DNA from: a virus
Lineage: Duplodnaviria > Caudoviricetes
DNA: 55,129 nucleotides
Virus record (IMG/VR): IMGVR_UViG_3300042882_000260
Location: 1 to 55,129 of that record
Reading direction: 5' to 3' (one strand)
The notes beneath the pieces were generated by a model, which saw only the letters and a program-made list of their open reading frames with translations, was not told where the DNA came from and ran no database searches. Shown here piece after piece: positions 1 to 55,129 of this stretch. Position numbers and translations under genes: made by a program. Position 1 is the first letter of the stretch. Each line of letters starts with the position of its first letter.

Positions 1-185
1 AGAACTACGCAGGTATTGGTTACACATACGACAGAGTGCGTGATGCGTTTATACCACCTAAACCTTTCCCTAGCTGGACATTAGTAGAGGACACTTGTCA
101 ATGGCAAGCTCCAGTAGCTATGCCTACCGATGACAAAATATACGTGTGGGATGAGGCAACAACAAACTGGGTAGAAGCTGCATAA
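1..185. repeat. Left copy of terminal direct repeat (circular overlap)
   Basis: Identical to 54945..55129 except position 58 (C) vs 55002 (A). Confidence 0.95.
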
Positions 186-1255
186 TGGCAAACCTGCTGA
201 TTAAGGGAGCTACGTCAGGCACGACAACGATGGCCGCTGTGGATAACATCACGGCGACTATAACTCTGCCTGCTACTACAGGTGTTTTCCCAATACAAGA
301 TTCAGCAACAGGTGCCTTGTACCTACCAGCAGGAACTACTGCTCAACGCCCTACCGCAGCAACTGGCCAATGGCGTTACAACACAGACTTAGGTGTACTT
401 GAGTATTACAACGGCGCTGCTTGGTATAGTACAACGGCAACACCAAATGAAGCACCTTCTACAGTTGAGTATTTAGTCGTAGCGGGGGGTGCTGGAGGAG
501 GTTATCGCGGCGGCGGTGGCGGTGCTGGTGGATATAGGACAGCTACTGGGTTTGCCGTTACTGCTGGTTCTGCAATAACAGTTACAGTTGGTAGTGGTGG
601 TGCTGGAAGTTCATCTGATGCAGCCACTGGTTCGGCTGGCGGTAACTCTGTATTCTCATCTATTACCTCAACTGGCGGCGGCGGTGGCGGTTCTGGAAAT
701 TCAAGACCAGGTGCTAATGGTGGTTCAGGCGGCGGGGCAAGAGCATTTAGTAATAATACCTACTCAGGTGGTACAGGAGTATCTGGACAAGGAAATAATG
801 GTGGTTCTGCTTCATCAAATGGTACAACTTATGACAGTACTGGTGGAGGAGCTGGTGCAAGTGCAGTAGGTGGTGATGGTACATCTTCAGGTAACGGGTC
901 AGGTGGAGCAGGTTCTGCATCATCCATATCTGGTTCATCTGCTTACTACGCGGGGGGCGGTGGTGGTGGCAATGGCTCTGGAACTCCATCAGCAGGTACA
1001 GGTGGTTCAGGTGGCGGCGGTAATGGGGCAACTGGGTCATCTACAGGAACTGCAGGTGTGGCTAATACAGGTGGTGGCGGTGGCGGTGGCGGCGTATCTA
1101 ATGGCTTAGGCGGAGCAGGTGGGTCAGGCATCGTTATTGTTCGCTATTCAGATTCATTTAAAGCAGCCACAGCAACCACAGGTTCACCCACAATCACAGT
1201 AGCTGGCGGTTACAGAGTTTACAAATGGACTGGCTCAGGAACAATTACTTTTTAA
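185..1255 (+). CDS. Glycine-rich virion adhesin/fibre protein, paralog of 53682..54752
   Basis: N-terminal LPAGTTAQRP...RYNT...EYY...W module; VEYLVVAGG...GGSGIVIVRY Gly-rich domain typical of phage tail proteins. Confidence 0.8.
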   Translation: MANLLIKGATSGTTTMAAVDNITATITLPATTGVFPIQDSATGALYLPAGTTAQRPTAATGQWRYNTDLGVLEYYNGAAWYSTTATPNEAPSTVEYLVVAGGAGGGYRGGGGGAGGYRTATGFAVTAGSAITVTVGSGGAGSSSDAATGSAGGNSVFSSITSTGGGGGGSGNSRPGANGGSGGGARAFSNNTYSGGTGVSGQGNNGGSASSNGTTYDSTGGGAGASAVGGDGTSSGNGSGGAGSASSISGSSAYYAGGGGGGNGSGTPSAGTGGSGGGGNGATGSSTGTAGVANTGGGGGGGGVSNGLGGAGGSGIVIVRYSDSFKAATATTGSPTITVAGGYRVYKWTGSGTITF

Positions 1256-1264
1256 GGCTACATA

Positions 1265-2341
1265 ATGGCTATAACACTAGATCCCACCACAGGCATTGTA
1301 ACGACACCAACAGTCACGGCTGATGGTACAACGGCTGTCGTCATGCCAGCAGGCACCACGGCTCAACGCCCAGCATCGCCAACGGCAGGGATGGTTAGGC
1401 TCAACACGACACTAGGCTACCCTGAGTGGTATAGTGCGACTTATAGCAATTGGTTAGCGTTCGGAACAACAGCGTTATATACACAAAAAGCGATATTTGG
1501 GTATGGATATACAACGGTTAACGTTTCGATGACTAACCTAGTTTCTAACACTGGTGTGGTGGCAACAGATACAACGGGAGTTGGAACAGCGCGGGGGTAT
1601 TTAGCAGCTACAGGATACGGAATAGATAAAGCAATCTTTGGGTATGGTATTACCTCAGTCGTTGTTTCAATGTCTAACTTAGTATCAAACACAGGGGTAG
1701 TCGCTACTGATACAACCGGTGTAGGTAGTGCACGAGGATATTTGGCTGCTGCTAGTTATGGTATAGATAAAGCTATATTTGGTTATGGCTATATTGCCTC
1801 ATCAACAGCAATAACAAATCTAGTGTCAAACACAGGGGTAATAGCAACAAATACTGCTGGTGTAGGACAAATACGATTTGGTTTGGCTGCGGCGGGATAT
1901 GGTCTAGATAAAGCAATCTTTGGCTACGGCATTAATGCTTCTCCACTTTCATTAACTAATTTAGTGTCAAACGCCGGCGTAGTTGCTACGGATACAACAG
2001 GCGTTGGAACAGCGAGAGCATATTTAGCTGCTGCAGGATACGGCGGTGATAAAGCAATATTTGGCTATGGTTCAAATAACGCGGGGACATATTATTCATT
2101 GACAAACTTAGTATCTAATACAGGAGTAGTTGCTACTGACACTACGGGTGTAGGTACAGCGAGACATTATTTGGCAGCAGCAGGGTATGGTAGCGATAAA
2201 GCTATATTCGGTTATGGGGCTACAGGGTCTAACCTATCTATGACTAACCTAGTCTCCAGCACTGGTGTTGTTGCTACTGACACAACAGGCGTAGGCACTG
2301 CTAGATATAGTTTAGCCGCAGCAAGTTATTCACTCTCTTAA
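1265..2341 (+). CDS. Six-repeat beta-propeller-like adhesin 1
   Basis: Same N-terminal module; six ~47-aa repeats KAIFGYG...TNLVSNTGVVATDTTGVGTAR..LAA. Confidence 0.75.
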   Translation: MAITLDPTTGIVTTPTVTADGTTAVVMPAGTTAQRPASPTAGMVRLNTTLGYPEWYSATYSNWLAFGTTALYTQKAIFGYGYTTVNVSMTNLVSNTGVVATDTTGVGTARGYLAATGYGIDKAIFGYGITSVVVSMSNLVSNTGVVATDTTGVGSARGYLAAASYGIDKAIFGYGYIASSTAITNLVSNTGVIATNTAGVGQIRFGLAAAGYGLDKAIFGYGINASPLSLTNLVSNAGVVATDTTGVGTARAYLAAAGYGGDKAIFGYGSNNAGTYYSLTNLVSNTGVVATDTTGVGTARHYLAAAGYGSDKAIFGYGATGSNLSMTNLVSSTGVVATDTTGVGTARYSLAAASYSLS

Positions 2342-2350
2342 GGACAAGAC

Positions 2351-3436
2351 ATGGCAATTACATTAAACGGCACAACTGGGGTCACAACGCTAACAGTAAC
2401 TTGTACTGGTACAGACGCGATGACGCTTCCAGTAGGGACCACGGCCCAAGAGCCATCAGGCACAACGGGCATGATTCGTTACAACTCCACCCTAGGCTAC
2501 CCTGAGTGGTATAGCACGACATACAGTTCGTGGTTAGCATTTGGTGTGACAGCAGCGTATACACAAAAAGCTATTTTTGGATTTGGTTCAGGAGTGTCAT
2601 ACACGGCAGTAACTAATCTTGTTTCAAGTTCTGGAGTGGTGGCAACTGATACCACAGGTGTTGGTACCGTAAGGGCAGGATTAGCAGCTGCTGGATATGG
2701 ATTAGATAAAGCAATCTTTGGTTATGGAGATGCCAGCGCTGGATGGACAGCAATTACCAACCTAGTTTCAAATACAGGCGTAGTGGCAACAGACACAGCT
2801 GGAGTGGGCACAGTCAGGAATAACCTTGCCGCGGCTACATACGGTCTTGATAAGGCAATTTTTGGGTTTGGAGGAGATACTTCCCCTGCCTTTTATGCAA
2901 TGACCAACTTAGTGTCTAATACAGGTGTTGTTGCTACCGACACTGCAGGTGTTGGTTCCACAAGAGGTATCTTGGCTGCTGCGGGTTACGGTGGAGACAA
3001 GGCCTTATTTGGATATGGTTGGTTAACAGGTGGCGCACTGACTGCCGTAACAAATAAAGTATCTAACACTGGCGTTGTAGCCACCGATACGGCAGGCGTA
3101 GGTACAGCAAGGCGTAATATAACCGCAACAGGATATGGATATGATAAAGCTATCTTTGGATATGGTTACGCTGGTGGCTACGTTTCAATGACAAACCTAG
3201 TATCTAATACTGGCGTAGTGGCTACGGACACAACAGGTGTTGGTGTTGTTGCTCTTAGTAGAGCCGCTGCAAGTTATGGAGGAGATAAAGCTATATTTGG
3301 CTATGGTGCAACTTCATCCGTAAATACGGCTATAACTAATCTAGTTTCAAACACAGGCGTAGTGGCAACAGATACTACGGGTGTAGGCACAGCAAGAGCA
3401 AATTTAGCCGCAGCTAGCTATTCACTTTCAGCATAA
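2351..3436 (+). CDS. Six-repeat beta-propeller-like adhesin 2
   Basis: Tandem paralog of 1265..2341; SD AAGGA upstream. Confidence 0.75.
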   Translation: MAITLNGTTGVTTLTVTCTGTDAMTLPVGTTAQEPSGTTGMIRYNSTLGYPEWYSTTYSSWLAFGVTAAYTQKAIFGFGSGVSYTAVTNLVSSSGVVATDTTGVGTVRAGLAAAGYGLDKAIFGYGDASAGWTAITNLVSNTGVVATDTAGVGTVRNNLAAATYGLDKAIFGFGGDTSPAFYAMTNLVSNTGVVATDTAGVGSTRGILAAAGYGGDKALFGYGWLTGGALTAVTNKVSNTGVVATDTAGVGTARRNITATGYGYDKAIFGYGYAGGYVSMTNLVSNTGVVATDTTGVGVVALSRAAASYGGDKAIFGYGATSSVNTAITNLVSNTGVVATDTTGVGTARANLAAASYSLSA

Positions 3437-3445
3437 GGTAAAACA

Positions 3446-4036
3446 ATGGCATCAAATTTAAACTCAGAGTTCAACTACCGCTACCAAGTAATTGGCAGCA
3501 CCCCCTGGGAAAAGCTTAAGACGCTCAAGGGTTTCTTGGTTGGACGTAAACGCGCAGCCGTGCTTGAAGAGTGCGCCGCATTAAAGTACCAAGCCAAGCT
3601 AGAGGAACTAAAACACCTTAAAGAAGTGCCTGCCTTGCCGCACATCATCCTTAACCTACAGGCTGAGATACTAGAGCTAGAGTCACACCTAGACGATCAA
3701 AAGCATGCGTTTGAATTAAACCGCACAGAGATAGGCATACTAGAGAAGTTGATTGCTGAGATATACGAAGAGGTTGAGCCTACTCGCATACCAGGCTACA
3801 CCGACGATCAGATGTTTGAGGCCAATGCCAATCACGAGTTTACCGTAACCATCGGCCGTGAACTGCAAGCTGAAATCATTGCTAACGGTCGTCCTAGTCC
3901 AGCTAAGCTACTTAACGCAATGAGCAACCCTCACACGCTAGAGGCGCTTAAACAAATCGGCATGGTGCCAAAAGAGACTGTGCTACTAGGCGAGAAAGAA
4001 GTGACGCTACAACTTACCAATCAAGGAGAAGAGTAA
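3446..4036 (+). CDS. Hypothetical helical/coiled-coil protein
   Basis: 196-aa ORF, SD TAAGG, Leu/Glu-rich heptads. Confidence 0.7.
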   Translation: MASNLNSEFNYRYQVIGSTPWEKLKTLKGFLVGRKRAAVLEECAALKYQAKLEELKHLKEVPALPHIILNLQAEILELESHLDDQKHAFELNRTEIGILEKLIAEIYEEVEPTRIPGYTDDQMFEANANHEFTVTIGRELQAEIIANGRPSPAKLLNAMSNPHTLEALKQIGMVPKETVLLGEKEVTLQLTNQGEE

Positions 4037-4317
4037 TGGAAAAATTCATAGCTAAAGTAAACGAGATACTAAGCAAGTTTTGTATTGTGTGCAAAGTGCC
4101 TTGCGACAAGCAAATGCACTTTATATGTGGCTTTATCATAGCTGCTGTGTTGACACCGTTCATTGGTGCGTACTCTATCTTAGTAGTGGCTATCATCGCT
4201 GCATTAAAAGAGATCTACGACTTCCTACACCCTGAGTCACATACTGCTGACTTTTTGGATTGGGTCGCCACAACCTTAGGTGGCGTGGTAGGTTTTGTTG
4301 TAGTCGCATTATTTTAA
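4036..4317 (+). CDS. Small membrane protein (VanZ-like)
   Basis: DKQMHF...KEIYD...DFLDWVAT pattern with three hydrophobic segments. Confidence 0.6.
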   Translation: MEKFIAKVNEILSKFCIVCKVPCDKQMHFICGFIIAAVLTPFIGAYSILVVAIIAALKEIYDFLHPESHTADFLDWVATTLGGVVGFVVVALF

Positions 4318-4323
4318 GAGGCA

Positions 4324-4902
4324 ATGATGAGTGAGATCGATGAAACCGCAGCTAGGCTAAACTCTCACGAGGCTTTATGCGCATTCAGGTACGAAACAAT
4401 AAATGCTAGGCTTAAACGTCTTGAGCATATATTGATTGGCGTTGCTGGTTTCATAATTATTTTCTTGCTTTCACAAACGGTGGCGCATGCAGATGAAACA
4501 ACAATCAACTACAAAGGCCAACCTGTCCCCTCTGCCATGGCTCCTTCGATGTCAGCTTTCAGTCAAGATGTTTGCAGCATTGGCATTAGTGGTGCTGTCA
4601 ACGGTGGGATATTTTCTGTAGCAGGGGGCACCATGGTGACTGATAATAACTGTGTTCGTTTGCGCTGGGCTAAATTCCTAAGCGACAGCGGTTTGAAGGT
4701 TGCAGCAGTGTCCCTTGCTTGTGCAGCTAACCATGAGAACTGGATAGCTATGGAAATGAGCGGTTCGCCCTGCCCTATCGGGGGTGCTATTGGTGATGCA
4801 GCAAGAAAGGCATGGTATGATTTACACCCCGATTGGTTTGAGGAGATTTATGGCAAAAACTTTGTCCTTATCACTCCTCTGCCTGATTCTTCTAAGGAGT
4901 AA
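4324..4902 (+). CDS. Membrane-anchored Cys-containing protein with XhlA-like coiled-coil/TM N-terminus
   Basis: RLNSHEALCAFRYETINARLKRLE followed by a TM segment and AHA signal-like site; four Cys in the distal domain. Confidence 0.6.
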   Translation: MMSEIDETAARLNSHEALCAFRYETINARLKRLEHILIGVAGFIIIFLLSQTVAHADETTINYKGQPVPSAMAPSMSAFSQDVCSIGISGAVNGGIFSVAGGTMVTDNNCVRLRWAKFLSDSGLKVAAVSLACAANHENWIAMEMSGSPCPIGGAIGDAARKAWYDLHPDWFEEIYGKNFVLITPLPDSSKE

Positions 4903-5893
4903 TTATGTTCAAGCATATTGTTACGCAAATCAGTGGGCTGATTATGGTCCTGTATACTCGAGCCTTGGCGTTGCTCAAGGCACTACTATTCAAGCCTGCC
5001 AACAGCTTGCTTGCCAAATTTATCCTGGCATTCCGGAGTGTAGCCAACCTCCGCCACCGCCACCGCAGCCAACTTGCACTTATAGTGCCGTTACCGAAGA
5101 AAGGCAAACCTGTGGGAATAACCAAATCGGCTCGGTCACGTTTAAAAGAGAACAAAACTGTCCCGACCCCTACGGCTCCCCAGTCGACTCAGGATGGTTT
5201 GAAATCGCAAGGTCGTGCCAAGCGGCACCGCCGACCTGCCGCACAAGTGTCGAAGAAAGGCAAGTAGCATGTCAAGATGGGTTCGTGGGATCTATAACTC
5301 AGCAGCAAATTTTGTCTTGTCCAGATCCTTACGGGCAGCCAGTGGCAGGACCATGGGTAGAAACTCAAAACACTTGCCAGAAGAGCCAAACAAATCCGAC
5401 CAACATGACAAGTCCTGTGAATCCAGCAAGTCCAATAGCACCACCTCCACCTCCTGCTCCAGAGCCACCTGCTCCTGCGCCAGAGCCTCCTACAGAAGTT
5501 GCAGCAGAGCCACCTCCTGCTCCAGCAGCGACGAGCGGAACTACACAATCAACTCCGCCAACCCAAACGATGAATGTTCCTGCTCAGCCTGCAGGAGCTA
5601 CGCCGACTACCTCGCAACCACAGACGCCAAAGGGAAAGGAATTGGTTCCAGGGTTCGGGATAGTGTTGAGCCTAGAGATTTTAAACAAGCCTATGCAGAT
5701 TCAAGAGATTCAATTGAACGATGCACTGGCATACCAGCAGGAGTTACCGTATGAGCTTAAAGGAAACCAAGGAATCTTACTCGAACTACTCAGCGAAAAC
5801 TCTATTAGTCGTGATTTTTGGAGTATTAGCACCGCTAGGTGGGACAGTTTACGTAGGAATAACGACTTACAACCGTGTTATAGCTGCGACTGA
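4850..5893 (+). CDS. Exported Cys-rich/Pro-rich protein
   Basis: SD AGGAG 4841-4845; signal-peptide-like N-terminus; two CPDPYG..W...C repeats; Pro/Thr linker. Confidence 0.7.
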   Translation: MAKTLSLSLLCLILLRSNYVQAYCYANQWADYGPVYSSLGVAQGTTIQACQQLACQIYPGIPECSQPPPPPPQPTCTYSAVTEERQTCGNNQIGSVTFKREQNCPDPYGSPVDSGWFEIARSCQAAPPTCRTSVEERQVACQDGFVGSITQQQILSCPDPYGQPVAGPWVETQNTCQKSQTNPTNMTSPVNPASPIAPPPPPAPEPPAPAPEPPTEVAAEPPPAPAATSGTTQSTPPTQTMNVPAQPAGATPTTSQPQTPKGKELVPGFGIVLSLEILNKPMQIQEIQLNDALAYQQELPYELKGNQGILLELLSENSISRDFWSISTARWDSLRRNNDLQPCYSCD

Positions 5894-6221
5894 AGCGATT
5901 GAGGCAGCCAAGCCTTATGACGATGCAGAGTTACGAGCAGAAGTTAACGCACTTAAAGTGCAGTTATCTGCACAGCAAGCTTCAGTAAACGTAGTAAAAG
6001 ACTCTATGGTTACTACATCTAACCAGCTTGTATCGATGCAGGAGAAGGTATCCAACGCTATCGGAACGGCTAATGAGGCTAAGGCTATCACTAACGGTAA
6101 CGTGCGTGAAACAGCGGCGTCTTTACTAGGTGTGCGTGAAGAAATGAAAGCTACCAGAGAAGGCATTGAATCACAACTTAAAGCCCTTAAACGGGCAACA
6201 TCAAATCCATTGGGGAATTAA
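5751..6221 (+). CDS. Single-TM coiled-coil protein (i-spanin-like topology)
   Basis: SD AGGAG 5739-5743; N-terminal TM, long coiled coil, ends NPLGN. Confidence 0.6.
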   Translation: MSLKETKESYSNYSAKTLLVVIFGVLAPLGGTVYVGITTYNRVIAATEAIEAAKPYDDAELRAEVNALKVQLSAQQASVNVVKDSMVTTSNQLVSMQEKVSNAIGTANEAKAITNGNVRETAASLLGVREEMKATREGIESQLKALKRATSNPLGN

Positions 6222-6223
6222 TT

Positions 6224-6721
6224 ATGTTATCTATCATATCAGGTCTATTAGGCATAGGCTCATCAGCACTACCAAGCATCTTGGGTTTCTTTCAACAGAA
6301 GGGCGACCAAAAGCACGAGATGGCTATGGCCCGTTTGCAGACAGAGCGTGAGGCCGCTATGGCTGCCGCTGGCTTTGCGTCACAAGAAAAGATTGAAGCC
6401 ATCAAGCTAGAAGAAATTGAAGTGCAGACTTACGCACAAGAGCGCGAGGCTTTGTATGCTCACGACATGAAGATGATGGACAAGGCATCACAAGGCACAG
6501 TAGATTTAAATGCTAAGGTGCGTCCTATAATAGCCTTTACGTTTGTGGGCTTGCTTGTAATAGTAGATCTTGTTGGTCTAGGTTGGGCAATATATACTGG
6601 CGTAGAGTTTGGCACTGCTATGAGCTTAGTATTTTCTGATGATGAAATGGCAATTGTAAGTAGCATAATCGGCTTCTACTTTGGCTCACGTCAGTGGGAA
6701 AAGCACCGTGAAGGCAAGTAA
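6224..6721 (+). CDS. Holin (3-TM type)
   Basis: KVRPIIAF...TM...IIGFYFGSR motif directly upstream of endolysin. Confidence 0.75.
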   Translation: MLSIISGLLGIGSSALPSILGFFQQKGDQKHEMAMARLQTEREAAMAAAGFASQEKIEAIKLEEIEVQTYAQEREALYAHDMKMMDKASQGTVDLNAKVRPIIAFTFVGLLVIVDLVGLGWAIYTGVEFGTAMSLVFSDDEMAIVSSIIGFYFGSRQWEKHREGK

Positions 6722-7202
6722 AGAACTAATTAAGATGTTGAAACACCATGAGGGCGTTAGGTACAAGCCGTACCAATGCCCTGCTAGGCTGTGGACAATA
6801 GGCGTTGGGAGTGTGCTGTATCCAGAACAAGCTAAGATACCGTCAAGCATAGAGGGTATGGATAGGCGTAAGGCATGGCCACTAAAACCTGAAGATAACC
6901 GTAGATGGAGCGAGGAAGAAGTTGACAAATTATTGGCTAAGGATGTCACCAGATTTGAACGAGGGCTTGCCCGTTATTTACCTATACGACTTTCACAGAA
7001 TGAATACGATGCTATTCTTAGCTTCTGCTTTAATCTTGGTCTTGGTACATTTCAGCGGTCAACCCTCCGTCAAGCGCTTCTACGCGGCGATAAAGCGAGT
7101 GCTATTCAAAGCTTGCTCAAGTATAATAAAGCCGGTGGGAAAGTCTTAAAAGGATTAGATAACCGCCGTAAAGACGAAGCAGCACTGTTCCGTAAAGAGT
7201 AA
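6708..7202 (+). CDS. Endolysin, GH24 lysozyme
   Basis: HEG..YKPYQCPA..WTIGVG, DAILSFCFNLG, GLDNRRKDE motifs; probable GTG start. Confidence 0.92.
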   Translation: MKASKELIKMLKHHEGVRYKPYQCPARLWTIGVGSVLYPEQAKIPSSIEGMDRRKAWPLKPEDNRRWSEEEVDKLLAKDVTRFERGLARYLPIRLSQNEYDAILSFCFNLGLGTFQRSTLRQALLRGDKASAIQSLLKYNKAGGKVLKGLDNRRKDEAALFRKE

Positions 7203-7238
7203 ATAGATGTTTCCATTTGCTTGAATTTAGGGCATAAT
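7201..7238 (+). promoter_or_regulatory. Putative late promoter, copy 1
   Basis: AAATAG-N26-CATAAT with identical spacing at 44782 and 48537. Confidence 0.65.
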
Positions 7239-7289
7239 TATTAAAAAATCGACTGCTGTATAAGTGGTCATGTAACTAAGGAATTTTAC

Positions 7290-7934
7290 ATGGCTTATGC
7301 AATGACTTTTGCCAGCCTCCAGGTAGACCTTCGCAGGTACTTGGAACGTGGCTTCACACTAGCAGACGATCCGTACGTTTACGAGCAATTGCCTCGTCTT
7401 ATCAATATGGCTGAGCGCCGTATTGCCCGTGATTTAAAAATCCAAGGTTTCATCGTTGCAGTAACAACACCGCTATCAGTGGGTGTCAGCACGTACGCAA
7501 AGCCTAACCGCTGGCGTGAGACCATCAGCATGACAACCAAAGATGGCAACACAGTCACGCCTGTCTATACTCGATCTTATGAGTACTGCCGCAGTTACTG
7601 GCCAGACGACACTCAGACAGGCCAACCTCAATTCTACGCAGACTACGACTACACCCACTGGCTGTTGGTACCAACACCAAACGACACGTACGACCTTGAG
7701 GTCTTGTACTACGAGTTGCCGGTGTTGCTAGACGACAGCACTCAAACCAATTGGCTGACAGACTACGCCCCTAACTTACTACTCTACGGTGCCCTGCTAG
7801 AGGCAACACCGTTCCTTAAGAATGACGATCGAATTGCCACATGGCAAAACTATTATCAATCCGCAGCCAACGCACTGAACACTGAAGACCTCAAGAAAAT
7901 ACTTGATCGTGACTCTGTTAGGACTGAAGCCTAA
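7290..7934 (+). CDS. Head-tail adaptor / tail tubular protein
   Basis: INMAERRI...GQPQFYA...LVPTP...NWLTDYAPNLLLYGALLEATPFLKND pattern of podovirus adaptors. Confidence 0.7.
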   Translation: MAYAMTFASLQVDLRRYLERGFTLADDPYVYEQLPRLINMAERRIARDLKIQGFIVAVTTPLSVGVSTYAKPNRWRETISMTTKDGNTVTPVYTRSYEYCRSYWPDDTQTGQPQFYADYDYTHWLLVPTPNDTYDLEVLYYELPVLLDDSTQTNWLTDYAPNLLLYGALLEATPFLKNDDRIATWQNYYQSAANALNTEDLKKILDRDSVRTEA

Positions 7935-8992
7935 TGTCATACACCAACGTCTTCACAGGCTCAACCATCTACCCAACCGAGGTAGCACTCACCAAGTTGG
8001 ACATGACAGCCAACGTGGTGCTGTACTGGCCAGTTGAGGCGCCACTTGGTGTGCCGTTGGCGTCAGAGATCGTTGAGATAACAAGCACCACATCGGCCAA
8101 CTGGTCAATTGCAGTGCCAGACGCCATGTTGGTGTCCGTTGGTCAAACCATCCTATTCAATAACCGCACAGCAGAAGCTATCAGCGTTGTTGACTTTGAC
8201 GACACTAGCATTGTTTCCGTTCCAGCTGGCACGCAGTGGCAGATATACCTAGCAACTAACACAACCCAAGCTGGTGTTTGGCGTCAGTACCAGTTCGGTG
8301 CAGCGACATCCACAGCAAACGCGGCAGCTTTGGCAGGACATGGTTTACGCGCAACTGGCTCAGAGCTAGAGACAGCCGTTATTGTTGAGTACGTTACAGC
8401 AAACAGAACACTGACTGAGAACGATCACGCTGGGTTCTTTAACTGGGAAACAGCAGGCACTGGCACGATAACGTTGCCAGACACAACAACACTAAGCGCC
8501 GCGTGGTACGTTTATATACGCAACACTGGCAACGGTACGCTAACTGTAGACACAGACGGTGCCGCAGAGATCAATCACGCCGCGACGTTAGTTTTCTCAC
8601 CTGGCGACTCTGCCATGGTCGCCAACGACGGATCAAACTATTACACAGTCGGCTTTGGTCAAAACGCCATATTTGCATTTGACTACACGGAAATTAACGT
8701 CGGTGGCAGCACAGACTATACGTTGACAGGTAACGAACTAAACCGCATCGCCTATCAATTTACTGGCGTGCTAACAGCAAACATAACCGTGATCGTCCCT
8801 GCTACTGTTCAGCAGTACTGGGTGTTCAATAATACCACTGGCGGTTTTGATTTAAGCGTAGGCACGTCAGCGCAAGTTACACCGCTTATTGTTACACAAA
8901 CACTGCGTACGATTGCTTACTGCGACGGAGCAGACGTAGTGCCAGCAGTGACTTCATTCATAACTGGTACGATTAGCGGAGGCTCATTCTAA
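7934..8992 (+). CDS. Tail structural protein
   Basis: Beta-rich, Thr-rich, three similar subdomains; tail operon context. Confidence 0.6.
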   Translation: MSYTNVFTGSTIYPTEVALTKLDMTANVVLYWPVEAPLGVPLASEIVEITSTTSANWSIAVPDAMLVSVGQTILFNNRTAEAISVVDFDDTSIVSVPAGTQWQIYLATNTTQAGVWRQYQFGAATSTANAAALAGHGLRATGSELETAVIVEYVTANRTLTENDHAGFFNWETAGTGTITLPDTTTLSAAWYVYIRNTGNGTLTVDTDGAAEINHAATLVFSPGDSAMVANDGSNYYTVGFGQNAIFAFDYTEINVGGSTDYTLTGNELNRIAYQFTGVLTANITVIVPATVQQYWVFNNTTGGFDLSVGTSAQVTPLIVTQTLRTIAYCDGADVVPAVTSFITGTISGGSF

Positions 8993-10836
8993 TGGCAGCC
9001 TCTGTTGTTGTTTTAAAGTCAGGAGCAGGCATCAAACGTGACGGCACCATCTTTGAGGGTGACTTTTACGTTGACGGCTCTTGGGTTAGATTCCAACGTG
9101 GATTGCCTCGTAAGATCTGGGGCTATCGTGCAATTTCTCTATATCTACCGCAGATCGTTCGTGGTCTAAACACTTTCGTGCAAAACCAATTGGTTTACAC
9201 GCACGCAGGCTCAGAAGATACAATTAAACGGTTCACCATAAACAGCTCATTTATTCCGTCAGTGGTTAGCGATCGTACGCCAGTTGACGTCAGCGCTACG
9301 GGTACAGTGACTTTAACCGGTGGCGGCGCAGGCTCTGTAGACAGTGTCACCGTTAACGGCGTAACAATCACCTCAGGCGTAGTTGCGTTTAGCGTAGACT
9401 TGCCAACAACCGCGACGGCTGTAGCGGCAAACATTACAGCTTACGCGTCGACACCTAACTACACAGCAGTGGCTGTTGGTTCTGTCATTACAATTACAGC
9501 CGCTACTGCTGGCTCAGCAAGCAATGGCTTTATTGTTGCAACAACACTAACAACCATAACCGCCACAACAACAAACATGGCTGGTGGCTCCAATGGTTTG
9601 ATTGCTGACAACAATAACACCTGGATGTTTGACGTCATGTTTGACTCTGTCTCACTTGATAACCTATTGGTTGCGTCCGTTGCGCCTAATCTAACAGCGA
9701 TTGACTCTTCTGCTGACGGTCAAATATTCACAGGTAACGTGCTAGGCACTGATCCATTGGTTGAGGTTGAGCTACCTGCCAACGCTAACGCCTCTGGTGG
9801 CATGGTCGTCTTGCACCCTTACTTGTTCTACTACGGAACGGCAGGTATTGTCGGATGGTCTGTTCCTGGAGATCCAAGAGATTTGACTGGTTCAGGATCT
9901 GGACAGGCTCGTGTAGCTGGACAAAAGATACTTAAAGGATTGCCATTGCGTGCTGGTGCTGGTTCTGCACCTGCTGGTCTGTTCTGGGCTTACAATGCAC
10001 TTATCCGCTCTACATTCACTGGCGGTGCTACAGTATTTCAGTTTGATACCATATCTGCTGAGACAACCGTTTTAAGTCCTAACAGCATAATTGAGTACGA
10101 CGGTATTTACTACTGGTGTGGTGTAGATCGATTCTTAATGTTTAACGGTGTGGTGCGTGAGTTACCAAACACCATGAACCTCAACTACTTTTTTGATAAT
10201 TTAAACAATGAACAAGCGCAAAAAGTATTCGCCACCAAGGTACCACGTTTCGGAGAGATATGGTGGTGCTTTCCTTTCGGAACCAGCACCGAATGTAATC
10301 ACGCTATTGTTTACAATGTACGTGAAAACACCTGGTACGACACAGAACTCCCAAACTCAGGACGCTCTGCTGGTTCATTCGTCCCCTTCTTTGCGGCACC
10401 ATTGACCACTGGCGTAACCAACCAAAACGGTTTGGGTTATAAGGTTTGGCTGCAAGAGCAAGGCTTGGATGAGATTGATGGCACAACAGTTAACGCGATT
10501 GTCTCTTACTTTGAAACTGCTGACTTATCACTGGCAGTGCTAAACAATCAAAATCGCAAGGTTAAGATTAGCTACATCGAGCCGGACTTCGTGCAAGAGG
10601 GCGACATGACTGTTGAAGTTAAAGGTCGTGCTAACGCTAGGGCACCAACAGTGACTAGTAACGTGGTGACGTTTGTGGCCAACCCAGGTTCTGATCCTGC
10701 TGCGCAGATCGTGCCGTTCAAAGAGCAACGCCGTGAGATGCGTGTAAGGTTCACAAGCAACGCAATTGGTGGCGACTACCAAATGGGCCAAGTGCTAATG
10801 CACATCGAGCCAGGTGACGGAACGATAACAGGATGA
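8992..10836 (+). CDS. Tail nozzle / stabilisation protein (P22 gp10-like role)
   Basis: WVRFQRGLPRKIWG start; FGEIWWCFP...VYNVRENTWY; size and position. Confidence 0.7.
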   Translation: MAASVVVLKSGAGIKRDGTIFEGDFYVDGSWVRFQRGLPRKIWGYRAISLYLPQIVRGLNTFVQNQLVYTHAGSEDTIKRFTINSSFIPSVVSDRTPVDVSATGTVTLTGGGAGSVDSVTVNGVTITSGVVAFSVDLPTTATAVAANITAYASTPNYTAVAVGSVITITAATAGSASNGFIVATTLTTITATTTNMAGGSNGLIADNNNTWMFDVMFDSVSLDNLLVASVAPNLTAIDSSADGQIFTGNVLGTDPLVEVELPANANASGGMVVLHPYLFYYGTAGIVGWSVPGDPRDLTGSGSGQARVAGQKILKGLPLRAGAGSAPAGLFWAYNALIRSTFTGGATVFQFDTISAETTVLSPNSIIEYDGIYYWCGVDRFLMFNGVVRELPNTMNLNYFFDNLNNEQAQKVFATKVPRFGEIWWCFPFGTSTECNHAIVYNVRENTWYDTELPNSGRSAGSFVPFFAAPLTTGVTNQNGLGYKVWLQEQGLDEIDGTTVNAIVSYFETADLSLAVLNNQNRKVKISYIEPDFVQEGDMTVEVKGRANARAPTVTSNVVTFVANPGSDPAAQIVPFKEQRREMRVRFTSNAIGGDYQMGQVLMHIEPGDGTITG

Positions 10837-11072
10837 GTTTTAACATTACACTACCTGTTGGGTTGGAGCTCATGGATTGGGCAGACCAAATTACGTTTGA
10901 TTTAGATAACCAAACATCTCTTTCAAAATTGATGAACGACGATGAGTGGCAAGATTGGGCAGTACAGTTTGTAACAGCAACGGGGTTGTCAGGATATAAT
11001 GTCCCAACTCCGTATGGATTTGATAATTGGCAACCATGGGCAGATAGCTTGTGCAAAGCACTACAGGCATAA
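10833..11072 (+). CDS. Hypothetical Trp-rich small protein
   Basis: ATGA overlap; WQDWA and WQPWA repeats. Confidence 0.65.
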   Translation: MSFNITLPVGLELMDWADQITFDLDNQTSLSKLMNDDEWQDWAVQFVTATGLSGYNVPTPYGFDNWQPWADSLCKALQA

Positions 11073-11085
11073 TAGGGGTAATAAA

Positions 11086-12900
11086 ATGGCAAACAAAGAC
11101 AACTTAATTAAACTGGTCGCACAAAAATTGGGACCAGATCAACTTAACCAAATGGTGGATCAAGCTGCGCAAGCGCTTAGTCAAGACCCCGATGTCACGC
11201 CCGACGTTATTAATAAAATCATCGAGATGTTTGAGTTCGTTGCTGAGAACCCTGACGAGTATCAGTCTGTGGTTCAACAAGCCATTCAAACTGGCGCGTT
11301 AGATGAGGGTGACTTGCCTCCAGAGTTTGATCCGGTAGTAATTGCCGTTATTTTGTTAGCCTTCTATGGCCTACGTGATCGCGTTGGTGGCGAAATGCAA
11401 ATGGCCCAAGGTGGCCTTGCTAGCATGGCTCAGCGCGTACAATCTGCTGGTAGAAACGGCGACACAATGCTCGCGCATATCACACCACAAGAGGCCTCAC
11501 TGTTAGAGCGCCGTGGTGGCCTAGGTTCAATGAACCCAAACACCGGCTTGCCTGAGTACGGGTTCATGAAGAAATTAAAGAAAATAGTTAAAGCCGTAGC
11601 GCCAATTGCCGTTTCATTTATTCCAGGTATTGGTCCACTAGCTGCTGCAGCGTTGTCTGCAGGTACCACTGCGGCATTAGGTGGCAACCTTAAGGAAAGC
11701 TTGTTGTCTGGGCTTGGCGGCGCTTTAGGTACAGTAAAGGGCATGAATTTTGCTGGTAACCTTGGTCAAAGTTTAAATCAAGCCGTACCAGGCTTAAGCA
11801 CATTAGGCCTAAGCAACCAAGTACTTGGCTCTGGCATACTAGGTGGTGCGGCAAGTGCTATTGCAGGTAAGAACCCATTAACTGGCGCGCTGACTGCTGG
11901 TCTAACTAGCTACGCCGCGCCTAAGATTGCAGAATCATTAAATGCTAACATAGCAGGTTCGCAAGGTGTTACAGCTGACATGGTACGTGGCGCAAACATC
12001 GCTGCGCAAACTGGTGGCAATCCACTAGTTGGCGCTGGTGCTGCCGGTATTGGTAGTATCGCTGGCAACCTAATGAGCGATGGCTCTTTGTTGGGTCCAC
12101 AAGCGGCTGTAGATAGTATGGGTAATAAATTACCTCCATTGTTAGGTGAAACGCCTAACCCTACAGACTTGGTAACCTTAGACAATGGTATGACAACACA
12201 GTATCAAGATATGGTGCCAGGTTCTAATTATGAGCTTGCTCAAACACCAGTCATCTCTGGTACAGTTGGCGCACCTGCACCTACAACTGGTGCCTTGTCA
12301 CAAGTAGCTCAAGCCGCCGCGCCATCAACCGGCTTCGGCTTTGGTGATATTGCTAAGGTTGGTTTAATTGGCAGCTTGATCGCTGGTAAGACACCACAAC
12401 AAGCGCAACAAAATATTCAAGATTCTGCGTTAACTGCTCAACAAAAAGAGGGCATGCTACGCTCACTAACCAACTACACATTTAGTCCAAACATGACTAC
12501 CTTCCCAACCGAAGGTACGCCAGAGTATGATAAATTGATGTCTGATTTATCAAAAGGCATTGAGCAAACTTACTCTAACCCAACCTTTACAGAAGTCAAA
12601 GCTAAAGGTGGCCGCACTAAACGTCAACCACGAGGCGCATTAAGCCAAATGTCATACGCCGTAGAGGGCCCAGGCACTGGTCGCTCAGACAGCATAGACG
12701 CTAGATTATCTGACGGCGAGTATGTCATTGATGCCGAAACTGTGGCATTATTAGGTAATGGTTCAACACGAGCAGGTGCCGCGATGCTCGATCAAATGAG
12801 ACAAGGTATTAGACAACAAAAGGGTAAGGCTTTAGCTAAGGGCAAGTTTAGTCCTGACGCCAAATCGCCCTTGGCATACATGAAAGGCGGATTACGATAA
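11086..12900 (+). CDS. Internal virion (ejection) protein 1
   Basis: GRNGDTMLAHI...NPNTGLPEY and GPGTGRSDSIDARLSDGEYVI motifs; Gly/Ala hydrophobic core; GG motifs. Confidence 0.7.
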   Translation: MANKDNLIKLVAQKLGPDQLNQMVDQAAQALSQDPDVTPDVINKIIEMFEFVAENPDEYQSVVQQAIQTGALDEGDLPPEFDPVVIAVILLAFYGLRDRVGGEMQMAQGGLASMAQRVQSAGRNGDTMLAHITPQEASLLERRGGLGSMNPNTGLPEYGFMKKLKKIVKAVAPIAVSFIPGIGPLAAAALSAGTTAALGGNLKESLLSGLGGALGTVKGMNFAGNLGQSLNQAVPGLSTLGLSNQVLGSGILGGAASAIAGKNPLTGALTAGLTSYAAPKIAESLNANIAGSQGVTADMVRGANIAAQTGGNPLVGAGAAGIGSIAGNLMSDGSLLGPQAAVDSMGNKLPPLLGETPNPTDLVTLDNGMTTQYQDMVPGSNYELAQTPVISGTVGAPAPTTGALSQVAQAAAPSTGFGFGDIAKVGLIGSLIAGKTPQQAQQNIQDSALTAQQKEGMLRSLTNYTFSPNMTTFPTEGTPEYDKLMSDLSKGIEQTYSNPTFTEVKAKGGRTKRQPRGALSQMSYAVEGPGTGRSDSIDARLSDGEYVIDAETVALLGNGSTRAGAAMLDQMRQGIRQQKGKALAKGKFSPDAKSPLAYMKGGLR

Positions 12901-15900
12901 TGGCATCTTTATTTGCAGGCACCCCACAACAGGCACCTAGCTACGCGGCAACCACGTCGGATGTGCCAAAGTGGTTACAAGACTACACCGTTGACTTGTT
13001 CTCACAACAACGCGCTGTATCAGGTACACCTTTTCAACCGTACGAGTTGCCTAGGATTGCACAACAAACAGCGCCTACCACTGCCGCGTACGACTTAATA
13101 CAAAAGAATATTGGCGCTTATCAGCCAACCGTTCAGAACGCAATCACTGGTACACAAGGCTTAGCTGGGCAATCAGCAGTTAGCAACATTGGCACCTACA
13201 TGAATCCGTACACTCAAAACGTGACGGATCAAATCGCTAAGCTCGGCGCGCGTAACCTATCTGAAAACTTATTGCCGGCTGTTAGCGATCAGTTTATTAA
13301 GGCTGGCCAGTTTGGCTCATCAGGCATGGGTACGTTCGGCAACCGCGCATTGCGTGATACTCAAGAGTCTATATTGGCTAACCAAGCTTCGGCGTTGCAA
13401 TCAGGTTACACTCAAGCGTTGGGCGCAAGCCAAGCGGATCTAACACGTCAACAGGGTGCACTGGCACAGACTGCTGACTTAGCTAAGGCACAACAAGGCT
13501 TGTCTACCGCTGACGCTGCAGCACTACAATCAATCGGTGCTGAGCAACAAGCTCAACAACAAAAAGGCTTAGATGTAGCTTACCAAGATTTTCAAAATCA
13601 AATAAATTACCCGCAAACTCAAATTAATAATATGAGTACAACATTGCGTGGCTTACCTGCAAATGCAACACCCACTACAGGTACAACATCAAGCTATAAA
13701 ACGGAATTTGCACCAAGCACATTAGGCCAAATTGCCGGCGCATATAGTTTATTTCAAGGCGTTAATTCGGCACAGGCGCAAAAAGCACTTGGGGCAGCTA
13801 AAGGTGGCGTGGTTAATGGTTACGCTGAAGGTGGTGCAGTAGGCGCAGACGACTTGCACGGCGCTGTTATGGCTGACTATGGTAAGTACTTTAAACGTGG
13901 TGGCATGGTATCAGGCTATGCTTTTGGGGGAAGAACAATGGCAACAGCCACTGCTCAACCAGGAATGTCTAGTATAGGTAACAAAACTATTCCTGAGCTA
14001 GAGCAGTACATTGCTGATTTAAAAAACAATAGAGTTATGCCTGGTGCAATTCAAGGTCGTAGCTTTGGCATGAGTGGCATGTTTAACAAATTAATGCCTC
14101 AACTTATGATACAAGTTGCAGAAAACCAATTGGCAGATAAACAAGCCGCTAATGCACCAACGTCTACTGCTGATCATTACACACAGACAATAACTGCACC
14201 TAACGTGGCCTTAGCTGCGCCAGTTAATATGCCAGCCAACATTGACGAGCTTAACGCTAAGTACTATCAAGGTGGCGACCCATACGGTAAGTATTTAGGT
14301 CAAGGTTATTCACACGGTGGCATGGTGCCAGGCTACGCTGAAGAGGGTTACGTTGATGCAGAAGATCCTGCACCAATGGTTGATGGTGGCCAAGCGTTTG
14401 CTGATCAGTACGCACAAGGTCAGTTGGAGTACCCAACACAACAAGACGCACCGGTGCGAGTAGCGCCAACGATGTCTTACATGCAAGACCCTGAGGTAAT
14501 GCAGGCTAACGCTGAGCGTAAGGCGTTGCTAAAACAATTACAAACATCTTTGTCTAACGCCCCGGCTGGTCGAGACACTGGTCCTACTGAGTCTGAGATG
14601 TGGTTCAATCGTGCCGCAGCGTTCTTAGACCCAGGCAAGACTGGCTCCTTCGGTGAGGGCTTACAACACCTATCCGCTGTAGAGGCCGCGCATAAGGCTG
14701 AGCAACGCAAGGCTAAGATTGCCAACCAAGCAGCAGACTTACAACGCTTACAGGCACGTTCAGAGTTAGCTCAAAAACAATACGAGATGACAATGGACGA
14801 AGGTAAACGTCGCATGATTGAGCAATACCTAACACCAACACCTCGTTCAACTGATGGTGGTAAAGTTAGCGGTTACGATACAGGTATTCCAGACAATATG
14901 AAGGCCTTGTTGTTATCTTTAGATGCAGATGAAGCTGTAAAAACATTGGTCGAGATGGCTAAAGAAAATAACAAAGCTTCTGATTTAATTAAAGGGGTTA
15001 GGGAATTAGTTAAACTTGGCAAAGTTACCGAAGAAAAAGCTGCTCAAATTCTTGAAGACAACTTACAAGGTAAACTTGAGATGATTGACGTGGCTGTTCC
15101 TGAGTTGGGCGGTACGTTTAAACTTACTGGCCCTGAGGCTCGTAAGTACTATGATTCAGGTGTGTTGCCTAAACGTTTTGCGCCAACGGCTGCACCTGCT
15201 GAAGCAACTACACAAACTACTGCACCTGCTGGGGCACCTGCTCAAGCTGCGCCTAAACAATTACCACTATCACAAGAGCAAATGAAAGCTAAAGAGACTG
15301 GCTTAGTTGAACAGTCTAAAGCCGACATTGCAGCGAGTGGCGACTTGTTAGCTCAAAAATCATTTGCTAAGCAACAAAAAGATGCGGCCAACCTTGTGCT
15401 TGGTTACGCTACAAAAAGCCCTAAATCATTTGGTATCCTTGCCGATCCTACGTTCTCAAACGCACTGGCTAGCCTAGTTGATACTGGTGTTAACACACCG
15501 TGGGGTAGCGTTGGTTTGGCCGTTGAAGAGCCTATCGCTAAGCTTAAGCTAACTGGCCCAGAGGCCTCTGTTCGTCAATTAGCCGCTGCACCTATAGCGT
15601 TGATTGAGGTTGGTTACCGTAAGATGTTCTTAAAAGGCGAAGGCGCCGTGTCTAACATGGAGGGTGCGTTAACCAAGTACATTGGTCCACAGCTTTCTGA
15701 TAACGCTAAGACTGTTCAACTTAAAGCGGGTATGATTACCATTGGTGCTGAGAAGCAAGAAAAAATAATCGATGCCTTTGAAAAATACAAAGAGCAGCAT
15801 CCAGAGGCTGGTCCACGTTCTTTCTATCAAACGCCTGAGTATAAACGTATCAACGATAGCTATGAAACTAAATACCGTGCGTTTGCTGAGAAGAACGGCA

Positions 15901-15989
15901 TACCAGTTGCTGCTAGCACGTCTGGTAGCAGCTTAGCAGAACGGATAAGACAAGAGCGCGTTAATCGTAAAAACAAAGAAGGAAAATAA
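12900..15989 (+). CDS. Internal virion (ejection) protein 2
   Basis: Gln/Ala-rich helical protein, YMNPY motif, cluster of GG motifs at 13794-14350. Confidence 0.7.
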   Translation: MASLFAGTPQQAPSYAATTSDVPKWLQDYTVDLFSQQRAVSGTPFQPYELPRIAQQTAPTTAAYDLIQKNIGAYQPTVQNAITGTQGLAGQSAVSNIGTYMNPYTQNVTDQIAKLGARNLSENLLPAVSDQFIKAGQFGSSGMGTFGNRALRDTQESILANQASALQSGYTQALGASQADLTRQQGALAQTADLAKAQQGLSTADAAALQSIGAEQQAQQQKGLDVAYQDFQNQINYPQTQINNMSTTLRGLPANATPTTGTTSSYKTEFAPSTLGQIAGAYSLFQGVNSAQAQKALGAAKGGVVNGYAEGGAVGADDLHGAVMADYGKYFKRGGMVSGYAFGGRTMATATAQPGMSSIGNKTIPELEQYIADLKNNRVMPGAIQGRSFGMSGMFNKLMPQLMIQVAENQLADKQAANAPTSTADHYTQTITAPNVALAAPVNMPANIDELNAKYYQGGDPYGKYLGQGYSHGGMVPGYAEEGYVDAEDPAPMVDGGQAFADQYAQGQLEYPTQQDAPVRVAPTMSYMQDPEVMQANAERKALLKQLQTSLSNAPAGRDTGPTESEMWFNRAAAFLDPGKTGSFGEGLQHLSAVEAAHKAEQRKAKIANQAADLQRLQARSELAQKQYEMTMDEGKRRMIEQYLTPTPRSTDGGKVSGYDTGIPDNMKALLLSLDADEAVKTLVEMAKENNKASDLIKGVRELVKLGKVTEEKAAQILEDNLQGKLEMIDVAVPELGGTFKLTGPEARKYYDSGVLPKRFAPTAAPAEATTQTTAPAGAPAQAAPKQLPLSQEQMKAKETGLVEQSKADIAASGDLLAQKSFAKQQKDAANLVLGYATKSPKSFGILADPTFSNALASLVDTGVNTPWGSVGLAVEEPIAKLKLTGPEASVRQLAAAPIALIEVGYRKMFLKGEGAVSNMEGALTKYIGPQLSDNAKTVQLKAGMITIGAEKQEKIIDAFEKYKEQHPEAGPRSFYQTPEYKRINDSYETKYRAFAEKNGIPVAASTSGSSLAERIRQERVNRKNKEGK

Positions 15990-15991
15990 TC

Positions 15992-18900
15992 ATGGCTGAT
16001 AACGTAGAGATCACGCTTAAACCTGTACCTGTCTCGCCTGATAATAAATCATCGATTGATTATGACTCGTTGTCAGAAGATCAAAAGCTTATAGCCAATA
16101 AGATTTTTGATGAGGCAGAAAGACAAGGCGTTGACCCTGATCTTATGTTATCGCTTGCGCACATTGAAAATCGTTTCAACACGGGGCCATCACCCAAGGG
16201 TGCGCTAGGCCCAATGCAATTAATGCCCGGTACGGCTGAAGAGTTAAAAGTCGATCCGAACAACATAGATCAAAACATCTATGGTGGCGTCACTTATTTC
16301 AAGCGCATGCTCGACAAGTACAAAGACCCATACGTTGCAGGTATTGCTTACAACGCTGGCCCTGGTGTTGCCGATAAGTTCTTAGAGACAGACGACATTA
16401 GCGTCATCCCAACTGAGACACTAAACTACGTTGATCAGCTAGACAGACTGTATAAACCAAAAGGCGCTGACGTTGATGTAGACAACGTGCCAGTTATTCA
16501 GCCATTGCCGGAAGAGAAGGCAGCCTTTGAGCGTGACGCTATGGCTGAGGCGGCTGGTGCTGGTGCCGGTGCAACAGCCGGGTTGGCTAGTGGCGCTTAC
16601 ACCGAGGCTAAGATTAAACAAGCAGAGGCTGGTGAAAAGGCCGCTCAACGTCAAGCCGCCTCAGCAGAAAAACGCATCGCCGCTGGTGAGACTCGTGTCG
16701 CTGCCAAAGAGGGTGAGCACACCGGCCGTCTTAAAATACAAACAACTGCCGCTGAGTCATCAATAAAAGAGGCAGCTCGTTTACGCGATGCACAACTGGC
16801 TGCAGAAAAACGCTTGGCTAAGGCCACAGACAACGCTCGCCGCTACGGTGTACTAGAAGAGGCTGTTAAGACTACACCAGGTGGCGTGACACAACAAGGT
16901 GGCCTAGGCTCTGGCGCGATGCGTCACGCTAACGTCATGGGTGAGGTTCACGAGGCTAACGTTGTGCGTAAAGGCACCGAGACTGCCGGTCCAGGTTACT
17001 CACAAAAGTCACGCCTAATTGTCCCTGACAAGTACGCCGGTGCGTCTGTCTATAACCCAGAACAAATTGCTGCTCAAAAAGAGTTGGCTGCCGCTGATGC
17101 AGAGCACCAACGTTTAATCAAGGCAGCAGACAAGGCAGAGAGTGTTGCTCAAAAAGAGGCAGATCGCTTACGCAACCTAACAGAAAAAGGCCCAGCAGGT
17201 AAGACTGCTGCACAAGTCAATTTAGATTTAGCTAAAGCGGATTATGCTAAGGCTGCGGCTAATAAAGCACCTGGTGTTGGCACAAACATTGTTCGATATA
17301 TAAGTAAAATACCTGGCATGTCTATGCTCCCTGGTGCCGGCGCTGGCTTGGATATTGTTGAGGCCCGTGAGCGCTTTAAACAAGGCGACTACCCTGGCGC
17401 AGCAATCAGTGGCGTTGGTGCTGTTGGCGGTGCGTTGTCTATGATCCCACCTATTGGTCCAGTTGGCGCAGGTCTTAAAGTCATCGGTGGCTTAACGTCA
17501 TTGGCCGCACCTGCTCTAAACTATTACCGTGATAGTAGAGAGCCAGAGGCTAAGTACGCAGCTGGTGGCTTAATAAAAGGCTACGCGCAAGGTGGTAAAA
17601 AAGACGACGGCTATTTGATTGCGCCGCCAAAAAGCATGGCGGATGAAGCATTGCGTTGGTCTGGTGACAAGGTTGACTATGCAAGAAAACTTCTTAACGA
17701 GGCGCCAATTCCAAATCCATTTAAGCTATTAAGTGGCGATATAAGCCCAATGGACAGCGTAGGCGACTTGTACTTTGGCGATACAGCTGGGTTATTAAAC
17801 CGTTGGTCTGAAGGTAAAGCGCCTGTCACTTTCCCTGCGTATGGTCCTAAGGTAGTTAACGCTAAGTTTGATCCAGCGATTGTTGACGCTATTGGCGCAG
17901 CGTTTCCAATAGTATCTGCTGCAAAGGCTGGGCTACCTTTAGTTAAAGCTGGCGGCAAAAAATTATTTAACGAACTAGCGTCACAATATGAAGCGGGTAC
18001 TGGTATTGGTAAATACATGGTTGAACCTAGAATGAATATTGTTGAAAAAGATAAAGGTAAAACAATAAGAACAAACGATAGAGGCGCAGAAGTTACTCGC
18101 GCTAGTAGAACAAACAAAAAAACAGGTCAGTATGTTGGCGCACCTCCAGGTATTGATTCGCCACAGGCACTTGGTGCTTTAGTAAATGATTATGTTAAAG
18201 GTATGGAGCAAGGCTTACCAGGTAGAAATTTTTATACCGATTCAAGTAAAGATATTTGGGATCGAACTGGTCACAATATGACAGAAGCTGATTTGTTAGC
18301 TCAAAACATTGCTATTTTAAGTAGAGCAAATAATGTTGGTGGCAATACATCAATGTCCGCTAAAGCGCATATTCAAGCAGCAACCGGCGATCCTATTAAA
18401 ACAGGTCGATTCCCAAGTAAAGATTCGCCACCATTACAAGCAATGTATGACGCAGGGCAAGCAGAATACCTTGGGCATAAACGCGATCCGTTTGCAACAC
18501 AATTAGGTGTTACTTACGCCCCAGAACGAATTGGCCGCGGTGTTAATGATATGCATGAGGCCGAACTAATGGGATATCCGACGAATAAAGTCGCTGGGGC
18601 AACACAACATTCATTTATGGATGAAATACGAGCTCGTGCTATTGATAAAGCAAATCAAACAAACCTTGGTGGGTTTAATGATTGGGGTACTGGCAATGCA
18701 CAAGCAGCGGCATGGTCTGGAAATAAAATAAGACGAGGTGACATTTCTGCCGGAGATGCTGCAAAATCGTATGCTGATTATTTGCCGTTGCACGAAGCAA
18801 ATGCAACATACGAATCAGTAAGCTCGCCAGTGACAGGGCATTTGCAAGGATTACTTGATGCCCCTTTTGAAGAACGTTTAAAATATACATTTGATCCTAG

Positions 18901-19741
18901 TGGGTCGTGGGATACATCGGCATCTGGTAGAGACATTGGATATACTGTGTCTGGTTTATTGCCAGGTGAATCTTCTTATACCGTCGGTAGATTTAAAGAT
19001 TCAGCTAATCCGGCATTTGTTGCACGCCCTGTGATTGGTACTGAAACAACAGCTACTGGTGAACGAGTTATGACACCAGGGTCAGAAGGCGCTTTAAATG
19101 CAGTAGAAGCGTCTAGAGCATACTTTGATGCGCAAGAAGCTGCAGCATGGCATAAACTTATGCCTGCTAAAAATGCCGATGCTTATACTGGCGTGACTAT
19201 TGATTTTGGCAGGGAATTTACAAAATCAGATATGGAAAAAGTAGCACCGTTGTTTGAAAGTAAAGGTTATTACATAGCTAGTGCACCAGACGGTGTAACT
19301 ATTATGACAAACCCTAATACGCCAGTTGGTAAAGAGTTTTCTAATGATATTCGACAAATATTAAAAAATAACAAAAATATTTTTTCTAAGACAAAAACAG
19401 ATTTTGGTGCATTAAAATCTAAGTATATTGATTACGGTGATGCTTGGAGTTCTGGTGCCCCAGGATCAGTAACAAAAGAATTATTAAAATATATAGATGC
19501 TGCTCCAATAACTGGATCTAAATTAGAAGGAAGTCAACTTTATCGTGATACAGTTAAAGCAAGAACTGCTCGCGATTTAGCTGCTGAAAAATCAGGTTTA
19601 GGTAAAGTTAGAGCAGATATGGTTAGAGCAAGGGAAATATTTGCTAAAGACGGCTGGGCTGGATTAAGAAAAGCAGCTGAGGCCGGAATAGTTCCAGCCG
19701 TATTCTTATCACCTAATGCCGTACCGGAAGATTGGCGTTAA
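15992..19741 (+). CDS. Internal virion protein 3 with N-terminal lytic transglycosylase (SLT) and large C-terminal cargo region
   Basis: IENRFN...SPKGALGPMQLMPGTA...NIYGG...AYNAGPG SLT motifs. Confidence 0.85.
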   Translation: MADNVEITLKPVPVSPDNKSSIDYDSLSEDQKLIANKIFDEAERQGVDPDLMLSLAHIENRFNTGPSPKGALGPMQLMPGTAEELKVDPNNIDQNIYGGVTYFKRMLDKYKDPYVAGIAYNAGPGVADKFLETDDISVIPTETLNYVDQLDRLYKPKGADVDVDNVPVIQPLPEEKAAFERDAMAEAAGAGAGATAGLASGAYTEAKIKQAEAGEKAAQRQAASAEKRIAAGETRVAAKEGEHTGRLKIQTTAAESSIKEAARLRDAQLAAEKRLAKATDNARRYGVLEEAVKTTPGGVTQQGGLGSGAMRHANVMGEVHEANVVRKGTETAGPGYSQKSRLIVPDKYAGASVYNPEQIAAQKELAAADAEHQRLIKAADKAESVAQKEADRLRNLTEKGPAGKTAAQVNLDLAKADYAKAAANKAPGVGTNIVRYISKIPGMSMLPGAGAGLDIVEARERFKQGDYPGAAISGVGAVGGALSMIPPIGPVGAGLKVIGGLTSLAAPALNYYRDSREPEAKYAAGGLIKGYAQGGKKDDGYLIAPPKSMADEALRWSGDKVDYARKLLNEAPIPNPFKLLSGDISPMDSVGDLYFGDTAGLLNRWSEGKAPVTFPAYGPKVVNAKFDPAIVDAIGAAFPIVSAAKAGLPLVKAGGKKLFNELASQYEAGTGIGKYMVEPRMNIVEKDKGKTIRTNDRGAEVTRASRTNKKTGQYVGAPPGIDSPQALGALVNDYVKGMEQGLPGRNFYTDSSKDIWDRTGHNMTEADLLAQNIAILSRANNVGGNTSMSAKAHIQAATGDPIKTGRFPSKDSPPLQAMYDAGQAEYLGHKRDPFATQLGVTYAPERIGRGVNDMHEAELMGYPTNKVAGATQHSFMDEIRARAIDKANQTNLGGFNDWGTGNAQAAAWSGNKIRRGDISAGDAAKSYADYLPLHEANATYESVSSPVTGHLQGLLDAPFEERLKYTFDPSGSWDTSASGRDIGYTVSGLLPGESSYTVGRFKDSANPAFVARPVIGTETTATGERVMTPGSEGALNAVEASRAYFDAQEAAAWHKLMPAKNADAYTGVTIDFGREFTKSDMEKVAPLFESKGYYIASAPDGVTIMTNPNTPVGKEFSNDIRQILKNNKNIFSKTKTDFGALKSKYIDYGDAWSSGAPGSVTKELLKYIDAAPITGSKLEGSQLYRDTVKARTARDLAAEKSGLGKVRADMVRAREIFAKDGWAGLRKAAEAGIVPAVFLSPNAVPEDWR

Positions 19742-19917
19742 ACCGCTTTACATGAAGCAAGCGCGTTTAAATAAGCAATTTGCCTTGGAAGAATAACGCT
19801 GCGTTTACTGAACTGCCACTCAAGGTATTCAACGCGTTTTTCCCAGCGCTCATCTTGGCGCTCTTTATGCCACTGTATTTCTGCGGGTGTTTGTATTTTT
19901 TTATTAAATATTGTCAT
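19738..19917 (-). CDS. Small hypothetical protein, convergent with internal protein 3
   Basis: SD AAGGAG; stop codons overlap in TTAA 19738-19741. Confidence 0.55.
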   Translation of the reverse strand: MTIFNKKIQTPAEIQWHKERQDERWEKRVEYLEWQFSKRSVILPRQIAYLNALASCKAV

Positions 19918-19978
19918 ATCTTTCTCCTTTTTCACCCCAAATGGCCGTAATGGCCATTTCTAGCGCGATAGACGTGTT

Positions 19979-20170
19979 TTAAGTTGTTTCTAATGCCGTA
20001 GCATTGCCGGTTAATAAATTATCGCTCGTACAGAGCTGTTTTCTGCCGATTTGTAAGAACACAACTGCCTGAATTGCAAAAAGTACCTCATAATCACTTT
20101 CGCTTAACTTTTCAGGTAATTCCATCCCAACAGATCGGCAGTCTTCGATTAGTTGTTGCAGATTATTCAT
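19979..20170 (-). CDS. Hypothetical protein
   Basis: ATGA-coupled to upstream ORF. Confidence 0.5.
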   Translation of the reverse strand: MNNLQQLIEDCRSVGMELPEKLSESDYEVLFAIQAVVFLQIGRKQLCTSDNLLTGNATALETT

Positions 20171-20319
20171 CCCAGGCTTTTCAGGTACTCGTCCGCTAAC
20201 GCGTTGGCCATATTAATAATACGCTCTGGGTAACGATCCGTTCCGTTGTTTAGCAGCTCAGGGTTACTGGCTAGGCTGTGCATAAAACTTAAAACTAACT
20301 CTTGTCTAGTTTGAGCCAT
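20167..20319 (-). CDS. Hypothetical protein (50 aa, MAQTRQELV...), not in ORF track
   Basis: SD AAGGAGG; coupled on both sides. Confidence 0.65.
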   Translation of the reverse strand: MAQTRQELVLSFMHSLASNPELLNNGTDRYPERIINMANALADEYLKSLG

Positions 20320-20548
20320 CTTCCGCCTCCTTTGCTAGGTCTTCCTCTAACTCTGCCTTGGCAGCCTGATCTTGCGCTTGCTTGGCCAACACGGCTTGCT
20401 GATGTAACGCTGCCTGCGCTAAGTGCACGGACGTCACCTCACGCTGCACTGACAAGACCGCAAACATCTCGTCTAGGTTAACACCCTCTTGATAAGCCTG
20501 GTGCATCGCGTTGGCGATTAATGTTGCTGCAGTTGTGTATCCACTCAT
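20306..20548 (-). CDS. Hypothetical protein
   Basis: SD AAGGAG; operon packing. Confidence 0.7.
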   Translation of the reverse strand: MSGYTTAATLIANAMHQAYQEGVNLDEMFAVLSVQREVTSVHLAQAALHQQAVLAKQAQDQAAKAELEEDLAKEAEDGSN

Positions 20549-20829
20549 TTTGTTTCTCCTTGTTTACGTTGTTGGGCTTTCAAAAGTAATTCACGTAGTT
20601 CTTTCATTTGTTCATCAGTCATAATCGTTCTCATGGTTAGTATTTCTTGTCTCAGGTCTAATATTATATGATGGTCCTCCTCCATCCTTTGCTTTAAATT
20701 TATGTCATACATGAGGGCTTGTACGTACTCACGGTTTTGATCTATAATTTTTGTCTGTCGAGCAATATGCGCAGTCATCCATTCTATTTCCTTGTCCTTA
20801 GCGGCACAGATGGGGCAAGGTTCAATCAT
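20545..20829 (-). CDS. Coiled-coil protein with N-terminal CPIC
   Basis: ATGA overlap; MIEPCPICAAKDKEIE. Confidence 0.6.
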   Translation of the reverse strand: MIEPCPICAAKDKEIEWMTAHIARQTKIIDQNREYVQALMYDINLKQRMEEDHHIILDLRQEILTMRTIMTDEQMKELRELLLKAQQRKQGETK

Positions 20830-21041
20830 ACCGTAGTCCCTATGTAGGTAGCCTTGCTGTCCTTGAATTGGACCTCCACGCTGCATGGTGACCCCTTAGT
20901 GTTGTTTACTAGTTCAAATATACCGTACGCCAGCGCGCTCAATAAAACAAAAAATAACACGGTGACAACTACAGCCTTGTCTCCACTTCTTGAGCAGTCG
21001 CAGTCACGGCCTTGGTTGCAATCCCCCTTAGTACATGGCAT
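20826..21041 (-). CDS. Small membrane protein with CxxxCNQGRxC N-terminus
   Basis: Cys motif plus TM segment; SD AAGGAG. Confidence 0.7.
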   Translation of the reverse strand: MPCTKGDCNQGRDCDCSRSGDKAVVVTVLFFVLLSALAYGIFELVNNTKGSPCSVEVQFKDSKATYIGTTV

Positions 21042-21223
21042 TATTTATCTCCTTGTTTAGACATTACGTGGCACTCAGGCTGATAGTTTACAATCTGCCA
21101 GTCGGTGCATACCCATTTGCCTGTGTTAGTTGGATTATTGTCGAGTATGGCTGCAATAAGCAGTGCTGTTCCAAGTGCACCCATAATGGCTCCTATTAAA
21201 CATGCATTAAACTCAGACATCAT
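21041..21223 (-). CDS. Small membrane protein
   Basis: N-terminal TM, Cys pair, SD AAGGGG. Confidence 0.6.
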   Translation of the reverse strand: MMSEFNACLIGAIMGALGTALLIAAILDNNPTNTGKWVCTDWQIVNYQPECHVMSKQGDK

Positions 21224-21359
21224 GCGTCCCCTTGTTTGCGTATATCGCAAGAACCACGTAGTAAGTAGCCACTTGGAAGTTGCCTTTCAGTGCATAGTAA
21301 ACACTGACAGTGATTGCTAGAAAGTCTACTACTGCCCAAATTATTTGATTAGTCTTCAT
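21213..21359 (-). CDS. Small membrane protein (48 aa, MKTNQIIW...), not in ORF track
   Basis: SD AAGGAG; two hydrophobic segments. Confidence 0.55.
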   Translation of the reverse strand: MKTNQIIWAVVDFLAITVSVYYALKGNFQVATYYVVLAIYANKGTHDV

Positions 21360-21403
21360 GCGTTCTTCTCCTTTAGGCTAAATTCAATTTTGCCTAGGTG
21401 TTT

Positions 21404-21757
21404 TTATTTAAGGCGTAATATTTCTACGTTGTCGGTATCTAAGTTGGTGTACGTGGTTAATGAACCATTACCCCAGCGCCTTGAGGCACAAGAGCAAGCC
21501 ACACTGCGCACCCGCTCTAGCCCGTAGCCGTTTGCTGGTATTTCTAACGCGTCACCAACATTCATTGATAGTAGGTACGGCTCTACATACTTAGTAACGG
21601 CACCGTATGGGTGGACCAACGGTCTACGCTTAATTTCTTCTTGAATCATCAAGTCGCCATAGCTTGTGCCGTCGGCAAGGATGATTTTGTACTGCGCATC
21701 CACGCCATCTAGAATAGTTAAAAGTTGTTCAATCTTTCTTAGTTGTATTTCTAACAT
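21404..21757 (-). CDS. Hypothetical protein, possibly DNA-binding
   Basis: SD AAGGA; MNVGDALEIP...VEILRLK tail. Confidence 0.65.
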   Translation of the reverse strand: MLEIQLRKIEQLLTILDGVDAQYKIILADGTSYGDLMIQEEIKRRPLVHPYGAVTKYVEPYLLSMNVGDALEIPANGYGLERVRSVACSCASRRWGNGSLTTYTNLDTDNVEILRLK

Positions 21758-21917
21758 TTTATTTTCCTTTTAATTTAATTTACTTTTAAAGTGCCACCGG
21801 TACACGTTTGGGCGACGCCCGTATTGCATCCTAGTACGAAAAACCGTGTACGCTAAGAATCTAACGTTATGTGGTAGGTGATCCCTGCGCATGCTAGTCA
21901 TGCGCGTCTTGGCATAC

Positions 21918-22097
21918 CTACGTCTGATCTGCATCTTTATCTACCTGGTTAAGCTCGTCGTCTGTCATCTCTAACACGTCAATCCATGTAGGCTCTTCAG
22001 ACTTACGAAAGATTGCGTCAAAGTTATCGTCAAAAGATTTAGACTTCTTCTTGGTGATTATCTTGTCACCAGTAATTGGGTTACGGTTATTGGCCAT
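21918..22097 (-). CDS. Hypothetical protein (59 aa, MANNRNPITGD...)
   Basis: NPITGDKIITK...FDDNFDAIF pattern; overlaps upstream stop. Confidence 0.6.
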   Translation of the reverse strand: MANNRNPITGDKIITKKKSKSFDDNFDAIFRKSEEPTWIDVLEMTDDELNQVDKDADQT

Positions 22098-22464
22098 TTA
22101 GTATCCCCTTAATTCTTCTGCCCTTGGGCGGTTCAATGTCTGTGTACCCCATACGAAGGCCAAGCTGCAAGTTGCCAACGTACTGCTCTGGAATGATCAC
22201 CGGATCAATCTTGTTAGAGCGCTCCTTGCTTTCGTCTTTCGTTACAGAGTAGTAGGTGTTCCTACCCACGCCGTACTTAAACACCATCCCCTCGGAAACA
22301 AGCATCTGCATGCTGTATTGAATGTCAGACCGGCTAAAGCCTTGGTCCATTAAACTTCTACCGCTACGGTTAGCTATCAGCAACTCTGCGTAAAGGGCCA
22401 TCCGCACCTTAGCTAGGTCTTCAGACGACGATATAGACTTAATAAACGAGGCTACATTATCCAT
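22087..22464 (-). CDS. Hypothetical protein, possible winged helix
   Basis: SRSDIQYSMQMLVSEGMVFKYGVGRNTYY resembles helix plus wing. Confidence 0.55.
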   Translation of the reverse strand: MDNVASFIKSISSSEDLAKVRMALYAELLIANRSGRSLMDQGFSRSDIQYSMQMLVSEGMVFKYGVGRNTYYSVTKDESKERSNKIDPVIIPEQYVGNLQLGLRMGYTDIEPPKGRRIKGILNGQ

Positions 22465-22628
22465 AGCAGCGCGCCCAAGGCGACCAAGCAAACCATAATC
22501 CAGCGGCCGGTGTAAAGGCGTAAGTGATCTGCATCCCAGTGGTCTTCCTCTACGAACGTTGCGCCTGACCACTCGTCCTGGTGGTTGAAGTGGTAGTTGC
22601 TCTTATCCCACGGCTCACGGTAGTTCAT
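22452..22628 (-). CDS. Small protein with C-terminal TM (58 aa)
   Basis: SD GAGGAG; operon packing. Confidence 0.55.
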   Translation of the reverse strand: MNYREPWDKSNYHFNHQDEWSGATFVEEDHWDADHLRLYTGRWIMVCLVALGALLWIM

Positions 22629-22794
22629 TTAGTTTCTCCTCAAGCGCCTTAACACGGTGATCTAAGTTCTGCACTATGTTAATTAATACGCCAATGTTGT
22701 TGTGTATGCCATTCATTATGGCGTCCTGTTTTTCTTTCTCGGTCATTCCTGCACCTACGTGTTCCATCTGTTTAACGTAATCAATCTGTACCAT
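22615..22794 (-). CDS. Small coiled-coil protein (59 aa)
   Basis: Open frame with coupled overlaps. Confidence 0.5.
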   Translation of the reverse strand: MVQIDYVKQMEHVGAGMTEKEKQDAIMNGIHNNIGVLINIVQNLDHRVKALEEKLNELP

Positions 22795-22897
22795 TTTCTT
22801 TGTCCCTTTGCGCCATGCGCATCTCTAGTTGTTCAAACTCTTTACGAGCCTCTTGTATTTGACGGATAATTTCTGCTAACTGTTCGTTAAGATCCAT
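22781..22897 (-). CDS. Small coiled-coil protein (38 aa)
   Basis: MDLNEQLAEIIRQIQEARKEFEQLE; fills operon gap. Confidence 0.45.
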   Translation of the reverse strand: MDLNEQLAEIIRQIQEARKEFEQLEMRMAQRDKENGTD

Positions 22898-22907
22898 GTC
22901 GGCCCAC

Positions 22908-23225
22908 CTATTGCGTTAAATTATTCATGCTGCGCCAAGCGTTGACGTAAGCAGAAATGTTATTGCTGGTAGCAAGCTCTTCCAATGTTGCTGACTTAAG
23001 TAGTAACTTGCCATTAACAAGTTGCGTTGCGTATGCCCCACTAAATGTTTTTGGGCGATCAGTACGTGCACGATAACTAAATGTGTCAGTCTGTTTGCGT
23101 AATGTTTTAATGCCTTTGATCTTACAAAGCTCTTCAAAGGTAACTTCTTTATACTCTTCAGTTATCTTGCCGTAATAGTCTTCAAAGCGACCAACAAGTA
23201 TTTTAAATTTTGATTTAATTGTCAT
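22908..23225 (-). CDS. Hypothetical protein (AT-rich)
   Basis: SD AAGGGG. Confidence 0.6.
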   Translation of the reverse strand: MTIKSKFKILVGRFEDYYGKITEEYKEVTFEELCKIKGIKTLRKQTDTFSYRARTDRPKTFSGAYATQLVNGKLLLKSATLEELATSNNISAYVNAWRSMNNLTQ

Positions 23226-23235
23226 GTCAATCCCC

Positions 23236-23667
23236 TTACTTAATGTGTACGATTTGAAGTTTACCAAGCTCGCGCAACGCTTTAAACTCTAGCATGTTTT
23301 CCAATAGGTTAACTGCTGTGTTTTTGTAAGGCTTGTCCCAACGGCCGACGTTGATGTCGATATAAAACGCGGTGTTGAAGTAGTCTGTCATTGCGTCTGA
23401 GTTGTCGTACCAGTCGCCGGTATTTTTGATGGTGTTTAGTACGTGGTTTAAGAATAACCTCGCCTTACCAGTATGGTTCTTGTCTATGTGGTAAACATTG
23501 ACTTGTGTGTAATCGGAACCGAAGTCAATGTCACCGGCGGAAATGTTTACAACCAAGGTTGACTTGTTAGAACTGCGAGCGATCGTAGCCTTAACACCGT
23601 AACTTTTAAATATAGGTTTTAATGCTGCACTAATGTTTAATTTTGTTTCGTTTGATACATAAGCCAT
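23236..23667 (-). CDS. LPD25/LPD29-like early protein
   Basis: WYDNSDAMTDYFNTAFY motif; first gene behind an early promoter. Confidence 0.6.
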   Translation of the reverse strand: MAYVSNETKLNISAALKPIFKSYGVKATIARSSNKSTLVVNISAGDIDFGSDYTQVNVYHIDKNHTGKARLFLNHVLNTIKNTGDWYDNSDAMTDYFNTAFYIDINVGRWDKPYKNTAVNLLENMLEFKALRELGKLQIVHIK

Positions 23668-23696
23668 TTTTAATTCTCCTTTTACTTTTAACCTTA

Positions 23697-23760
23697 TATT
23701 GTGTTGCCCAACCACAAAAACGATTATACAGAGTGTTGAGGGAAACGCAACACTTATTTT
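23697..23760 (-). promoter_or_regulatory. Early sigma70 promoter/operator element, copy 1
   Basis: TTGCGT-16bp-TATAAT on minus strand; palindrome AGTGTTG-N9-CAACACT 23732-23754. Confidence 0.8.
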
Positions 23761-25094
23761 TGTACTTTTAACGCATTTAGTAAATTATTTTGTACGGCAC
23801 CCTTCAAACTCAGTACTGACACCACTCGCTCGTCTATTGTACCGCTAGCGATGATGTGAATAATTCGTACTGGGCGCTGCTGACCTTGCCTGTGCAGCCG
23901 CGCGTTGAACTGCTGGTAGTGCCCAAGTGACCACGTCAAGCCAAACCAAACAGCCAGGCAGCCACCGTCTTGTAAGTTTAGCCCGTGCCCAGCAGACTGC
24001 GGATGCGCAAACATTAGCTTAATCTTACCCTGCTGCCAACGCACGACGGTGTTGGGGTCCTTGTCTAACGCGACGCCACTAGGGAAGCGCTGCTGCAGCT
24101 TGGCTAGGTCGTGCTTAAAGTTGTACGCGACCAGGATGTTCTCACCGCTGTTGTTCTCAATGATCTCGGCTAGGGCGTCAAGCTTAACGTTGTGAATGTT
24201 CGTCCAGTTGTGGTGCTCGTCGGTGTAGATGGCCCCGTTGGCGTACTGCAGTAACTTGCCGGCTAACACGGCCGCATTCATGGCCTCAATCTCTTCGCCG
24301 TCTGGCAGCGTCGCCAGTAGCGTGGTCTCGAAGTCCTTGTACTCACGCAGCGTGGCCGGTGGTAAGTCTACGGCCTCGACCAAACTTATCCGATCAGGCA
24401 GCTCAAGGTAGTCATCACTGCTCATGCTCAACACCTTGTCCCTAAGCAGGGCGTGTATCTTACCGGCGCTACCCTCACGCAGTGTGAAGTTGTAGCCCAT
24501 GTAGTCCTTCTCGAAGAACCGGTCCTTGTAGGATGTCATCGTCCTACCTAGGCGCTCACCGAAGTCAATCAGGTACATCTGCGCCCAGACATCGAGTAGA
24601 CCATTGGGTGACGGGGTACCTGACAGTAAGACCATGTGCGTTGTGTCTGGTAGTACCTTGCGTAGCGCCCTAAAGCGCTTAGAGCTAGCGTTCTTGAACG
24701 AGTCGGACTCGTCGACCACCACGCAATCAAAGCGCCACTTCTTCTGCGACTTGACTAGCCACTCGACGTTCTCACGGTTAATCACGAAGACGTCCGCGTC
24801 TTGCATAAGCGCCGTCAGCCGTTGCCGCTCGTTGCCCGTGCAGACACTAATCTTTAAGTGCTTGGTGTGCTCCCACAGCTCGGCCTCTTGCGCCCAGACA
24901 CTGTTGGCCACCCGCAGTGGTGCGATGATTAGGGTCTTGTGTATCGTGAACGAGTCTATCAAGTCGTTGACGGCCGTCAGCGTTGAGATGGTCTTGCCTA
25001 GACCCATCGAGATGGCTAGCAGGCAGCGCTTCTGCTGCTTGATAAAATTAATCGCGTGTAACTGGTACTGGTGTAGATCACTCAGGGAACGCAT
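23754..25094 (-). CDS. SNF2-family helicase
   Basis: MGLGKT, VVDES, LSGTP, GHGLNLQ, QFNARLHRQGQ motifs. Confidence 0.92.
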   Translation of the reverse strand: MRSLSDLHQYQLHAINFIKQQKRCLLAISMGLGKTISTLTAVNDLIDSFTIHKTLIIAPLRVANSVWAQEAELWEHTKHLKISVCTGNERQRLTALMQDADVFVINRENVEWLVKSQKKWRFDCVVVDESDSFKNASSKRFRALRKVLPDTTHMVLLSGTPSPNGLLDVWAQMYLIDFGERLGRTMTSYKDRFFEKDYMGYNFTLREGSAGKIHALLRDKVLSMSSDDYLELPDRISLVEAVDLPPATLREYKDFETTLLATLPDGEEIEAMNAAVLAGKLLQYANGAIYTDEHHNWTNIHNVKLDALAEIIENNSGENILVAYNFKHDLAKLQQRFPSGVALDKDPNTVVRWQQGKIKLMFAHPQSAGHGLNLQDGGCLAVWFGLTWSLGHYQQFNARLHRQGQQRPVRIIHIIASGTIDERVVSVLSLKGAVQNNLLNALKVQK

Positions 25095-25344
25095 CGACCT
25101 GCTCCATAGTAGAGATAACCCTGACGTCGCAACCAAGTGCTCGCCGATTGACATGATCGCGTAACTGAAACGGTGTGGCTAGTGCACCCGGTCGCTTACA
25201 CTCAACAAAGATAATACGACCACCAGGTAGTGTGACAATCCGATCAGGGACACCTCGCTTGTTTGGCGAGGTGAACTTCTCACACGTACCTCCGAGTGAC
25301 TTAACCTTAACCACCAACGCCCTCTCTATGTCACGCTCTAGCAT
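25078..25344 (-). CDS. VRR-NUC nuclease
   Basis: ERDIE...GVPDRIV...FVECK...Q motif. Confidence 0.88.
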   Translation of the reverse strand: MLERDIERALVVKVKSLGGTCEKFTSPNKRGVPDRIVTLPGGRIIFVECKRPGALATPFQLRDHVNRRALGCDVRVISTMEQVDAFPE

Positions 25345-25944
25345 TTTGTAACCTTTCAATTAAAATCTGTAACTACGAGCCACGGTTATGGCCTTATCCC
25401 AATCGTTAGGATCAACACCTAATATCTGAAAAGTATTATCAGACCACTGGTCATCAATAACATCTATATAATTTAATTCACCAAATATTAAACATCCCCA
25501 TTTTTGTATATTTAAATTAGCACAGTGTTTATCCAAATATTTTGCTTTTTTTAATCCAACAACATCGTTTGTGTCCCCTTTTACTTCAACAAACCAATCA
25601 TAATTAGGCTTAATTATTTTTATGTTGTCCCATCCCTTTTCATGTAATGCTTCCATCTCATCAAATGAAGCGGTACGTTTTATTTTTTCATATTCTGCAA
25701 CAATTTCTTCAAGTTCTTCAACACTACGCGCTACTGCCATATCTCTATCTCCAAATGCTTTTATTTCAAAATCAGGAAGATACCAACCCAATTCGCCTAA
25801 ATCATATCCTTCATTTTCATATAAATATTTAATACCTAAAGTATCAAAAAAGACAGCCCACCTTGCCTCAAGCCTACTTCTAAAATGATAACCGTTGTAT
25901 TTTGTTTGTATTGCCTTAATATCACGCTCTAGCATTTTATAACC
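25331..25944. repeat. 23-bp direct repeats flanking the nuclease gene
   Basis: TCACGCTCTAGCATTTT[G/A]TAACC at 25331-25353 and 25922-25944 (22/23 identical). Confidence 0.9.
25360..25935 (-). CDS. PD-(D/E)XK nuclease, AT-rich insertion
   Basis: FRSRLEARWAVFFD...YLPDF...FVEVKG. Confidence 0.75.
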   Translation of the reverse strand: MLERDIKAIQTKYNGYHFRSRLEARWAVFFDTLGIKYLYENEGYDLGELGWYLPDFEIKAFGDRDMAVARSVEELEEIVAEYEKIKRTASFDEMEALHEKGWDNIKIIKPNYDWFVEVKGDTNDVVGLKKAKYLDKHCANLNIQKWGCLIFGELNYIDVIDDQWSDNTFQILGVDPNDWDKAITVARSYRF

Positions 25945-27706
25945 CCACCTCACATAAAAGTTTCTCAGCCTCAACCAGGTAGTAGTTGTAGTCAACGTCC
26001 GTTGGGAACGTGTCTGGCAACTCCATCAATGGTCGCGCACCCGCTGAGTTCGGTACGCGGTTACTGTTACTAGCGTAGTGTATACACTGCGCACTTGGTA
26101 CGGCATTGCTGTGATAGAACCTCACCGCCTTACCTAGGTACTGCCCTTGCCACGTAGCGCCACCCTGGACGCGTCGTATGGTAATGAACTGCGTGATGTC
26201 ACGGCAGTTGCGTATCGTTATCTCTAGCGGGATCTCGTGGGCAACGTACTGGGCCACCGCGTGGGCGATGATCGGGTCGTCTGGGTTCTTAGCTAGGCTA
26301 GTGCTAGCGAAGACGCCCTTGCCCTTGGTCTTGCCGTCTAGCTTAACGGCCACGTAGCTGTTAACGTCACGGCTGGCCAGTGCTCGGTAGTCTGTTCGCT
26401 CTAAATCGAACGAGGTGCGTAGCATCCAGTCGAACGCCACCACCTCAATCTTGTGCTCTAGCTTGCGTGGGCACAGGATCACCACGCCGTCGGTGTTGGC
26501 GCTGACTACCCTGGCGCCCGCTAGCTCTACGGCCTCGATCAGCATAAGCAGCGCAAGCTGGCCGGTGATGGTTGTCTGTATCAGTAGCTCTGGCGCGAAC
26601 AGCGCGCTGTACTTACTGCCAAGCTTACCAAAGCTGCCGTTGACGGCAATCTTAAGCACGTCGGCCGTTACCTTGTCGCCACGGTGCTTGGCCTCTAGGC
26701 GCCTGGTGACTATTGTCTGGTACACGCGCAAGAACGGCGCGCCCATGCTCTTAGGCGCCAACCGCTGCTGCAGGATAATGTTCGGGTAGTAGCTGGCCAC
26801 GTCTAGCTCTAGCAGTATGTTCTCGTCGTCTGCCTTGATGTACTGCGACTTCTCGCAGCTGTGCAGGCCACCGATGCCCATCTGATACTCGGCCGTGCCG
26901 ATCTTAATCTTAGTGTTGCGTAGCCAGTCCGGCATCTGCACCGCGCCGTTCAACCCTAGCGTGAACTTGTGCTCGCACAGGCTGTTGATCAGTAGGTTAA
27001 GCGCCGTGTCGGTGAAGTTAACAATCTTAGGGTCGGTGTAGTTAAAGGTCGTGTTGTCCTTCAGCGTTACCTTACCGTAGCCCTCGTTCGTGATCTTGGT
27101 CAGCTCGCTGATGATCACCGTCTCGGCAATCTGCGCATCGCTCTTACTGCGTAGGTCCATGCCGTACTGCTTGCTCATTGTGACGCGCAGGTCAATCTGC
27201 GGCTTCAGCGCCTTGTACAGCATGGCCGTCGTGTGTAGGTCGTTCTCGCAGTACTGGCGTAGCTCAGCGCGTTGGCTTGGGGATATTCTGCTGCTTGGGT
27301 CAATCGGTAGGTCTTGCATCTTAGGGGCGTTCATGCGGCCGCCGTAGATCTTAAGGCTAGAGCGCCCAGGGGCGACCTCGATTAGGTCAATGTGGTCTGT
27401 CTTTAGTAGCTCAAACTTATGCGCACGCAGTATCGTCCAGCTCGGCTGGTTGCTCTTAATGATACTGTCGGATAGGTCTTTAATCTTTTGGTTGGTGTAG
27501 CCAGCTAGGGCTGCACTGATAATAGGTATGTCGTAGCTGTTGCCGTTGAAGCTGATAACGGTCTCTGTCTTAAACAGTGCCGTGATTTTATTTACATCAA
27601 GCTTGGCGTCTGCGTGAAATTCAAAGTGACGGATCTTGCCATCATCTAAGCGCAGCATCGAGAGTAGAAAATAATCCGAGTAGACCTCGGTATCGATTAT
27701 AAACAT
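25937..27706 (-). CDS. Family B DNA polymerase with 3'-5' exonuclease domain
   Basis: DTE and FNGNSYD exonuclease motifs; DVASYYP, KIAVNGSFGK, NTDG polymerase motifs. Confidence 0.9.
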   Translation of the reverse strand: MFIIDTEVYSDYFLLSMLRLDDGKIRHFEFHADAKLDVNKITALFKTETVISFNGNSYDIPIISAALAGYTNQKIKDLSDSIIKSNQPSWTILRAHKFELLKTDHIDLIEVAPGRSSLKIYGGRMNAPKMQDLPIDPSSRISPSQRAELRQYCENDLHTTAMLYKALKPQIDLRVTMSKQYGMDLRSKSDAQIAETVIISELTKITNEGYGKVTLKDNTTFNYTDPKIVNFTDTALNLLINSLCEHKFTLGLNGAVQMPDWLRNTKIKIGTAEYQMGIGGLHSCEKSQYIKADDENILLELDVASYYPNIILQQRLAPKSMGAPFLRVYQTIVTRRLEAKHRGDKVTADVLKIAVNGSFGKLGSKYSALFAPELLIQTTITGQLALLMLIEAVELAGARVVSANTDGVVILCPRKLEHKIEVVAFDWMLRTSFDLERTDYRALASRDVNSYVAVKLDGKTKGKGVFASTSLAKNPDDPIIAHAVAQYVAHEIPLEITIRNCRDITQFITIRRVQGGATWQGQYLGKAVRFYHSNAVPSAQCIHYASNSNRVPNSAGARPLMELPDTFPTDVDYNYYLVEAEKLLCEVGL

Positions 27707-27726
27707 TAAGGGGTGGCCTTTTAGTT

Positions 27727-27752
27727 AAAACGCCCCTCAGCATCGAGGGGCG
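27727..27752 (-). terminator. Intrinsic terminator between SSB and polB
   Basis: CGCCCCTC/GAGGGGCG stem followed by TTTT on the minus strand. Confidence 0.7.
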
Positions 27753-27771
27753 GTGTTACATGTAACGCGTA

Positions 27772-28287
27772 TTAAAAGTCTTCGTCGATCACATCAAAGT
27801 CATCTACTCCAACACTCGTACCGCCGTCACCGAACGGTTCACCGTCACCGGCAAATTGAACGGCCAACAGGTTAGCGTTGATACGCTTACCAAAGCCATT
27901 GTCCTGTGCCCAAAGCTCGATTATTGCGTTGACGTAGCAACCAGCGTAGAAAACATTGTCGTCTTCTGTTACTGGTGACTTGTCCTTGCCGATAACCAAC
28001 GGACGTTTGCCGTTAGCGCCCTTGATACTAAAGTGACCGGCGTACCCGTCGTAGTCAATCTCGTCGCCATCCTTAAGGCAGATCTTGTCGGCGCCAAGCT
28101 TAGCACCTTTTAAGTCTGTCTTAACTTTCTCAGCGATTGCAGACTGAATCTCGGCGATTGTTTCCGCGTGTGTCTTTTTGTTTAGTAGGAAGGTTGCCTC
28201 GTACTTAGTTTCGTTGCCTTGGAAAGACGCCTTGTGAAACAGTGAGGGGAATGATAGTCGTACATTTTTAAGTTTAATTTGAGACAT
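27772..28287 (-). CDS. ssDNA-binding protein (DUF2815/gp2.5-like)
   Basis: NVRLSFP, FYAGCYVNA, DGEPFG, acidic tail ending in F. Confidence 0.88.
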   Translation of the reverse strand: MSQIKLKNVRLSFPSLFHKASFQGNETKYEATFLLNKKTHAETIAEIQSAIAEKVKTDLKGAKLGADKICLKDGDEIDYDGYAGHFSIKGANGKRPLVIGKDKSPVTEDDNVFYAGCYVNAIIELWAQDNGFGKRINANLLAVQFAGDGEPFGDGGTSVGVDDFDVIDEDF

Positions 28288-28344
28288 TTTACTTTTTCCT
28301 TTTTACGTTTGAAGTTTATTGTGCCTAGACTGCGCACAAAAAGA

Positions 28345-28373
28345 ATATTAGCACAGCTAATTAATTAAGTCAA
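28345..28373 (-). promoter_or_regulatory. Promoter for SSB-polB with overlapping operator
   Basis: TTGACT-17bp-TAATAT with TGn extension; palindrome ATTAGC-ACA-GCTAAT. Confidence 0.75.
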
Positions 28374-29481
28374 AGTCATTTTTACTGACGTTGACCGGCG
28401 GACGCTTGTCTGACTCAGGCACTAGCGTTGGTGCGCCCTCTGGCTTGGTGACCAGGTCGTCCAGCAGCTCAGCGCGTGACTTGCCCAGCTCCTTCTCGGC
28501 CTGCGCCGGTGAGATAATCTTGCGCGTGTAGAGCGTGTCCTCGCCTAGCACGTCACGCAGTGCGGCCGCTGTCGCTACCTCGTCACGCCACGCGCGGTTG
28601 GCCCTACCGGCTACCAGCTTGTACCCGTTGAACCCTTGGCCGCTGCTTAGTCGGTCGGTCACCAAGGTCTCGACGGCGTCGAACCATGAGACGATTAGCT
28701 TCTTATTGTCTAGCGCTGTCTTAAGCTGCTCGTCTGTCAGCTGCTCCGGCTTGCTGGTGTCCAGGTTATCGAACGAGGTCATCAGCGTGCTCTCGGTTAG
28801 CTTGGCTAGCGCTGGGCAGGTGGCCTTAGCTCGACACCACTGACACTGTTTCTCACCTGGCACTCTTGGCGCGTTCTCGCTCAAGGCTAGCTCGGCCGCC
28901 TGCTTTAGGCGCTCACCCCAACGGTTAAGCTCGTCGATGCCGATGGTCCACTCTGAGATGTGATCGAGGCGCGGCTGCACAATAACTATATTAATAGTCT
29001 TGATGTTGAACAGCATGCCGTAGTCGTTCACCGCACCGAGGGCGTACAGTATGCCCTGCGTGTTGTTCTCGGCGTCAACGCGCACACCCTTGCCGTACTT
29101 AAGGTCAACGATGGTCATGGTCTCGTCGTTGATCACGATGGCGTCACTGGTGCCGAACCCCTCTGGCGCGATGTGACTGAAGTCCACGCGCTGCTCGATG
29201 AATAGCTCGCCGCTGATTGAGTTGACGTAGCTGACGTAAGTCATAACGTAGTCGTACATGTCTTGGGTGACGACCACGTTGCTCTCTAACAGCGTTTCGC
29301 CAATTACGTTATTCCAACTGTCGCCTCGCAGCAGCATCTCAGCTAGCTCGTGCGCGGCCGTGCCCTCTTCAGCAAAGACCGAGGTTGTGTTGGGGAAGTC
29401 CTTCTCGGCGAACACGCTGCCGGCACAGAGGGACCACTTCGCGCTACCGCTAGCGCTTAGCTTTGCGTGGGCGGTGCTCAT
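28357..29481 (-). CDS. DUF2800 Cas4-like exonuclease
   Basis: HAKLSAS..W..C, EGTAAH, GTSD, DLKYGKG, CQWCRAKATC. Confidence 0.88.
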   Translation of the reverse strand: MSTAHAKLSASGSAKWSLCAGSVFAEKDFPNTTSVFAEEGTAAHELAEMLLRGDSWNNVIGETLLESNVVVTQDMYDYVMTYVSYVNSISGELFIEQRVDFSHIAPEGFGTSDAIVINDETMTIVDLKYGKGVRVDAENNTQGILYALGAVNDYGMLFNIKTINIVIVQPRLDHISEWTIGIDELNRWGERLKQAAELALSENAPRVPGEKQCQWCRAKATCPALAKLTESTLMTSFDNLDTSKPEQLTDEQLKTALDNKKLIVSWFDAVETLVTDRLSSGQGFNGYKLVAGRANRAWRDEVATAAALRDVLGEDTLYTRKIISPAQAEKELGKSRAELLDDLVTKPEGAPTLVPESDKRPPVNVSKNDFDLIN

Positions 29482-29861
29482 GATCCAAGCGCCAATAGTT
29501 GCTTAGCCAATGACGGTAGCTTGTCGGCTGAGACGTCGCTTACCAAAGTGGCGCCGAAGCTAGAGATCACTGCCTTAATCTTGTCTCTGTTCGCTGGGTC
29601 CTTGCGCACTAGGTCCAAGCACAGCGCCTTTAGCTTGTCGTGCGTTTGCTCTGGTGACTCTTCAACCTTCTCGGCTGCCGGCGGATCGTTCTGTACAACC
29701 TTAAGCTCGGCCTTAGGCTTCTTAGGTGCCGGGGCCGTTAGCTCTACCTCGTAGACGGTCTCGGTCGGTGCCGGTGTGACGCTGGCGGTCGTAACGTCTA
29801 GCGCTGCAGTAAGGCGGTGGATGGCTAGGGTTAGCTCTTTGATGTTATCTTCTAGTGACAT
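29478..29861 (-). CDS. Hypothetical replication-module protein
   Basis: MSLEDNIKEL start, Pro/Ala linker, small helical C-domain; SD AAGGA. Confidence 0.7.
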   Translation of the reverse strand: MSLEDNIKELTLAIHRLTAALDVTTASVTPAPTETVYEVELTAPAPKKPKAELKVVQNDPPAAEKVEESPEQTHDKLKALCLDLVRKDPANRDKIKAVISSFGATLVSDVSADKLPSLAKQLLALGS

Positions 29862-29892
29862 TTTGATTTTCCTTTTAGTTTTAAGTGATGTG

Positions 29893-29936
29893 TTGCAAAA
29901 TAATATTACCACAGCTAATATTACTTGTGCTAATAT
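29893..29936 (+). promoter_or_regulatory. Divergent control region: cro promoter and two tandem operators
   Basis: TTGCAA-17bp-TAATAT; ATATTAC-N4-GCTAATAT at 29903-29921 and 29918-29936. Confidence 0.7.
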
Positions 29937-29966
29937 ATTTGCGTATTCAACTAAAGGGTAATCATA

Positions 29967-30170
29967 ATGAGTAAGTTAGTAGAGCTGGTCGCGTACTTCG
30001 GTACGCAGGATAAGATGGCCGACGCGCTAGAGGTAACGCAGGGCGCCGTCAGTCAGTGGATCGCTACGGGTGGCTTGCCTGCCCGTCGAGCGATTGAGAT
30101 TGAACGCATCACTAAGGGCCGCTTTAAGGCGCTGGATATTGTAGCACCTAGCGAGTCAGCGGACCTATAA
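29967..30170 (+). CDS. Cro-like (YdaS-type) HTH regulator
   Basis: YFGTQDKMADALEVTQGAVSQW...IERITKG. Confidence 0.88.
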   Translation: MSKLVELVAYFGTQDKMADALEVTQGAVSQWIATGGLPARRAIEIERITKGRFKALDIVAPSESADL

Positions 30171-30196
30171 AAACAATTAATAGATTGGACACTCCA

Positions 30197-32644
30197 ATGA
30201 AAACATACAATCTCTCGATTGGTAAGACAGAATCGAGTAACAAGGTCGTCACCGTCGTTCGCGGTTGGCAACATATAATGAAGCAGCTATCGACTCACAC
30301 GGTTGCGGCTAAGAAGGGCGGCAAGTACCTGGTCGGTGGATACTACAGCGGTGACGTGCGCAAGGAAGAGTTCATGGTCGCGCGTACGCTGATGGTGCTA
30401 GACATCGACGGCTACGTTGGCTCGATCGAGGACCTGGCGTTTGACTTAGAGATAAGCATCCCCGGCACCTTCGTCGCCTACTCAAGTCATCGTCACGATA
30501 ACAAGAAGCCCCGCATCCGCGTCGTGCTCCCGCTCAGCCGTGAGGTCACGCCTGACGAGTACCGCGCCTTAGCGATTAACTTCATGCTTAACACGACCAT
30601 CCCGTTCGAGGCCTTCGACAAGTGCTCGTCCGTGCCTAACCAGGCGATGTTCTTGCCGCAGCACCCTGAGGGCGGTGACCACTGGACCATGACGCAGGAG
30701 GGCGACGAGCTGCTCGTGCCTGACGTCATCCCTGGTGTCGAGAGACACGTCACGGTCGACTCTTCCGACGACGGGCTCGATGAGCTCAGCGCCGCGTTAG
30801 CCAACCAGCCGCTCGACATCACACCTGAGATGGTCGACGCCTACCTGTCCGCGCTCGACCCTACCCAGGCCCCGTACGACACTTGGGTCAAGGTAGGGAT
30901 GGCGCTCTTTCATCAGTTCCAGGGCTCGGCCGCAGGCTTTGAGCGTTGGGTCGCCTGGTCCAGCGCCGACAGTGAGCGGTTCGATGACGCAGAGATGGCT
31001 CCCAAGTGGCAGTCGTTCGGTGGCTCCGAGTCACCCATCACGTTCGCCTCTATCATGCACTGGGTCAAAGAGGCCGGCGGCGTCGTGGCTGTGGATAACA
31101 TGTTCGAGTCCTTGCTGCTTGAGGCCTCGAAGGTCGCTACCTTCGACGAGTACCAGCTCTTCAAGGACAAGATCACCGCCATGAGCGACCACGTGCTGCC
31201 ACCGGTCTACCGGTCCGGTGTCGTGAGTGAGCTCGCTGACCACTTCGGTAAGATTAACAAGGTCGCCAAGGGTGCCATCACCAAAGAGATGCAGGCCTCA
31301 CGCGTCGCTAGGGCTAACACCGTCGTGCAGCCAGACTGGCTGGACCCTTGGGTCTACGTCGAGAACACCTGCTCGTTCGCTAACGCTGACGTGGCCGACT
31401 ACATGATCAAGCGCGAGGCCTTCAACGCTAAGTTCGACCGCGAGCCTGAGTGCGTGGCCGCCGAGCGTCAGGCCTCACAGCTTGCGCTGGTTAACTACGA
31501 CCTACAGACCGTGGTGGACGTTATGTTCTTCCCCGCTGCCGGCAAGTTCTTCACGTACGAGCACAAGCGCATGATGAACTCGTACTCACCCAAGGGCGTC
31601 AGCGCGTGTGATGTTATCGACGACGACGGTCAGATGGTGGTCGACATGTTCTTGAAGCACGTCGCCTTCACGCTTGAGTCGCAGTACGAGCAGGACCTCT
31701 TCCTAGACTGGATGGCCTACATCTATCAGAACCCAGGCAAGCGCGTGGGCTGGGCGATGCTGCTGCAGGGCGCACCTGGTACCGGCAAGAGCTACTTCGG
31801 TAACGTCTTCGAGGAGCTGCTCGGCAGCAACGTCCGGTCGCTGGACACGCAGGCCATCTCTGGTCGATTCACCGGCTGGGCTCACGGCTCTATCGTGACG
31901 GTCGTCGAAGAGATCCGCATCGCCGGCACGAACAAGTACGAGATCCTGGACAAGTTGAAGCCGATCATATCGAACTCGACCATACAGATCGAGGAGAAGG
32001 GTCGCGACCATCGGACCGTGCCTAACTTCACGTCGTACTTGCTGCTGACCAACCACAAGGACGCCGTGCCCTTGGGCGATGGTGAGCGCCGCTATTGCGC
32101 TATGTTCTCTAGGATACAGAGCGAGGAGGAGTTGTTCGACGCCTTCGGTGGCCGTGAGAAGGCCCGCGAGTACTTCGACGACCTGTTCGCTAACACGCGT
32201 CGTCGTCCAGACGCTATCGCTAGGTTCTTGCTTAACAGGAAGATTGCCGACAGCTTTGATCCTAGCGGACGTGCGCCGGACACCGGGGCCAAGCGCGAGA
32301 TGAAAGCCTTGAGCGTGTCGCCTGATTGGGATCTAATCGACGACGCTATCAGTAACAACAACTGCGAGGTTATTAACGATAAGATTGTTGATGTTACCTG
32401 GATGAATAAGGTTGTCTTGGGCCAGGGTGGTGAGCTACCTAAGAATAGGACGGCCTCTATTATCTTGTCTGAGATGGGGTACTCACCCATCCCTGGACGC
32501 AAGATTAAGATCTACAACGATGGGCATCATTATGTGTGGATTAGGGGCGCGGTCGATGACCCACGAGTGACGGAGGTAAAAAACATCGTGCGAGACTTTC
32601 ACAGCAACAAAAGTGGTGGATTTTTAGAAAAGGTAGAATTCTAA
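30197..32644 (+). CDS. Primase-helicase (AEP-like, PriCT-2, SF3-type ATPase)
   Basis: LDID, SSHRH, WVKVGMAL...W..WS, Walker A GAPGTGKS, VVEE, TNH. Confidence 0.88.
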   Translation: MKTYNLSIGKTESSNKVVTVVRGWQHIMKQLSTHTVAAKKGGKYLVGGYYSGDVRKEEFMVARTLMVLDIDGYVGSIEDLAFDLEISIPGTFVAYSSHRHDNKKPRIRVVLPLSREVTPDEYRALAINFMLNTTIPFEAFDKCSSVPNQAMFLPQHPEGGDHWTMTQEGDELLVPDVIPGVERHVTVDSSDDGLDELSAALANQPLDITPEMVDAYLSALDPTQAPYDTWVKVGMALFHQFQGSAAGFERWVAWSSADSERFDDAEMAPKWQSFGGSESPITFASIMHWVKEAGGVVAVDNMFESLLLEASKVATFDEYQLFKDKITAMSDHVLPPVYRSGVVSELADHFGKINKVAKGAITKEMQASRVARANTVVQPDWLDPWVYVENTCSFANADVADYMIKREAFNAKFDREPECVAAERQASQLALVNYDLQTVVDVMFFPAAGKFFTYEHKRMMNSYSPKGVSACDVIDDDGQMVVDMFLKHVAFTLESQYEQDLFLDWMAYIYQNPGKRVGWAMLLQGAPGTGKSYFGNVFEELLGSNVRSLDTQAISGRFTGWAHGSIVTVVEEIRIAGTNKYEILDKLKPIISNSTIQIEEKGRDHRTVPNFTSYLLLTNHKDAVPLGDGERRYCAMFSRIQSEEELFDAFGGREKAREYFDDLFANTRRRPDAIARFLLNRKIADSFDPSGRAPDTGAKREMKALSVSPDWDLIDDAISNNNCEVINDKIVDVTWMNKVVLGQGGELPKNRTASIILSEMGYSPIPGRKIKIYNDGHHYVWIRGAVDDPRVTEVKNIVRDFHSNKSGGFLEKVEF

Positions 32645-32646
32645 GT

Positions 32647-32676
32647 AAAAAGGGCGCAGTGACCGCGCCCTTTTTT
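32647..32676. terminator. Bidirectional intrinsic terminator
   Basis: AAAAA GGGCGC-N7-GCGCCC TTTTTT between convergent genes. Confidence 0.8.
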
Positions 32677-32876
32677 GCAACTGCGCCCCTAACCGCGCCC
32701 CTATTTAATTCTTTGTTTTTACTATATATTTTTTATTTTAGATATCGGTTATCAGTTAAATAGTAAAAAGTATTCATATGAGAAATGAGTGTGTATATTT
32801 TAGAGTTGGTACACACATAAAACACACACACATTACACATTTAAGTAGTATAAGAATAACCGAGCACCGCACCCCT
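32652..32876. other. Candidate replication origin
   Basis: Five AC[CT]GC[GA]CCC iterons flanking a very AT-rich tract directly after primase-helicase. Confidence 0.5.
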
Positions 32877-33078
32877 AGTTAAAGTTCTTCTGCTTTAATG
32901 CTTGTTCAATAGCGAGAATAAATTTTGCAAGCAATGGTATTTCAACATGATGCAAGCCATCAAAAACTGCAAGCCTACCTATCTCATCATCCGTTAATCC
33001 TTGCCATTTGCGATTAACTAATTTTTCCCATTGTTCATCTTGCTCTACTCGCATCTTTAATGCTTCGTCTTTGGTCAT
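32875..33078 (-). CDS. Hypothetical protein
   Basis: WQGLTDDEI...AIEQALKQKN pattern. Confidence 0.65.
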   Translation of the reverse strand: MTKDEALKMRVEQDEQWEKLVNRKWQGLTDDEIGRLAVFDGLHHVEIPLLAKFILAIEQALKQKNFN

Positions 33079-33088
33079 GATGTATTTC

Positions 33089-33301
33089 CTAGTGTGTAAG
33101 GGGAGGGGTGATGAATCCGGCCTCGATCAGTTCGTTGGCTGCACGGCCGTACCAACCTTGCAGCTGCCAGCATAGGCCGGTGTCGAGTAGGTACTGCCAG
33201 GCTGAGATGATTGTGTCCTGATCGTGTTCTTCGCCGTCGAAGCCCTCCACGCACGCTGAGGCGTCGTAGGGCGTCCAAGTTGTTTGTGTTGATGTAGTCA
33301 T
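33089..33301 (-). CDS. Hypothetical early protein
   Basis: WQYLLDTGLCWQLQGWYGRAANELIEAG; SD AAGGGAG. Confidence 0.7.
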   Translation of the reverse strand: MTTSTQTTWTPYDASACVEGFDGEEHDQDTIISAWQYLLDTGLCWQLQGWYGRAANELIEAGFITPPLTH

Positions 33302-33302
33302 G

Positions 33303-33614
33303 TTAGTTTCTCCCTTGTGAGTTGGATTCTTGTTTTCTTAGTTCAAAGGCTGGGCACCATCCGCCAGCCGTGCTGCGTGTGTCTGTAAAGTAAAGTGTGT
33401 ACTCTGGCTCACCTTCAATTGACAGTGAGCTTGAGCGAATGCCTTTTTTAATTAGATTAAGTTTACGCAAGGCGCTGATCAGTTTCTTGTTGTCTGATAG
33501 TGAGTCGTCACTAAGCACGATGTCTTTCTCAGCCACCCAGGCGTCGTTAACCTCGAAGCCGTCTTTCTTGTTGCCCCAGACGTCGTAAACAACCAATGAA
33601 TAATAATTTGTCAT
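33303..33614 (-). CDS. Hypothetical early protein
   Basis: DVWGNKKDGFEVND; SD AGGAG. Confidence 0.7.
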   Translation of the reverse strand: MTNYYSLVVYDVWGNKKDGFEVNDAWVAEKDIVLSDDSLSDNKKLISALRKLNLIKKGIRSSSLSIEGEPEYTLYFTDTRSTAGGWCPAFELRKQESNSQGRN

Positions 33615-33624
33615 GTCAATTCTC

Positions 33625-33777
33625 CTAAATAATCAGTTCTGTTAAGTTTGTTGGGGTGATTAGCTTCTTAAACGATTCTTTGTCCTCTGGCCACTGCGCA
33701 GCAAGACAAAACGCGTCGTGTTCTTTTTCAGTCAGCTGCAAGACCACGACCTTCTCTGTTTTAGTTTCTTCGTTCAT
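33625..33777 (-). CDS. Hypothetical protein (50 aa), not in ORF track
   Basis: SD AAGGGG; fills operon gap. Confidence 0.5.
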   Translation of the reverse strand: MNEETKTEKVVVLQLTEKEHDAFCLAAQWPEDKESFKKLITPTNLTELII

Positions 33778-33787
33778 GTCGATCCCC

Positions 33788-34072
33788 TTAGCGTGAAGTT
33801 ACTTTTAAAGTGATCACTGCTGTTACCTTGGTGTACTTAGCGATTAACTCAGCTGGTACGTCGGCAGCGATGAAGACCGCCTTGTTGTCGACTGTCTTTC
33901 TTTCTGAAAGAGTCACAACACCACGGAAGAGGTCACCCTCGATAACACCTTCGTTTGATTTAAGATCGTTCTTGATGATCTCGGCCTGTGCCTCAAGGTC
34001 AGCGATTTGAGCTAACAAGATGCCTAGTTGGTCAATTTGAGTTGTTGCTTGAAGTTTAGCTAGATTTGTCAT
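33788..34072 (-). CDS. Hypothetical early protein
   Basis: First gene behind promoter copy 2; SD AAGGA. Confidence 0.7.
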   Translation of the reverse strand: MTNLAKLQATTQIDQLGILLAQIADLEAQAEIIKNDLKSNEGVIEGDLFRGVVTLSERKTVDNKAVFIAADVPAELIAKYTKVTAVITLKVTSR

Positions 34073-34093
34073 TTTATTTAGTCCTTTTAGTTT

Positions 34094-34157
34094 TATTGTG
34101 TTGTCCTACCACAGAAGTCATTATACAGAGTGTTGAGAGAAACGCAACACTTATTTT
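34094..34157 (-). promoter_or_regulatory. Early promoter/operator element, copy 2
   Basis: TTGCGT-16bp-TATAAT; palindrome 34129-34151. Confidence 0.8.
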
Positions 34158-34160
34158 CAA

Positions 34161-34424
34161 TTAATTTACATAAATTAAAACTGTACCGCTATCGTACCAT
34201 TCAGAGTGTAGGCCTATCTTGTGTAGGTACTCAAACAACTCTGGGTGCACGCCCATCGTGTCACGAAAGCCGTAGTAGTCGAACGCGTAGTTGCCGTTGA
34301 TCTCTGAGCCCTCGCCGGACCATAGCGCGTTCGTGCTGCCATTAAAGTCCTCGCCGTCTTTTAGCCACACGCCAGGGAAACGGTTAGTGATTTGGTTTGC
34401 TTTTCTTTTTAGTTTGCTGTTCAT
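34161..34424 (-). CDS. Hypothetical early protein
   Basis: SD AAGGAG; GVHP...GLHSEWYDSGT. Confidence 0.7.
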   Translation of the reverse strand: MNSKLKRKANQITNRFPGVWLKDGEDFNGSTNALWSGEGSEINGNYAFDYYGFRDTMGVHPELFEYLHKIGLHSEWYDSGTVLIYVN

Positions 34425-34439
34425 TTTAATCTCCTTGAG

Positions 34440-34457
34440 TAGGGCCCGAAGGCCCTA
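34440..34457 (-). other. cUUCGg hairpin between early genes
   Basis: TAGGGCC-TTCG-GGCCCTA on minus strand, no U-tract, adjacent to SD. Confidence 0.6.
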
Positions 34458-34462
34458 TTTAA

Positions 34463-34645
34463 TTAATCGTCGTAATCGTCTTCTGGGTGACCCTGATCTG
34501 GGCCTGTGTAGTGTGGGTTGCGTTCCCAGGTGTCGTACGGTGAAAGAATCCATTGTTGATCAGCTCTTTCGGCGCCGTAAACGTAAGTGTATTGATCCAC
34601 TCGATCTTGTTCGGTACCGTAGTTTGTGTATTCATCTTCGTTCAT
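34463..34645 (-). CDS. Small acidic early protein
   Basis: WILSPYDTWERNPHYTGP..HPE; first gene behind promoter copy 3. Confidence 0.7.
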   Translation of the reverse strand: MNEDEYTNYGTEQDRVDQYTYVYGAERADQQWILSPYDTWERNPHYTGPDQGHPEDDYDD

Positions 34646-34666
34646 TTTGTTTAGTCCTTTTAGTTT

Positions 34667-34730
34667 TATTGTGTTGCCCAACCACAGAAACGATTATACG
34701 GAGTGTTGAGAAAAACGCAACACTTATTTT
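34667..34730 (-). promoter_or_regulatory. Early promoter/operator element, copy 3
   Basis: TTGCGT-16bp-TATAAT; palindrome 34702-34724. Confidence 0.8.
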
Positions 34731-34808
34731 CAATTATTTTTAATTATTTTTAACGATGACACTATCATTGGGTTTCAAGGCTAATTTTATTTAAAATGCT
34801 TTTGTATG

Positions 34809-34837
34809 TTGAGTAAAACGCACAACTAGTTTAGACT
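34809..34837 (+). promoter_or_regulatory. Rightward promoter for HTH-terminase operon
   Basis: TTGAGT-17bp-TAGACT, overlapping a degenerate operator TGTTGAGTAAAACGCAC. Confidence 0.6.
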
Positions 34838-34866
34838 ACTCGCTGTTGAATATTATTGGAACGCAA

Positions 34867-35121
34867 ATGGGCAACGAAGAGTACAGTCACCTGATGAACA
34901 AAAAGCCGGCGGCCACGGTCCTAGCTAAGTTCAAGAGCAATCGCTCACTGGCCAAGAAGCTTGGTATCAGTCCGAGCACGATCACTCGATGGACTTATCC
35001 TAAGATCATGAAGGGCACAGACGGTCACATCCCGCAGAAGTACTGGATAGAGATTATGCACATCGCAAGGCGAGAAGGGTTTACACTTACGATTGAACAT
35101 TTGTCAGGGTTACGCGCATGA
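34867..35121 (+). CDS. Cro-like HTH regulator (start uncertain)
   Basis: SNRSLAKKLGISPSTITRW...GHIPQKYW. Confidence 0.8.
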   Translation: MGNEEYSHLMNKKPAATVLAKFKSNRSLAKKLGISPSTITRWTYPKIMKGTDGHIPQKYWIEIMHIARREGFTLTIEHLSGLRA

Positions 35122-35651
35122 GTGAAGTAAGTGAGCCACGTGAGAGAGCATCAACGGCGCTAATGCCGAGCGGTCTAACGGCCCAGGAAGAGATCTTCTG
35201 TCAGAACATAGTGAGGGGCAACAACCAGTCAGACGCTTTCAGAGCGGCCTACGACACTAGTAGCTACAAAGAAGCGTCTATACATCGCTCTGCAAAAGCC
35301 ATCATGGACAAAATCAAGATTAAATCAAGGATCGCGGAGTTGCGCGCTCCTGTGATCAAGAAGGTGCAGATCACGCTCGAAGATCACCTGATTAAGTTGG
35401 GCCAGCTGAGTGACCTCGCTGCAGCCAAGGATCAGTACTCTGCTGCGATTAATGGCGAGATGCTGCGAGGTAAGGTCAGTGGCCTCTACGTTGATAAGAT
35501 CGAGAGCAAGAACATTAACCTGAACGGCTCGCTAGCTAGTGAGATCAAGCTGAGCCGCTTAACTGACGACGAGCTAGCCGAGTACCTCAGACTAACCGCG
35601 AAGGCCTCAGACGAGAGCCTAGACGGTCTTAAGGTGGTGACCGACGTATGA
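35118..35651 (+). CDS. terS: Terminase small subunit
   Basis: LTAQEEIFC...NQSDAFRAAY...; directly upstream of terL. Confidence 0.85.
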   Translation: MSEVSEPRERASTALMPSGLTAQEEIFCQNIVRGNNQSDAFRAAYDTSSYKEASIHRSAKAIMDKIKIKSRIAELRAPVIKKVQITLEDHLIKLGQLSDLAAAKDQYSAAINGEMLRGKVSGLYVDKIESKNINLNGSLASEIKLSRLTDDELAEYLRLTAKASDESLDGLKVVTDV

Positions 35652-37189
35652 TTGACATGTCCAACGTGATACCGCTGCGAGCTATCCAGCTTGAGCACGA
35701 CAGGCGCCGCGCTGAGCGCTCACTTAGCGAGTTCACTAAGATGGCCTGGCACGTCATCGAGCCTGGCACGCCTTACATCGGCAACTGGCACCTCGATACC
35801 ATCTCTGAGCACCTGGAGGCCGTCACGAAGGGCGAGATACGCAACCTGCTCATCAACGTGCCACCTCGGCACATGAAGTCGATACAGGTCGCTGTGATGT
35901 GGCCGGTGTGGGTGTGGATGACGCAGCCGCAGTTCCGATGGCTGTTCGCCTCGTACGCTATCAGCCTGTCTGTGCGTGACTCACTCAAGTGCCGCCGACT
36001 GATCGAGTCGCCCTGGTTCCAAGAGCGCTGGGGCCACCGGTTCGCGTTGACCGGCGACCAGAACGCTAAGACCTTCTTCGAGAACGACAAGTCCGGCTAC
36101 CGGTTCGCGACCTCGGTCGGCGCGTCGACCACTGGCCACGGCGGTGACGTGCTGGTTGTCGATGACCCGCACAACTCGATGGAGGCGCAGTCAGACACGA
36201 TGCGCGAGTCCACGCTTGAGTGGTGGGACCAGGCGATGAGTACGCGGCTCAACAACCCTAAGACCGGCTGCAAGGTGATCGTGATGCAGCGGCTGCACGA
36301 GAACGACCTCTCTGGTCACGTGCTCAGGCAGGGCGGCTGGGATCACCTCTGCCTGCCGGCTCAGTTCGAGAAGGGCAGACGCAGCAAGACCACGCTGGGC
36401 AACTACGACCCACGCACCGAGGACGGCGAGCTGCTGTGGAAGGGCCGCTTCGGCATGAAAGAGATCGACGAGCTCAAGGTGCAGCTAGGTGAGTACGGCA
36501 CATCGGGCCAGCTGCAGCAACGCCCGTCACCGGCCGCTGGTGGTATCATCAAGCGCGACTGGTTCAAGCTGCTGCCGGCAGACGAGCCGTTGCCTAAGCT
36601 CATGTACGTTGTGCAGTCCTACGACACGGCCTTCACCGAGAAGACACAGAACGACCCAACGGCCTGCAGCACCTGGGGCGTGTTCAATCACGCCAAGGGT
36701 AAGTCGGTCGTGCTGCTTGACTGCTGGAAGGAGCACCTCGGTTACCCTGACCTGCGTAAGAAGATGGGCGACGAGTACCGGTCTAAGTACGGCGACAAGG
36801 ACAAGACGGTCGACGTGGTGCTGATCGAGGAGAAGGGGTCAGGCATTAGCTTGATGCAAGACCTGCGACGCAGCGGCGTGCCCTGTCACCCGTACAACCC
36901 AGGGCGAGCGGACAAGGTCACACGTGTCCACGCGGTCGCGCCCTTGCTTGAGTCTGGCCTCGTGTACTTGCCTGAGTCGAAGAAGAACCCAGGCCGCGCA
37001 CCAGCGTGGACAGACGCGATGATGCACGAGCTGATGATTTTCCCTAACGGCGAGCACGACGACATGGTCGACAGCATGACGCAGGCGCTAATCTACTTGC
37101 GTGACACGCGCATGCTGAGCATCGACGGCAACCAGGTTGAGTACGGACAAGCGCCACCAAAAGAAAGAAGCAATCCGTACGCTGCGTAG
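35648..37189 (+). CDS. terL: Terminase large subunit
   Basis: NVPPRHMKS, VVDDPH, QLQQRP, SYDTA, IEEKGSG, HDDMVDSMTQA. Confidence 0.95.
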   Translation: MIDMSNVIPLRAIQLEHDRRRAERSLSEFTKMAWHVIEPGTPYIGNWHLDTISEHLEAVTKGEIRNLLINVPPRHMKSIQVAVMWPVWVWMTQPQFRWLFASYAISLSVRDSLKCRRLIESPWFQERWGHRFALTGDQNAKTFFENDKSGYRFATSVGASTTGHGGDVLVVDDPHNSMEAQSDTMRESTLEWWDQAMSTRLNNPKTGCKVIVMQRLHENDLSGHVLRQGGWDHLCLPAQFEKGRRSKTTLGNYDPRTEDGELLWKGRFGMKEIDELKVQLGEYGTSGQLQQRPSPAAGGIIKRDWFKLLPADEPLPKLMYVVQSYDTAFTEKTQNDPTACSTWGVFNHAKGKSVVLLDCWKEHLGYPDLRKKMGDEYRSKYGDKDKTVDVVLIEEKGSGISLMQDLRRSGVPCHPYNPGRADKVTRVHAVAPLLESGLVYLPESKKNPGRAPAWTDAMMHELMIFPNGEHDDMVDSMTQALIYLRDTRMLSIDGNQVEYGQAPPKERSNPYAA

Positions 37190-37218
37190 TTGTATTTTAA
37201 TTAATACTGGGTTAAAAT
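37190..37218 (+). promoter_or_regulatory. Promoter for polyvalent protein/portal operon
   Basis: TTGTAT-17bp-TAAAAT. Confidence 0.65.
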
Positions 37219-37249
37219 CGCGCAAAGCCAATCCTTTTTAGGGAATGCT

Positions 37250-40200
37250 ATGCCAAGCCCACTCAGTCTGATTAAGAAAATGTACTCCCCACTTGAGAGG
37301 GCGGTCGTTGCGCATAAGCTAGAGACAATGCCTAGCTCACAGTGGGCTGCGTACATCAAGGCCAACGCGCCCAAGGCCGCGAAGAAGGAAGCACTAGCGA
37401 TTAAGCTAGACGAGCTACTAGCTCGGCAGCCTAAGTTGTCCAAGGCGGACATCGTCAAACACATCCAAGAGAACTCACCCAAGGTCAGCACCAAGAACAT
37501 CCGCGCTGAGGGTTATGGTAGCGACGAGACCCAGTATGGCAAGTACGTGCTGCCAGGCGGCGAGGACTACACCGAGACGCTTATTCACCTGCCGCCAAAC
37601 ACAAGCTCACCCTCAATCAGAATGCAGAAAGTCTTTGAGATTGCCGACGAAAATGGGCAATTGCTAGCTAGTGGCACGGTACCTATGTCGCCACGCACGC
37701 TTGAGAAGCTCAACAACAACCCTAACTGGGTGGTGCGTGAGTACGAGCAGCCTCACCCCGCCGACATACTCCGTGACCCATCTAACTTTACCTCTGGTCA
37801 CTTCGACGAGCCCAACGTCTTGGCTCACCTGCGCACCAACATTAAGCTTACACCTGACAACAAGGACGTGCTCTTCCTAGAGGAGCTGCAGTCAGACTGG
37901 GCGCAGCAGGGTAGGAAGAAAGGGTTCTTAACTCCGGACTTGCATGTAGAGCGCCGTGCGCAAATAAAGGCGGAGATGGATGCCTTGGCTAAAGAAGCCA
38001 CTGCGATGCGTGAGCGTGGAGAGAGCCCCGTTGATATCCGTCAACGTATGCGCCAACTAGACGATGCGTTGCGCGATATCCCTACACCGAAGGGCGTACC
38101 ATCTGGCCCTTACATTGAGGACACAGCCGACTGGACCGCGTTAGGTTTGAAGAAGGCCATCGAGCGAGCGGTTGACGAGGGGCAAAGCCATTTGGCCTGG
38201 ACTACTGGCACGCAGCAGGCTGATCGTTACAACCTGGCTAAGCAGATTGATAGCATAAATCATAGTATGAACCCTGACGGGACCTACAGCTTTTCAGCAA
38301 TAAAGAATGGTGAAGAGGTTCTTTCAAAAGAAGGCCTAACGCAGGACGAGCTTGCTGATCACTTAGGCAAAGACATAGCAGAGAAGATTGTTAAGAGCGA
38401 GGGCGCAGATTCGCCGGCAGGCACTAGCGTAGGTTGGGAGGCAGCGCCATCAATATACGGCGACGTTGCTGCTCCACCACAACCAAGGACTCTGTCTGGC
38501 TTGGATCTACAAGTCGGCGGCGAAGGCATGAGAACCTACTACGATCAGATTGTACCCAGTACAGCCAACGACATTTTAAAATCAATGGGTGTAACGGAGC
38601 GCGTTAAACCTATCGGCGTGCAACTTGGCAACAACGTGTCTGAGCAGATGGGCTTCGACATCACGCCAGAGATACGTGACTACGTGATGAATCAAGGCTT
38701 ACCTGCGTTCGCCGGCGGTGGCGTGGTTAAAGCAACAGCCAAAGAGATGGCGGATCTTTTAAAACTTTATCATGGTGGCCGCAAGTTTGAACAGTGGAAC
38801 CCTAAGATGATTGGTATGGGCGAAGGCGCTGGACGACGTAACCCGTTAATGGCACAAGGTCCCGGCCTTTATGCAGGTGACACAACAGATCTAGCAAAAA
38901 TATATTTAAAGTATGGCGGAGACGACCCTGCGTTAACAGAGCTAAGTGTAGATCCTACCAATATTATTAATTACTATAAAAAAATGCCACCAGAGCATTT
39001 GGAAAAAGTTAAAGAGGCTGAAAGTCGCCTAGATGCTTTAGGTCTTAGAACAAGTAACTACGGCTTACAAAATGCCTGGTTAGGTGGTAGAGAGGCAGAC
39101 CCACAGCGAGTGCGCGACATATTAGTTAACTCTGGCGTAGACGGGTTACAACAATACTTAAACCCTTACTTTGGTACTGAGTTTTCTATATTTAATCCCG
39201 ATATCATTAAACGAGTACGTACAATGGATTCATCTGAGTACGCAGAAGGCGGCCCAGTACACATGGACGAGGGTGGCTTGAACGTTAGAGCGTCAGGTGA
39301 CTACGGCAACTTTGACAGCGAGAGCTCGTCAGGCAGCCACTACAACTTTAGCACCGACGTTGACATCCTAAACAAGTACGGCTTCGGTGTTACCAAAGAG
39401 GGCCAGGTGTTCAAGTTACCTGAGCGCACCTACACCTACGAGGATGGCTACACAGAGACCGTACCAGCACGTAAGATTAAGCGTGACGACATCAGCGAGC
39501 TACGCGCTCGTTACATGACAGACGACGGTGTACAGTATGGCGTTGGTCGCCAGCCACTAGCGAAGGGCTGGTCTGCTTACCGCACCGACCCACGCACTCA
39601 GGCAACGGTAGGGTTTAACGTGTCGCCTCAATACAAGAACTTATCTGTTTACCGTTCCGACCCACGCGATCAGTCAAGCGTTGGCGTTAACGTGTCGCCG
39701 TACTACAAGGGCATCAACTACACCAAGAACTTTGCAGAGGGCGGCGCGGTAGAGACTGATGACGTTGACTACGATGAGCTGTACGAGTTTAGAGACTACG
39801 GCGACCGTGAGACAGGCGAGGCTAAGGACACTGGTGCCTTGGGCGAGATCCGTATGCCTAACGGCCGTGACGTGATGACCGAGTACTCCATCAACGTCGA
39901 CGGCCGCGAGATGCCGAGCATCGTTGAGGGTATGCACCCGGCTGACGTGAACTACATCCGTGAGACCGGTATCGTGCCTGAAGACGCAGTGGCCACGGCC
40001 GTTCGCAGCGCTAACAAGCGTGAGGCGAGTGGGCAGTCACCGTTTTGGAATAAAAAAGATGAGCCCGCATTTGCAGAAGGTGGCGAGGTAGACTATGATG
40101 CGATGTACGAGTTTAAAGATAACGCACCAGGCTTCGCTAAGGGCGGCCCTGTTTTATCAGTAGGCAGAGGCGAGAAGTTGCCGGTGTCACAAGGCGCAGG

Positions 40201-40405
40201 GCTAACAGCCAAGGGCCGCGCAAAGTATAACGCAGCGACGGGCTCTAACTTAAAGGCGCCAGCGCCGCACCCTAAAACAGAGAAAGATGCAGGTAGGCGT
40301 AAGTCATTCTGCGCGCGCATGTCAGGTATGCCAGGACCAATGAAAGACGAGAACGGCAACCCAACACGTAAAGCGGCGTCACTAAAACGTTGGAATTGTA
40401 ACTAA
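37250..40405 (+). CDS. Large polyvalent multidomain protein segmented by GG motifs
   Basis: EELQSDW domain; ART-PolyVal-like YHG...GEG...GPGLY; beta-rich segment; C-terminal DUF6321-like RRKSFCARM...RWNC. Confidence 0.75.
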   Translation: MPSPLSLIKKMYSPLERAVVAHKLETMPSSQWAAYIKANAPKAAKKEALAIKLDELLARQPKLSKADIVKHIQENSPKVSTKNIRAEGYGSDETQYGKYVLPGGEDYTETLIHLPPNTSSPSIRMQKVFEIADENGQLLASGTVPMSPRTLEKLNNNPNWVVREYEQPHPADILRDPSNFTSGHFDEPNVLAHLRTNIKLTPDNKDVLFLEELQSDWAQQGRKKGFLTPDLHVERRAQIKAEMDALAKEATAMRERGESPVDIRQRMRQLDDALRDIPTPKGVPSGPYIEDTADWTALGLKKAIERAVDEGQSHLAWTTGTQQADRYNLAKQIDSINHSMNPDGTYSFSAIKNGEEVLSKEGLTQDELADHLGKDIAEKIVKSEGADSPAGTSVGWEAAPSIYGDVAAPPQPRTLSGLDLQVGGEGMRTYYDQIVPSTANDILKSMGVTERVKPIGVQLGNNVSEQMGFDITPEIRDYVMNQGLPAFAGGGVVKATAKEMADLLKLYHGGRKFEQWNPKMIGMGEGAGRRNPLMAQGPGLYAGDTTDLAKIYLKYGGDDPALTELSVDPTNIINYYKKMPPEHLEKVKEAESRLDALGLRTSNYGLQNAWLGGREADPQRVRDILVNSGVDGLQQYLNPYFGTEFSIFNPDIIKRVRTMDSSEYAEGGPVHMDEGGLNVRASGDYGNFDSESSSGSHYNFSTDVDILNKYGFGVTKEGQVFKLPERTYTYEDGYTETVPARKIKRDDISELRARYMTDDGVQYGVGRQPLAKGWSAYRTDPRTQATVGFNVSPQYKNLSVYRSDPRDQSSVGVNVSPYYKGINYTKNFAEGGAVETDDVDYDELYEFRDYGDRETGEAKDTGALGEIRMPNGRDVMTEYSINVDGREMPSIVEGMHPADVNYIRETGIVPEDAVATAVRSANKREASGQSPFWNKKDEPAFAEGGEVDYDAMYEFKDNAPGFAKGGPVLSVGRGEKLPVSQGAGLTAKGRAKYNAATGSNLKAPAPHPKTEKDAGRRKSFCARMSGMPGPMKDENGNPTRKAASLKRWNCN

Positions 40406-40413
40406 GGATTAAA

Positions 40414-42924
40414 ATGGCTAAAGACATGATGGACGATGAGGAAGAACTCAAGGGCGAGACAGTTGAGCTAGACGAAGAGGTTACGGACATCCGTGACACT
40501 GAAGACGGCGGCGTGATGGTTACGCTTGAGAACGAAGAGGACCATCAAAATCAGAGCGAGCACTTTGCCAACATCGTTGACGACATCGATCCTAAGGTCC
40601 TTAACACAATCGTTGACGACTTGATAGACAAGATTGGCCGAGACAAGGACGCACGTAAGAAAAGGGATGAGCAATATGAAGAGGGCATTCGTCGTACTGG
40701 CCTTGGTGATGACGCTCCAGGTGGTGCGCAATTTACTGGAGCCAACAAGGTTGTTCACCCACTAATGACAGAGGCCTGCGTTGACTTCTCAGCGCGCGCC
40801 ATGAAGGAGCTGTTCCCACCGAACGGCCCAGTGCGTAGCAAGATCATAGGCACACAGAACAAGGCCAAGCTTGAGAAGGCTGAGCGCAAGGCCAAGTACA
40901 TGAACTGGCAGCTCACCGAGCAGATGCCTGAGTTCCGCTCTGAGCTTGAGCAGCTAACGACACAGTTGCCACTAGGCGGCGTGCAGTACATGAAGCTGTT
41001 CTGGAACAAGGACCTTAATCGCACGGAGTCAGTGTTCATTCCAGTGGATGACATCTACCTACCGTTCGCTGCGTCTAACTTCCACACGGCCGAGCGCAAG
41101 ACGCACGTCCAGTACATCACCAAGTTTGAGTACGAGAAACGCGTACGCTCAGGCATGTACCGCGAGGTTGACCTCGGCATGGCTGACGACATCGACTTCT
41201 CTAAGGCCACCAAGGCCAACGATAAGATCGAAGGTCGCGAGGACAACTCTTACAACGAGGATGGCCTACGCACGGTGTTTGAGATCACTACGGCAGCCGA
41301 CCTTGAGGGTGACGAGTTCTTACCGTACGTCATCACAGTAGACAAGGCCACAGAGAAGTGTTTGGCCGTGTACCGTAACTGGGCAGAGAGCGACGCAACA
41401 ATCAAGGAGCCACTGGTCTCTATCGTTGAGTTCCCGTTCGTACCTTGGCGTGGCGCGTACCCAATTGGTCTAACACACATGATTGGCGGCCTATCAGGCG
41501 CTGCGACCGGTGCATTGCGTGCGTTGCTTGACTCTGCGCACATATCTAACATCCCAACGTTGCTTAAGCTTAAGGGTGGCCCTAACGGCCAGAACGTTAA
41601 TCCACAGCCGACTGAGGTTATCGAGCTAGAGGGCGGCATAAACGTCGACGACGTGCGTAAAATCGCCATGCCAATGCCGTTTAACCCACCGAGCCCAGTA
41701 CTTATGCAGTTGCTTGGCTTCTTGGTTGACGCAGGCAAGGGCGTGGTGCAAACTTCGTTCGAAAAACTGTCAGATCAGAACCCAAACATGCCGGTTGGCA
41801 CGACTTTAGCGTTAATTGAGCAGGGAATGGTGGTGTTTTCATCCATCCACTCACGCTTACACAACTCAATGGCGCAGGTTCTTAAGGTAATGCACCGCCT
41901 AAACTCTGCTTATTTGACAGACGAGATGGTAATTGACGAAATCGGCGAAAAAATGGTCGATCCGTCAGACTTTGACGGTCCGATGGACGTTATTCCTGTC
42001 TCAGACCCCAATATTTTCAGTGAAACACAGCGTTTTGCGCAAATTCAAGCGGTTCAACAGCGTGCAATGGCGTTGCCACAGCTGTATGACGTGCGTAAGG
42101 TTGAGGAATTGTTCTTAAAACAGCTTAAAATCCCAGAGGGTTCTGAGCTATTAATACCAAAACCTGAGCCTAAAGACATCGATCCGATACAAGAGAACTT
42201 CGCGGCCTCAGTTGGCAAGCCAATTGGCGCGTTGCCTGAGCAAGAGCACATCGCTCACTTGCGCGTGCACTTGGCGTTCTTACAGTCACCCATGTTTGGT
42301 CAAAATCCAATCATCGCACCGATGTTCGTACCTGCAATAGTGGCGCACATTAAGGACCACTTGTTAATGCACTACATGAAGGTTACCAACCAAGGCCTCA
42401 GAGTAGCTAGTGAGAGCGGCCAGTTGGGCGACGACGACGCGATGATTGAGGCACAAGCAGCGGTTGAGATACAACAAGCGATTGAAAGCGCGATACCGCC
42501 AGAGTTCTTGCAAATTGTTTCAGAGGCGTTCGCTATGGCACAACAAATGCAGCCACAGCAACCACAAGACCCAACGCAAGCTGCGGCAGCCGTACAGCGC
42601 GAGTCAATAGCGCAACGTGCCCAGTCTGATCAGATGAAGATACAGGCGCAAGGTCAGCGTGATCAAATCCAAGCGCAGACACAAGCACAGCGTGACGCGG
42701 TCAAAGCTAGCTTGCAACTTCGCCAGGACGAGCTTGACTTGCAAACCGAGCTGCTTAAACAAGACCGTGAGGACGCACGCAAGCAGGCTGATTTAACAGC
42801 ACGCTTGCAAATGAACCAAGAAGACAACGCTACGGCCAAGGACCTCGCGGCCGCTGAGATACTAAGCGGTAACAAAGTAGACGTGTCAACTGGCACGGGC
42901 ATTAACCCAAATCCTAATTTTTAA
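40414..42924 (+). CDS. Portal protein
   Basis: VVHPLMTEACVDF, ELFPPNGPVRS, PVGTTLALIEQG, PVSDPNIFS; Gln-rich C-terminal barrel. Confidence 0.9.
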   Translation: MAKDMMDDEEELKGETVELDEEVTDIRDTEDGGVMVTLENEEDHQNQSEHFANIVDDIDPKVLNTIVDDLIDKIGRDKDARKKRDEQYEEGIRRTGLGDDAPGGAQFTGANKVVHPLMTEACVDFSARAMKELFPPNGPVRSKIIGTQNKAKLEKAERKAKYMNWQLTEQMPEFRSELEQLTTQLPLGGVQYMKLFWNKDLNRTESVFIPVDDIYLPFAASNFHTAERKTHVQYITKFEYEKRVRSGMYREVDLGMADDIDFSKATKANDKIEGREDNSYNEDGLRTVFEITTAADLEGDEFLPYVITVDKATEKCLAVYRNWAESDATIKEPLVSIVEFPFVPWRGAYPIGLTHMIGGLSGAATGALRALLDSAHISNIPTLLKLKGGPNGQNVNPQPTEVIELEGGINVDDVRKIAMPMPFNPPSPVLMQLLGFLVDAGKGVVQTSFEKLSDQNPNMPVGTTLALIEQGMVVFSSIHSRLHNSMAQVLKVMHRLNSAYLTDEMVIDEIGEKMVDPSDFDGPMDVIPVSDPNIFSETQRFAQIQAVQQRAMALPQLYDVRKVEELFLKQLKIPEGSELLIPKPEPKDIDPIQENFAASVGKPIGALPEQEHIAHLRVHLAFLQSPMFGQNPIIAPMFVPAIVAHIKDHLLMHYMKVTNQGLRVASESGQLGDDDAMIEAQAAVEIQQAIESAIPPEFLQIVSEAFAMAQQMQPQQPQDPTQAAAAVQRESIAQRAQSDQMKIQAQGQRDQIQAQTQAQRDAVKASLQLRQDELDLQTELLKQDREDARKQADLTARLQMNQEDNATAKDLAAAEILSGNKVDVSTGTGINPNPNF

Positions 42925-42935
42925 GGAGAAATAAA

Positions 42936-43070
42936 ATGGCAACAACAGATAAATGCAATTGCAAAGACTCACAAGGCGTATCCCAACATCAACGCTTGGC
43001 AATGGGCGCTAAGTTGGACGGTAAAACATTACCTGGTACACCAGTTAAAACACAATCAATCCCTAAGTAA
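42936..43070 (+). CDS. Small protein (44 aa, MATTDKCNCK...QHQRLAMG), not in ORF track
   Basis: SD TAAGGAG; fills gap after portal. Confidence 0.65.
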   Translation: MATTDKCNCKDSQGVSQHQRLAMGAKLDGKTLPGTPVKTQSIPK

Positions 43071-43073
43071 CTT

Positions 43074-43262
43074 ATGGATGATGCGGACTTAAGTCAGGAG
43101 CGCCAAGAGCGCGAAGACTTAATTAGAGCTACGTATTCAGTTGATTTGACGATACCGACAAGCAATGTGTGTTTGAATTGCTTAGATAGTACAGTAAATG
43201 GGGCCCGATGGTGTAGCGTCGGGTGCAGACAGGACTATGAGAATCGGACAAACAAGAAATGA
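43074..43262 (+). CDS. TraR/DksA-like C4 zinc-finger protein
   Basis: MDDADLSQ start; CLNC...WCSVGC. Confidence 0.65.
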   Translation: MDDADLSQERQEREDLIRATYSVDLTIPTSNVCLNCLDSTVNGARWCSVGCRQDYENRTNKK

Positions 43263-43444
43263 CGATCGATAAGATTTTAAATTTATTAACGAGCGCGCAG
43301 CAAGAGTTGGCAGTGGCTGCGCTTCGTTCACCGAATTCACATGATGCGTTTGAGTACGGGCGCATGGTGGGGATGTACGCTGGAATTGAGCGTGCTATAG
43401 AGGTAATTTTGTCAACAATTAAAGAGGATAACGATGATGTCTGA
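43259..43444 (+). CDS. Hypothetical protein
   Basis: EYGRMVGMYAGIERA; coupled to groES. Confidence 0.7.
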   Translation: MTIDKILNLLTSAQQELAVAALRSPNSHDAFEYGRMVGMYAGIERAIEVILSTIKEDNDDV

Positions 43445-43835
43445 TCAAACGCTGGATGATGCGTTTCCAAGTGCAGACCCAGGAATAACACCTTTTGGGA
43501 GTTATGTTTTGGTACAAATTAGGGCGCCAAAGCTGAAAACAGCAGGCGGTATTATTTTAAACGCTGAAACTACAGAGACCGAGAAGTGGAACACACAGGT
43601 AGGTAAGGTAGTAACAGTGGGGCCATTGGCCTTCAAGAACCGTAACAGCATGGAGTTATGGCCTGAGGGTGCTTGGTGTGAGAAGGGTGACTTTGTTCGA
43701 GTCGCCAAGTACGGTGGTGATCGTTGGGAAGTGCGCATTGATAAAGACACGACCGCAATGTTCGTAATTTTTAAAGACACGGATCTAATCGGTAAGGTAA
43801 CAGTTGACCCATTAGCGATTCGTGCTTTCTTATAG
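43434..43835 (+). CDS. groES: GroES-like co-chaperonin
   Basis: PFGSYVLV...KTAGGIIL...GKVVTVGP...GDFV...KYGG. Confidence 0.88.
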   Translation: MMSDQTLDDAFPSADPGITPFGSYVLVQIRAPKLKTAGGIILNAETTETEKWNTQVGKVVTVGPLAFKNRNSMELWPEGAWCEKGDFVRVAKYGGDRWEVRIDKDTTAMFVIFKDTDLIGKVTVDPLAIRAFL

Positions 43836-43853
43836 CTGATAAAGGAGCTAGGC

Positions 43854-44780
43854 ATGGCAAAAGAAAAAGAAGTAGAATCAATCATCGAAGACGATGAGGA
43901 CGAGCTAAAGGATGCGGAGTATGTAGCCGTTGATAATCCGCTTGACGAAGACGATGAAGAAGAGGAAAGTACCTTAAAATCATCCGAAGAAGAGGGCGAC
44001 GCTAGTAGTGAAGACGACCGCGAAGCAATTCGTGAACGCCGTCGACTAGAGAAAAAAGAACGTAAAGAACGCCGCGATAAGGCCATCGGCCGCGATAAAG
44101 TTGAGCTTAACTTTTTGCGTAGTCGTAACGATGAGCTAGAGCGTCGTATCGGTGCTGTTGAAACACACACCCAACAAACAAACTTGAGTCAACTTGATCA
44201 GCAAATCCAGCAGGCTGCTTATGAGGTAGAGACATCACAAAAAATCATTGCCAAGGCAGTAGAAGCTGGCAACGGTGACGATGTCGTGCAGGCGATGCAG
44301 TACCGTGATCAAGCGATGGCTAAGATGCAACAGCTTTCGCAGTACAAGCAACAGCAATCTCAGCAAGCGCCACGTCAGCCACAGGTTGATTCAGAGGTTG
44401 TGCATTATGCTAAGGAGTTCATGGAAGAGCACAGCTGGTATGACCCTCAAGGTAAGGACGAGGACTCAGCCATTGTGTTGGCCATTGACAACAAGCTAGC
44501 GCAAGAAGGCTTTGATCCACGCTCTGAGGAGTACTGGGATGAGTTGCATGATCGCGTTAAGCGTCGTCTGCCAGAGAAGTTTAAGGCAGCACGCAAACCG
44601 ACAGGTGGCCCTGCTGTAGGTTCTGGTCGTGAACACGCGCCAGTGTCGACACGCAAAGAGGTTTACATTAGCCCTGAACGCAAGGCAGCCTTACAAGAGG
44701 CAGGCGTTTGGGATGATCCAGTGTTACGTCAGCGCTACGTTAAAAAGTACGCTGAATACGATCGTGCTAACAAGAGTTAA
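43854..44780 (+). CDS. Capsid scaffolding protein (putative)
   Basis: Acidic N-terminus, coiled coil, basic C-terminus; upstream of capsid genes. Confidence 0.7.
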   Translation: MAKEKEVESIIEDDEDELKDAEYVAVDNPLDEDDEEEESTLKSSEEEGDASSEDDREAIRERRRLEKKERKERRDKAIGRDKVELNFLRSRNDELERRIGAVETHTQQTNLSQLDQQIQQAAYEVETSQKIIAKAVEAGNGDDVVQAMQYRDQAMAKMQQLSQYKQQQSQQAPRQPQVDSEVVHYAKEFMEEHSWYDPQGKDEDSAIVLAIDNKLAQEGFDPRSEEYWDELHDRVKRRLPEKFKAARKPTGGPAVGSGREHAPVSTRKEVYISPERKAALQEAGVWDDPVLRQRYVKKYAEYDRANKS

Positions 44781-44781
44781 A

Positions 44782-44819
44782 AAATAGTAGTTTTCTTTTT
44801 TTAAAAATTAGAACATAAT
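44782..44819 (+). promoter_or_regulatory. Putative late promoter, copy 2
   Basis: AAATAGTAGTTTT...TAGAACATAAT. Confidence 0.65.
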
Positions 44820-44847
44820 TCTAATCAATTGCTGAATGGAGCAAGTA

Positions 44848-45390
44848 ATGACAAATACAAATGATGAACGTTTAAAGAAAAGTGTAGGTGATGGTCGTGG
44901 AGATCGCGCGATGGAAAATCGTGCTGTCACGGAGAATCGTGAAATCTCGGATGCAGACCGTCTAGATATATTTCGGCAACAGTTCTTTCAATCTTCACTT
45001 CCTGATCTACCAAAAATACCTGGATACCACGTATGCTGGTTGACCACTACAAACCCACGAGATACGATTAATATGCGTATGCGGTTGGGTTACGAAGCCA
45101 TTAAGCCAGAAGACATTCCTGGCTGGGAATCAACATCTGTTAAAACAGGTGATTGGATTGGCTTTATTGGGGTTAACGAAATGCTCGCATTCAAGCTACC
45201 ACTTTCTCTTTATGAGAAGTACATGCAAGAGGCGCACCACGATGCACCTTTGCGTGAGCTAGAAAAGTTGACGGATACTTCCGAGTTCCTTAAACGCGAC
45301 GCAGAAACTACCGGCAGTCGACTATATGAAGGTGATGGTACGCAGGACTTGAGGAAAAATGCTGGTCGAGCTCAATTTGACTTGACCTAA
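44848..45390 (+). CDS. Conserved head-module protein
   Basis: SLPDLPKIPGYHVCW...LGYE; SD GGAG. Confidence 0.7.
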   Translation: MTNTNDERLKKSVGDGRGDRAMENRAVTENREISDADRLDIFRQQFFQSSLPDLPKIPGYHVCWLTTTNPRDTINMRMRLGYEAIKPEDIPGWESTSVKTGDWIGFIGVNEMLAFKLPLSLYEKYMQEAHHDAPLRELEKLTDTSEFLKRDAETTGSRLYEGDGTQDLRKNAGRAQFDLT

Positions 45391-45416
45391 CTTTATTTTT
45401 TCTAAGGAGTATTAAG

Positions 45417-46022
45417 ATGCCTTCAACAAGCGCACCTTTTGGCTTCCGCCCTTCTTTCCACAACAGTGGTCAGATTCGCCCGAAAGCTTATACAATTACA
45501 TCGACTTATGCAACGAACATTTTTTCAAATGATCCTGTTAAGTTAACAAACGACGGTGTTATCCAATTGGGTACATCAGATGGTTCTCGTACAGGTACAG
45601 TAGCAGGCATAACATTGCTTGGCACTTTAGCTGGCGTTGAGTACCGTGATTCAACCGGCAAGCCTTCTATCTCTCCATACTGGATTGGTGGCAGTACTGC
45701 TACTGAAATCATTGCTTACGTGTTCGATGATCCAGAAACATTGTTTGAAACTCAATACACAAATCCAGGTACTGCTGGTACTGATTCAGTTCAAACTTCC
45801 GTGGGTGAGCAAGCTGACTGGACTGGTTTTACAGCTCCAGGTGGTTCAACTCGTACAGGTCTTTCAGACGCTTATTTAGGCGCCATCGAAGGTTCCGGTA
45901 CTGGTCAGTTCCAAATCACTGGCTTCGCTACTAACATTAACCAATCGCTAACAGATGCTTATGTTGTTGCGTATGTTCGTATCAACGAACACGCTTACAA
46001 GTATCCAACAGCGTCAATCTAA
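45417..46022 (+). CDS. Capsid decoration/cement protein (putative)
   Basis: APFGFRP start, VFDDP, VRINEH end; immediately upstream of major capsid. Confidence 0.65.
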   Translation: MPSTSAPFGFRPSFHNSGQIRPKAYTITSTYATNIFSNDPVKLTNDGVIQLGTSDGSRTGTVAGITLLGTLAGVEYRDSTGKPSISPYWIGGSTATEIIAYVFDDPETLFETQYTNPGTAGTDSVQTSVGEQADWTGFTAPGGSTRTGLSDAYLGAIEGSGTGQFQITGFATNINQSLTDAYVVAYVRINEHAYKYPTASI

Positions 46023-46035
46023 GGAGGTCTGACAA

Positions 46036-46950
46036 ATGGCAACCCCAATGAGAAGTACGGACTTTAGGTCCATTGTTGAGCCGATCCTTAACGAAAGTTT
46101 TGACGGTATTTACAGCCAACGTGCTGACGAGTGGAAAGGCGTGTTTGATGAGGTTCAAGGTATCAAACGTAACTACCACGAAGAGCCAGTATTGTATGGC
46201 TTCGGTGCAGCTCCTGAGTTGCCTGATGGTATGGCTGTTACTTACCAATCTGGTGGTGTGTTATTCGCACAACGCTACTGGTACAAAGTATATGGCCTAG
46301 CTTTTGCCTTGACTAAAGTCTTGGTAGAAGATGGTGACCATATCCGTATCGGTCAAACATACGCTCGTCACTTAGCTCAATCTTTGGTTGAGACAAAAGA
46401 AACCTTGGCAGCTAACGTATTGAATAATTCATTCAATAACGCTTACCAAGGTGGCGACGGTGTTTCATTGATCAACGCTTCACATCCAATCGTGAATGGT
46501 ACATTCAGCAATCAGTTAACTACTGCAGCTGCTTTGTCACAAACATCATTGGAACAAATGTTGATTCAAATCCGTCAGGCAGTGGACAACAACGGTAAAC
46601 GTATCCGTTTAGTACCACAAAAACTAGTATTAAGCCCATCTAACGTGTTCCAAGGCGAAGTATTGCTAAACAGCGTATTAAAAGCTGGTACAGCAGACAA
46701 CGACTTGAACCCGATTAAATCAATGGGTCTATTATCTGGTGGTCAAGCTAACATGTCTCGTTTGACTTCAAACACCGCTTGGTGGGTGAAAACAGACGCG
46801 CCAGAAGGCTTGAAAATCGTTATGCGTCGTGGTTTAGAGAAATCTATGGAAGGCGATTTTGAGACTGACTCTATGCGTTACAAAGCAACAGAGCGTTACT
46901 CATTAGGCTGGACAGATCCTCGTGCCGCTTACGGTACAGCTGGTATCTAA
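46036..46950 (+). CDS. Major capsid protein (Mu gpT-like HK97 fold)
   Basis: TKETLAANVLN, GDGVSL..ASHP, EGDFETDSMRYKATERYSLGWTDPR; strong SD TAAGGAGG. Confidence 0.9.
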   Translation: MATPMRSTDFRSIVEPILNESFDGIYSQRADEWKGVFDEVQGIKRNYHEEPVLYGFGAAPELPDGMAVTYQSGGVLFAQRYWYKVYGLAFALTKVLVEDGDHIRIGQTYARHLAQSLVETKETLAANVLNNSFNNAYQGGDGVSLINASHPIVNGTFSNQLTTAAALSQTSLEQMLIQIRQAVDNNGKRIRLVPQKLVLSPSNVFQGEVLLNSVLKAGTADNDLNPIKSMGLLSGGQANMSRLTSNTAWWVKTDAPEGLKIVMRRGLEKSMEGDFETDSMRYKATERYSLGWTDPRAAYGTAGI

Positions 46951-46962
46951 GTTGTAATGGTC

Positions 46963-46980
46963 AGGGGGCTTCGGCCCCCT
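46963..46980 (+). terminator. cUUCGg hairpin after major capsid (weak terminator or stabiliser)
   Basis: AGGGGGC-TTCG-GCCCCCT; poor U-tract. Confidence 0.6.
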
Positions 46981-46988
46981 ACCAACTT

Positions 46989-47060
46989 TCTGGAATTATT
47001 ATTTTAGCTTATTAGACCGTTCCAGCGGACGTTGCACAGACTAATAGGCGACTTGTGCAA
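46989..47060 (+). ncRNA. Structured RNA downstream of capsid gene, probably Mu-gpT-DE-like
   Basis: Three interleaved helices: 46990-95/47020-25, 47007-15/47041-49, 47032-38/47054-60. Confidence 0.6.
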
Positions 47061-47074
47061 AAAGGAAATATATC

Positions 47075-47416
47075 ATGTCATCAACCACCTTCACAGGTCC
47101 AGTCACCAGTTTAAATGGTTTCGTGGGCGCAATCACTGGCAATATCACTGGTAACGTAACTGGTAATCTTACAGGTAACGTAATTGGTAACGTAACTGGT
47201 AACGTAACAGGCAATCTTACAGGTAAAGTATCATCTACAACTGCAACATCAACAACATTGGGCGCAATTGCCAATGCTGTTAATACAACAGGCAAAGTTT
47301 TAGGCACAACACTTTACAACACAACAACTAAGACATTCTATGTGGCGCAAGGTCCATCAACAGCCGCTGTATGGATTGATGCTTCTGACGGTACAACTAC
47401 TATCTCACCAGCATAA
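47075..47416 (+). CDS. Head fibre/decoration protein with (GN[VIL]T)n repeat
   Basis: TTFTGPV start; about 8 tetrapeptide repeats. Confidence 0.7.
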   Translation: MSSTTFTGPVTSLNGFVGAITGNITGNVTGNLTGNVIGNVTGNVTGNLTGKVSSTTATSTTLGAIANAVNTTGKVLGTTLYNTTTKTFYVAQGPSTAAVWIDASDGTTTISPA

Positions 47417-47429
47417 TTTAATAATGATC

Positions 47430-47445
47430 GGGAGCTTCGGCTCCC
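47430..47445 (+). terminator. cUUCGg hairpin
   Basis: GGGAGC-TTCG-GCTCCC. Confidence 0.55.
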
Positions 47446-47473
47446 TTCATCTCTACTGATTTAGGAGAACGAC

Positions 47474-47893
47474 ATGGCAGATGCAGTAACAACACAAACA
47501 ATCCTTGACGGCGACAGGCTCGTCATTCAAAAATTCACAAACATCTCTGACGGCACAGGCGAAGCGGCTGTTGTCAAGGTAGACGTTTCAACTTTAGCAG
47601 TTAATACCAACGGCAGTGCTTGTACCGGCGTAAAAATTAACAAAATATGGGCACAAACTTACGGCATGGCTGTAGATATTCTTTGGGACGCAGACACAAA
47701 CGTAATCGCTGATACCATTCCGTCAGACGTGATGTACAAGATGTGCTTCTCAGACTTTGGCGGCATTCCAAACAACTCAGGCGATGGAAAGACAGGCGAT
47801 GTATTATTCACGACTGTTGGTGCTGCCGCTGGCGATCGTTACACGATTGTTTTAGAGTGCATTAAAACTTACGCCAACCCAACTACGTTCTAG
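47474..47893 (+). CDS. Virion structural protein (putative)
   Basis: MADAVTTQTI...FTNISDGTGE...FGGIPN; SD AGGAG. Confidence 0.7.
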   Translation: MADAVTTQTILDGDRLVIQKFTNISDGTGEAAVVKVDVSTLAVNTNGSACTGVKINKIWAQTYGMAVDILWDADTNVIADTIPSDVMYKMCFSDFGGIPNNSGDGKTGDVLFTTVGAAAGDRYTIVLECIKTYANPTTF

Positions 47894-47903
47894 GAGCAAT
47901 ATC

Positions 47904-48542
47904 ATGGCAGTTAAATATGTAAAAGATTTTAGTTTTGACAAATCATTTGGCTATACAGGCTCAACAGCTACTGGTCCGGTAAGCAATAAAGAACGCGCAA
48001 TGACTGCCTCTGCTAAAGCGGGAGCTAAGATGGGCGCTGGTGCAGTAAGTAACGCAGAAGTTGACACACGTAAAGCAGCCCAAGCAATTGCTAATGCAAA
48101 TAGACTGCCTAAACCACTAGCAGATTCAGTAATAAATAAAACGCCTCGTATTGTTGATGACTCAGAGCCAACAGCAGAAGAAATTAAATTGATGCGCCAA
48201 GCACGTGATTATATGCGTGAGGACAAGGCAACGTCTGACGCAGCTAAAAAAGAAATGGGTTTTAAAAAAGGTGGCTGCGCTACAGCGATTCACAAGCACG
48301 AAAAAGCACAGCACCCAGGTGAACCCCTCACCAAGCTTAAAAAAGGCGGCAGCGTGCTTGAAAAGGCCACTGGTGAGCGTTATGCGTCTAAATCAGCGAT
48401 GATGAAGCATGAAAAGATGGAAACTCCACGCATGCAGCGTGAAGAGATGATCCAGAAACGCGTTGTTAAGGGCCCAGCTATGGCTGCCGGTCGTGACCCA
48501 CGCGTTCCGATGCTTAAATGTGGCGGTAGCTACAAAAAATAG
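47904..48542 (+). CDS. Basic Lys/Met-rich protein with three GG motifs
   Basis: FKKGG, LKKGG, LKCGG; SD AGGAG. Confidence 0.7.
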   Translation: MAVKYVKDFSFDKSFGYTGSTATGPVSNKERAMTASAKAGAKMGAGAVSNAEVDTRKAAQAIANANRLPKPLADSVINKTPRIVDDSEPTAEEIKLMRQARDYMREDKATSDAAKKEMGFKKGGCATAIHKHEKAQHPGEPLTKLKKGGSVLEKATGERYASKSAMMKHEKMETPRMQREEMIQKRVVKGPAMAAGRDPRVPMLKCGGSYKK

Positions 48543-48574
48543 TAGTTTTATTTGTGCCAAATATAGGGCATAAT
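48537..48574 (+). promoter_or_regulatory. Putative late promoter, copy 3
   Basis: AAATAGTAGTTTT...TAGGGCATAAT. Confidence 0.65.
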
Positions 48575-48626
48575 GTTAAAAAATGGGCACGCTGTAACAG
48601 CTGCCATCAACAATCAGGAGTTTTTG

Positions 48627-49610
48627 ATGGCATTTTCTGGAACAGTGAGCACAACGGTATTTAACACGAACAAGGTGGTTGACCACGCCTATCGTCGTTG
48701 CCGTGTGACTGCCCAGCGCGTCACAGCTGAGATGCAAGGCATTGCAACCGATGCCTTGTATCTTCTTCTGTCTGAACTAGCAAGTACAAAAGCACCGTCT
48801 TGGTGTATCGAAAAAGTAATTCTTCCTTTCTACGAAGGCCAACCTGATGTGACGCTTCCATTAGGCACGGTTGACGTGTTAAACGCAAACTACCGTTACC
48901 TTCAGCCTGTTACAGGCTCAAACGTAGTAACCAGTACTGTCTACCAGGTTAACTTCTCGTCAAGCACAGTTGTTAGCACTGTCGGTATCGAGTGGAGTGC
49001 AGCAGCGGTACCCTTAACTTTCTCAGTATCAACCGACGGAAGCACATGGACTGTAGTTGATACTGTAACTCCTGTCGGCTCTGCTGGCACAATAACTTGG
49101 TTTGACATCTATCCCGCACTTGCTTATCCGTATTTTAAAATTACGGCAACGTCTGGCACACTAAACTATACAACCATTACATTGGGCAACACACCTAACG
49201 AGATACCGTTCGGTGTGCTAAATCGTGACTCTTACGTCTCACAAAGCAATCAAATATTTGCCGGTCGCCCAACCACGTACTGGTTCCAACGCGACATCAA
49301 CCAACCTATTTTGCACCTATGGCCGGCACCAAACCTAGCCGCTGAAGGCGCGCAGCTGATTGTTTGGCGTCATCGTCAGATCATGGACGTGGGTACGTTG
49401 CAGCAAGAGCTAGAGATACCACAGCGTTGGTACGAGGCCATTGTGGCCAAGCTGGCGTCTAAGCTAGCGATGGAGACAGACGCGGTTGACATGAACTTAA
49501 TCCCAATGTTAGACGCAAAAGCAGAAGTTGCATTGCGCGCAGCTTGGGATGGCGACAACGATGGCAGTCCGATTACGATTACGCCTAACATCGGAGTGTA
49601 TACTCGATAA
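48627..49610 (+). CDS. Head-tail connector with inserted beta-sandwich
   Basis: AYRRC...GRPTTYWFQR...LWPAP...PQRWYEAI; SD AGGAG. Confidence 0.7.
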   Translation: MAFSGTVSTTVFNTNKVVDHAYRRCRVTAQRVTAEMQGIATDALYLLLSELASTKAPSWCIEKVILPFYEGQPDVTLPLGTVDVLNANYRYLQPVTGSNVVTSTVYQVNFSSSTVVSTVGIEWSAAAVPLTFSVSTDGSTWTVVDTVTPVGSAGTITWFDIYPALAYPYFKITATSGTLNYTTITLGNTPNEIPFGVLNRDSYVSQSNQIFAGRPTTYWFQRDINQPILHLWPAPNLAAEGAQLIVWRHRQIMDVGTLQQELEIPQRWYEAIVAKLASKLAMETDAVDMNLIPMLDAKAEVALRAAWDGDNDGSPITITPNIGVYTR

Positions 49611-49912
49611 TGGCTAAATTTTTAGACACACGTGGTAATTCAACACTAGGCATAGGAATATGTGCTAGGTGCAGTCGTAAGTTCCCTATAGGTGAATTGC
49701 GTTCAGACCCAAATTACCCAAATTTGATGGTTTGCAAAGAAGACAGTGATCAGTACGACCCATACAGATTAGCCCCAAGAGCACCAGACCAGATTGTTTT
49801 ACCGTTTGTTCGTCCTGATTTGCCATTGAACACTAGCCCTGCTGGGGTGGTTAACGAGCTAGACAACATCTTTATTATCACAGAAAACAATGAAGGATAC
49901 CTCGTCCCATGA
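49610..49912 (+). CDS. Small Cys-motif protein
   Basis: GICARC...LMVC...D..DP...RPD. Confidence 0.7.
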   Translation: MAKFLDTRGNSTLGIGICARCSRKFPIGELRSDPNYPNLMVCKEDSDQYDPYRLAPRAPDQIVLPFVRPDLPLNTSPAGVVNELDNIFIITENNEGYLVP

Positions 49913-52239
49913 GCGTCCCAAGTAATTTAGTACCAACATCCATACTTCAGTTACCTGAAGACCCGTCTCCGTCTGATTTAGGCTGGATGATGTACGTCAA
50001 CAATGGCGTAACCTATAAAGTACAAGTAAATGCAGTATTAAACGTAACCGGCGTACCGTCAACACGTCAAGTTAACGCGGGTACAGGGTTGACTGGCGGC
50101 GGCGATTTAAGCGTTAATAGAACCATCTCTGTTGCTGTTGGTGGCATAGGCTCAACACAGTTAGATAACACGGGTGTCACACCAGGTGTTTACGGTAGTT
50201 CTTCCGAGTTACCTATCCTTACTGTCGACGCTAACGGTCGTATTACCGCAGCGACAACAACGTCATTCTCAGTTTCAGGATACGTTCCTGTCACTCGTCA
50301 AGTTATAGCTGGAACAGGTTTGTCAGGTGGCGGTGCACTAAACAACAACGTAACGTTAAACGCAGTATTTTCAAGCAGCTTGCCATTGGCATTAGGTGCA
50401 GCTGCCGCAGGGGTAGCGAACGTATCGGCTCGTGAAGATCACGTTCACCCTGCAGTCAACTTGGCTAGTACGATACAAACAACGGGTGTACTAGGCATGG
50501 TCAGTGGAGGAACAGGGGTCGCGCATACAGCCCCTGCCGCTGGCGCAATCGCTTACTCTGACGGGTCTGGTATTCAGCTGTCCACAGTCGGTTTAGCAGG
50601 TCAAGTTTTAGTTTCGCAAGGTGCAAGCGCACCTGATTGGGGTTCAGCGCTTATTGTGTCTGATCAGCCTGCTAACTACTTCTACGCTGGTCCAACAGCT
50701 GGTCCAGACGCACCGACAGCGTTCCGCGCAATAGTTAACGCTGACTTGCCTGCCTCTGGTGTATCAGCCAATACTTACGGTACACAGATTAATGTCCCAG
50801 TATTTGCGGTCAATGCTAAGGGCGTTATCACCAGCGCAACCAACACGCTTATTGGTAACTTGCCTAACAGCGCATTAGTTAATAGTTCAATCACCATTAA
50901 CGGTAACTCCGTCAGTCTTGGCGGATCTACCACTGTAACAGCTACAGCGACTAACGCGCTGACCATTGGCACTGGCTTATCAGGCACTAGCTATAACGGC
51001 TCTTCTGCTGTAACTATTGCCATAGCAAGCACTGGCGTAACGGCAGCGTCTGTTGGTTCTGCTAGCAAAACACTAACGGCGACAGTTAACGCGCAAGGTC
51101 AATTAACGGCATTAGCTGATACCAACATTGCCATCTCAAACACACAAGTGTCAGGCTTAGGTTCTGCGGCATTGCTAACAGCTGGTGCAGCTGGTGGTGT
51201 GGCAACCTTAGACGGCGGCGGAACAGTTCCTACCAGCCAGTTACCTGCTGCTGTACTTGGTGCATTGAAGTACCAAGGCACATGGAATGCTACAACCAAT
51301 GTCCCAACATTAACAAGCAGTGTAGGTACTCAAGGTTACTATTATGTCGTGGCCACAGCAGGTACAACCAACCTTGATGGTATCAACTCTTGGGCTATTG
51401 GTGACTGGGCTATCTACAGCGGCACAGCTTGGCAAAAGATTGACAACACCGACGCAGTAACAAGTGTTAACAGTTACACTGGCACGGTTGTTTTAGGTGC
51501 AAGTGATGTTGGTGCACAGCCAGTGTTCACCAGCCAAACAGCTAATTATGTTTATGCTGCCCCTGATGGATCAGCAGGCGTACCATCATTTAGAGCGTTA
51601 GTTTCTGCGGATCTGCCAGGTCTTTCTGGTACATACATACCTTACACTGGTGCTAACGCGGCAATAGATTTGAACGCTAAAACAGTGGTTAACATTGCCA
51701 ACCTTGGTGTCAACACAACAAGTGTACCAACCATTAAAATTAGAGCCATTGGTGATAATGACTCAACCTCTCGCATTGCAATGCGTGGTTATTCAAGTGA
51801 CGCCAACAGCTCATCAATGCGGGTTACTAAATTCAGAGGCACTGCTGGCGCACCTCAAGCGCCACAAAGTGGTGACAGCTTAGGTAAGTTTGAGCTTGCA
51901 GGTTACGGAACAACCTCTTCAGATGGCTACGCGCAAGCATCATTTGAGGGTGTTGCCACAGAGGCGTGGGGTGCTACAGCTAGGGGCGCAAAAACTTTAA
52001 TTAAGGTTACACCCAACACTACAACCACTCAAGTTACAGCGGTTACTGTTGACCAAGATAGCAAGGCAACCTTTGCTGGCGCTATGGCTGTTACAGGACA
52101 CACGACCTTTGAGGGTGTGACTTCTACAGGCGCAACAGGTACAGGGAACTTAGTTTATTCAGCGTCACCCACATTTACAGGAACATTAACCTGCGCTACA
52201 CTGGTAGCAACATCAGGTATATCAGGAGGAACTTTCTAA
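49909..52239 (+). CDS. Long tail fibre protein
   Basis: AGTGLTGGG repeats, TVDANGRITAA, AREDHVHP, YQGTWNA, VTSVN fibre modules. Confidence 0.8.
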   Translation: MSVPSNLVPTSILQLPEDPSPSDLGWMMYVNNGVTYKVQVNAVLNVTGVPSTRQVNAGTGLTGGGDLSVNRTISVAVGGIGSTQLDNTGVTPGVYGSSSELPILTVDANGRITAATTTSFSVSGYVPVTRQVIAGTGLSGGGALNNNVTLNAVFSSSLPLALGAAAAGVANVSAREDHVHPAVNLASTIQTTGVLGMVSGGTGVAHTAPAAGAIAYSDGSGIQLSTVGLAGQVLVSQGASAPDWGSALIVSDQPANYFYAGPTAGPDAPTAFRAIVNADLPASGVSANTYGTQINVPVFAVNAKGVITSATNTLIGNLPNSALVNSSITINGNSVSLGGSTTVTATATNALTIGTGLSGTSYNGSSAVTIAIASTGVTAASVGSASKTLTATVNAQGQLTALADTNIAISNTQVSGLGSAALLTAGAAGGVATLDGGGTVPTSQLPAAVLGALKYQGTWNATTNVPTLTSSVGTQGYYYVVATAGTTNLDGINSWAIGDWAIYSGTAWQKIDNTDAVTSVNSYTGTVVLGASDVGAQPVFTSQTANYVYAAPDGSAGVPSFRALVSADLPGLSGTYIPYTGANAAIDLNAKTVVNIANLGVNTTSVPTIKIRAIGDNDSTSRIAMRGYSSDANSSSMRVTKFRGTAGAPQAPQSGDSLGKFELAGYGTTSSDGYAQASFEGVATEAWGATARGAKTLIKVTPNTTTTQVTAVTVDQDSKATFAGAMAVTGHTTFEGVTSTGATGTGNLVYSASPTFTGTLTCATLVATSGISGGTF

Positions 52240-52838
52240 TGCCAGCACCAGGCTCAACGCCCATAATTTTATATCACAGCACGACTGCCTCTGCGGTTCC
52301 ATCCGCAGGCGATCTGTCAGCTGGTGAGTTAGCGGTTAACGTTACCGACAAGAAAATCTATTCTAAAAATGGCGCTGGTGCCGTAGTACAGGTTGCAGCA
52401 GCCCCTGGTGCTAACTCCGACATTACCTCGCTGACTGGTCTAACCACCGCACTAAGCATTGCGCAAGGTGGTACGGCAGCAACAACCGCCGCTGGCGCTA
52501 GAGCGAGTTTGACTGTCGTGGCCTACACAACCACCACGGGCTCGGCAGTGATGCCAACTGGTACAACTGGTGAGCGTGATGGCAGCCCTGCTGCGGGTTA
52601 CTTTAGGTTCAACTCTACTGCTGGCGCCTTTGAAGGTTACAACGGTACAGCTTGGGGCTCTATCGGTGGTGGCGCTACGGGTGGTGGCGGTGATACCGTA
52701 TTCCAAGAGAACAGCTTGATTGTAACTACAAGTTATACATTATCAACAGGCAAGTCTGCCATGAGCGTTGGACCAATTACCATAAACGGTGGCGCTGCGG
52801 TTACGATTCCATCAGGCTACTCTTGGTTGATTTTATAA
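52239..52838 (+). CDS. Tail fibre-associated protein
   Basis: GELAVNVTDKKIY; MPTGTTGER...RFNST...FEGYNG..W module. Confidence 0.7.
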   Translation: MPAPGSTPIILYHSTTASAVPSAGDLSAGELAVNVTDKKIYSKNGAGAVVQVAAAPGANSDITSLTGLTTALSIAQGGTAATTAAGARASLTVVAYTTTTGSAVMPTGTTGERDGSPAAGYFRFNSTAGAFEGYNGTAWGSIGGGATGGGGDTVFQENSLIVTTSYTLSTGKSAMSVGPITINGGAAVTIPSGYSWLIL

Positions 52839-52848
52839 AGGAACTATT

Positions 52849-53427
52849 ATGGCTTCATCAATAAACGCAATTACAACTGGTTCGGGTGGTGTCATCACTA
52901 CAGCCGACAATAGCGGTGATTTAAACATACAAAGCGGTGGGTCTACTAAGATTGCTGTAACATCAGCAGGTGTAGCGGTTACTGGATTGAGTAAGGCATC
53001 ATTGCCTACAGGTAGCGTGTTGCAAGTAGTTAATGCTACTTATTCAACACAAACATCTACTACATCTGCAAGTTATGTAGATACAGGCTTAACGGCAACA
53101 ATAACACCAACAAGTGCTACAAGTAAGATTTTTGCAGTAGTTTCTATGCCTAATTGTGATAGAAGTGGGGCTGCTAATGCAATGCTTTATTTAAATTTAT
53201 GTCGTGGTGGCTCTCAAATAGTTGAGGCAGTTAAAGCTATTGGTTATTCAGGGGGGTCAGCTGGGGATTTTTCCTTTTCTACTGGATTTACTTATTATGA
53301 TTCACCAGCAAGCACCTCTGCATTAACTTATAAAGTTCAATTTTATACTTATTCGGGGAATGGTACAGTTATCGTTCAATCAAATTCTGGCGCAAGTGTG
53401 CTAACTTTAATGGAGATAGCAGCATGA
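52849..53427 (+). CDS. Tail fibre tip / receptor-binding protein
   Basis: GSVLQVV...DTGLTATITPTSATSKI...DSPASTSALTYKVQ...TLMEIAA. Confidence 0.7.
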   Translation: MASSINAITTGSGGVITTADNSGDLNIQSGGSTKIAVTSAGVAVTGLSKASLPTGSVLQVVNATYSTQTSTTSASYVDTGLTATITPTSATSKIFAVVSMPNCDRSGAANAMLYLNLCRGGSQIVEAVKAIGYSGGSAGDFSFSTGFTYYDSPASTSALTYKVQFYTYSGNGTVIVQSNSGASVLTLMEIAA

Positions 53428-53681
53428 TACAAGCAATATACAAACTATATCCACAAGTGGTTCGCACAGTTGGCGATGATGCCTTTGATGCTGACGGCAA
53501 TCAAGTCACATACGACCTAGACCTAGTTCAAGCAGAACAAGCAGCAGAAGCCAAGCGTCAAGAGGCACTAGCCTACCTAGCATCTACAGATTACATGATG
53601 ACAGCAGACTACGACAAAGACACAACAGAAGTTCGTGCGTTAAGGGCTGAAGCTCGTAATGTAATAAGAGGAGTTAACTAA
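53424..53681 (+). CDS. Fibre assembly chaperone-like protein
   Basis: YLASTDY...RAEAR pattern; ATGA-coupled. Confidence 0.6.
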   Translation: MIQAIYKLYPQVVRTVGDDAFDADGNQVTYDLDLVQAEQAAEAKRQEALAYLASTDYMMTADYDKDTTEVRALRAEARNVIRGVN

Positions 53682-54752
53682 ATGCCAGTACTTTTAGCAG
53701 GAGCGACAAGCGGTGTAACGACTGTACAAGCTACAGACACGGTGACTGCTACAATGACCTTGCCATCTGTAACGGGTATTGTACCAACACAAGACAGCAC
53801 AACAGGTGCATTGACATTACCTACTGGCACAACAGCACAACGCCCTACAGCCTCAACAGGTATGGTTAGGTACAACTCAACAACTGGGTATATGGAATAC
53901 TACAACGGCACAGCTTGGTATAGCGTAACACCCATACCTATTACTCCTACTGTGGAGTATTTAGTTGTTGCGGGTGGCGGTGCTGGAGCAGCTGGCGGTG
54001 TAGGTAATGGTGGCGGTGGCGGAGCAGGTGGTTATCGCACAGCAGCAGGATTAGCTGTTTCAACAGGTTCGGCAATTACTGTAACTGTCGGTGCAGGTGG
54101 TACAGGCTTAACAGCAGCAAATACAACTGGAGCAAACGGTTCTAACTCTGTATTTGGTTCTATTACCTCTACTGGCGGTGGCGGTGGCGGTGGATGGAAT
54201 GGTACTCCAAATGCGGGTGGTTCTGGTGGCGGAGCTGGTCAAGCAGGTGCTGTTGCTGGTGGAGCAGCCTCTCCTGCTGGTCAAGGTAATGTTGGTGGTA
54301 CAACAGCAAATAATAATAATGCTGGTTGCGGCGGTGGTGGTGCTAGTGCAGCAGGTGAATCAAAAACAGGACCAAATTTAAACGGTGGATATGGCGGCAA
54401 TGGTTCAGCTTCGTCTATCTCAGGTTCATCAGTAACTTATGCTGGTGGCGGTGGTGGTTCTGTTCATGGCTCTGGCTCATCATCTACTGGCGCAGGTGGT
54501 ACAGGTGGTGGCGGTCAAGGTGGCTTTTCTACATCATCAAGAAATGGTGGCTCTGGTACAGCTAACACAGGTGGTGGTGGTGGTGGTGCAGGTGAGAGCA
54601 TGCTTTCAGGTTCAGGTGGTTCAGGTGTTGTTATTATTCGTTACGCTGATACATACGCTCCCCCTGCTTCAACTACAGGCTCACCTACTATAACAGTCGC
54701 TGGTGGCTACCGTGTCTACAAATGGACTGGTTCAGGTTCAATTACTTTTTAA
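53682..54752 (+). CDS. Glycine-rich virion adhesin/fibre protein, paralog of 185..1255
   Basis: Same architecture and same length (356 aa). Confidence 0.8.
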   Translation: MPVLLAGATSGVTTVQATDTVTATMTLPSVTGIVPTQDSTTGALTLPTGTTAQRPTASTGMVRYNSTTGYMEYYNGTAWYSVTPIPITPTVEYLVVAGGGAGAAGGVGNGGGGGAGGYRTAAGLAVSTGSAITVTVGAGGTGLTAANTTGANGSNSVFGSITSTGGGGGGGWNGTPNAGGSGGGAGQAGAVAGGAASPAGQGNVGGTTANNNNAGCGGGGASAAGESKTGPNLNGGYGGNGSASSISGSSVTYAGGGGGSVHGSGSSSTGAGGTGGGGQGGFSTSSRNGGSGTANTGGGGGGAGESMLSGSGGSGVVIIRYADTYAPPASTTGSPTITVAGGYRVYKWTGSGSITF

Positions 54753-54763
54753 GGATTTACAAG

Positions 54764-55129
54764 ATGGCTTATTTTTGCAAACTAGATGATAACGATGTCG
54801 TGATTGATGTCCACGCACTTAACAACATTGAGATGCTAACCGCTGAAGGTGTAGAGTCCGAGGATATGGGTAAGGCTTTCTTTATCCGTTGGTCTAACGG
54901 TCACTCTAAGTGGGTGCAAACATCTTACAACGGTACAATCCGTAAGAACTACGCAGGTATTGGTTACACATACGACAGAGTGCGTGATGCGTTTATACCA
55001 CATAAACCTTTCCCTAGCTGGACATTAGTAGAGGACACTTGTCAATGGCAAGCTCCAGTAGCTATGCCTACCGATGACAAAATATACGTGTGGGATGAGG
55101 CAACAACAAACTGGGTAGAAGCTGCATAA
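54764..55129 (+). CDS. Partner protein of Gly-rich adhesin
   Basis: WVQTSYNGTIRKNYAGIGYTYD...PFPSW...W.AP..P...WDE; SD TAAGGA. Confidence 0.75.
   Translation: MAYFCKLDDNDVVIDVHALNNIEMLTAEGVESEDMGKAFFIRWSNGHSKWVQTSYNGTIRKNYAGIGYTYDRVRDAFIPHKPFPSWTLVEDTCQWQAPVAMPTDDKIYVWDEATTNWVEAA
54945..55129. repeat. Right copy of terminal direct repeat
   Basis: 184/185 identical to 1..185. Confidence 0.95.

Follow-up and report, generated by a model that had tools for sequence, protein, structure and literature searches.

Genes that carry the motif

The window, the whole 55,129-nucleotide stretch of viral DNA analysed here, contains 65 open reading frames (ORFs), and copies of a double-glycine motif recur in five of its late genes (Table 1). 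Three of these are consecutive large late genes with a lytic transglycosylase encoded in the last, the arrangement of T7-type ejection genes, and Caulobacter phage GB2A has the same gene order. The transglycosylase domain of 15992 (SLT, PF01464) occupies residues 38-129 (E 1e-12), residues 9-288 of 12900 match the 'DNA ejection protein' family phrog_4287, and 11086 has hydrophobic windows at residues 77-102 and 167-192. The original prediction that the motif-bearing proteins are internal to the virion is supported for these three by their likeness to T7 gp14/15/16. In a search of PDB sequences 12900 had no match and 15992 matched only through its SLT domain.

The C-terminal ~80 residues of 11086 match four tape-measure PHROGs and the tape measure in PDB entry 8zdo (E 3.7e-9). 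This module was found by tblastn in 33 phage records (annotated as tape measure in 24) and in 8160 representative clusters at E<=1e-3; in the best 150 matches the GPGTG module forms the extreme C-terminal end. Among the best matches a motif-like XAxGG lies within 60 residues upstream of the module in 119/142, and 69/142 are terminated by the motif. Since no tail tube or tail chaperone genes were found in the window and its adaptors are of the SU10 type, as in podophages, 11086 shares a tape-measure module but is not a tape measure.

The fourth gene, 37250, lies between TerL (35648-37189) and the portal gene (40414-42924), an order kept in the loci of 10 relatives. Its conserved N-terminal domain, M1, defines a family of 360 proteins (E<=1e-5), some of which carry PF18760, PF18857, PF18814, PF02195 or PF19846; we take PF18760, PF18857 and PF02195 to be ART-PolyVal, LPD38 and ParB. 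In 37250 itself DUF6321 is the only Pfam match. M1 matched no Pfam family, an Atlas search with M1 returned only viral clusters without names (at 0.84-0.86), a PDB sequence search with 37250 gave nothing and eight separate modules compared with Pfam at E<=1 gave nothing credible. Judging by its several variable modules and its gene order, 37250 appears to belong to the known class of 'polyvalent proteins', which are predicted to be packaged in the head and co-delivered with the DNA, their domains possibly being released by proteolysis (Iyer et al., 2017, PMC5512222). Such a class and gene position agree with the predicted virion-internal identity of 37250. The words 'linker' and 'glycine' do not occur in the main text of that article, which apparently does not describe a motif at the joints.

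The fifth protein, 47904, is small and basic and belongs to a family of 166 proteins. Relatives carry the canonical forms YAEGG, YAKGG and FAKGG. Against cultured phages, neither tblastn with 47904 nor megablast with 20 kb of the window found a match.

Table 1. Motif-bearing genes, their modules and motif copies in the window; the first nucleotide of individual copies is given in parentheses
Feature	Position (nt)	Strand	Remarks
First ejection protein (11086), 604 aa	11086..12900	+	Two hydrophobic segments, C-terminal tape-measure-type module
Motif copy MAQGGLA	11401..11421	+	Relatives read FARGGLS/YKRGGLA at homologous position
C-terminal module: KAKGG (12598), GPGTGRSDS..LSDGEYV, terminal YMKGGLR (12877)	12586..12897	+	
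Second ejection protein (12900), 1029 aa	12900..15989	+	N-domain, motif cluster, variable insert, motif cluster, C-domain; mosaic homologues
Motif cluster 1: AAKGGVV (13794), YAEGGAV (13821), FKRGGMV (13890), YAFGGRT (13917)	13794..13937	+	
Motif cluster 2: YSHGGMV (14307), degenerate YAEEGYV	14307..14354	+	
Third ejection protein (15992), 1249 aa	15992..19741	+	N-terminal lytic transglycosylase domain
Motif pair YAAGGLI (17555), YAQGGKK (17582)	17555..17602	+	
Predicted polyvalent protein (37250), 1051 aa	37250..40405	+	Conserved N-domain M1 (aa 1-486) and four C-terminal modules
Motif copy FAGGGVV (38708), end of M1	38708..38728	+	M1 consensus ends DITPEMR..GLPxFAxGG
Motif pair YAEGGPV (39239), MDEGGLN (39263)	39239..39283	+	Segment starts of 9 homologues at aa 663
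Motif copy FAEGGAV (39731)	39731..39751	+	23 segment ends at aa 828/834
Motif copies FAEGGEV (40070; then DYDAMYEF), FAKGGPV (40133)	40070..40153	+	16 segment ends at aa 935/941
DUF6321 module	40193..40393	+	PF19846, E 4.5e-24
Small basic protein (47904), 212 aa	47904..48542	+	FKKGGCA (48261), LKKGGSV (48336), LKCGGSY (48513)

A short motif conserved at the protein level

All the copies listed in the original prediction were checked, and every nucleotide coordinate proved to be the start of its peptide. The strict pattern [FYML][AKS]xGGx[VI], which was chosen post hoc after inspection of the data, has 10 matches among the 65 ORFs of the window, three in 12900, one in 15992, five in 37250, one in 47904 and none in any other ORF, against 0.67 +/- 0.79 expected from composition-preserving shuffles; the count in the five proteins was equalled in 0 of 2000 shuffles. 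The five-residue core has 19 matches in the window, of which 16 fall in the five proteins (1.73 expected there), and the remaining three are in the very glycine-rich tail proteins 185, 49909 and 53682, where chance suffices. Plain GG dipeptides are at chance level (in 12900, for example, 9 against 8.6 expected), so that the signal resides in the flanking residues and not in glycine content.

The consensus reads (P/G)-[F/Y/M/L]-[A/K]-x-G-G-x-V. The two glycines are followed by a variable, mostly charged residue, then Val and then a polar residue; Val stands at +6 in 64% of 281 distinct instances, in a search that left this position free. Tandem copies with a period of 8-9 residues are frequent: such pairs had been noticed in the window and are present there, and among homologues 11/69 and 13/212 spacings are of 8-9 residues. 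Codon use varies among copies and the motif shows no excess of the GGTGG codon pair (0.47 as against 0.60 for other GG pairs), which together point to selection at the protein level; a Chi-like DNA signal was dropped as an explanation on the same GGTGG count. The element behaves, by these statistics, as a short linear motif conserved at the protein level. No description of it was found in the literature on tape-measure or double-glycine virion proteins, in which short motifs search poorly, and it seems to be undescribed.

Homologues carry the motif far in excess of expectation. In the M1 family, 219 copies were counted over 120 members against ~3 expected, with at least one copy in 77/120. Long forms of the 12900 family have it in 49/51 cases (103 copies, 1.4 expected), short single-domain forms in just 5/69, and G307, A309, G311 and G312 do not vary across 35 sequences. 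The 47904 family has the five-residue core in all 120 listed members (383 copies, 9.8 expected) and the strict pattern in 107 of these 120, and the motif positions of 11086 are also kept in relatives, where FARGG or YKRGG stands for MAQGG. Replication, terminase, portal and capsid proteins had been said to lack such clusters; this is true of the window and extends to relatives, whose 82 control ORFs, for portal, TerL, capsid, scaffold-like, 44836, 45417, 48573 and tail proteins, contained no copy. In this lineage the motif is confined to proteins predicted to be stored in the virion and to leave it through the tail, that is, three ejection proteins, one polyvalent protein and one small basic protein.

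The motif was described at the outset as genome-wide, and it does not extend to all phages. A six-frame scan of lambda, T7 and HK97 found aromatic copies only in lambda gpH and in the gpI-like and gpJ proteins of HK97, with weak copies in lambda gpZ and T7 gp16 (FSTGG) and a further one in an ORF of T7 (nt 10200-10703) that overlaps genes 2.8/3. T7 gp14-16, apart from that one FSTGG, and the HK97 tape measure showed no copy.

Copies are enriched at the joints of mosaic proteins

The motif-bearing proteins are mosaics. In the ORFs of 18 relatives the five segments of 37250 are distributed independently, and the lengths of 120 M1-family proteins vary between 581 and 1829 residues, with variable C- or N-terminal parts; many relatives terminate in FA[EH]GGEVDYDAMYEFR. 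For 12900, BLAST segments of 37 homologues stop or start at residues 333 and 341, in cluster 1, and 12 homologues have segment ends at residues 461-467, in cluster 2. Gp064 of Caulobacter phage GB2A consists of the N-domain only and aligns with residues 1-280. Two homologues have lost the stretch between these clusters, so that two copies are joined, and another 12900-type protein has a different insert of ~240 residues between copies. In three relatives similarity to 15992 stops at residues 526-528, within the first copy of its pair. In phages DSL-LC05 and S-CRES3, DUF6321 proteins that are encoded on their own begin where FAKGGPV ends in the window protein.

Overall, 16 of 41 clusters of segment ends (at least 60% identity) lie within 10 residues of a copy, against 4.57 expected (P 0.0002), and for 37250 alone the figure is 11/20. 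With segments at least 35% identical the enrichment is weaker, at 5/34 (P 0.17), 12/36 (P 0.007) and 1/8 (P 0.22). That domain borders coincide with the motif therefore holds as an enrichment of breakpoints (16/41 versus 4.6), but many breakpoints lie elsewhere, in 12900 for instance at residues 89 and 200, and the C-terminal module of 15992 begins at residues 669-701, more than 130 residues from the nearest strict copy. Likewise, homologues gain or lose modules at the motif more commonly than by chance, but not only there. The associated shifts in base composition were confirmed, the variable inserts being lower in G+C: 0.424 for residues 494-663 of 37250 (flanks 0.535/0.541), 0.422 for residues 347-455 of 12900 and 0.406 against 0.503 for residues 669-1249 of 15992. 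The motif lies preferentially at what alignments indicate to be fusion points of independently mobile modules.

The same modules also exist as genes of their own that lack the motif, namely GB2A gp064, the DUF6321 proteins and the C-terminal module of 15992 (residues 669-1249), which forms a stand-alone ORF of ~700 residues in 31 other contigs. This weakens the proposal that any domain bracketed by copies is packaged.

Evidence for cleavage and candidate readers

In many siphophage tape measures the motif borders a small GPGTGxSD..SNGEYV module, and copies are found near the C-terminus of both lambda gpH and T5 pb2. These proteins sit in the tail lumen, which also weakens the original alternative of a docking peptide for the capsid interior. 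In gpH the copies are FATGG at 733, YATGG at 778 and MRDGGLF at 842; the lambda region and the window module are not significantly similar (BLASTP E 0.14). A C-terminal piece of ~14 kDa is shed by gpH 'from the glycine-rich region', with site and catalyst called unknown in the 2025 Ur-lambda paper (PMC12617516). A hypothetical cut after F733 would give 79.8 and 12.5 kDa, a fit that is a mass estimate only. In T5, pb2 is reportedly cleaved after R1127 (PMC10038345). Residues 1127-1133 of pb2 read RAEGGMM, and P-R-A-x-G-G is retained in five diverged T5-like tape measures. The site is disputed, as older work placed the cut after V1148 +/- 1 and R1127 is also tryptic (PMC11937520). This disputed R1127|AEGG site is the sole support for cleavage at the motif. 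T4 gp5, presumably cleaved at S351|A352, was rejected as a further example: S351 and A352 are present but there is no GG motif.

No peptidase family was detected in the 49 of 65 ORFs searched with Pfam (16 small ORFs being left out), in 19 searched with PHROGs or in 9 searched with NCBIfam, the last giving no match of any kind, in agreement with the earlier statement that no recognisable prohead protease is encoded. A double-glycine protease system would have its cognate cysteine peptidase on the same element. No CE-clan, C39 or other peptidase was found in the scanned ORFs, and the parallels drawn with the adenovirus, ASFV and C39 enzymes are analogies only. The suggested readers 44848, 43259 and 49610 fared no better, as they have no family matches, and the relatives' 44836 homologues lack the motif.

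Processing site, hinge or docking element

We tentatively favour, with a probability of about 0.4, the reading that the motif is a joint of fusion proteins and most likely a processing (cleavage) site, which would make these proteins polyproteins, or at least a hinge. Modules separated or hinged at the motif could pass along the tail channel as a thread and then function independently. Should the assignment for T5 be correct, the chain would be cut between the first residue (aromatic or Arg) and Ala, and not after GG. The cutting agent might be a host protease or the protein itself; a prohead protease is an improbable candidate, since the maturation of tape-measure proteins belongs to the tail pathway. 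Several observations speak against cutting. A copy lies 11-25 residues from the C-terminal end in 38 of 101 motif-bearing M1-family proteins, and cuts at C-terminal copies and in the 8-9-residue tandems would free only tiny peptides, while in the 47904 family, with 3-4 copies in ~170 residues, they would leave just short ones. T7 gp14-16 and the tape measure of HK97, moreover, function without the motif.

It is possible, though we consider it somewhat unlikely, that the motif is not cleaved and has a structural or docking role instead. It would fold into a tight beta-hairpin that turns at GG, with Phe/Tyr, Ala and Val forming a small hydrophobic face, and would act as a hinge, as a zipper between chains or by binding a common partner (for example the channel wall, the tail tip or hub, or a chaperone of assembly). 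A two-residue hairpin fits the hydrophobic/polar pattern around GG, tandem copies recur every 8-9 residues, and the 47904 family consists of small proteins made mostly of motif copies. Copies are common at the extreme C-terminal end, where a short tail of conserved acidic/aromatic or amphipathic character comes after them (FAHGGEVDYDAMYEFR, MKKGGKV..LDAMRHEL), and the 11086 family ends in a conserved ..AYMKGG tail. Residues 818-849 of lambda gpH, which include MRDGGLF, are ordered and bound to gpI; however, residues ~690-817 are not resolved in the same structure (PMC12617516), nor is the motif region in the Douge tail, where only tape-measure residues 1658-1699 are. The stand-alone modules, too, argue against this reading, as they show the motif to be dispensable for packaging or folding of each.

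A tolerated flexible linker, at which in-frame recombinants happen to remain functional and which has neither a reader nor a cut, would account for the breakpoints at copies, the deletion that fuses two of them and the differing G+C of the inserts. We find it improbable nonetheless, as Phe/Tyr, Ala, GG and Val are kept in tape measures of actinophages, in lambda and in aquatic podophages alike, 35 sequences agree at four positions without exception, no signal was seen at the DNA level and copies are also found at protein ends.

A chaperonin tag is less probable still. The motif would mimic the mobile loop of GroES (..AGGIVL..) and recruit host GroEL to large aggregation-prone ejected proteins. 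The window does encode a Cpn10/GroES homologue (43434-43835, loop KTAGGIIL), and in 79 M1-family loci the M1 ORF has the motif in 11/12 with a GroES gene within 10 kb as compared to 11/67 without (Fisher P 8e-7). This association is real in raw counts but explained by common descent of the head module: the GroES loci share one TerL-polyvalent-portal-GroES-capsid module, with portals 33-56% identical to that of the window, and just four supported independent pairs remain (sign test P 0.25). Moreover, the mobile loop needs Gly and three small hydrophobic residues (PMC5649160), where the motif has GG-x-V-polar, and GroES is not among the proteins encoded by lambda and T5. An artefact of chance or of low complexity in glycine-rich proteins, to which the three core matches in tail proteins and the post hoc pattern could have pointed, is refuted by the shuffles, by the 30- to 200-fold excess in independent homologue sets and by the motif-free controls.

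The processing-site reading can be extended, on what we regard as rather long odds, to a widespread 'punctuation mark' of tail-travelling proteins with one conserved reader (self-processing or a ubiquitous host factor) cutting between the aromatic residue or Arg and Ala. If true, this would name the gpH site (after F733 and/or Y778), settle the pb2 dispute for R1127 and mean that effector domains are delivered as polyproteins with modules exchangeable at the marks. Polyvalent, ejection and tape-measure proteins are among the least understood virion components as regards module separation, threading and exchange. A shared mark would bring these questions to lambda and T5, where they can be tested, allow thousands of unannotated giant phage proteins to be parsed into modules and offer natural points at which cargo domains could be exchanged in laboratory phages. 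Should the motif prove to be no more than a structured hinge, it would still be a useful annotation feature, though not a mechanism.

Comparison with known systems

Sites of virion proteases include the T4 capsid-targeting sequence with Leu/Ile-x-Glu, phiKZ-type Ser/Ala/Gly-x-Glu, adenovirus (M/I/L)xGG-X and ASFV GG-X. Like the motif described here, these are short, recurrent, restricted to virion-internal proteins and placed at the borders of pieces; however, each is served by a dedicated virion protease, where none was found in the scanned ORFs of the window, and the present motif also occurs in tail-lumen proteins, which do not encounter a prohead protease. The double-glycine proteases (adenain C5, ASFV C63 and C39) cut after GG, while the cut reported for T5 is three residues before it.

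With the polyvalent class (Iyer, Burroughs, Anand, de Souza and Aravind, 2017, PMC5512222) 37250 shares its large size, its many modules and its place beside portal and terminase, but embedded metallopeptidase domains are invoked in that article for processing, and no peptidase domain was detected in 37250. The ejection proteins resemble T7 gp14/gp15/gp16 in their order after the tail genes, their sizes, the transglycosylase in the third and the hydrophobic segments in the first, and differ in carrying the motif and in being mosaic, with inserts. Also comparable are the maturation of lambda gpH to gpH* and gpHC and of T5 pb2 to pb2* and pb2C, both long tail-exiting proteins with copies near the C-terminus, whereas the window represents a podophage with SU10-type adaptors and no tape measure, in which the motif occurs up to six times per protein and also in proteins predicted to be packaged in the head.

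A double-glycine motif specific to a set of late proteins

The motif aromatic-Ala-x-Gly-Gly-x-Val is conserved, specific to a set of proteins, concentrated at the joints of fusions and also present in tape measures. It had been described in five late proteins, named here by the start of their genes in the window (11086, 12900, 15992, 37250 and 47904), and every copy was found where the original prediction had placed it. The strict pattern, [FYML][AKS]xGGx[VI], occurs 10 times in the window against 0.67 expected from shuffles keeping each protein's composition, a count reached in 0 of 2000 shuffles, and all ten copies sit in four of the five proteins. Of the 19 copies of the five-residue core (the part through GG), 16 belong to the five proteins and the other 3 to tail proteins very rich in glycine. 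The GG dipeptide itself is not enriched in the window, and therefore the signal lies in the aromatic/Met/Leu, Ala/Lys and Val residues flanking it.

Since the pattern was picked after inspection of the window, it was tested on sequences that had played no part in the choice. Relatives of the 37250 N-domain (n=120) contain 219 strict copies versus about 3 expected, with at least one in 77; long relatives of 12900 (n=51) contain 103 versus 1.4, with at least one in 49; and relatives of 47904 (n=120) contain 194 versus less than 1, the core being present in all 120. The latter are small basic proteins that carry three or four copies apiece together with conserved Cys and HKHE motifs and, in some, a DUF6496 end. 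Short relatives of 12900, holding the N-terminal domain only, have the motif in just 5 of 69. No copies were found in 82 control ORFs from the relatives' loci (portal, terminase, capsid, scaffold-like, 44836, 45417, 48573 and tail proteins), bearing out the absence first noticed for terminase, portal and capsid; T7 gp14-16 and the HK97 tape measure also lack the motif. Four positions of the 12900 family (G307, A309, G311 and G312) do not vary across 35 aligned members. Although the pattern did not require it, 64% of 281 distinct instances have Val after GG-x, and Pro, Gly or Ala tend to stand before the aromatic residue. Codons vary from copy to copy and the GGT-GGN pair is no commoner than at other GG dipeptides, therefore conservation acts at the protein level.

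Two further occurrences were seen in relatives: LAKGGIV in a portal homologue, where it lies 9 residues before the very C-end, and three or four copies in small ORFs between portal and GroES (coordinates for both: L148 16451-18997, L156 11317-11631, L119 2728-4032).

Motif copies and module borders

In close relatives (portals 80-99% identical) the gene upstream of the portal is mosaic. Similarity to 37250 starts or stops at residues ~493/507, 663, 828/834 and 935/941, with adjoining copies at 487, 664, 828 and 941. In relatives of 12900 the N-domain segment stops at residue 333/341 and the next begins at 461/467, with adjoining copies at 331/340 and 470; in two of them (P0004 and P0005) the stretch between copies is absent and the two copies are merged, and others have a different insert of ~240 aa in its place. 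In three relatives similarity to 15992 ends at residues 526-528, within the first copy. Of 41 distinct segment ends at ≥60% identity, 16 are no more than 10 residues from a copy versus 4.57 expected (P 0.0002), divided as 11/20 in 37250, 4/15 in 12900 and 1/6 in 15992; the effect is weaker for all segments at least 35% identical (12/36, 5/34 and 1/8, respectively). The motif marks many module borders, though not all: the proposed coincidence with domain borders stands as an enrichment of ends, but breaks are also frequent in 12900 relatives at residues 89 and 200, away from the motif, and near the start of the 15992 C-module (residues 669-701) there is only a degenerate VKAGG. The shifts in base composition that had been reported are real, the variable inserts being lower in G+C than their flanks, as would be expected of recent imports.

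The strongest argument for the motif as a feature of the joint, rather than of the modules themselves, is its absence from stand-alone modules. GB2A gp064 is the 12900 N-domain alone, as a separate gene, without the motif; the DUF6321 proteins of phages DSL-LC05 and S-CRES3 also lack it and begin at the end of the window's FAKGGPV copy; and the 15992 C-module forms an ORF of ~700 aa in 31 other contigs, without strict copies.

M1, the conserved N-domain of 37250 (residues ~90-500, window 37250-38707), represents a large family (360 matches) without any match in Pfam. Several positions, such as H193, R195, R199, E212, Q214-W217, R326, G423-G426 and Y431, are invariant or nearly so, as might be expected of an enzyme or of a domain for specific binding. 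Family members differ widely in their added parts, some of which are Pfam domains catalogued for polyvalent proteins. The end of M1 is conserved (..DITPEMR..GLP-x-F-A-x-G-G); proteins with M1 as their final domain finish in MKKGGKV plus an amphipathic tail of ~16 residues, and other ends read FA[EH]GGEV-DYDAMYEFR. In 38 of 101 motif-bearing members the final copy begins 11-25 residues short of the C-terminus. The gene order TerL-polyvalent-portal-GroES-capsid is shared with at least 10 other viral contigs, in which the portals are 33-56% identical.

A module found in 8160 representative clusters makes up the C-terminal ~100 aa of 11086. In the best 150 of these it stands at the very C-end, and among them a motif-like copy precedes it in 119/142 and the end is ..AYMKGG.. 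in 69/142, others ending ..AYLKGAA. Many siphophages also have the module within their tape-measure proteins, where canonical copies flank it; of 33 tblastn records, 24 are annotated as tape measures, and that of Dinoroseobacter phage R5C has FADGG three times, two of them 9 residues apart.

Genome layout

The window, 55,129 bases long, covers a whole IMG/VR phage record and carries a 185-base repeat at each end, either a terminal repeat or a circular-assembly overlap, and the genome looks complete (CheckV 97%). No DNA-level match to cultured phages was found; Caulobacter phages GB2A, RW, RLK and KcrB come nearest in gene order and have just the 11086-type module of the motif protein set, no cultured phage being known to have the full set. 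For 12900 there is a match to the PHROG 'DNA ejection protein', 15992 has a lytic transglycosylase domain at its start, and two hydrophobic segments occur in 11086. This is the same layout as in T7 gp14/15/16, so that the three may reasonably be named putative virion-internal ejection proteins. The 8-base E. coli Chi occurs 9 times on the + strand of the whole window and 0 times on the - strand, a bias which could be no more than a consequence of Ala-Gly-Gly codons in the genes of that + strand.

Features of the window (single positions are gene starts)
Feature	Position	Strand	Remarks
Direct repeat, 185 bases	1-185; 54945-55129		99% identical
Pair of paralogous, extremely glycine-rich proteins	185-1255; 53682-54752		either side of record ends; 28% Gly; PF21722 Gly_rich_2; near-identical C-ends
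Two neighbouring paralogous genes of 141-147-nt tandem repeats	1265-3436		~47-aa unit, 12 times, 60-80% identical; probably fibre or decoration protein with repeat domains
~50-nt intergenic element	7198-7248; 44779-44829; 48534-48584		before three late gene blocks; 65-75% identical; may be late promoter or terminator-promoter unit
SU10-type adaptor proteins	7290; weakly 48573	+	late genes
Three large late genes	11086; 12900; 15992	+	
125-nt repeat, three copies	23672-23796; 34069-34193; 34642-34766		near early/late switch region; 62-84% identical
Small terminase	35118	+	late gene
Large terminase	35648	+	late gene
1051-aa protein	37250	+	late gene
Portal	40414	+	late gene
GroES/Cpn10 homologue	43434-43835	+	phage-encoded, in head module
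Scaffold-like protein, acidic, coiled-coil	43854	+	late gene
Major capsid protein	46036	+	late gene
12-nt periodic repeat	47125-47230		encodes (G-N-[VIL]-T)n in 113-aa protein directly after capsid gene
Tail proteins, holin-like protein, lysozyme		+	late genes

Possible role of the motif

What is the role of the motif then? We favour, at a probability of roughly 40%, a joint that is cut, or at least articulates, so that fused modules would be separated at the motif and threaded through the tail. Since the maturation of tape measures takes place in the tail pathway, a prohead protease cannot be the common reader of the motif, and a host factor or self-processing would be needed instead. Presence in fusions and absence from stand-alone modules, a specific short motif like those of protease sites, and the T5 and lambda precedents speak for such a joint. 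Against it, no peptidase family was detected in the 49 of 65 ORFs scanned with Pfam, many of the copies stand at the extreme C-end or 8-9 residues from one another, cutting would reduce the 47904 family to small peptides, and the T5 site is disputed.

Our second choice, as a tentative possibility, is a hairpin that stays uncleaved and serves to hinge, zip or dock the chain. Consistent with it are the pattern of residues, the spacing of tandem copies, the conserved tails at the C-terminus and the ordered terminal copy in lambda. A mere recombination-tolerant linker is improbable, as it leaves the conservation of the motif unexplained. A tag resembling the GroES loop and directed at the chaperonin is very improbable: the phage encodes its own GroES and the raw association is strong (motif in 11/12 loci with GroES versus 11/67 without), but every GroES-bearing locus comes from a single head-module lineage, there are just 4 supported independent contrasts (P 0.25), and the hydrophobic triplet of the mobile loop is missing from the motif. 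The remaining probability belongs to some explanation that we have not considered.

The protein classes concerned are already known, and the motif as their shared joint mark seems new to print within the limits of text searches. The paper that defined polyvalent proteins discusses proteolytic release by embedded metallopeptidases, and 'linker' and 'glycine' are absent from its main text (Iyer et al., 2017; PMC5512222).

Comparison with lambda, T5 and T4

Lambda gpH has copies FATGG (733) and YATGG (778) and a terminal MRDGG (842). Its similarity to the window module in this region is not significant (E 0.14) and, judged from sequence, the link is one of motif and arrangement, not of alignment. 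T4 gp5, which is cut between S351 and A352, was rejected as an example of cleavage at the motif, its site having no such motif. In the lambda report, gpH loses a C-terminal piece of ~14 kDa from the glycine-rich region, the precise site and catalyst being unknown, residues ~690-817 are unresolved and residues 818-849 bind gpI (PMC12617516). By computation a cut after F733 would yield 79.8 + 12.5 kDa, compatible with the reported piece but not discriminating.

For T5 pb2, a cut after R1127 is reported from intact-mass MS (PMC10038345). A 2025 reply disputes this, holding that earlier work placed the cut after V1148 ± 1 and that R1127 is a tryptic site (PMC11937520). Residues 1127-1133 of the T5 record are RAEGGMM, the C-fragment would have 92 residues, and five divergent T5-like tape measures also have P-R-A-x-G-G. 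Both gpH and pb2 have the same motif as the window's joints near their reported or estimated C-terminal cuts.
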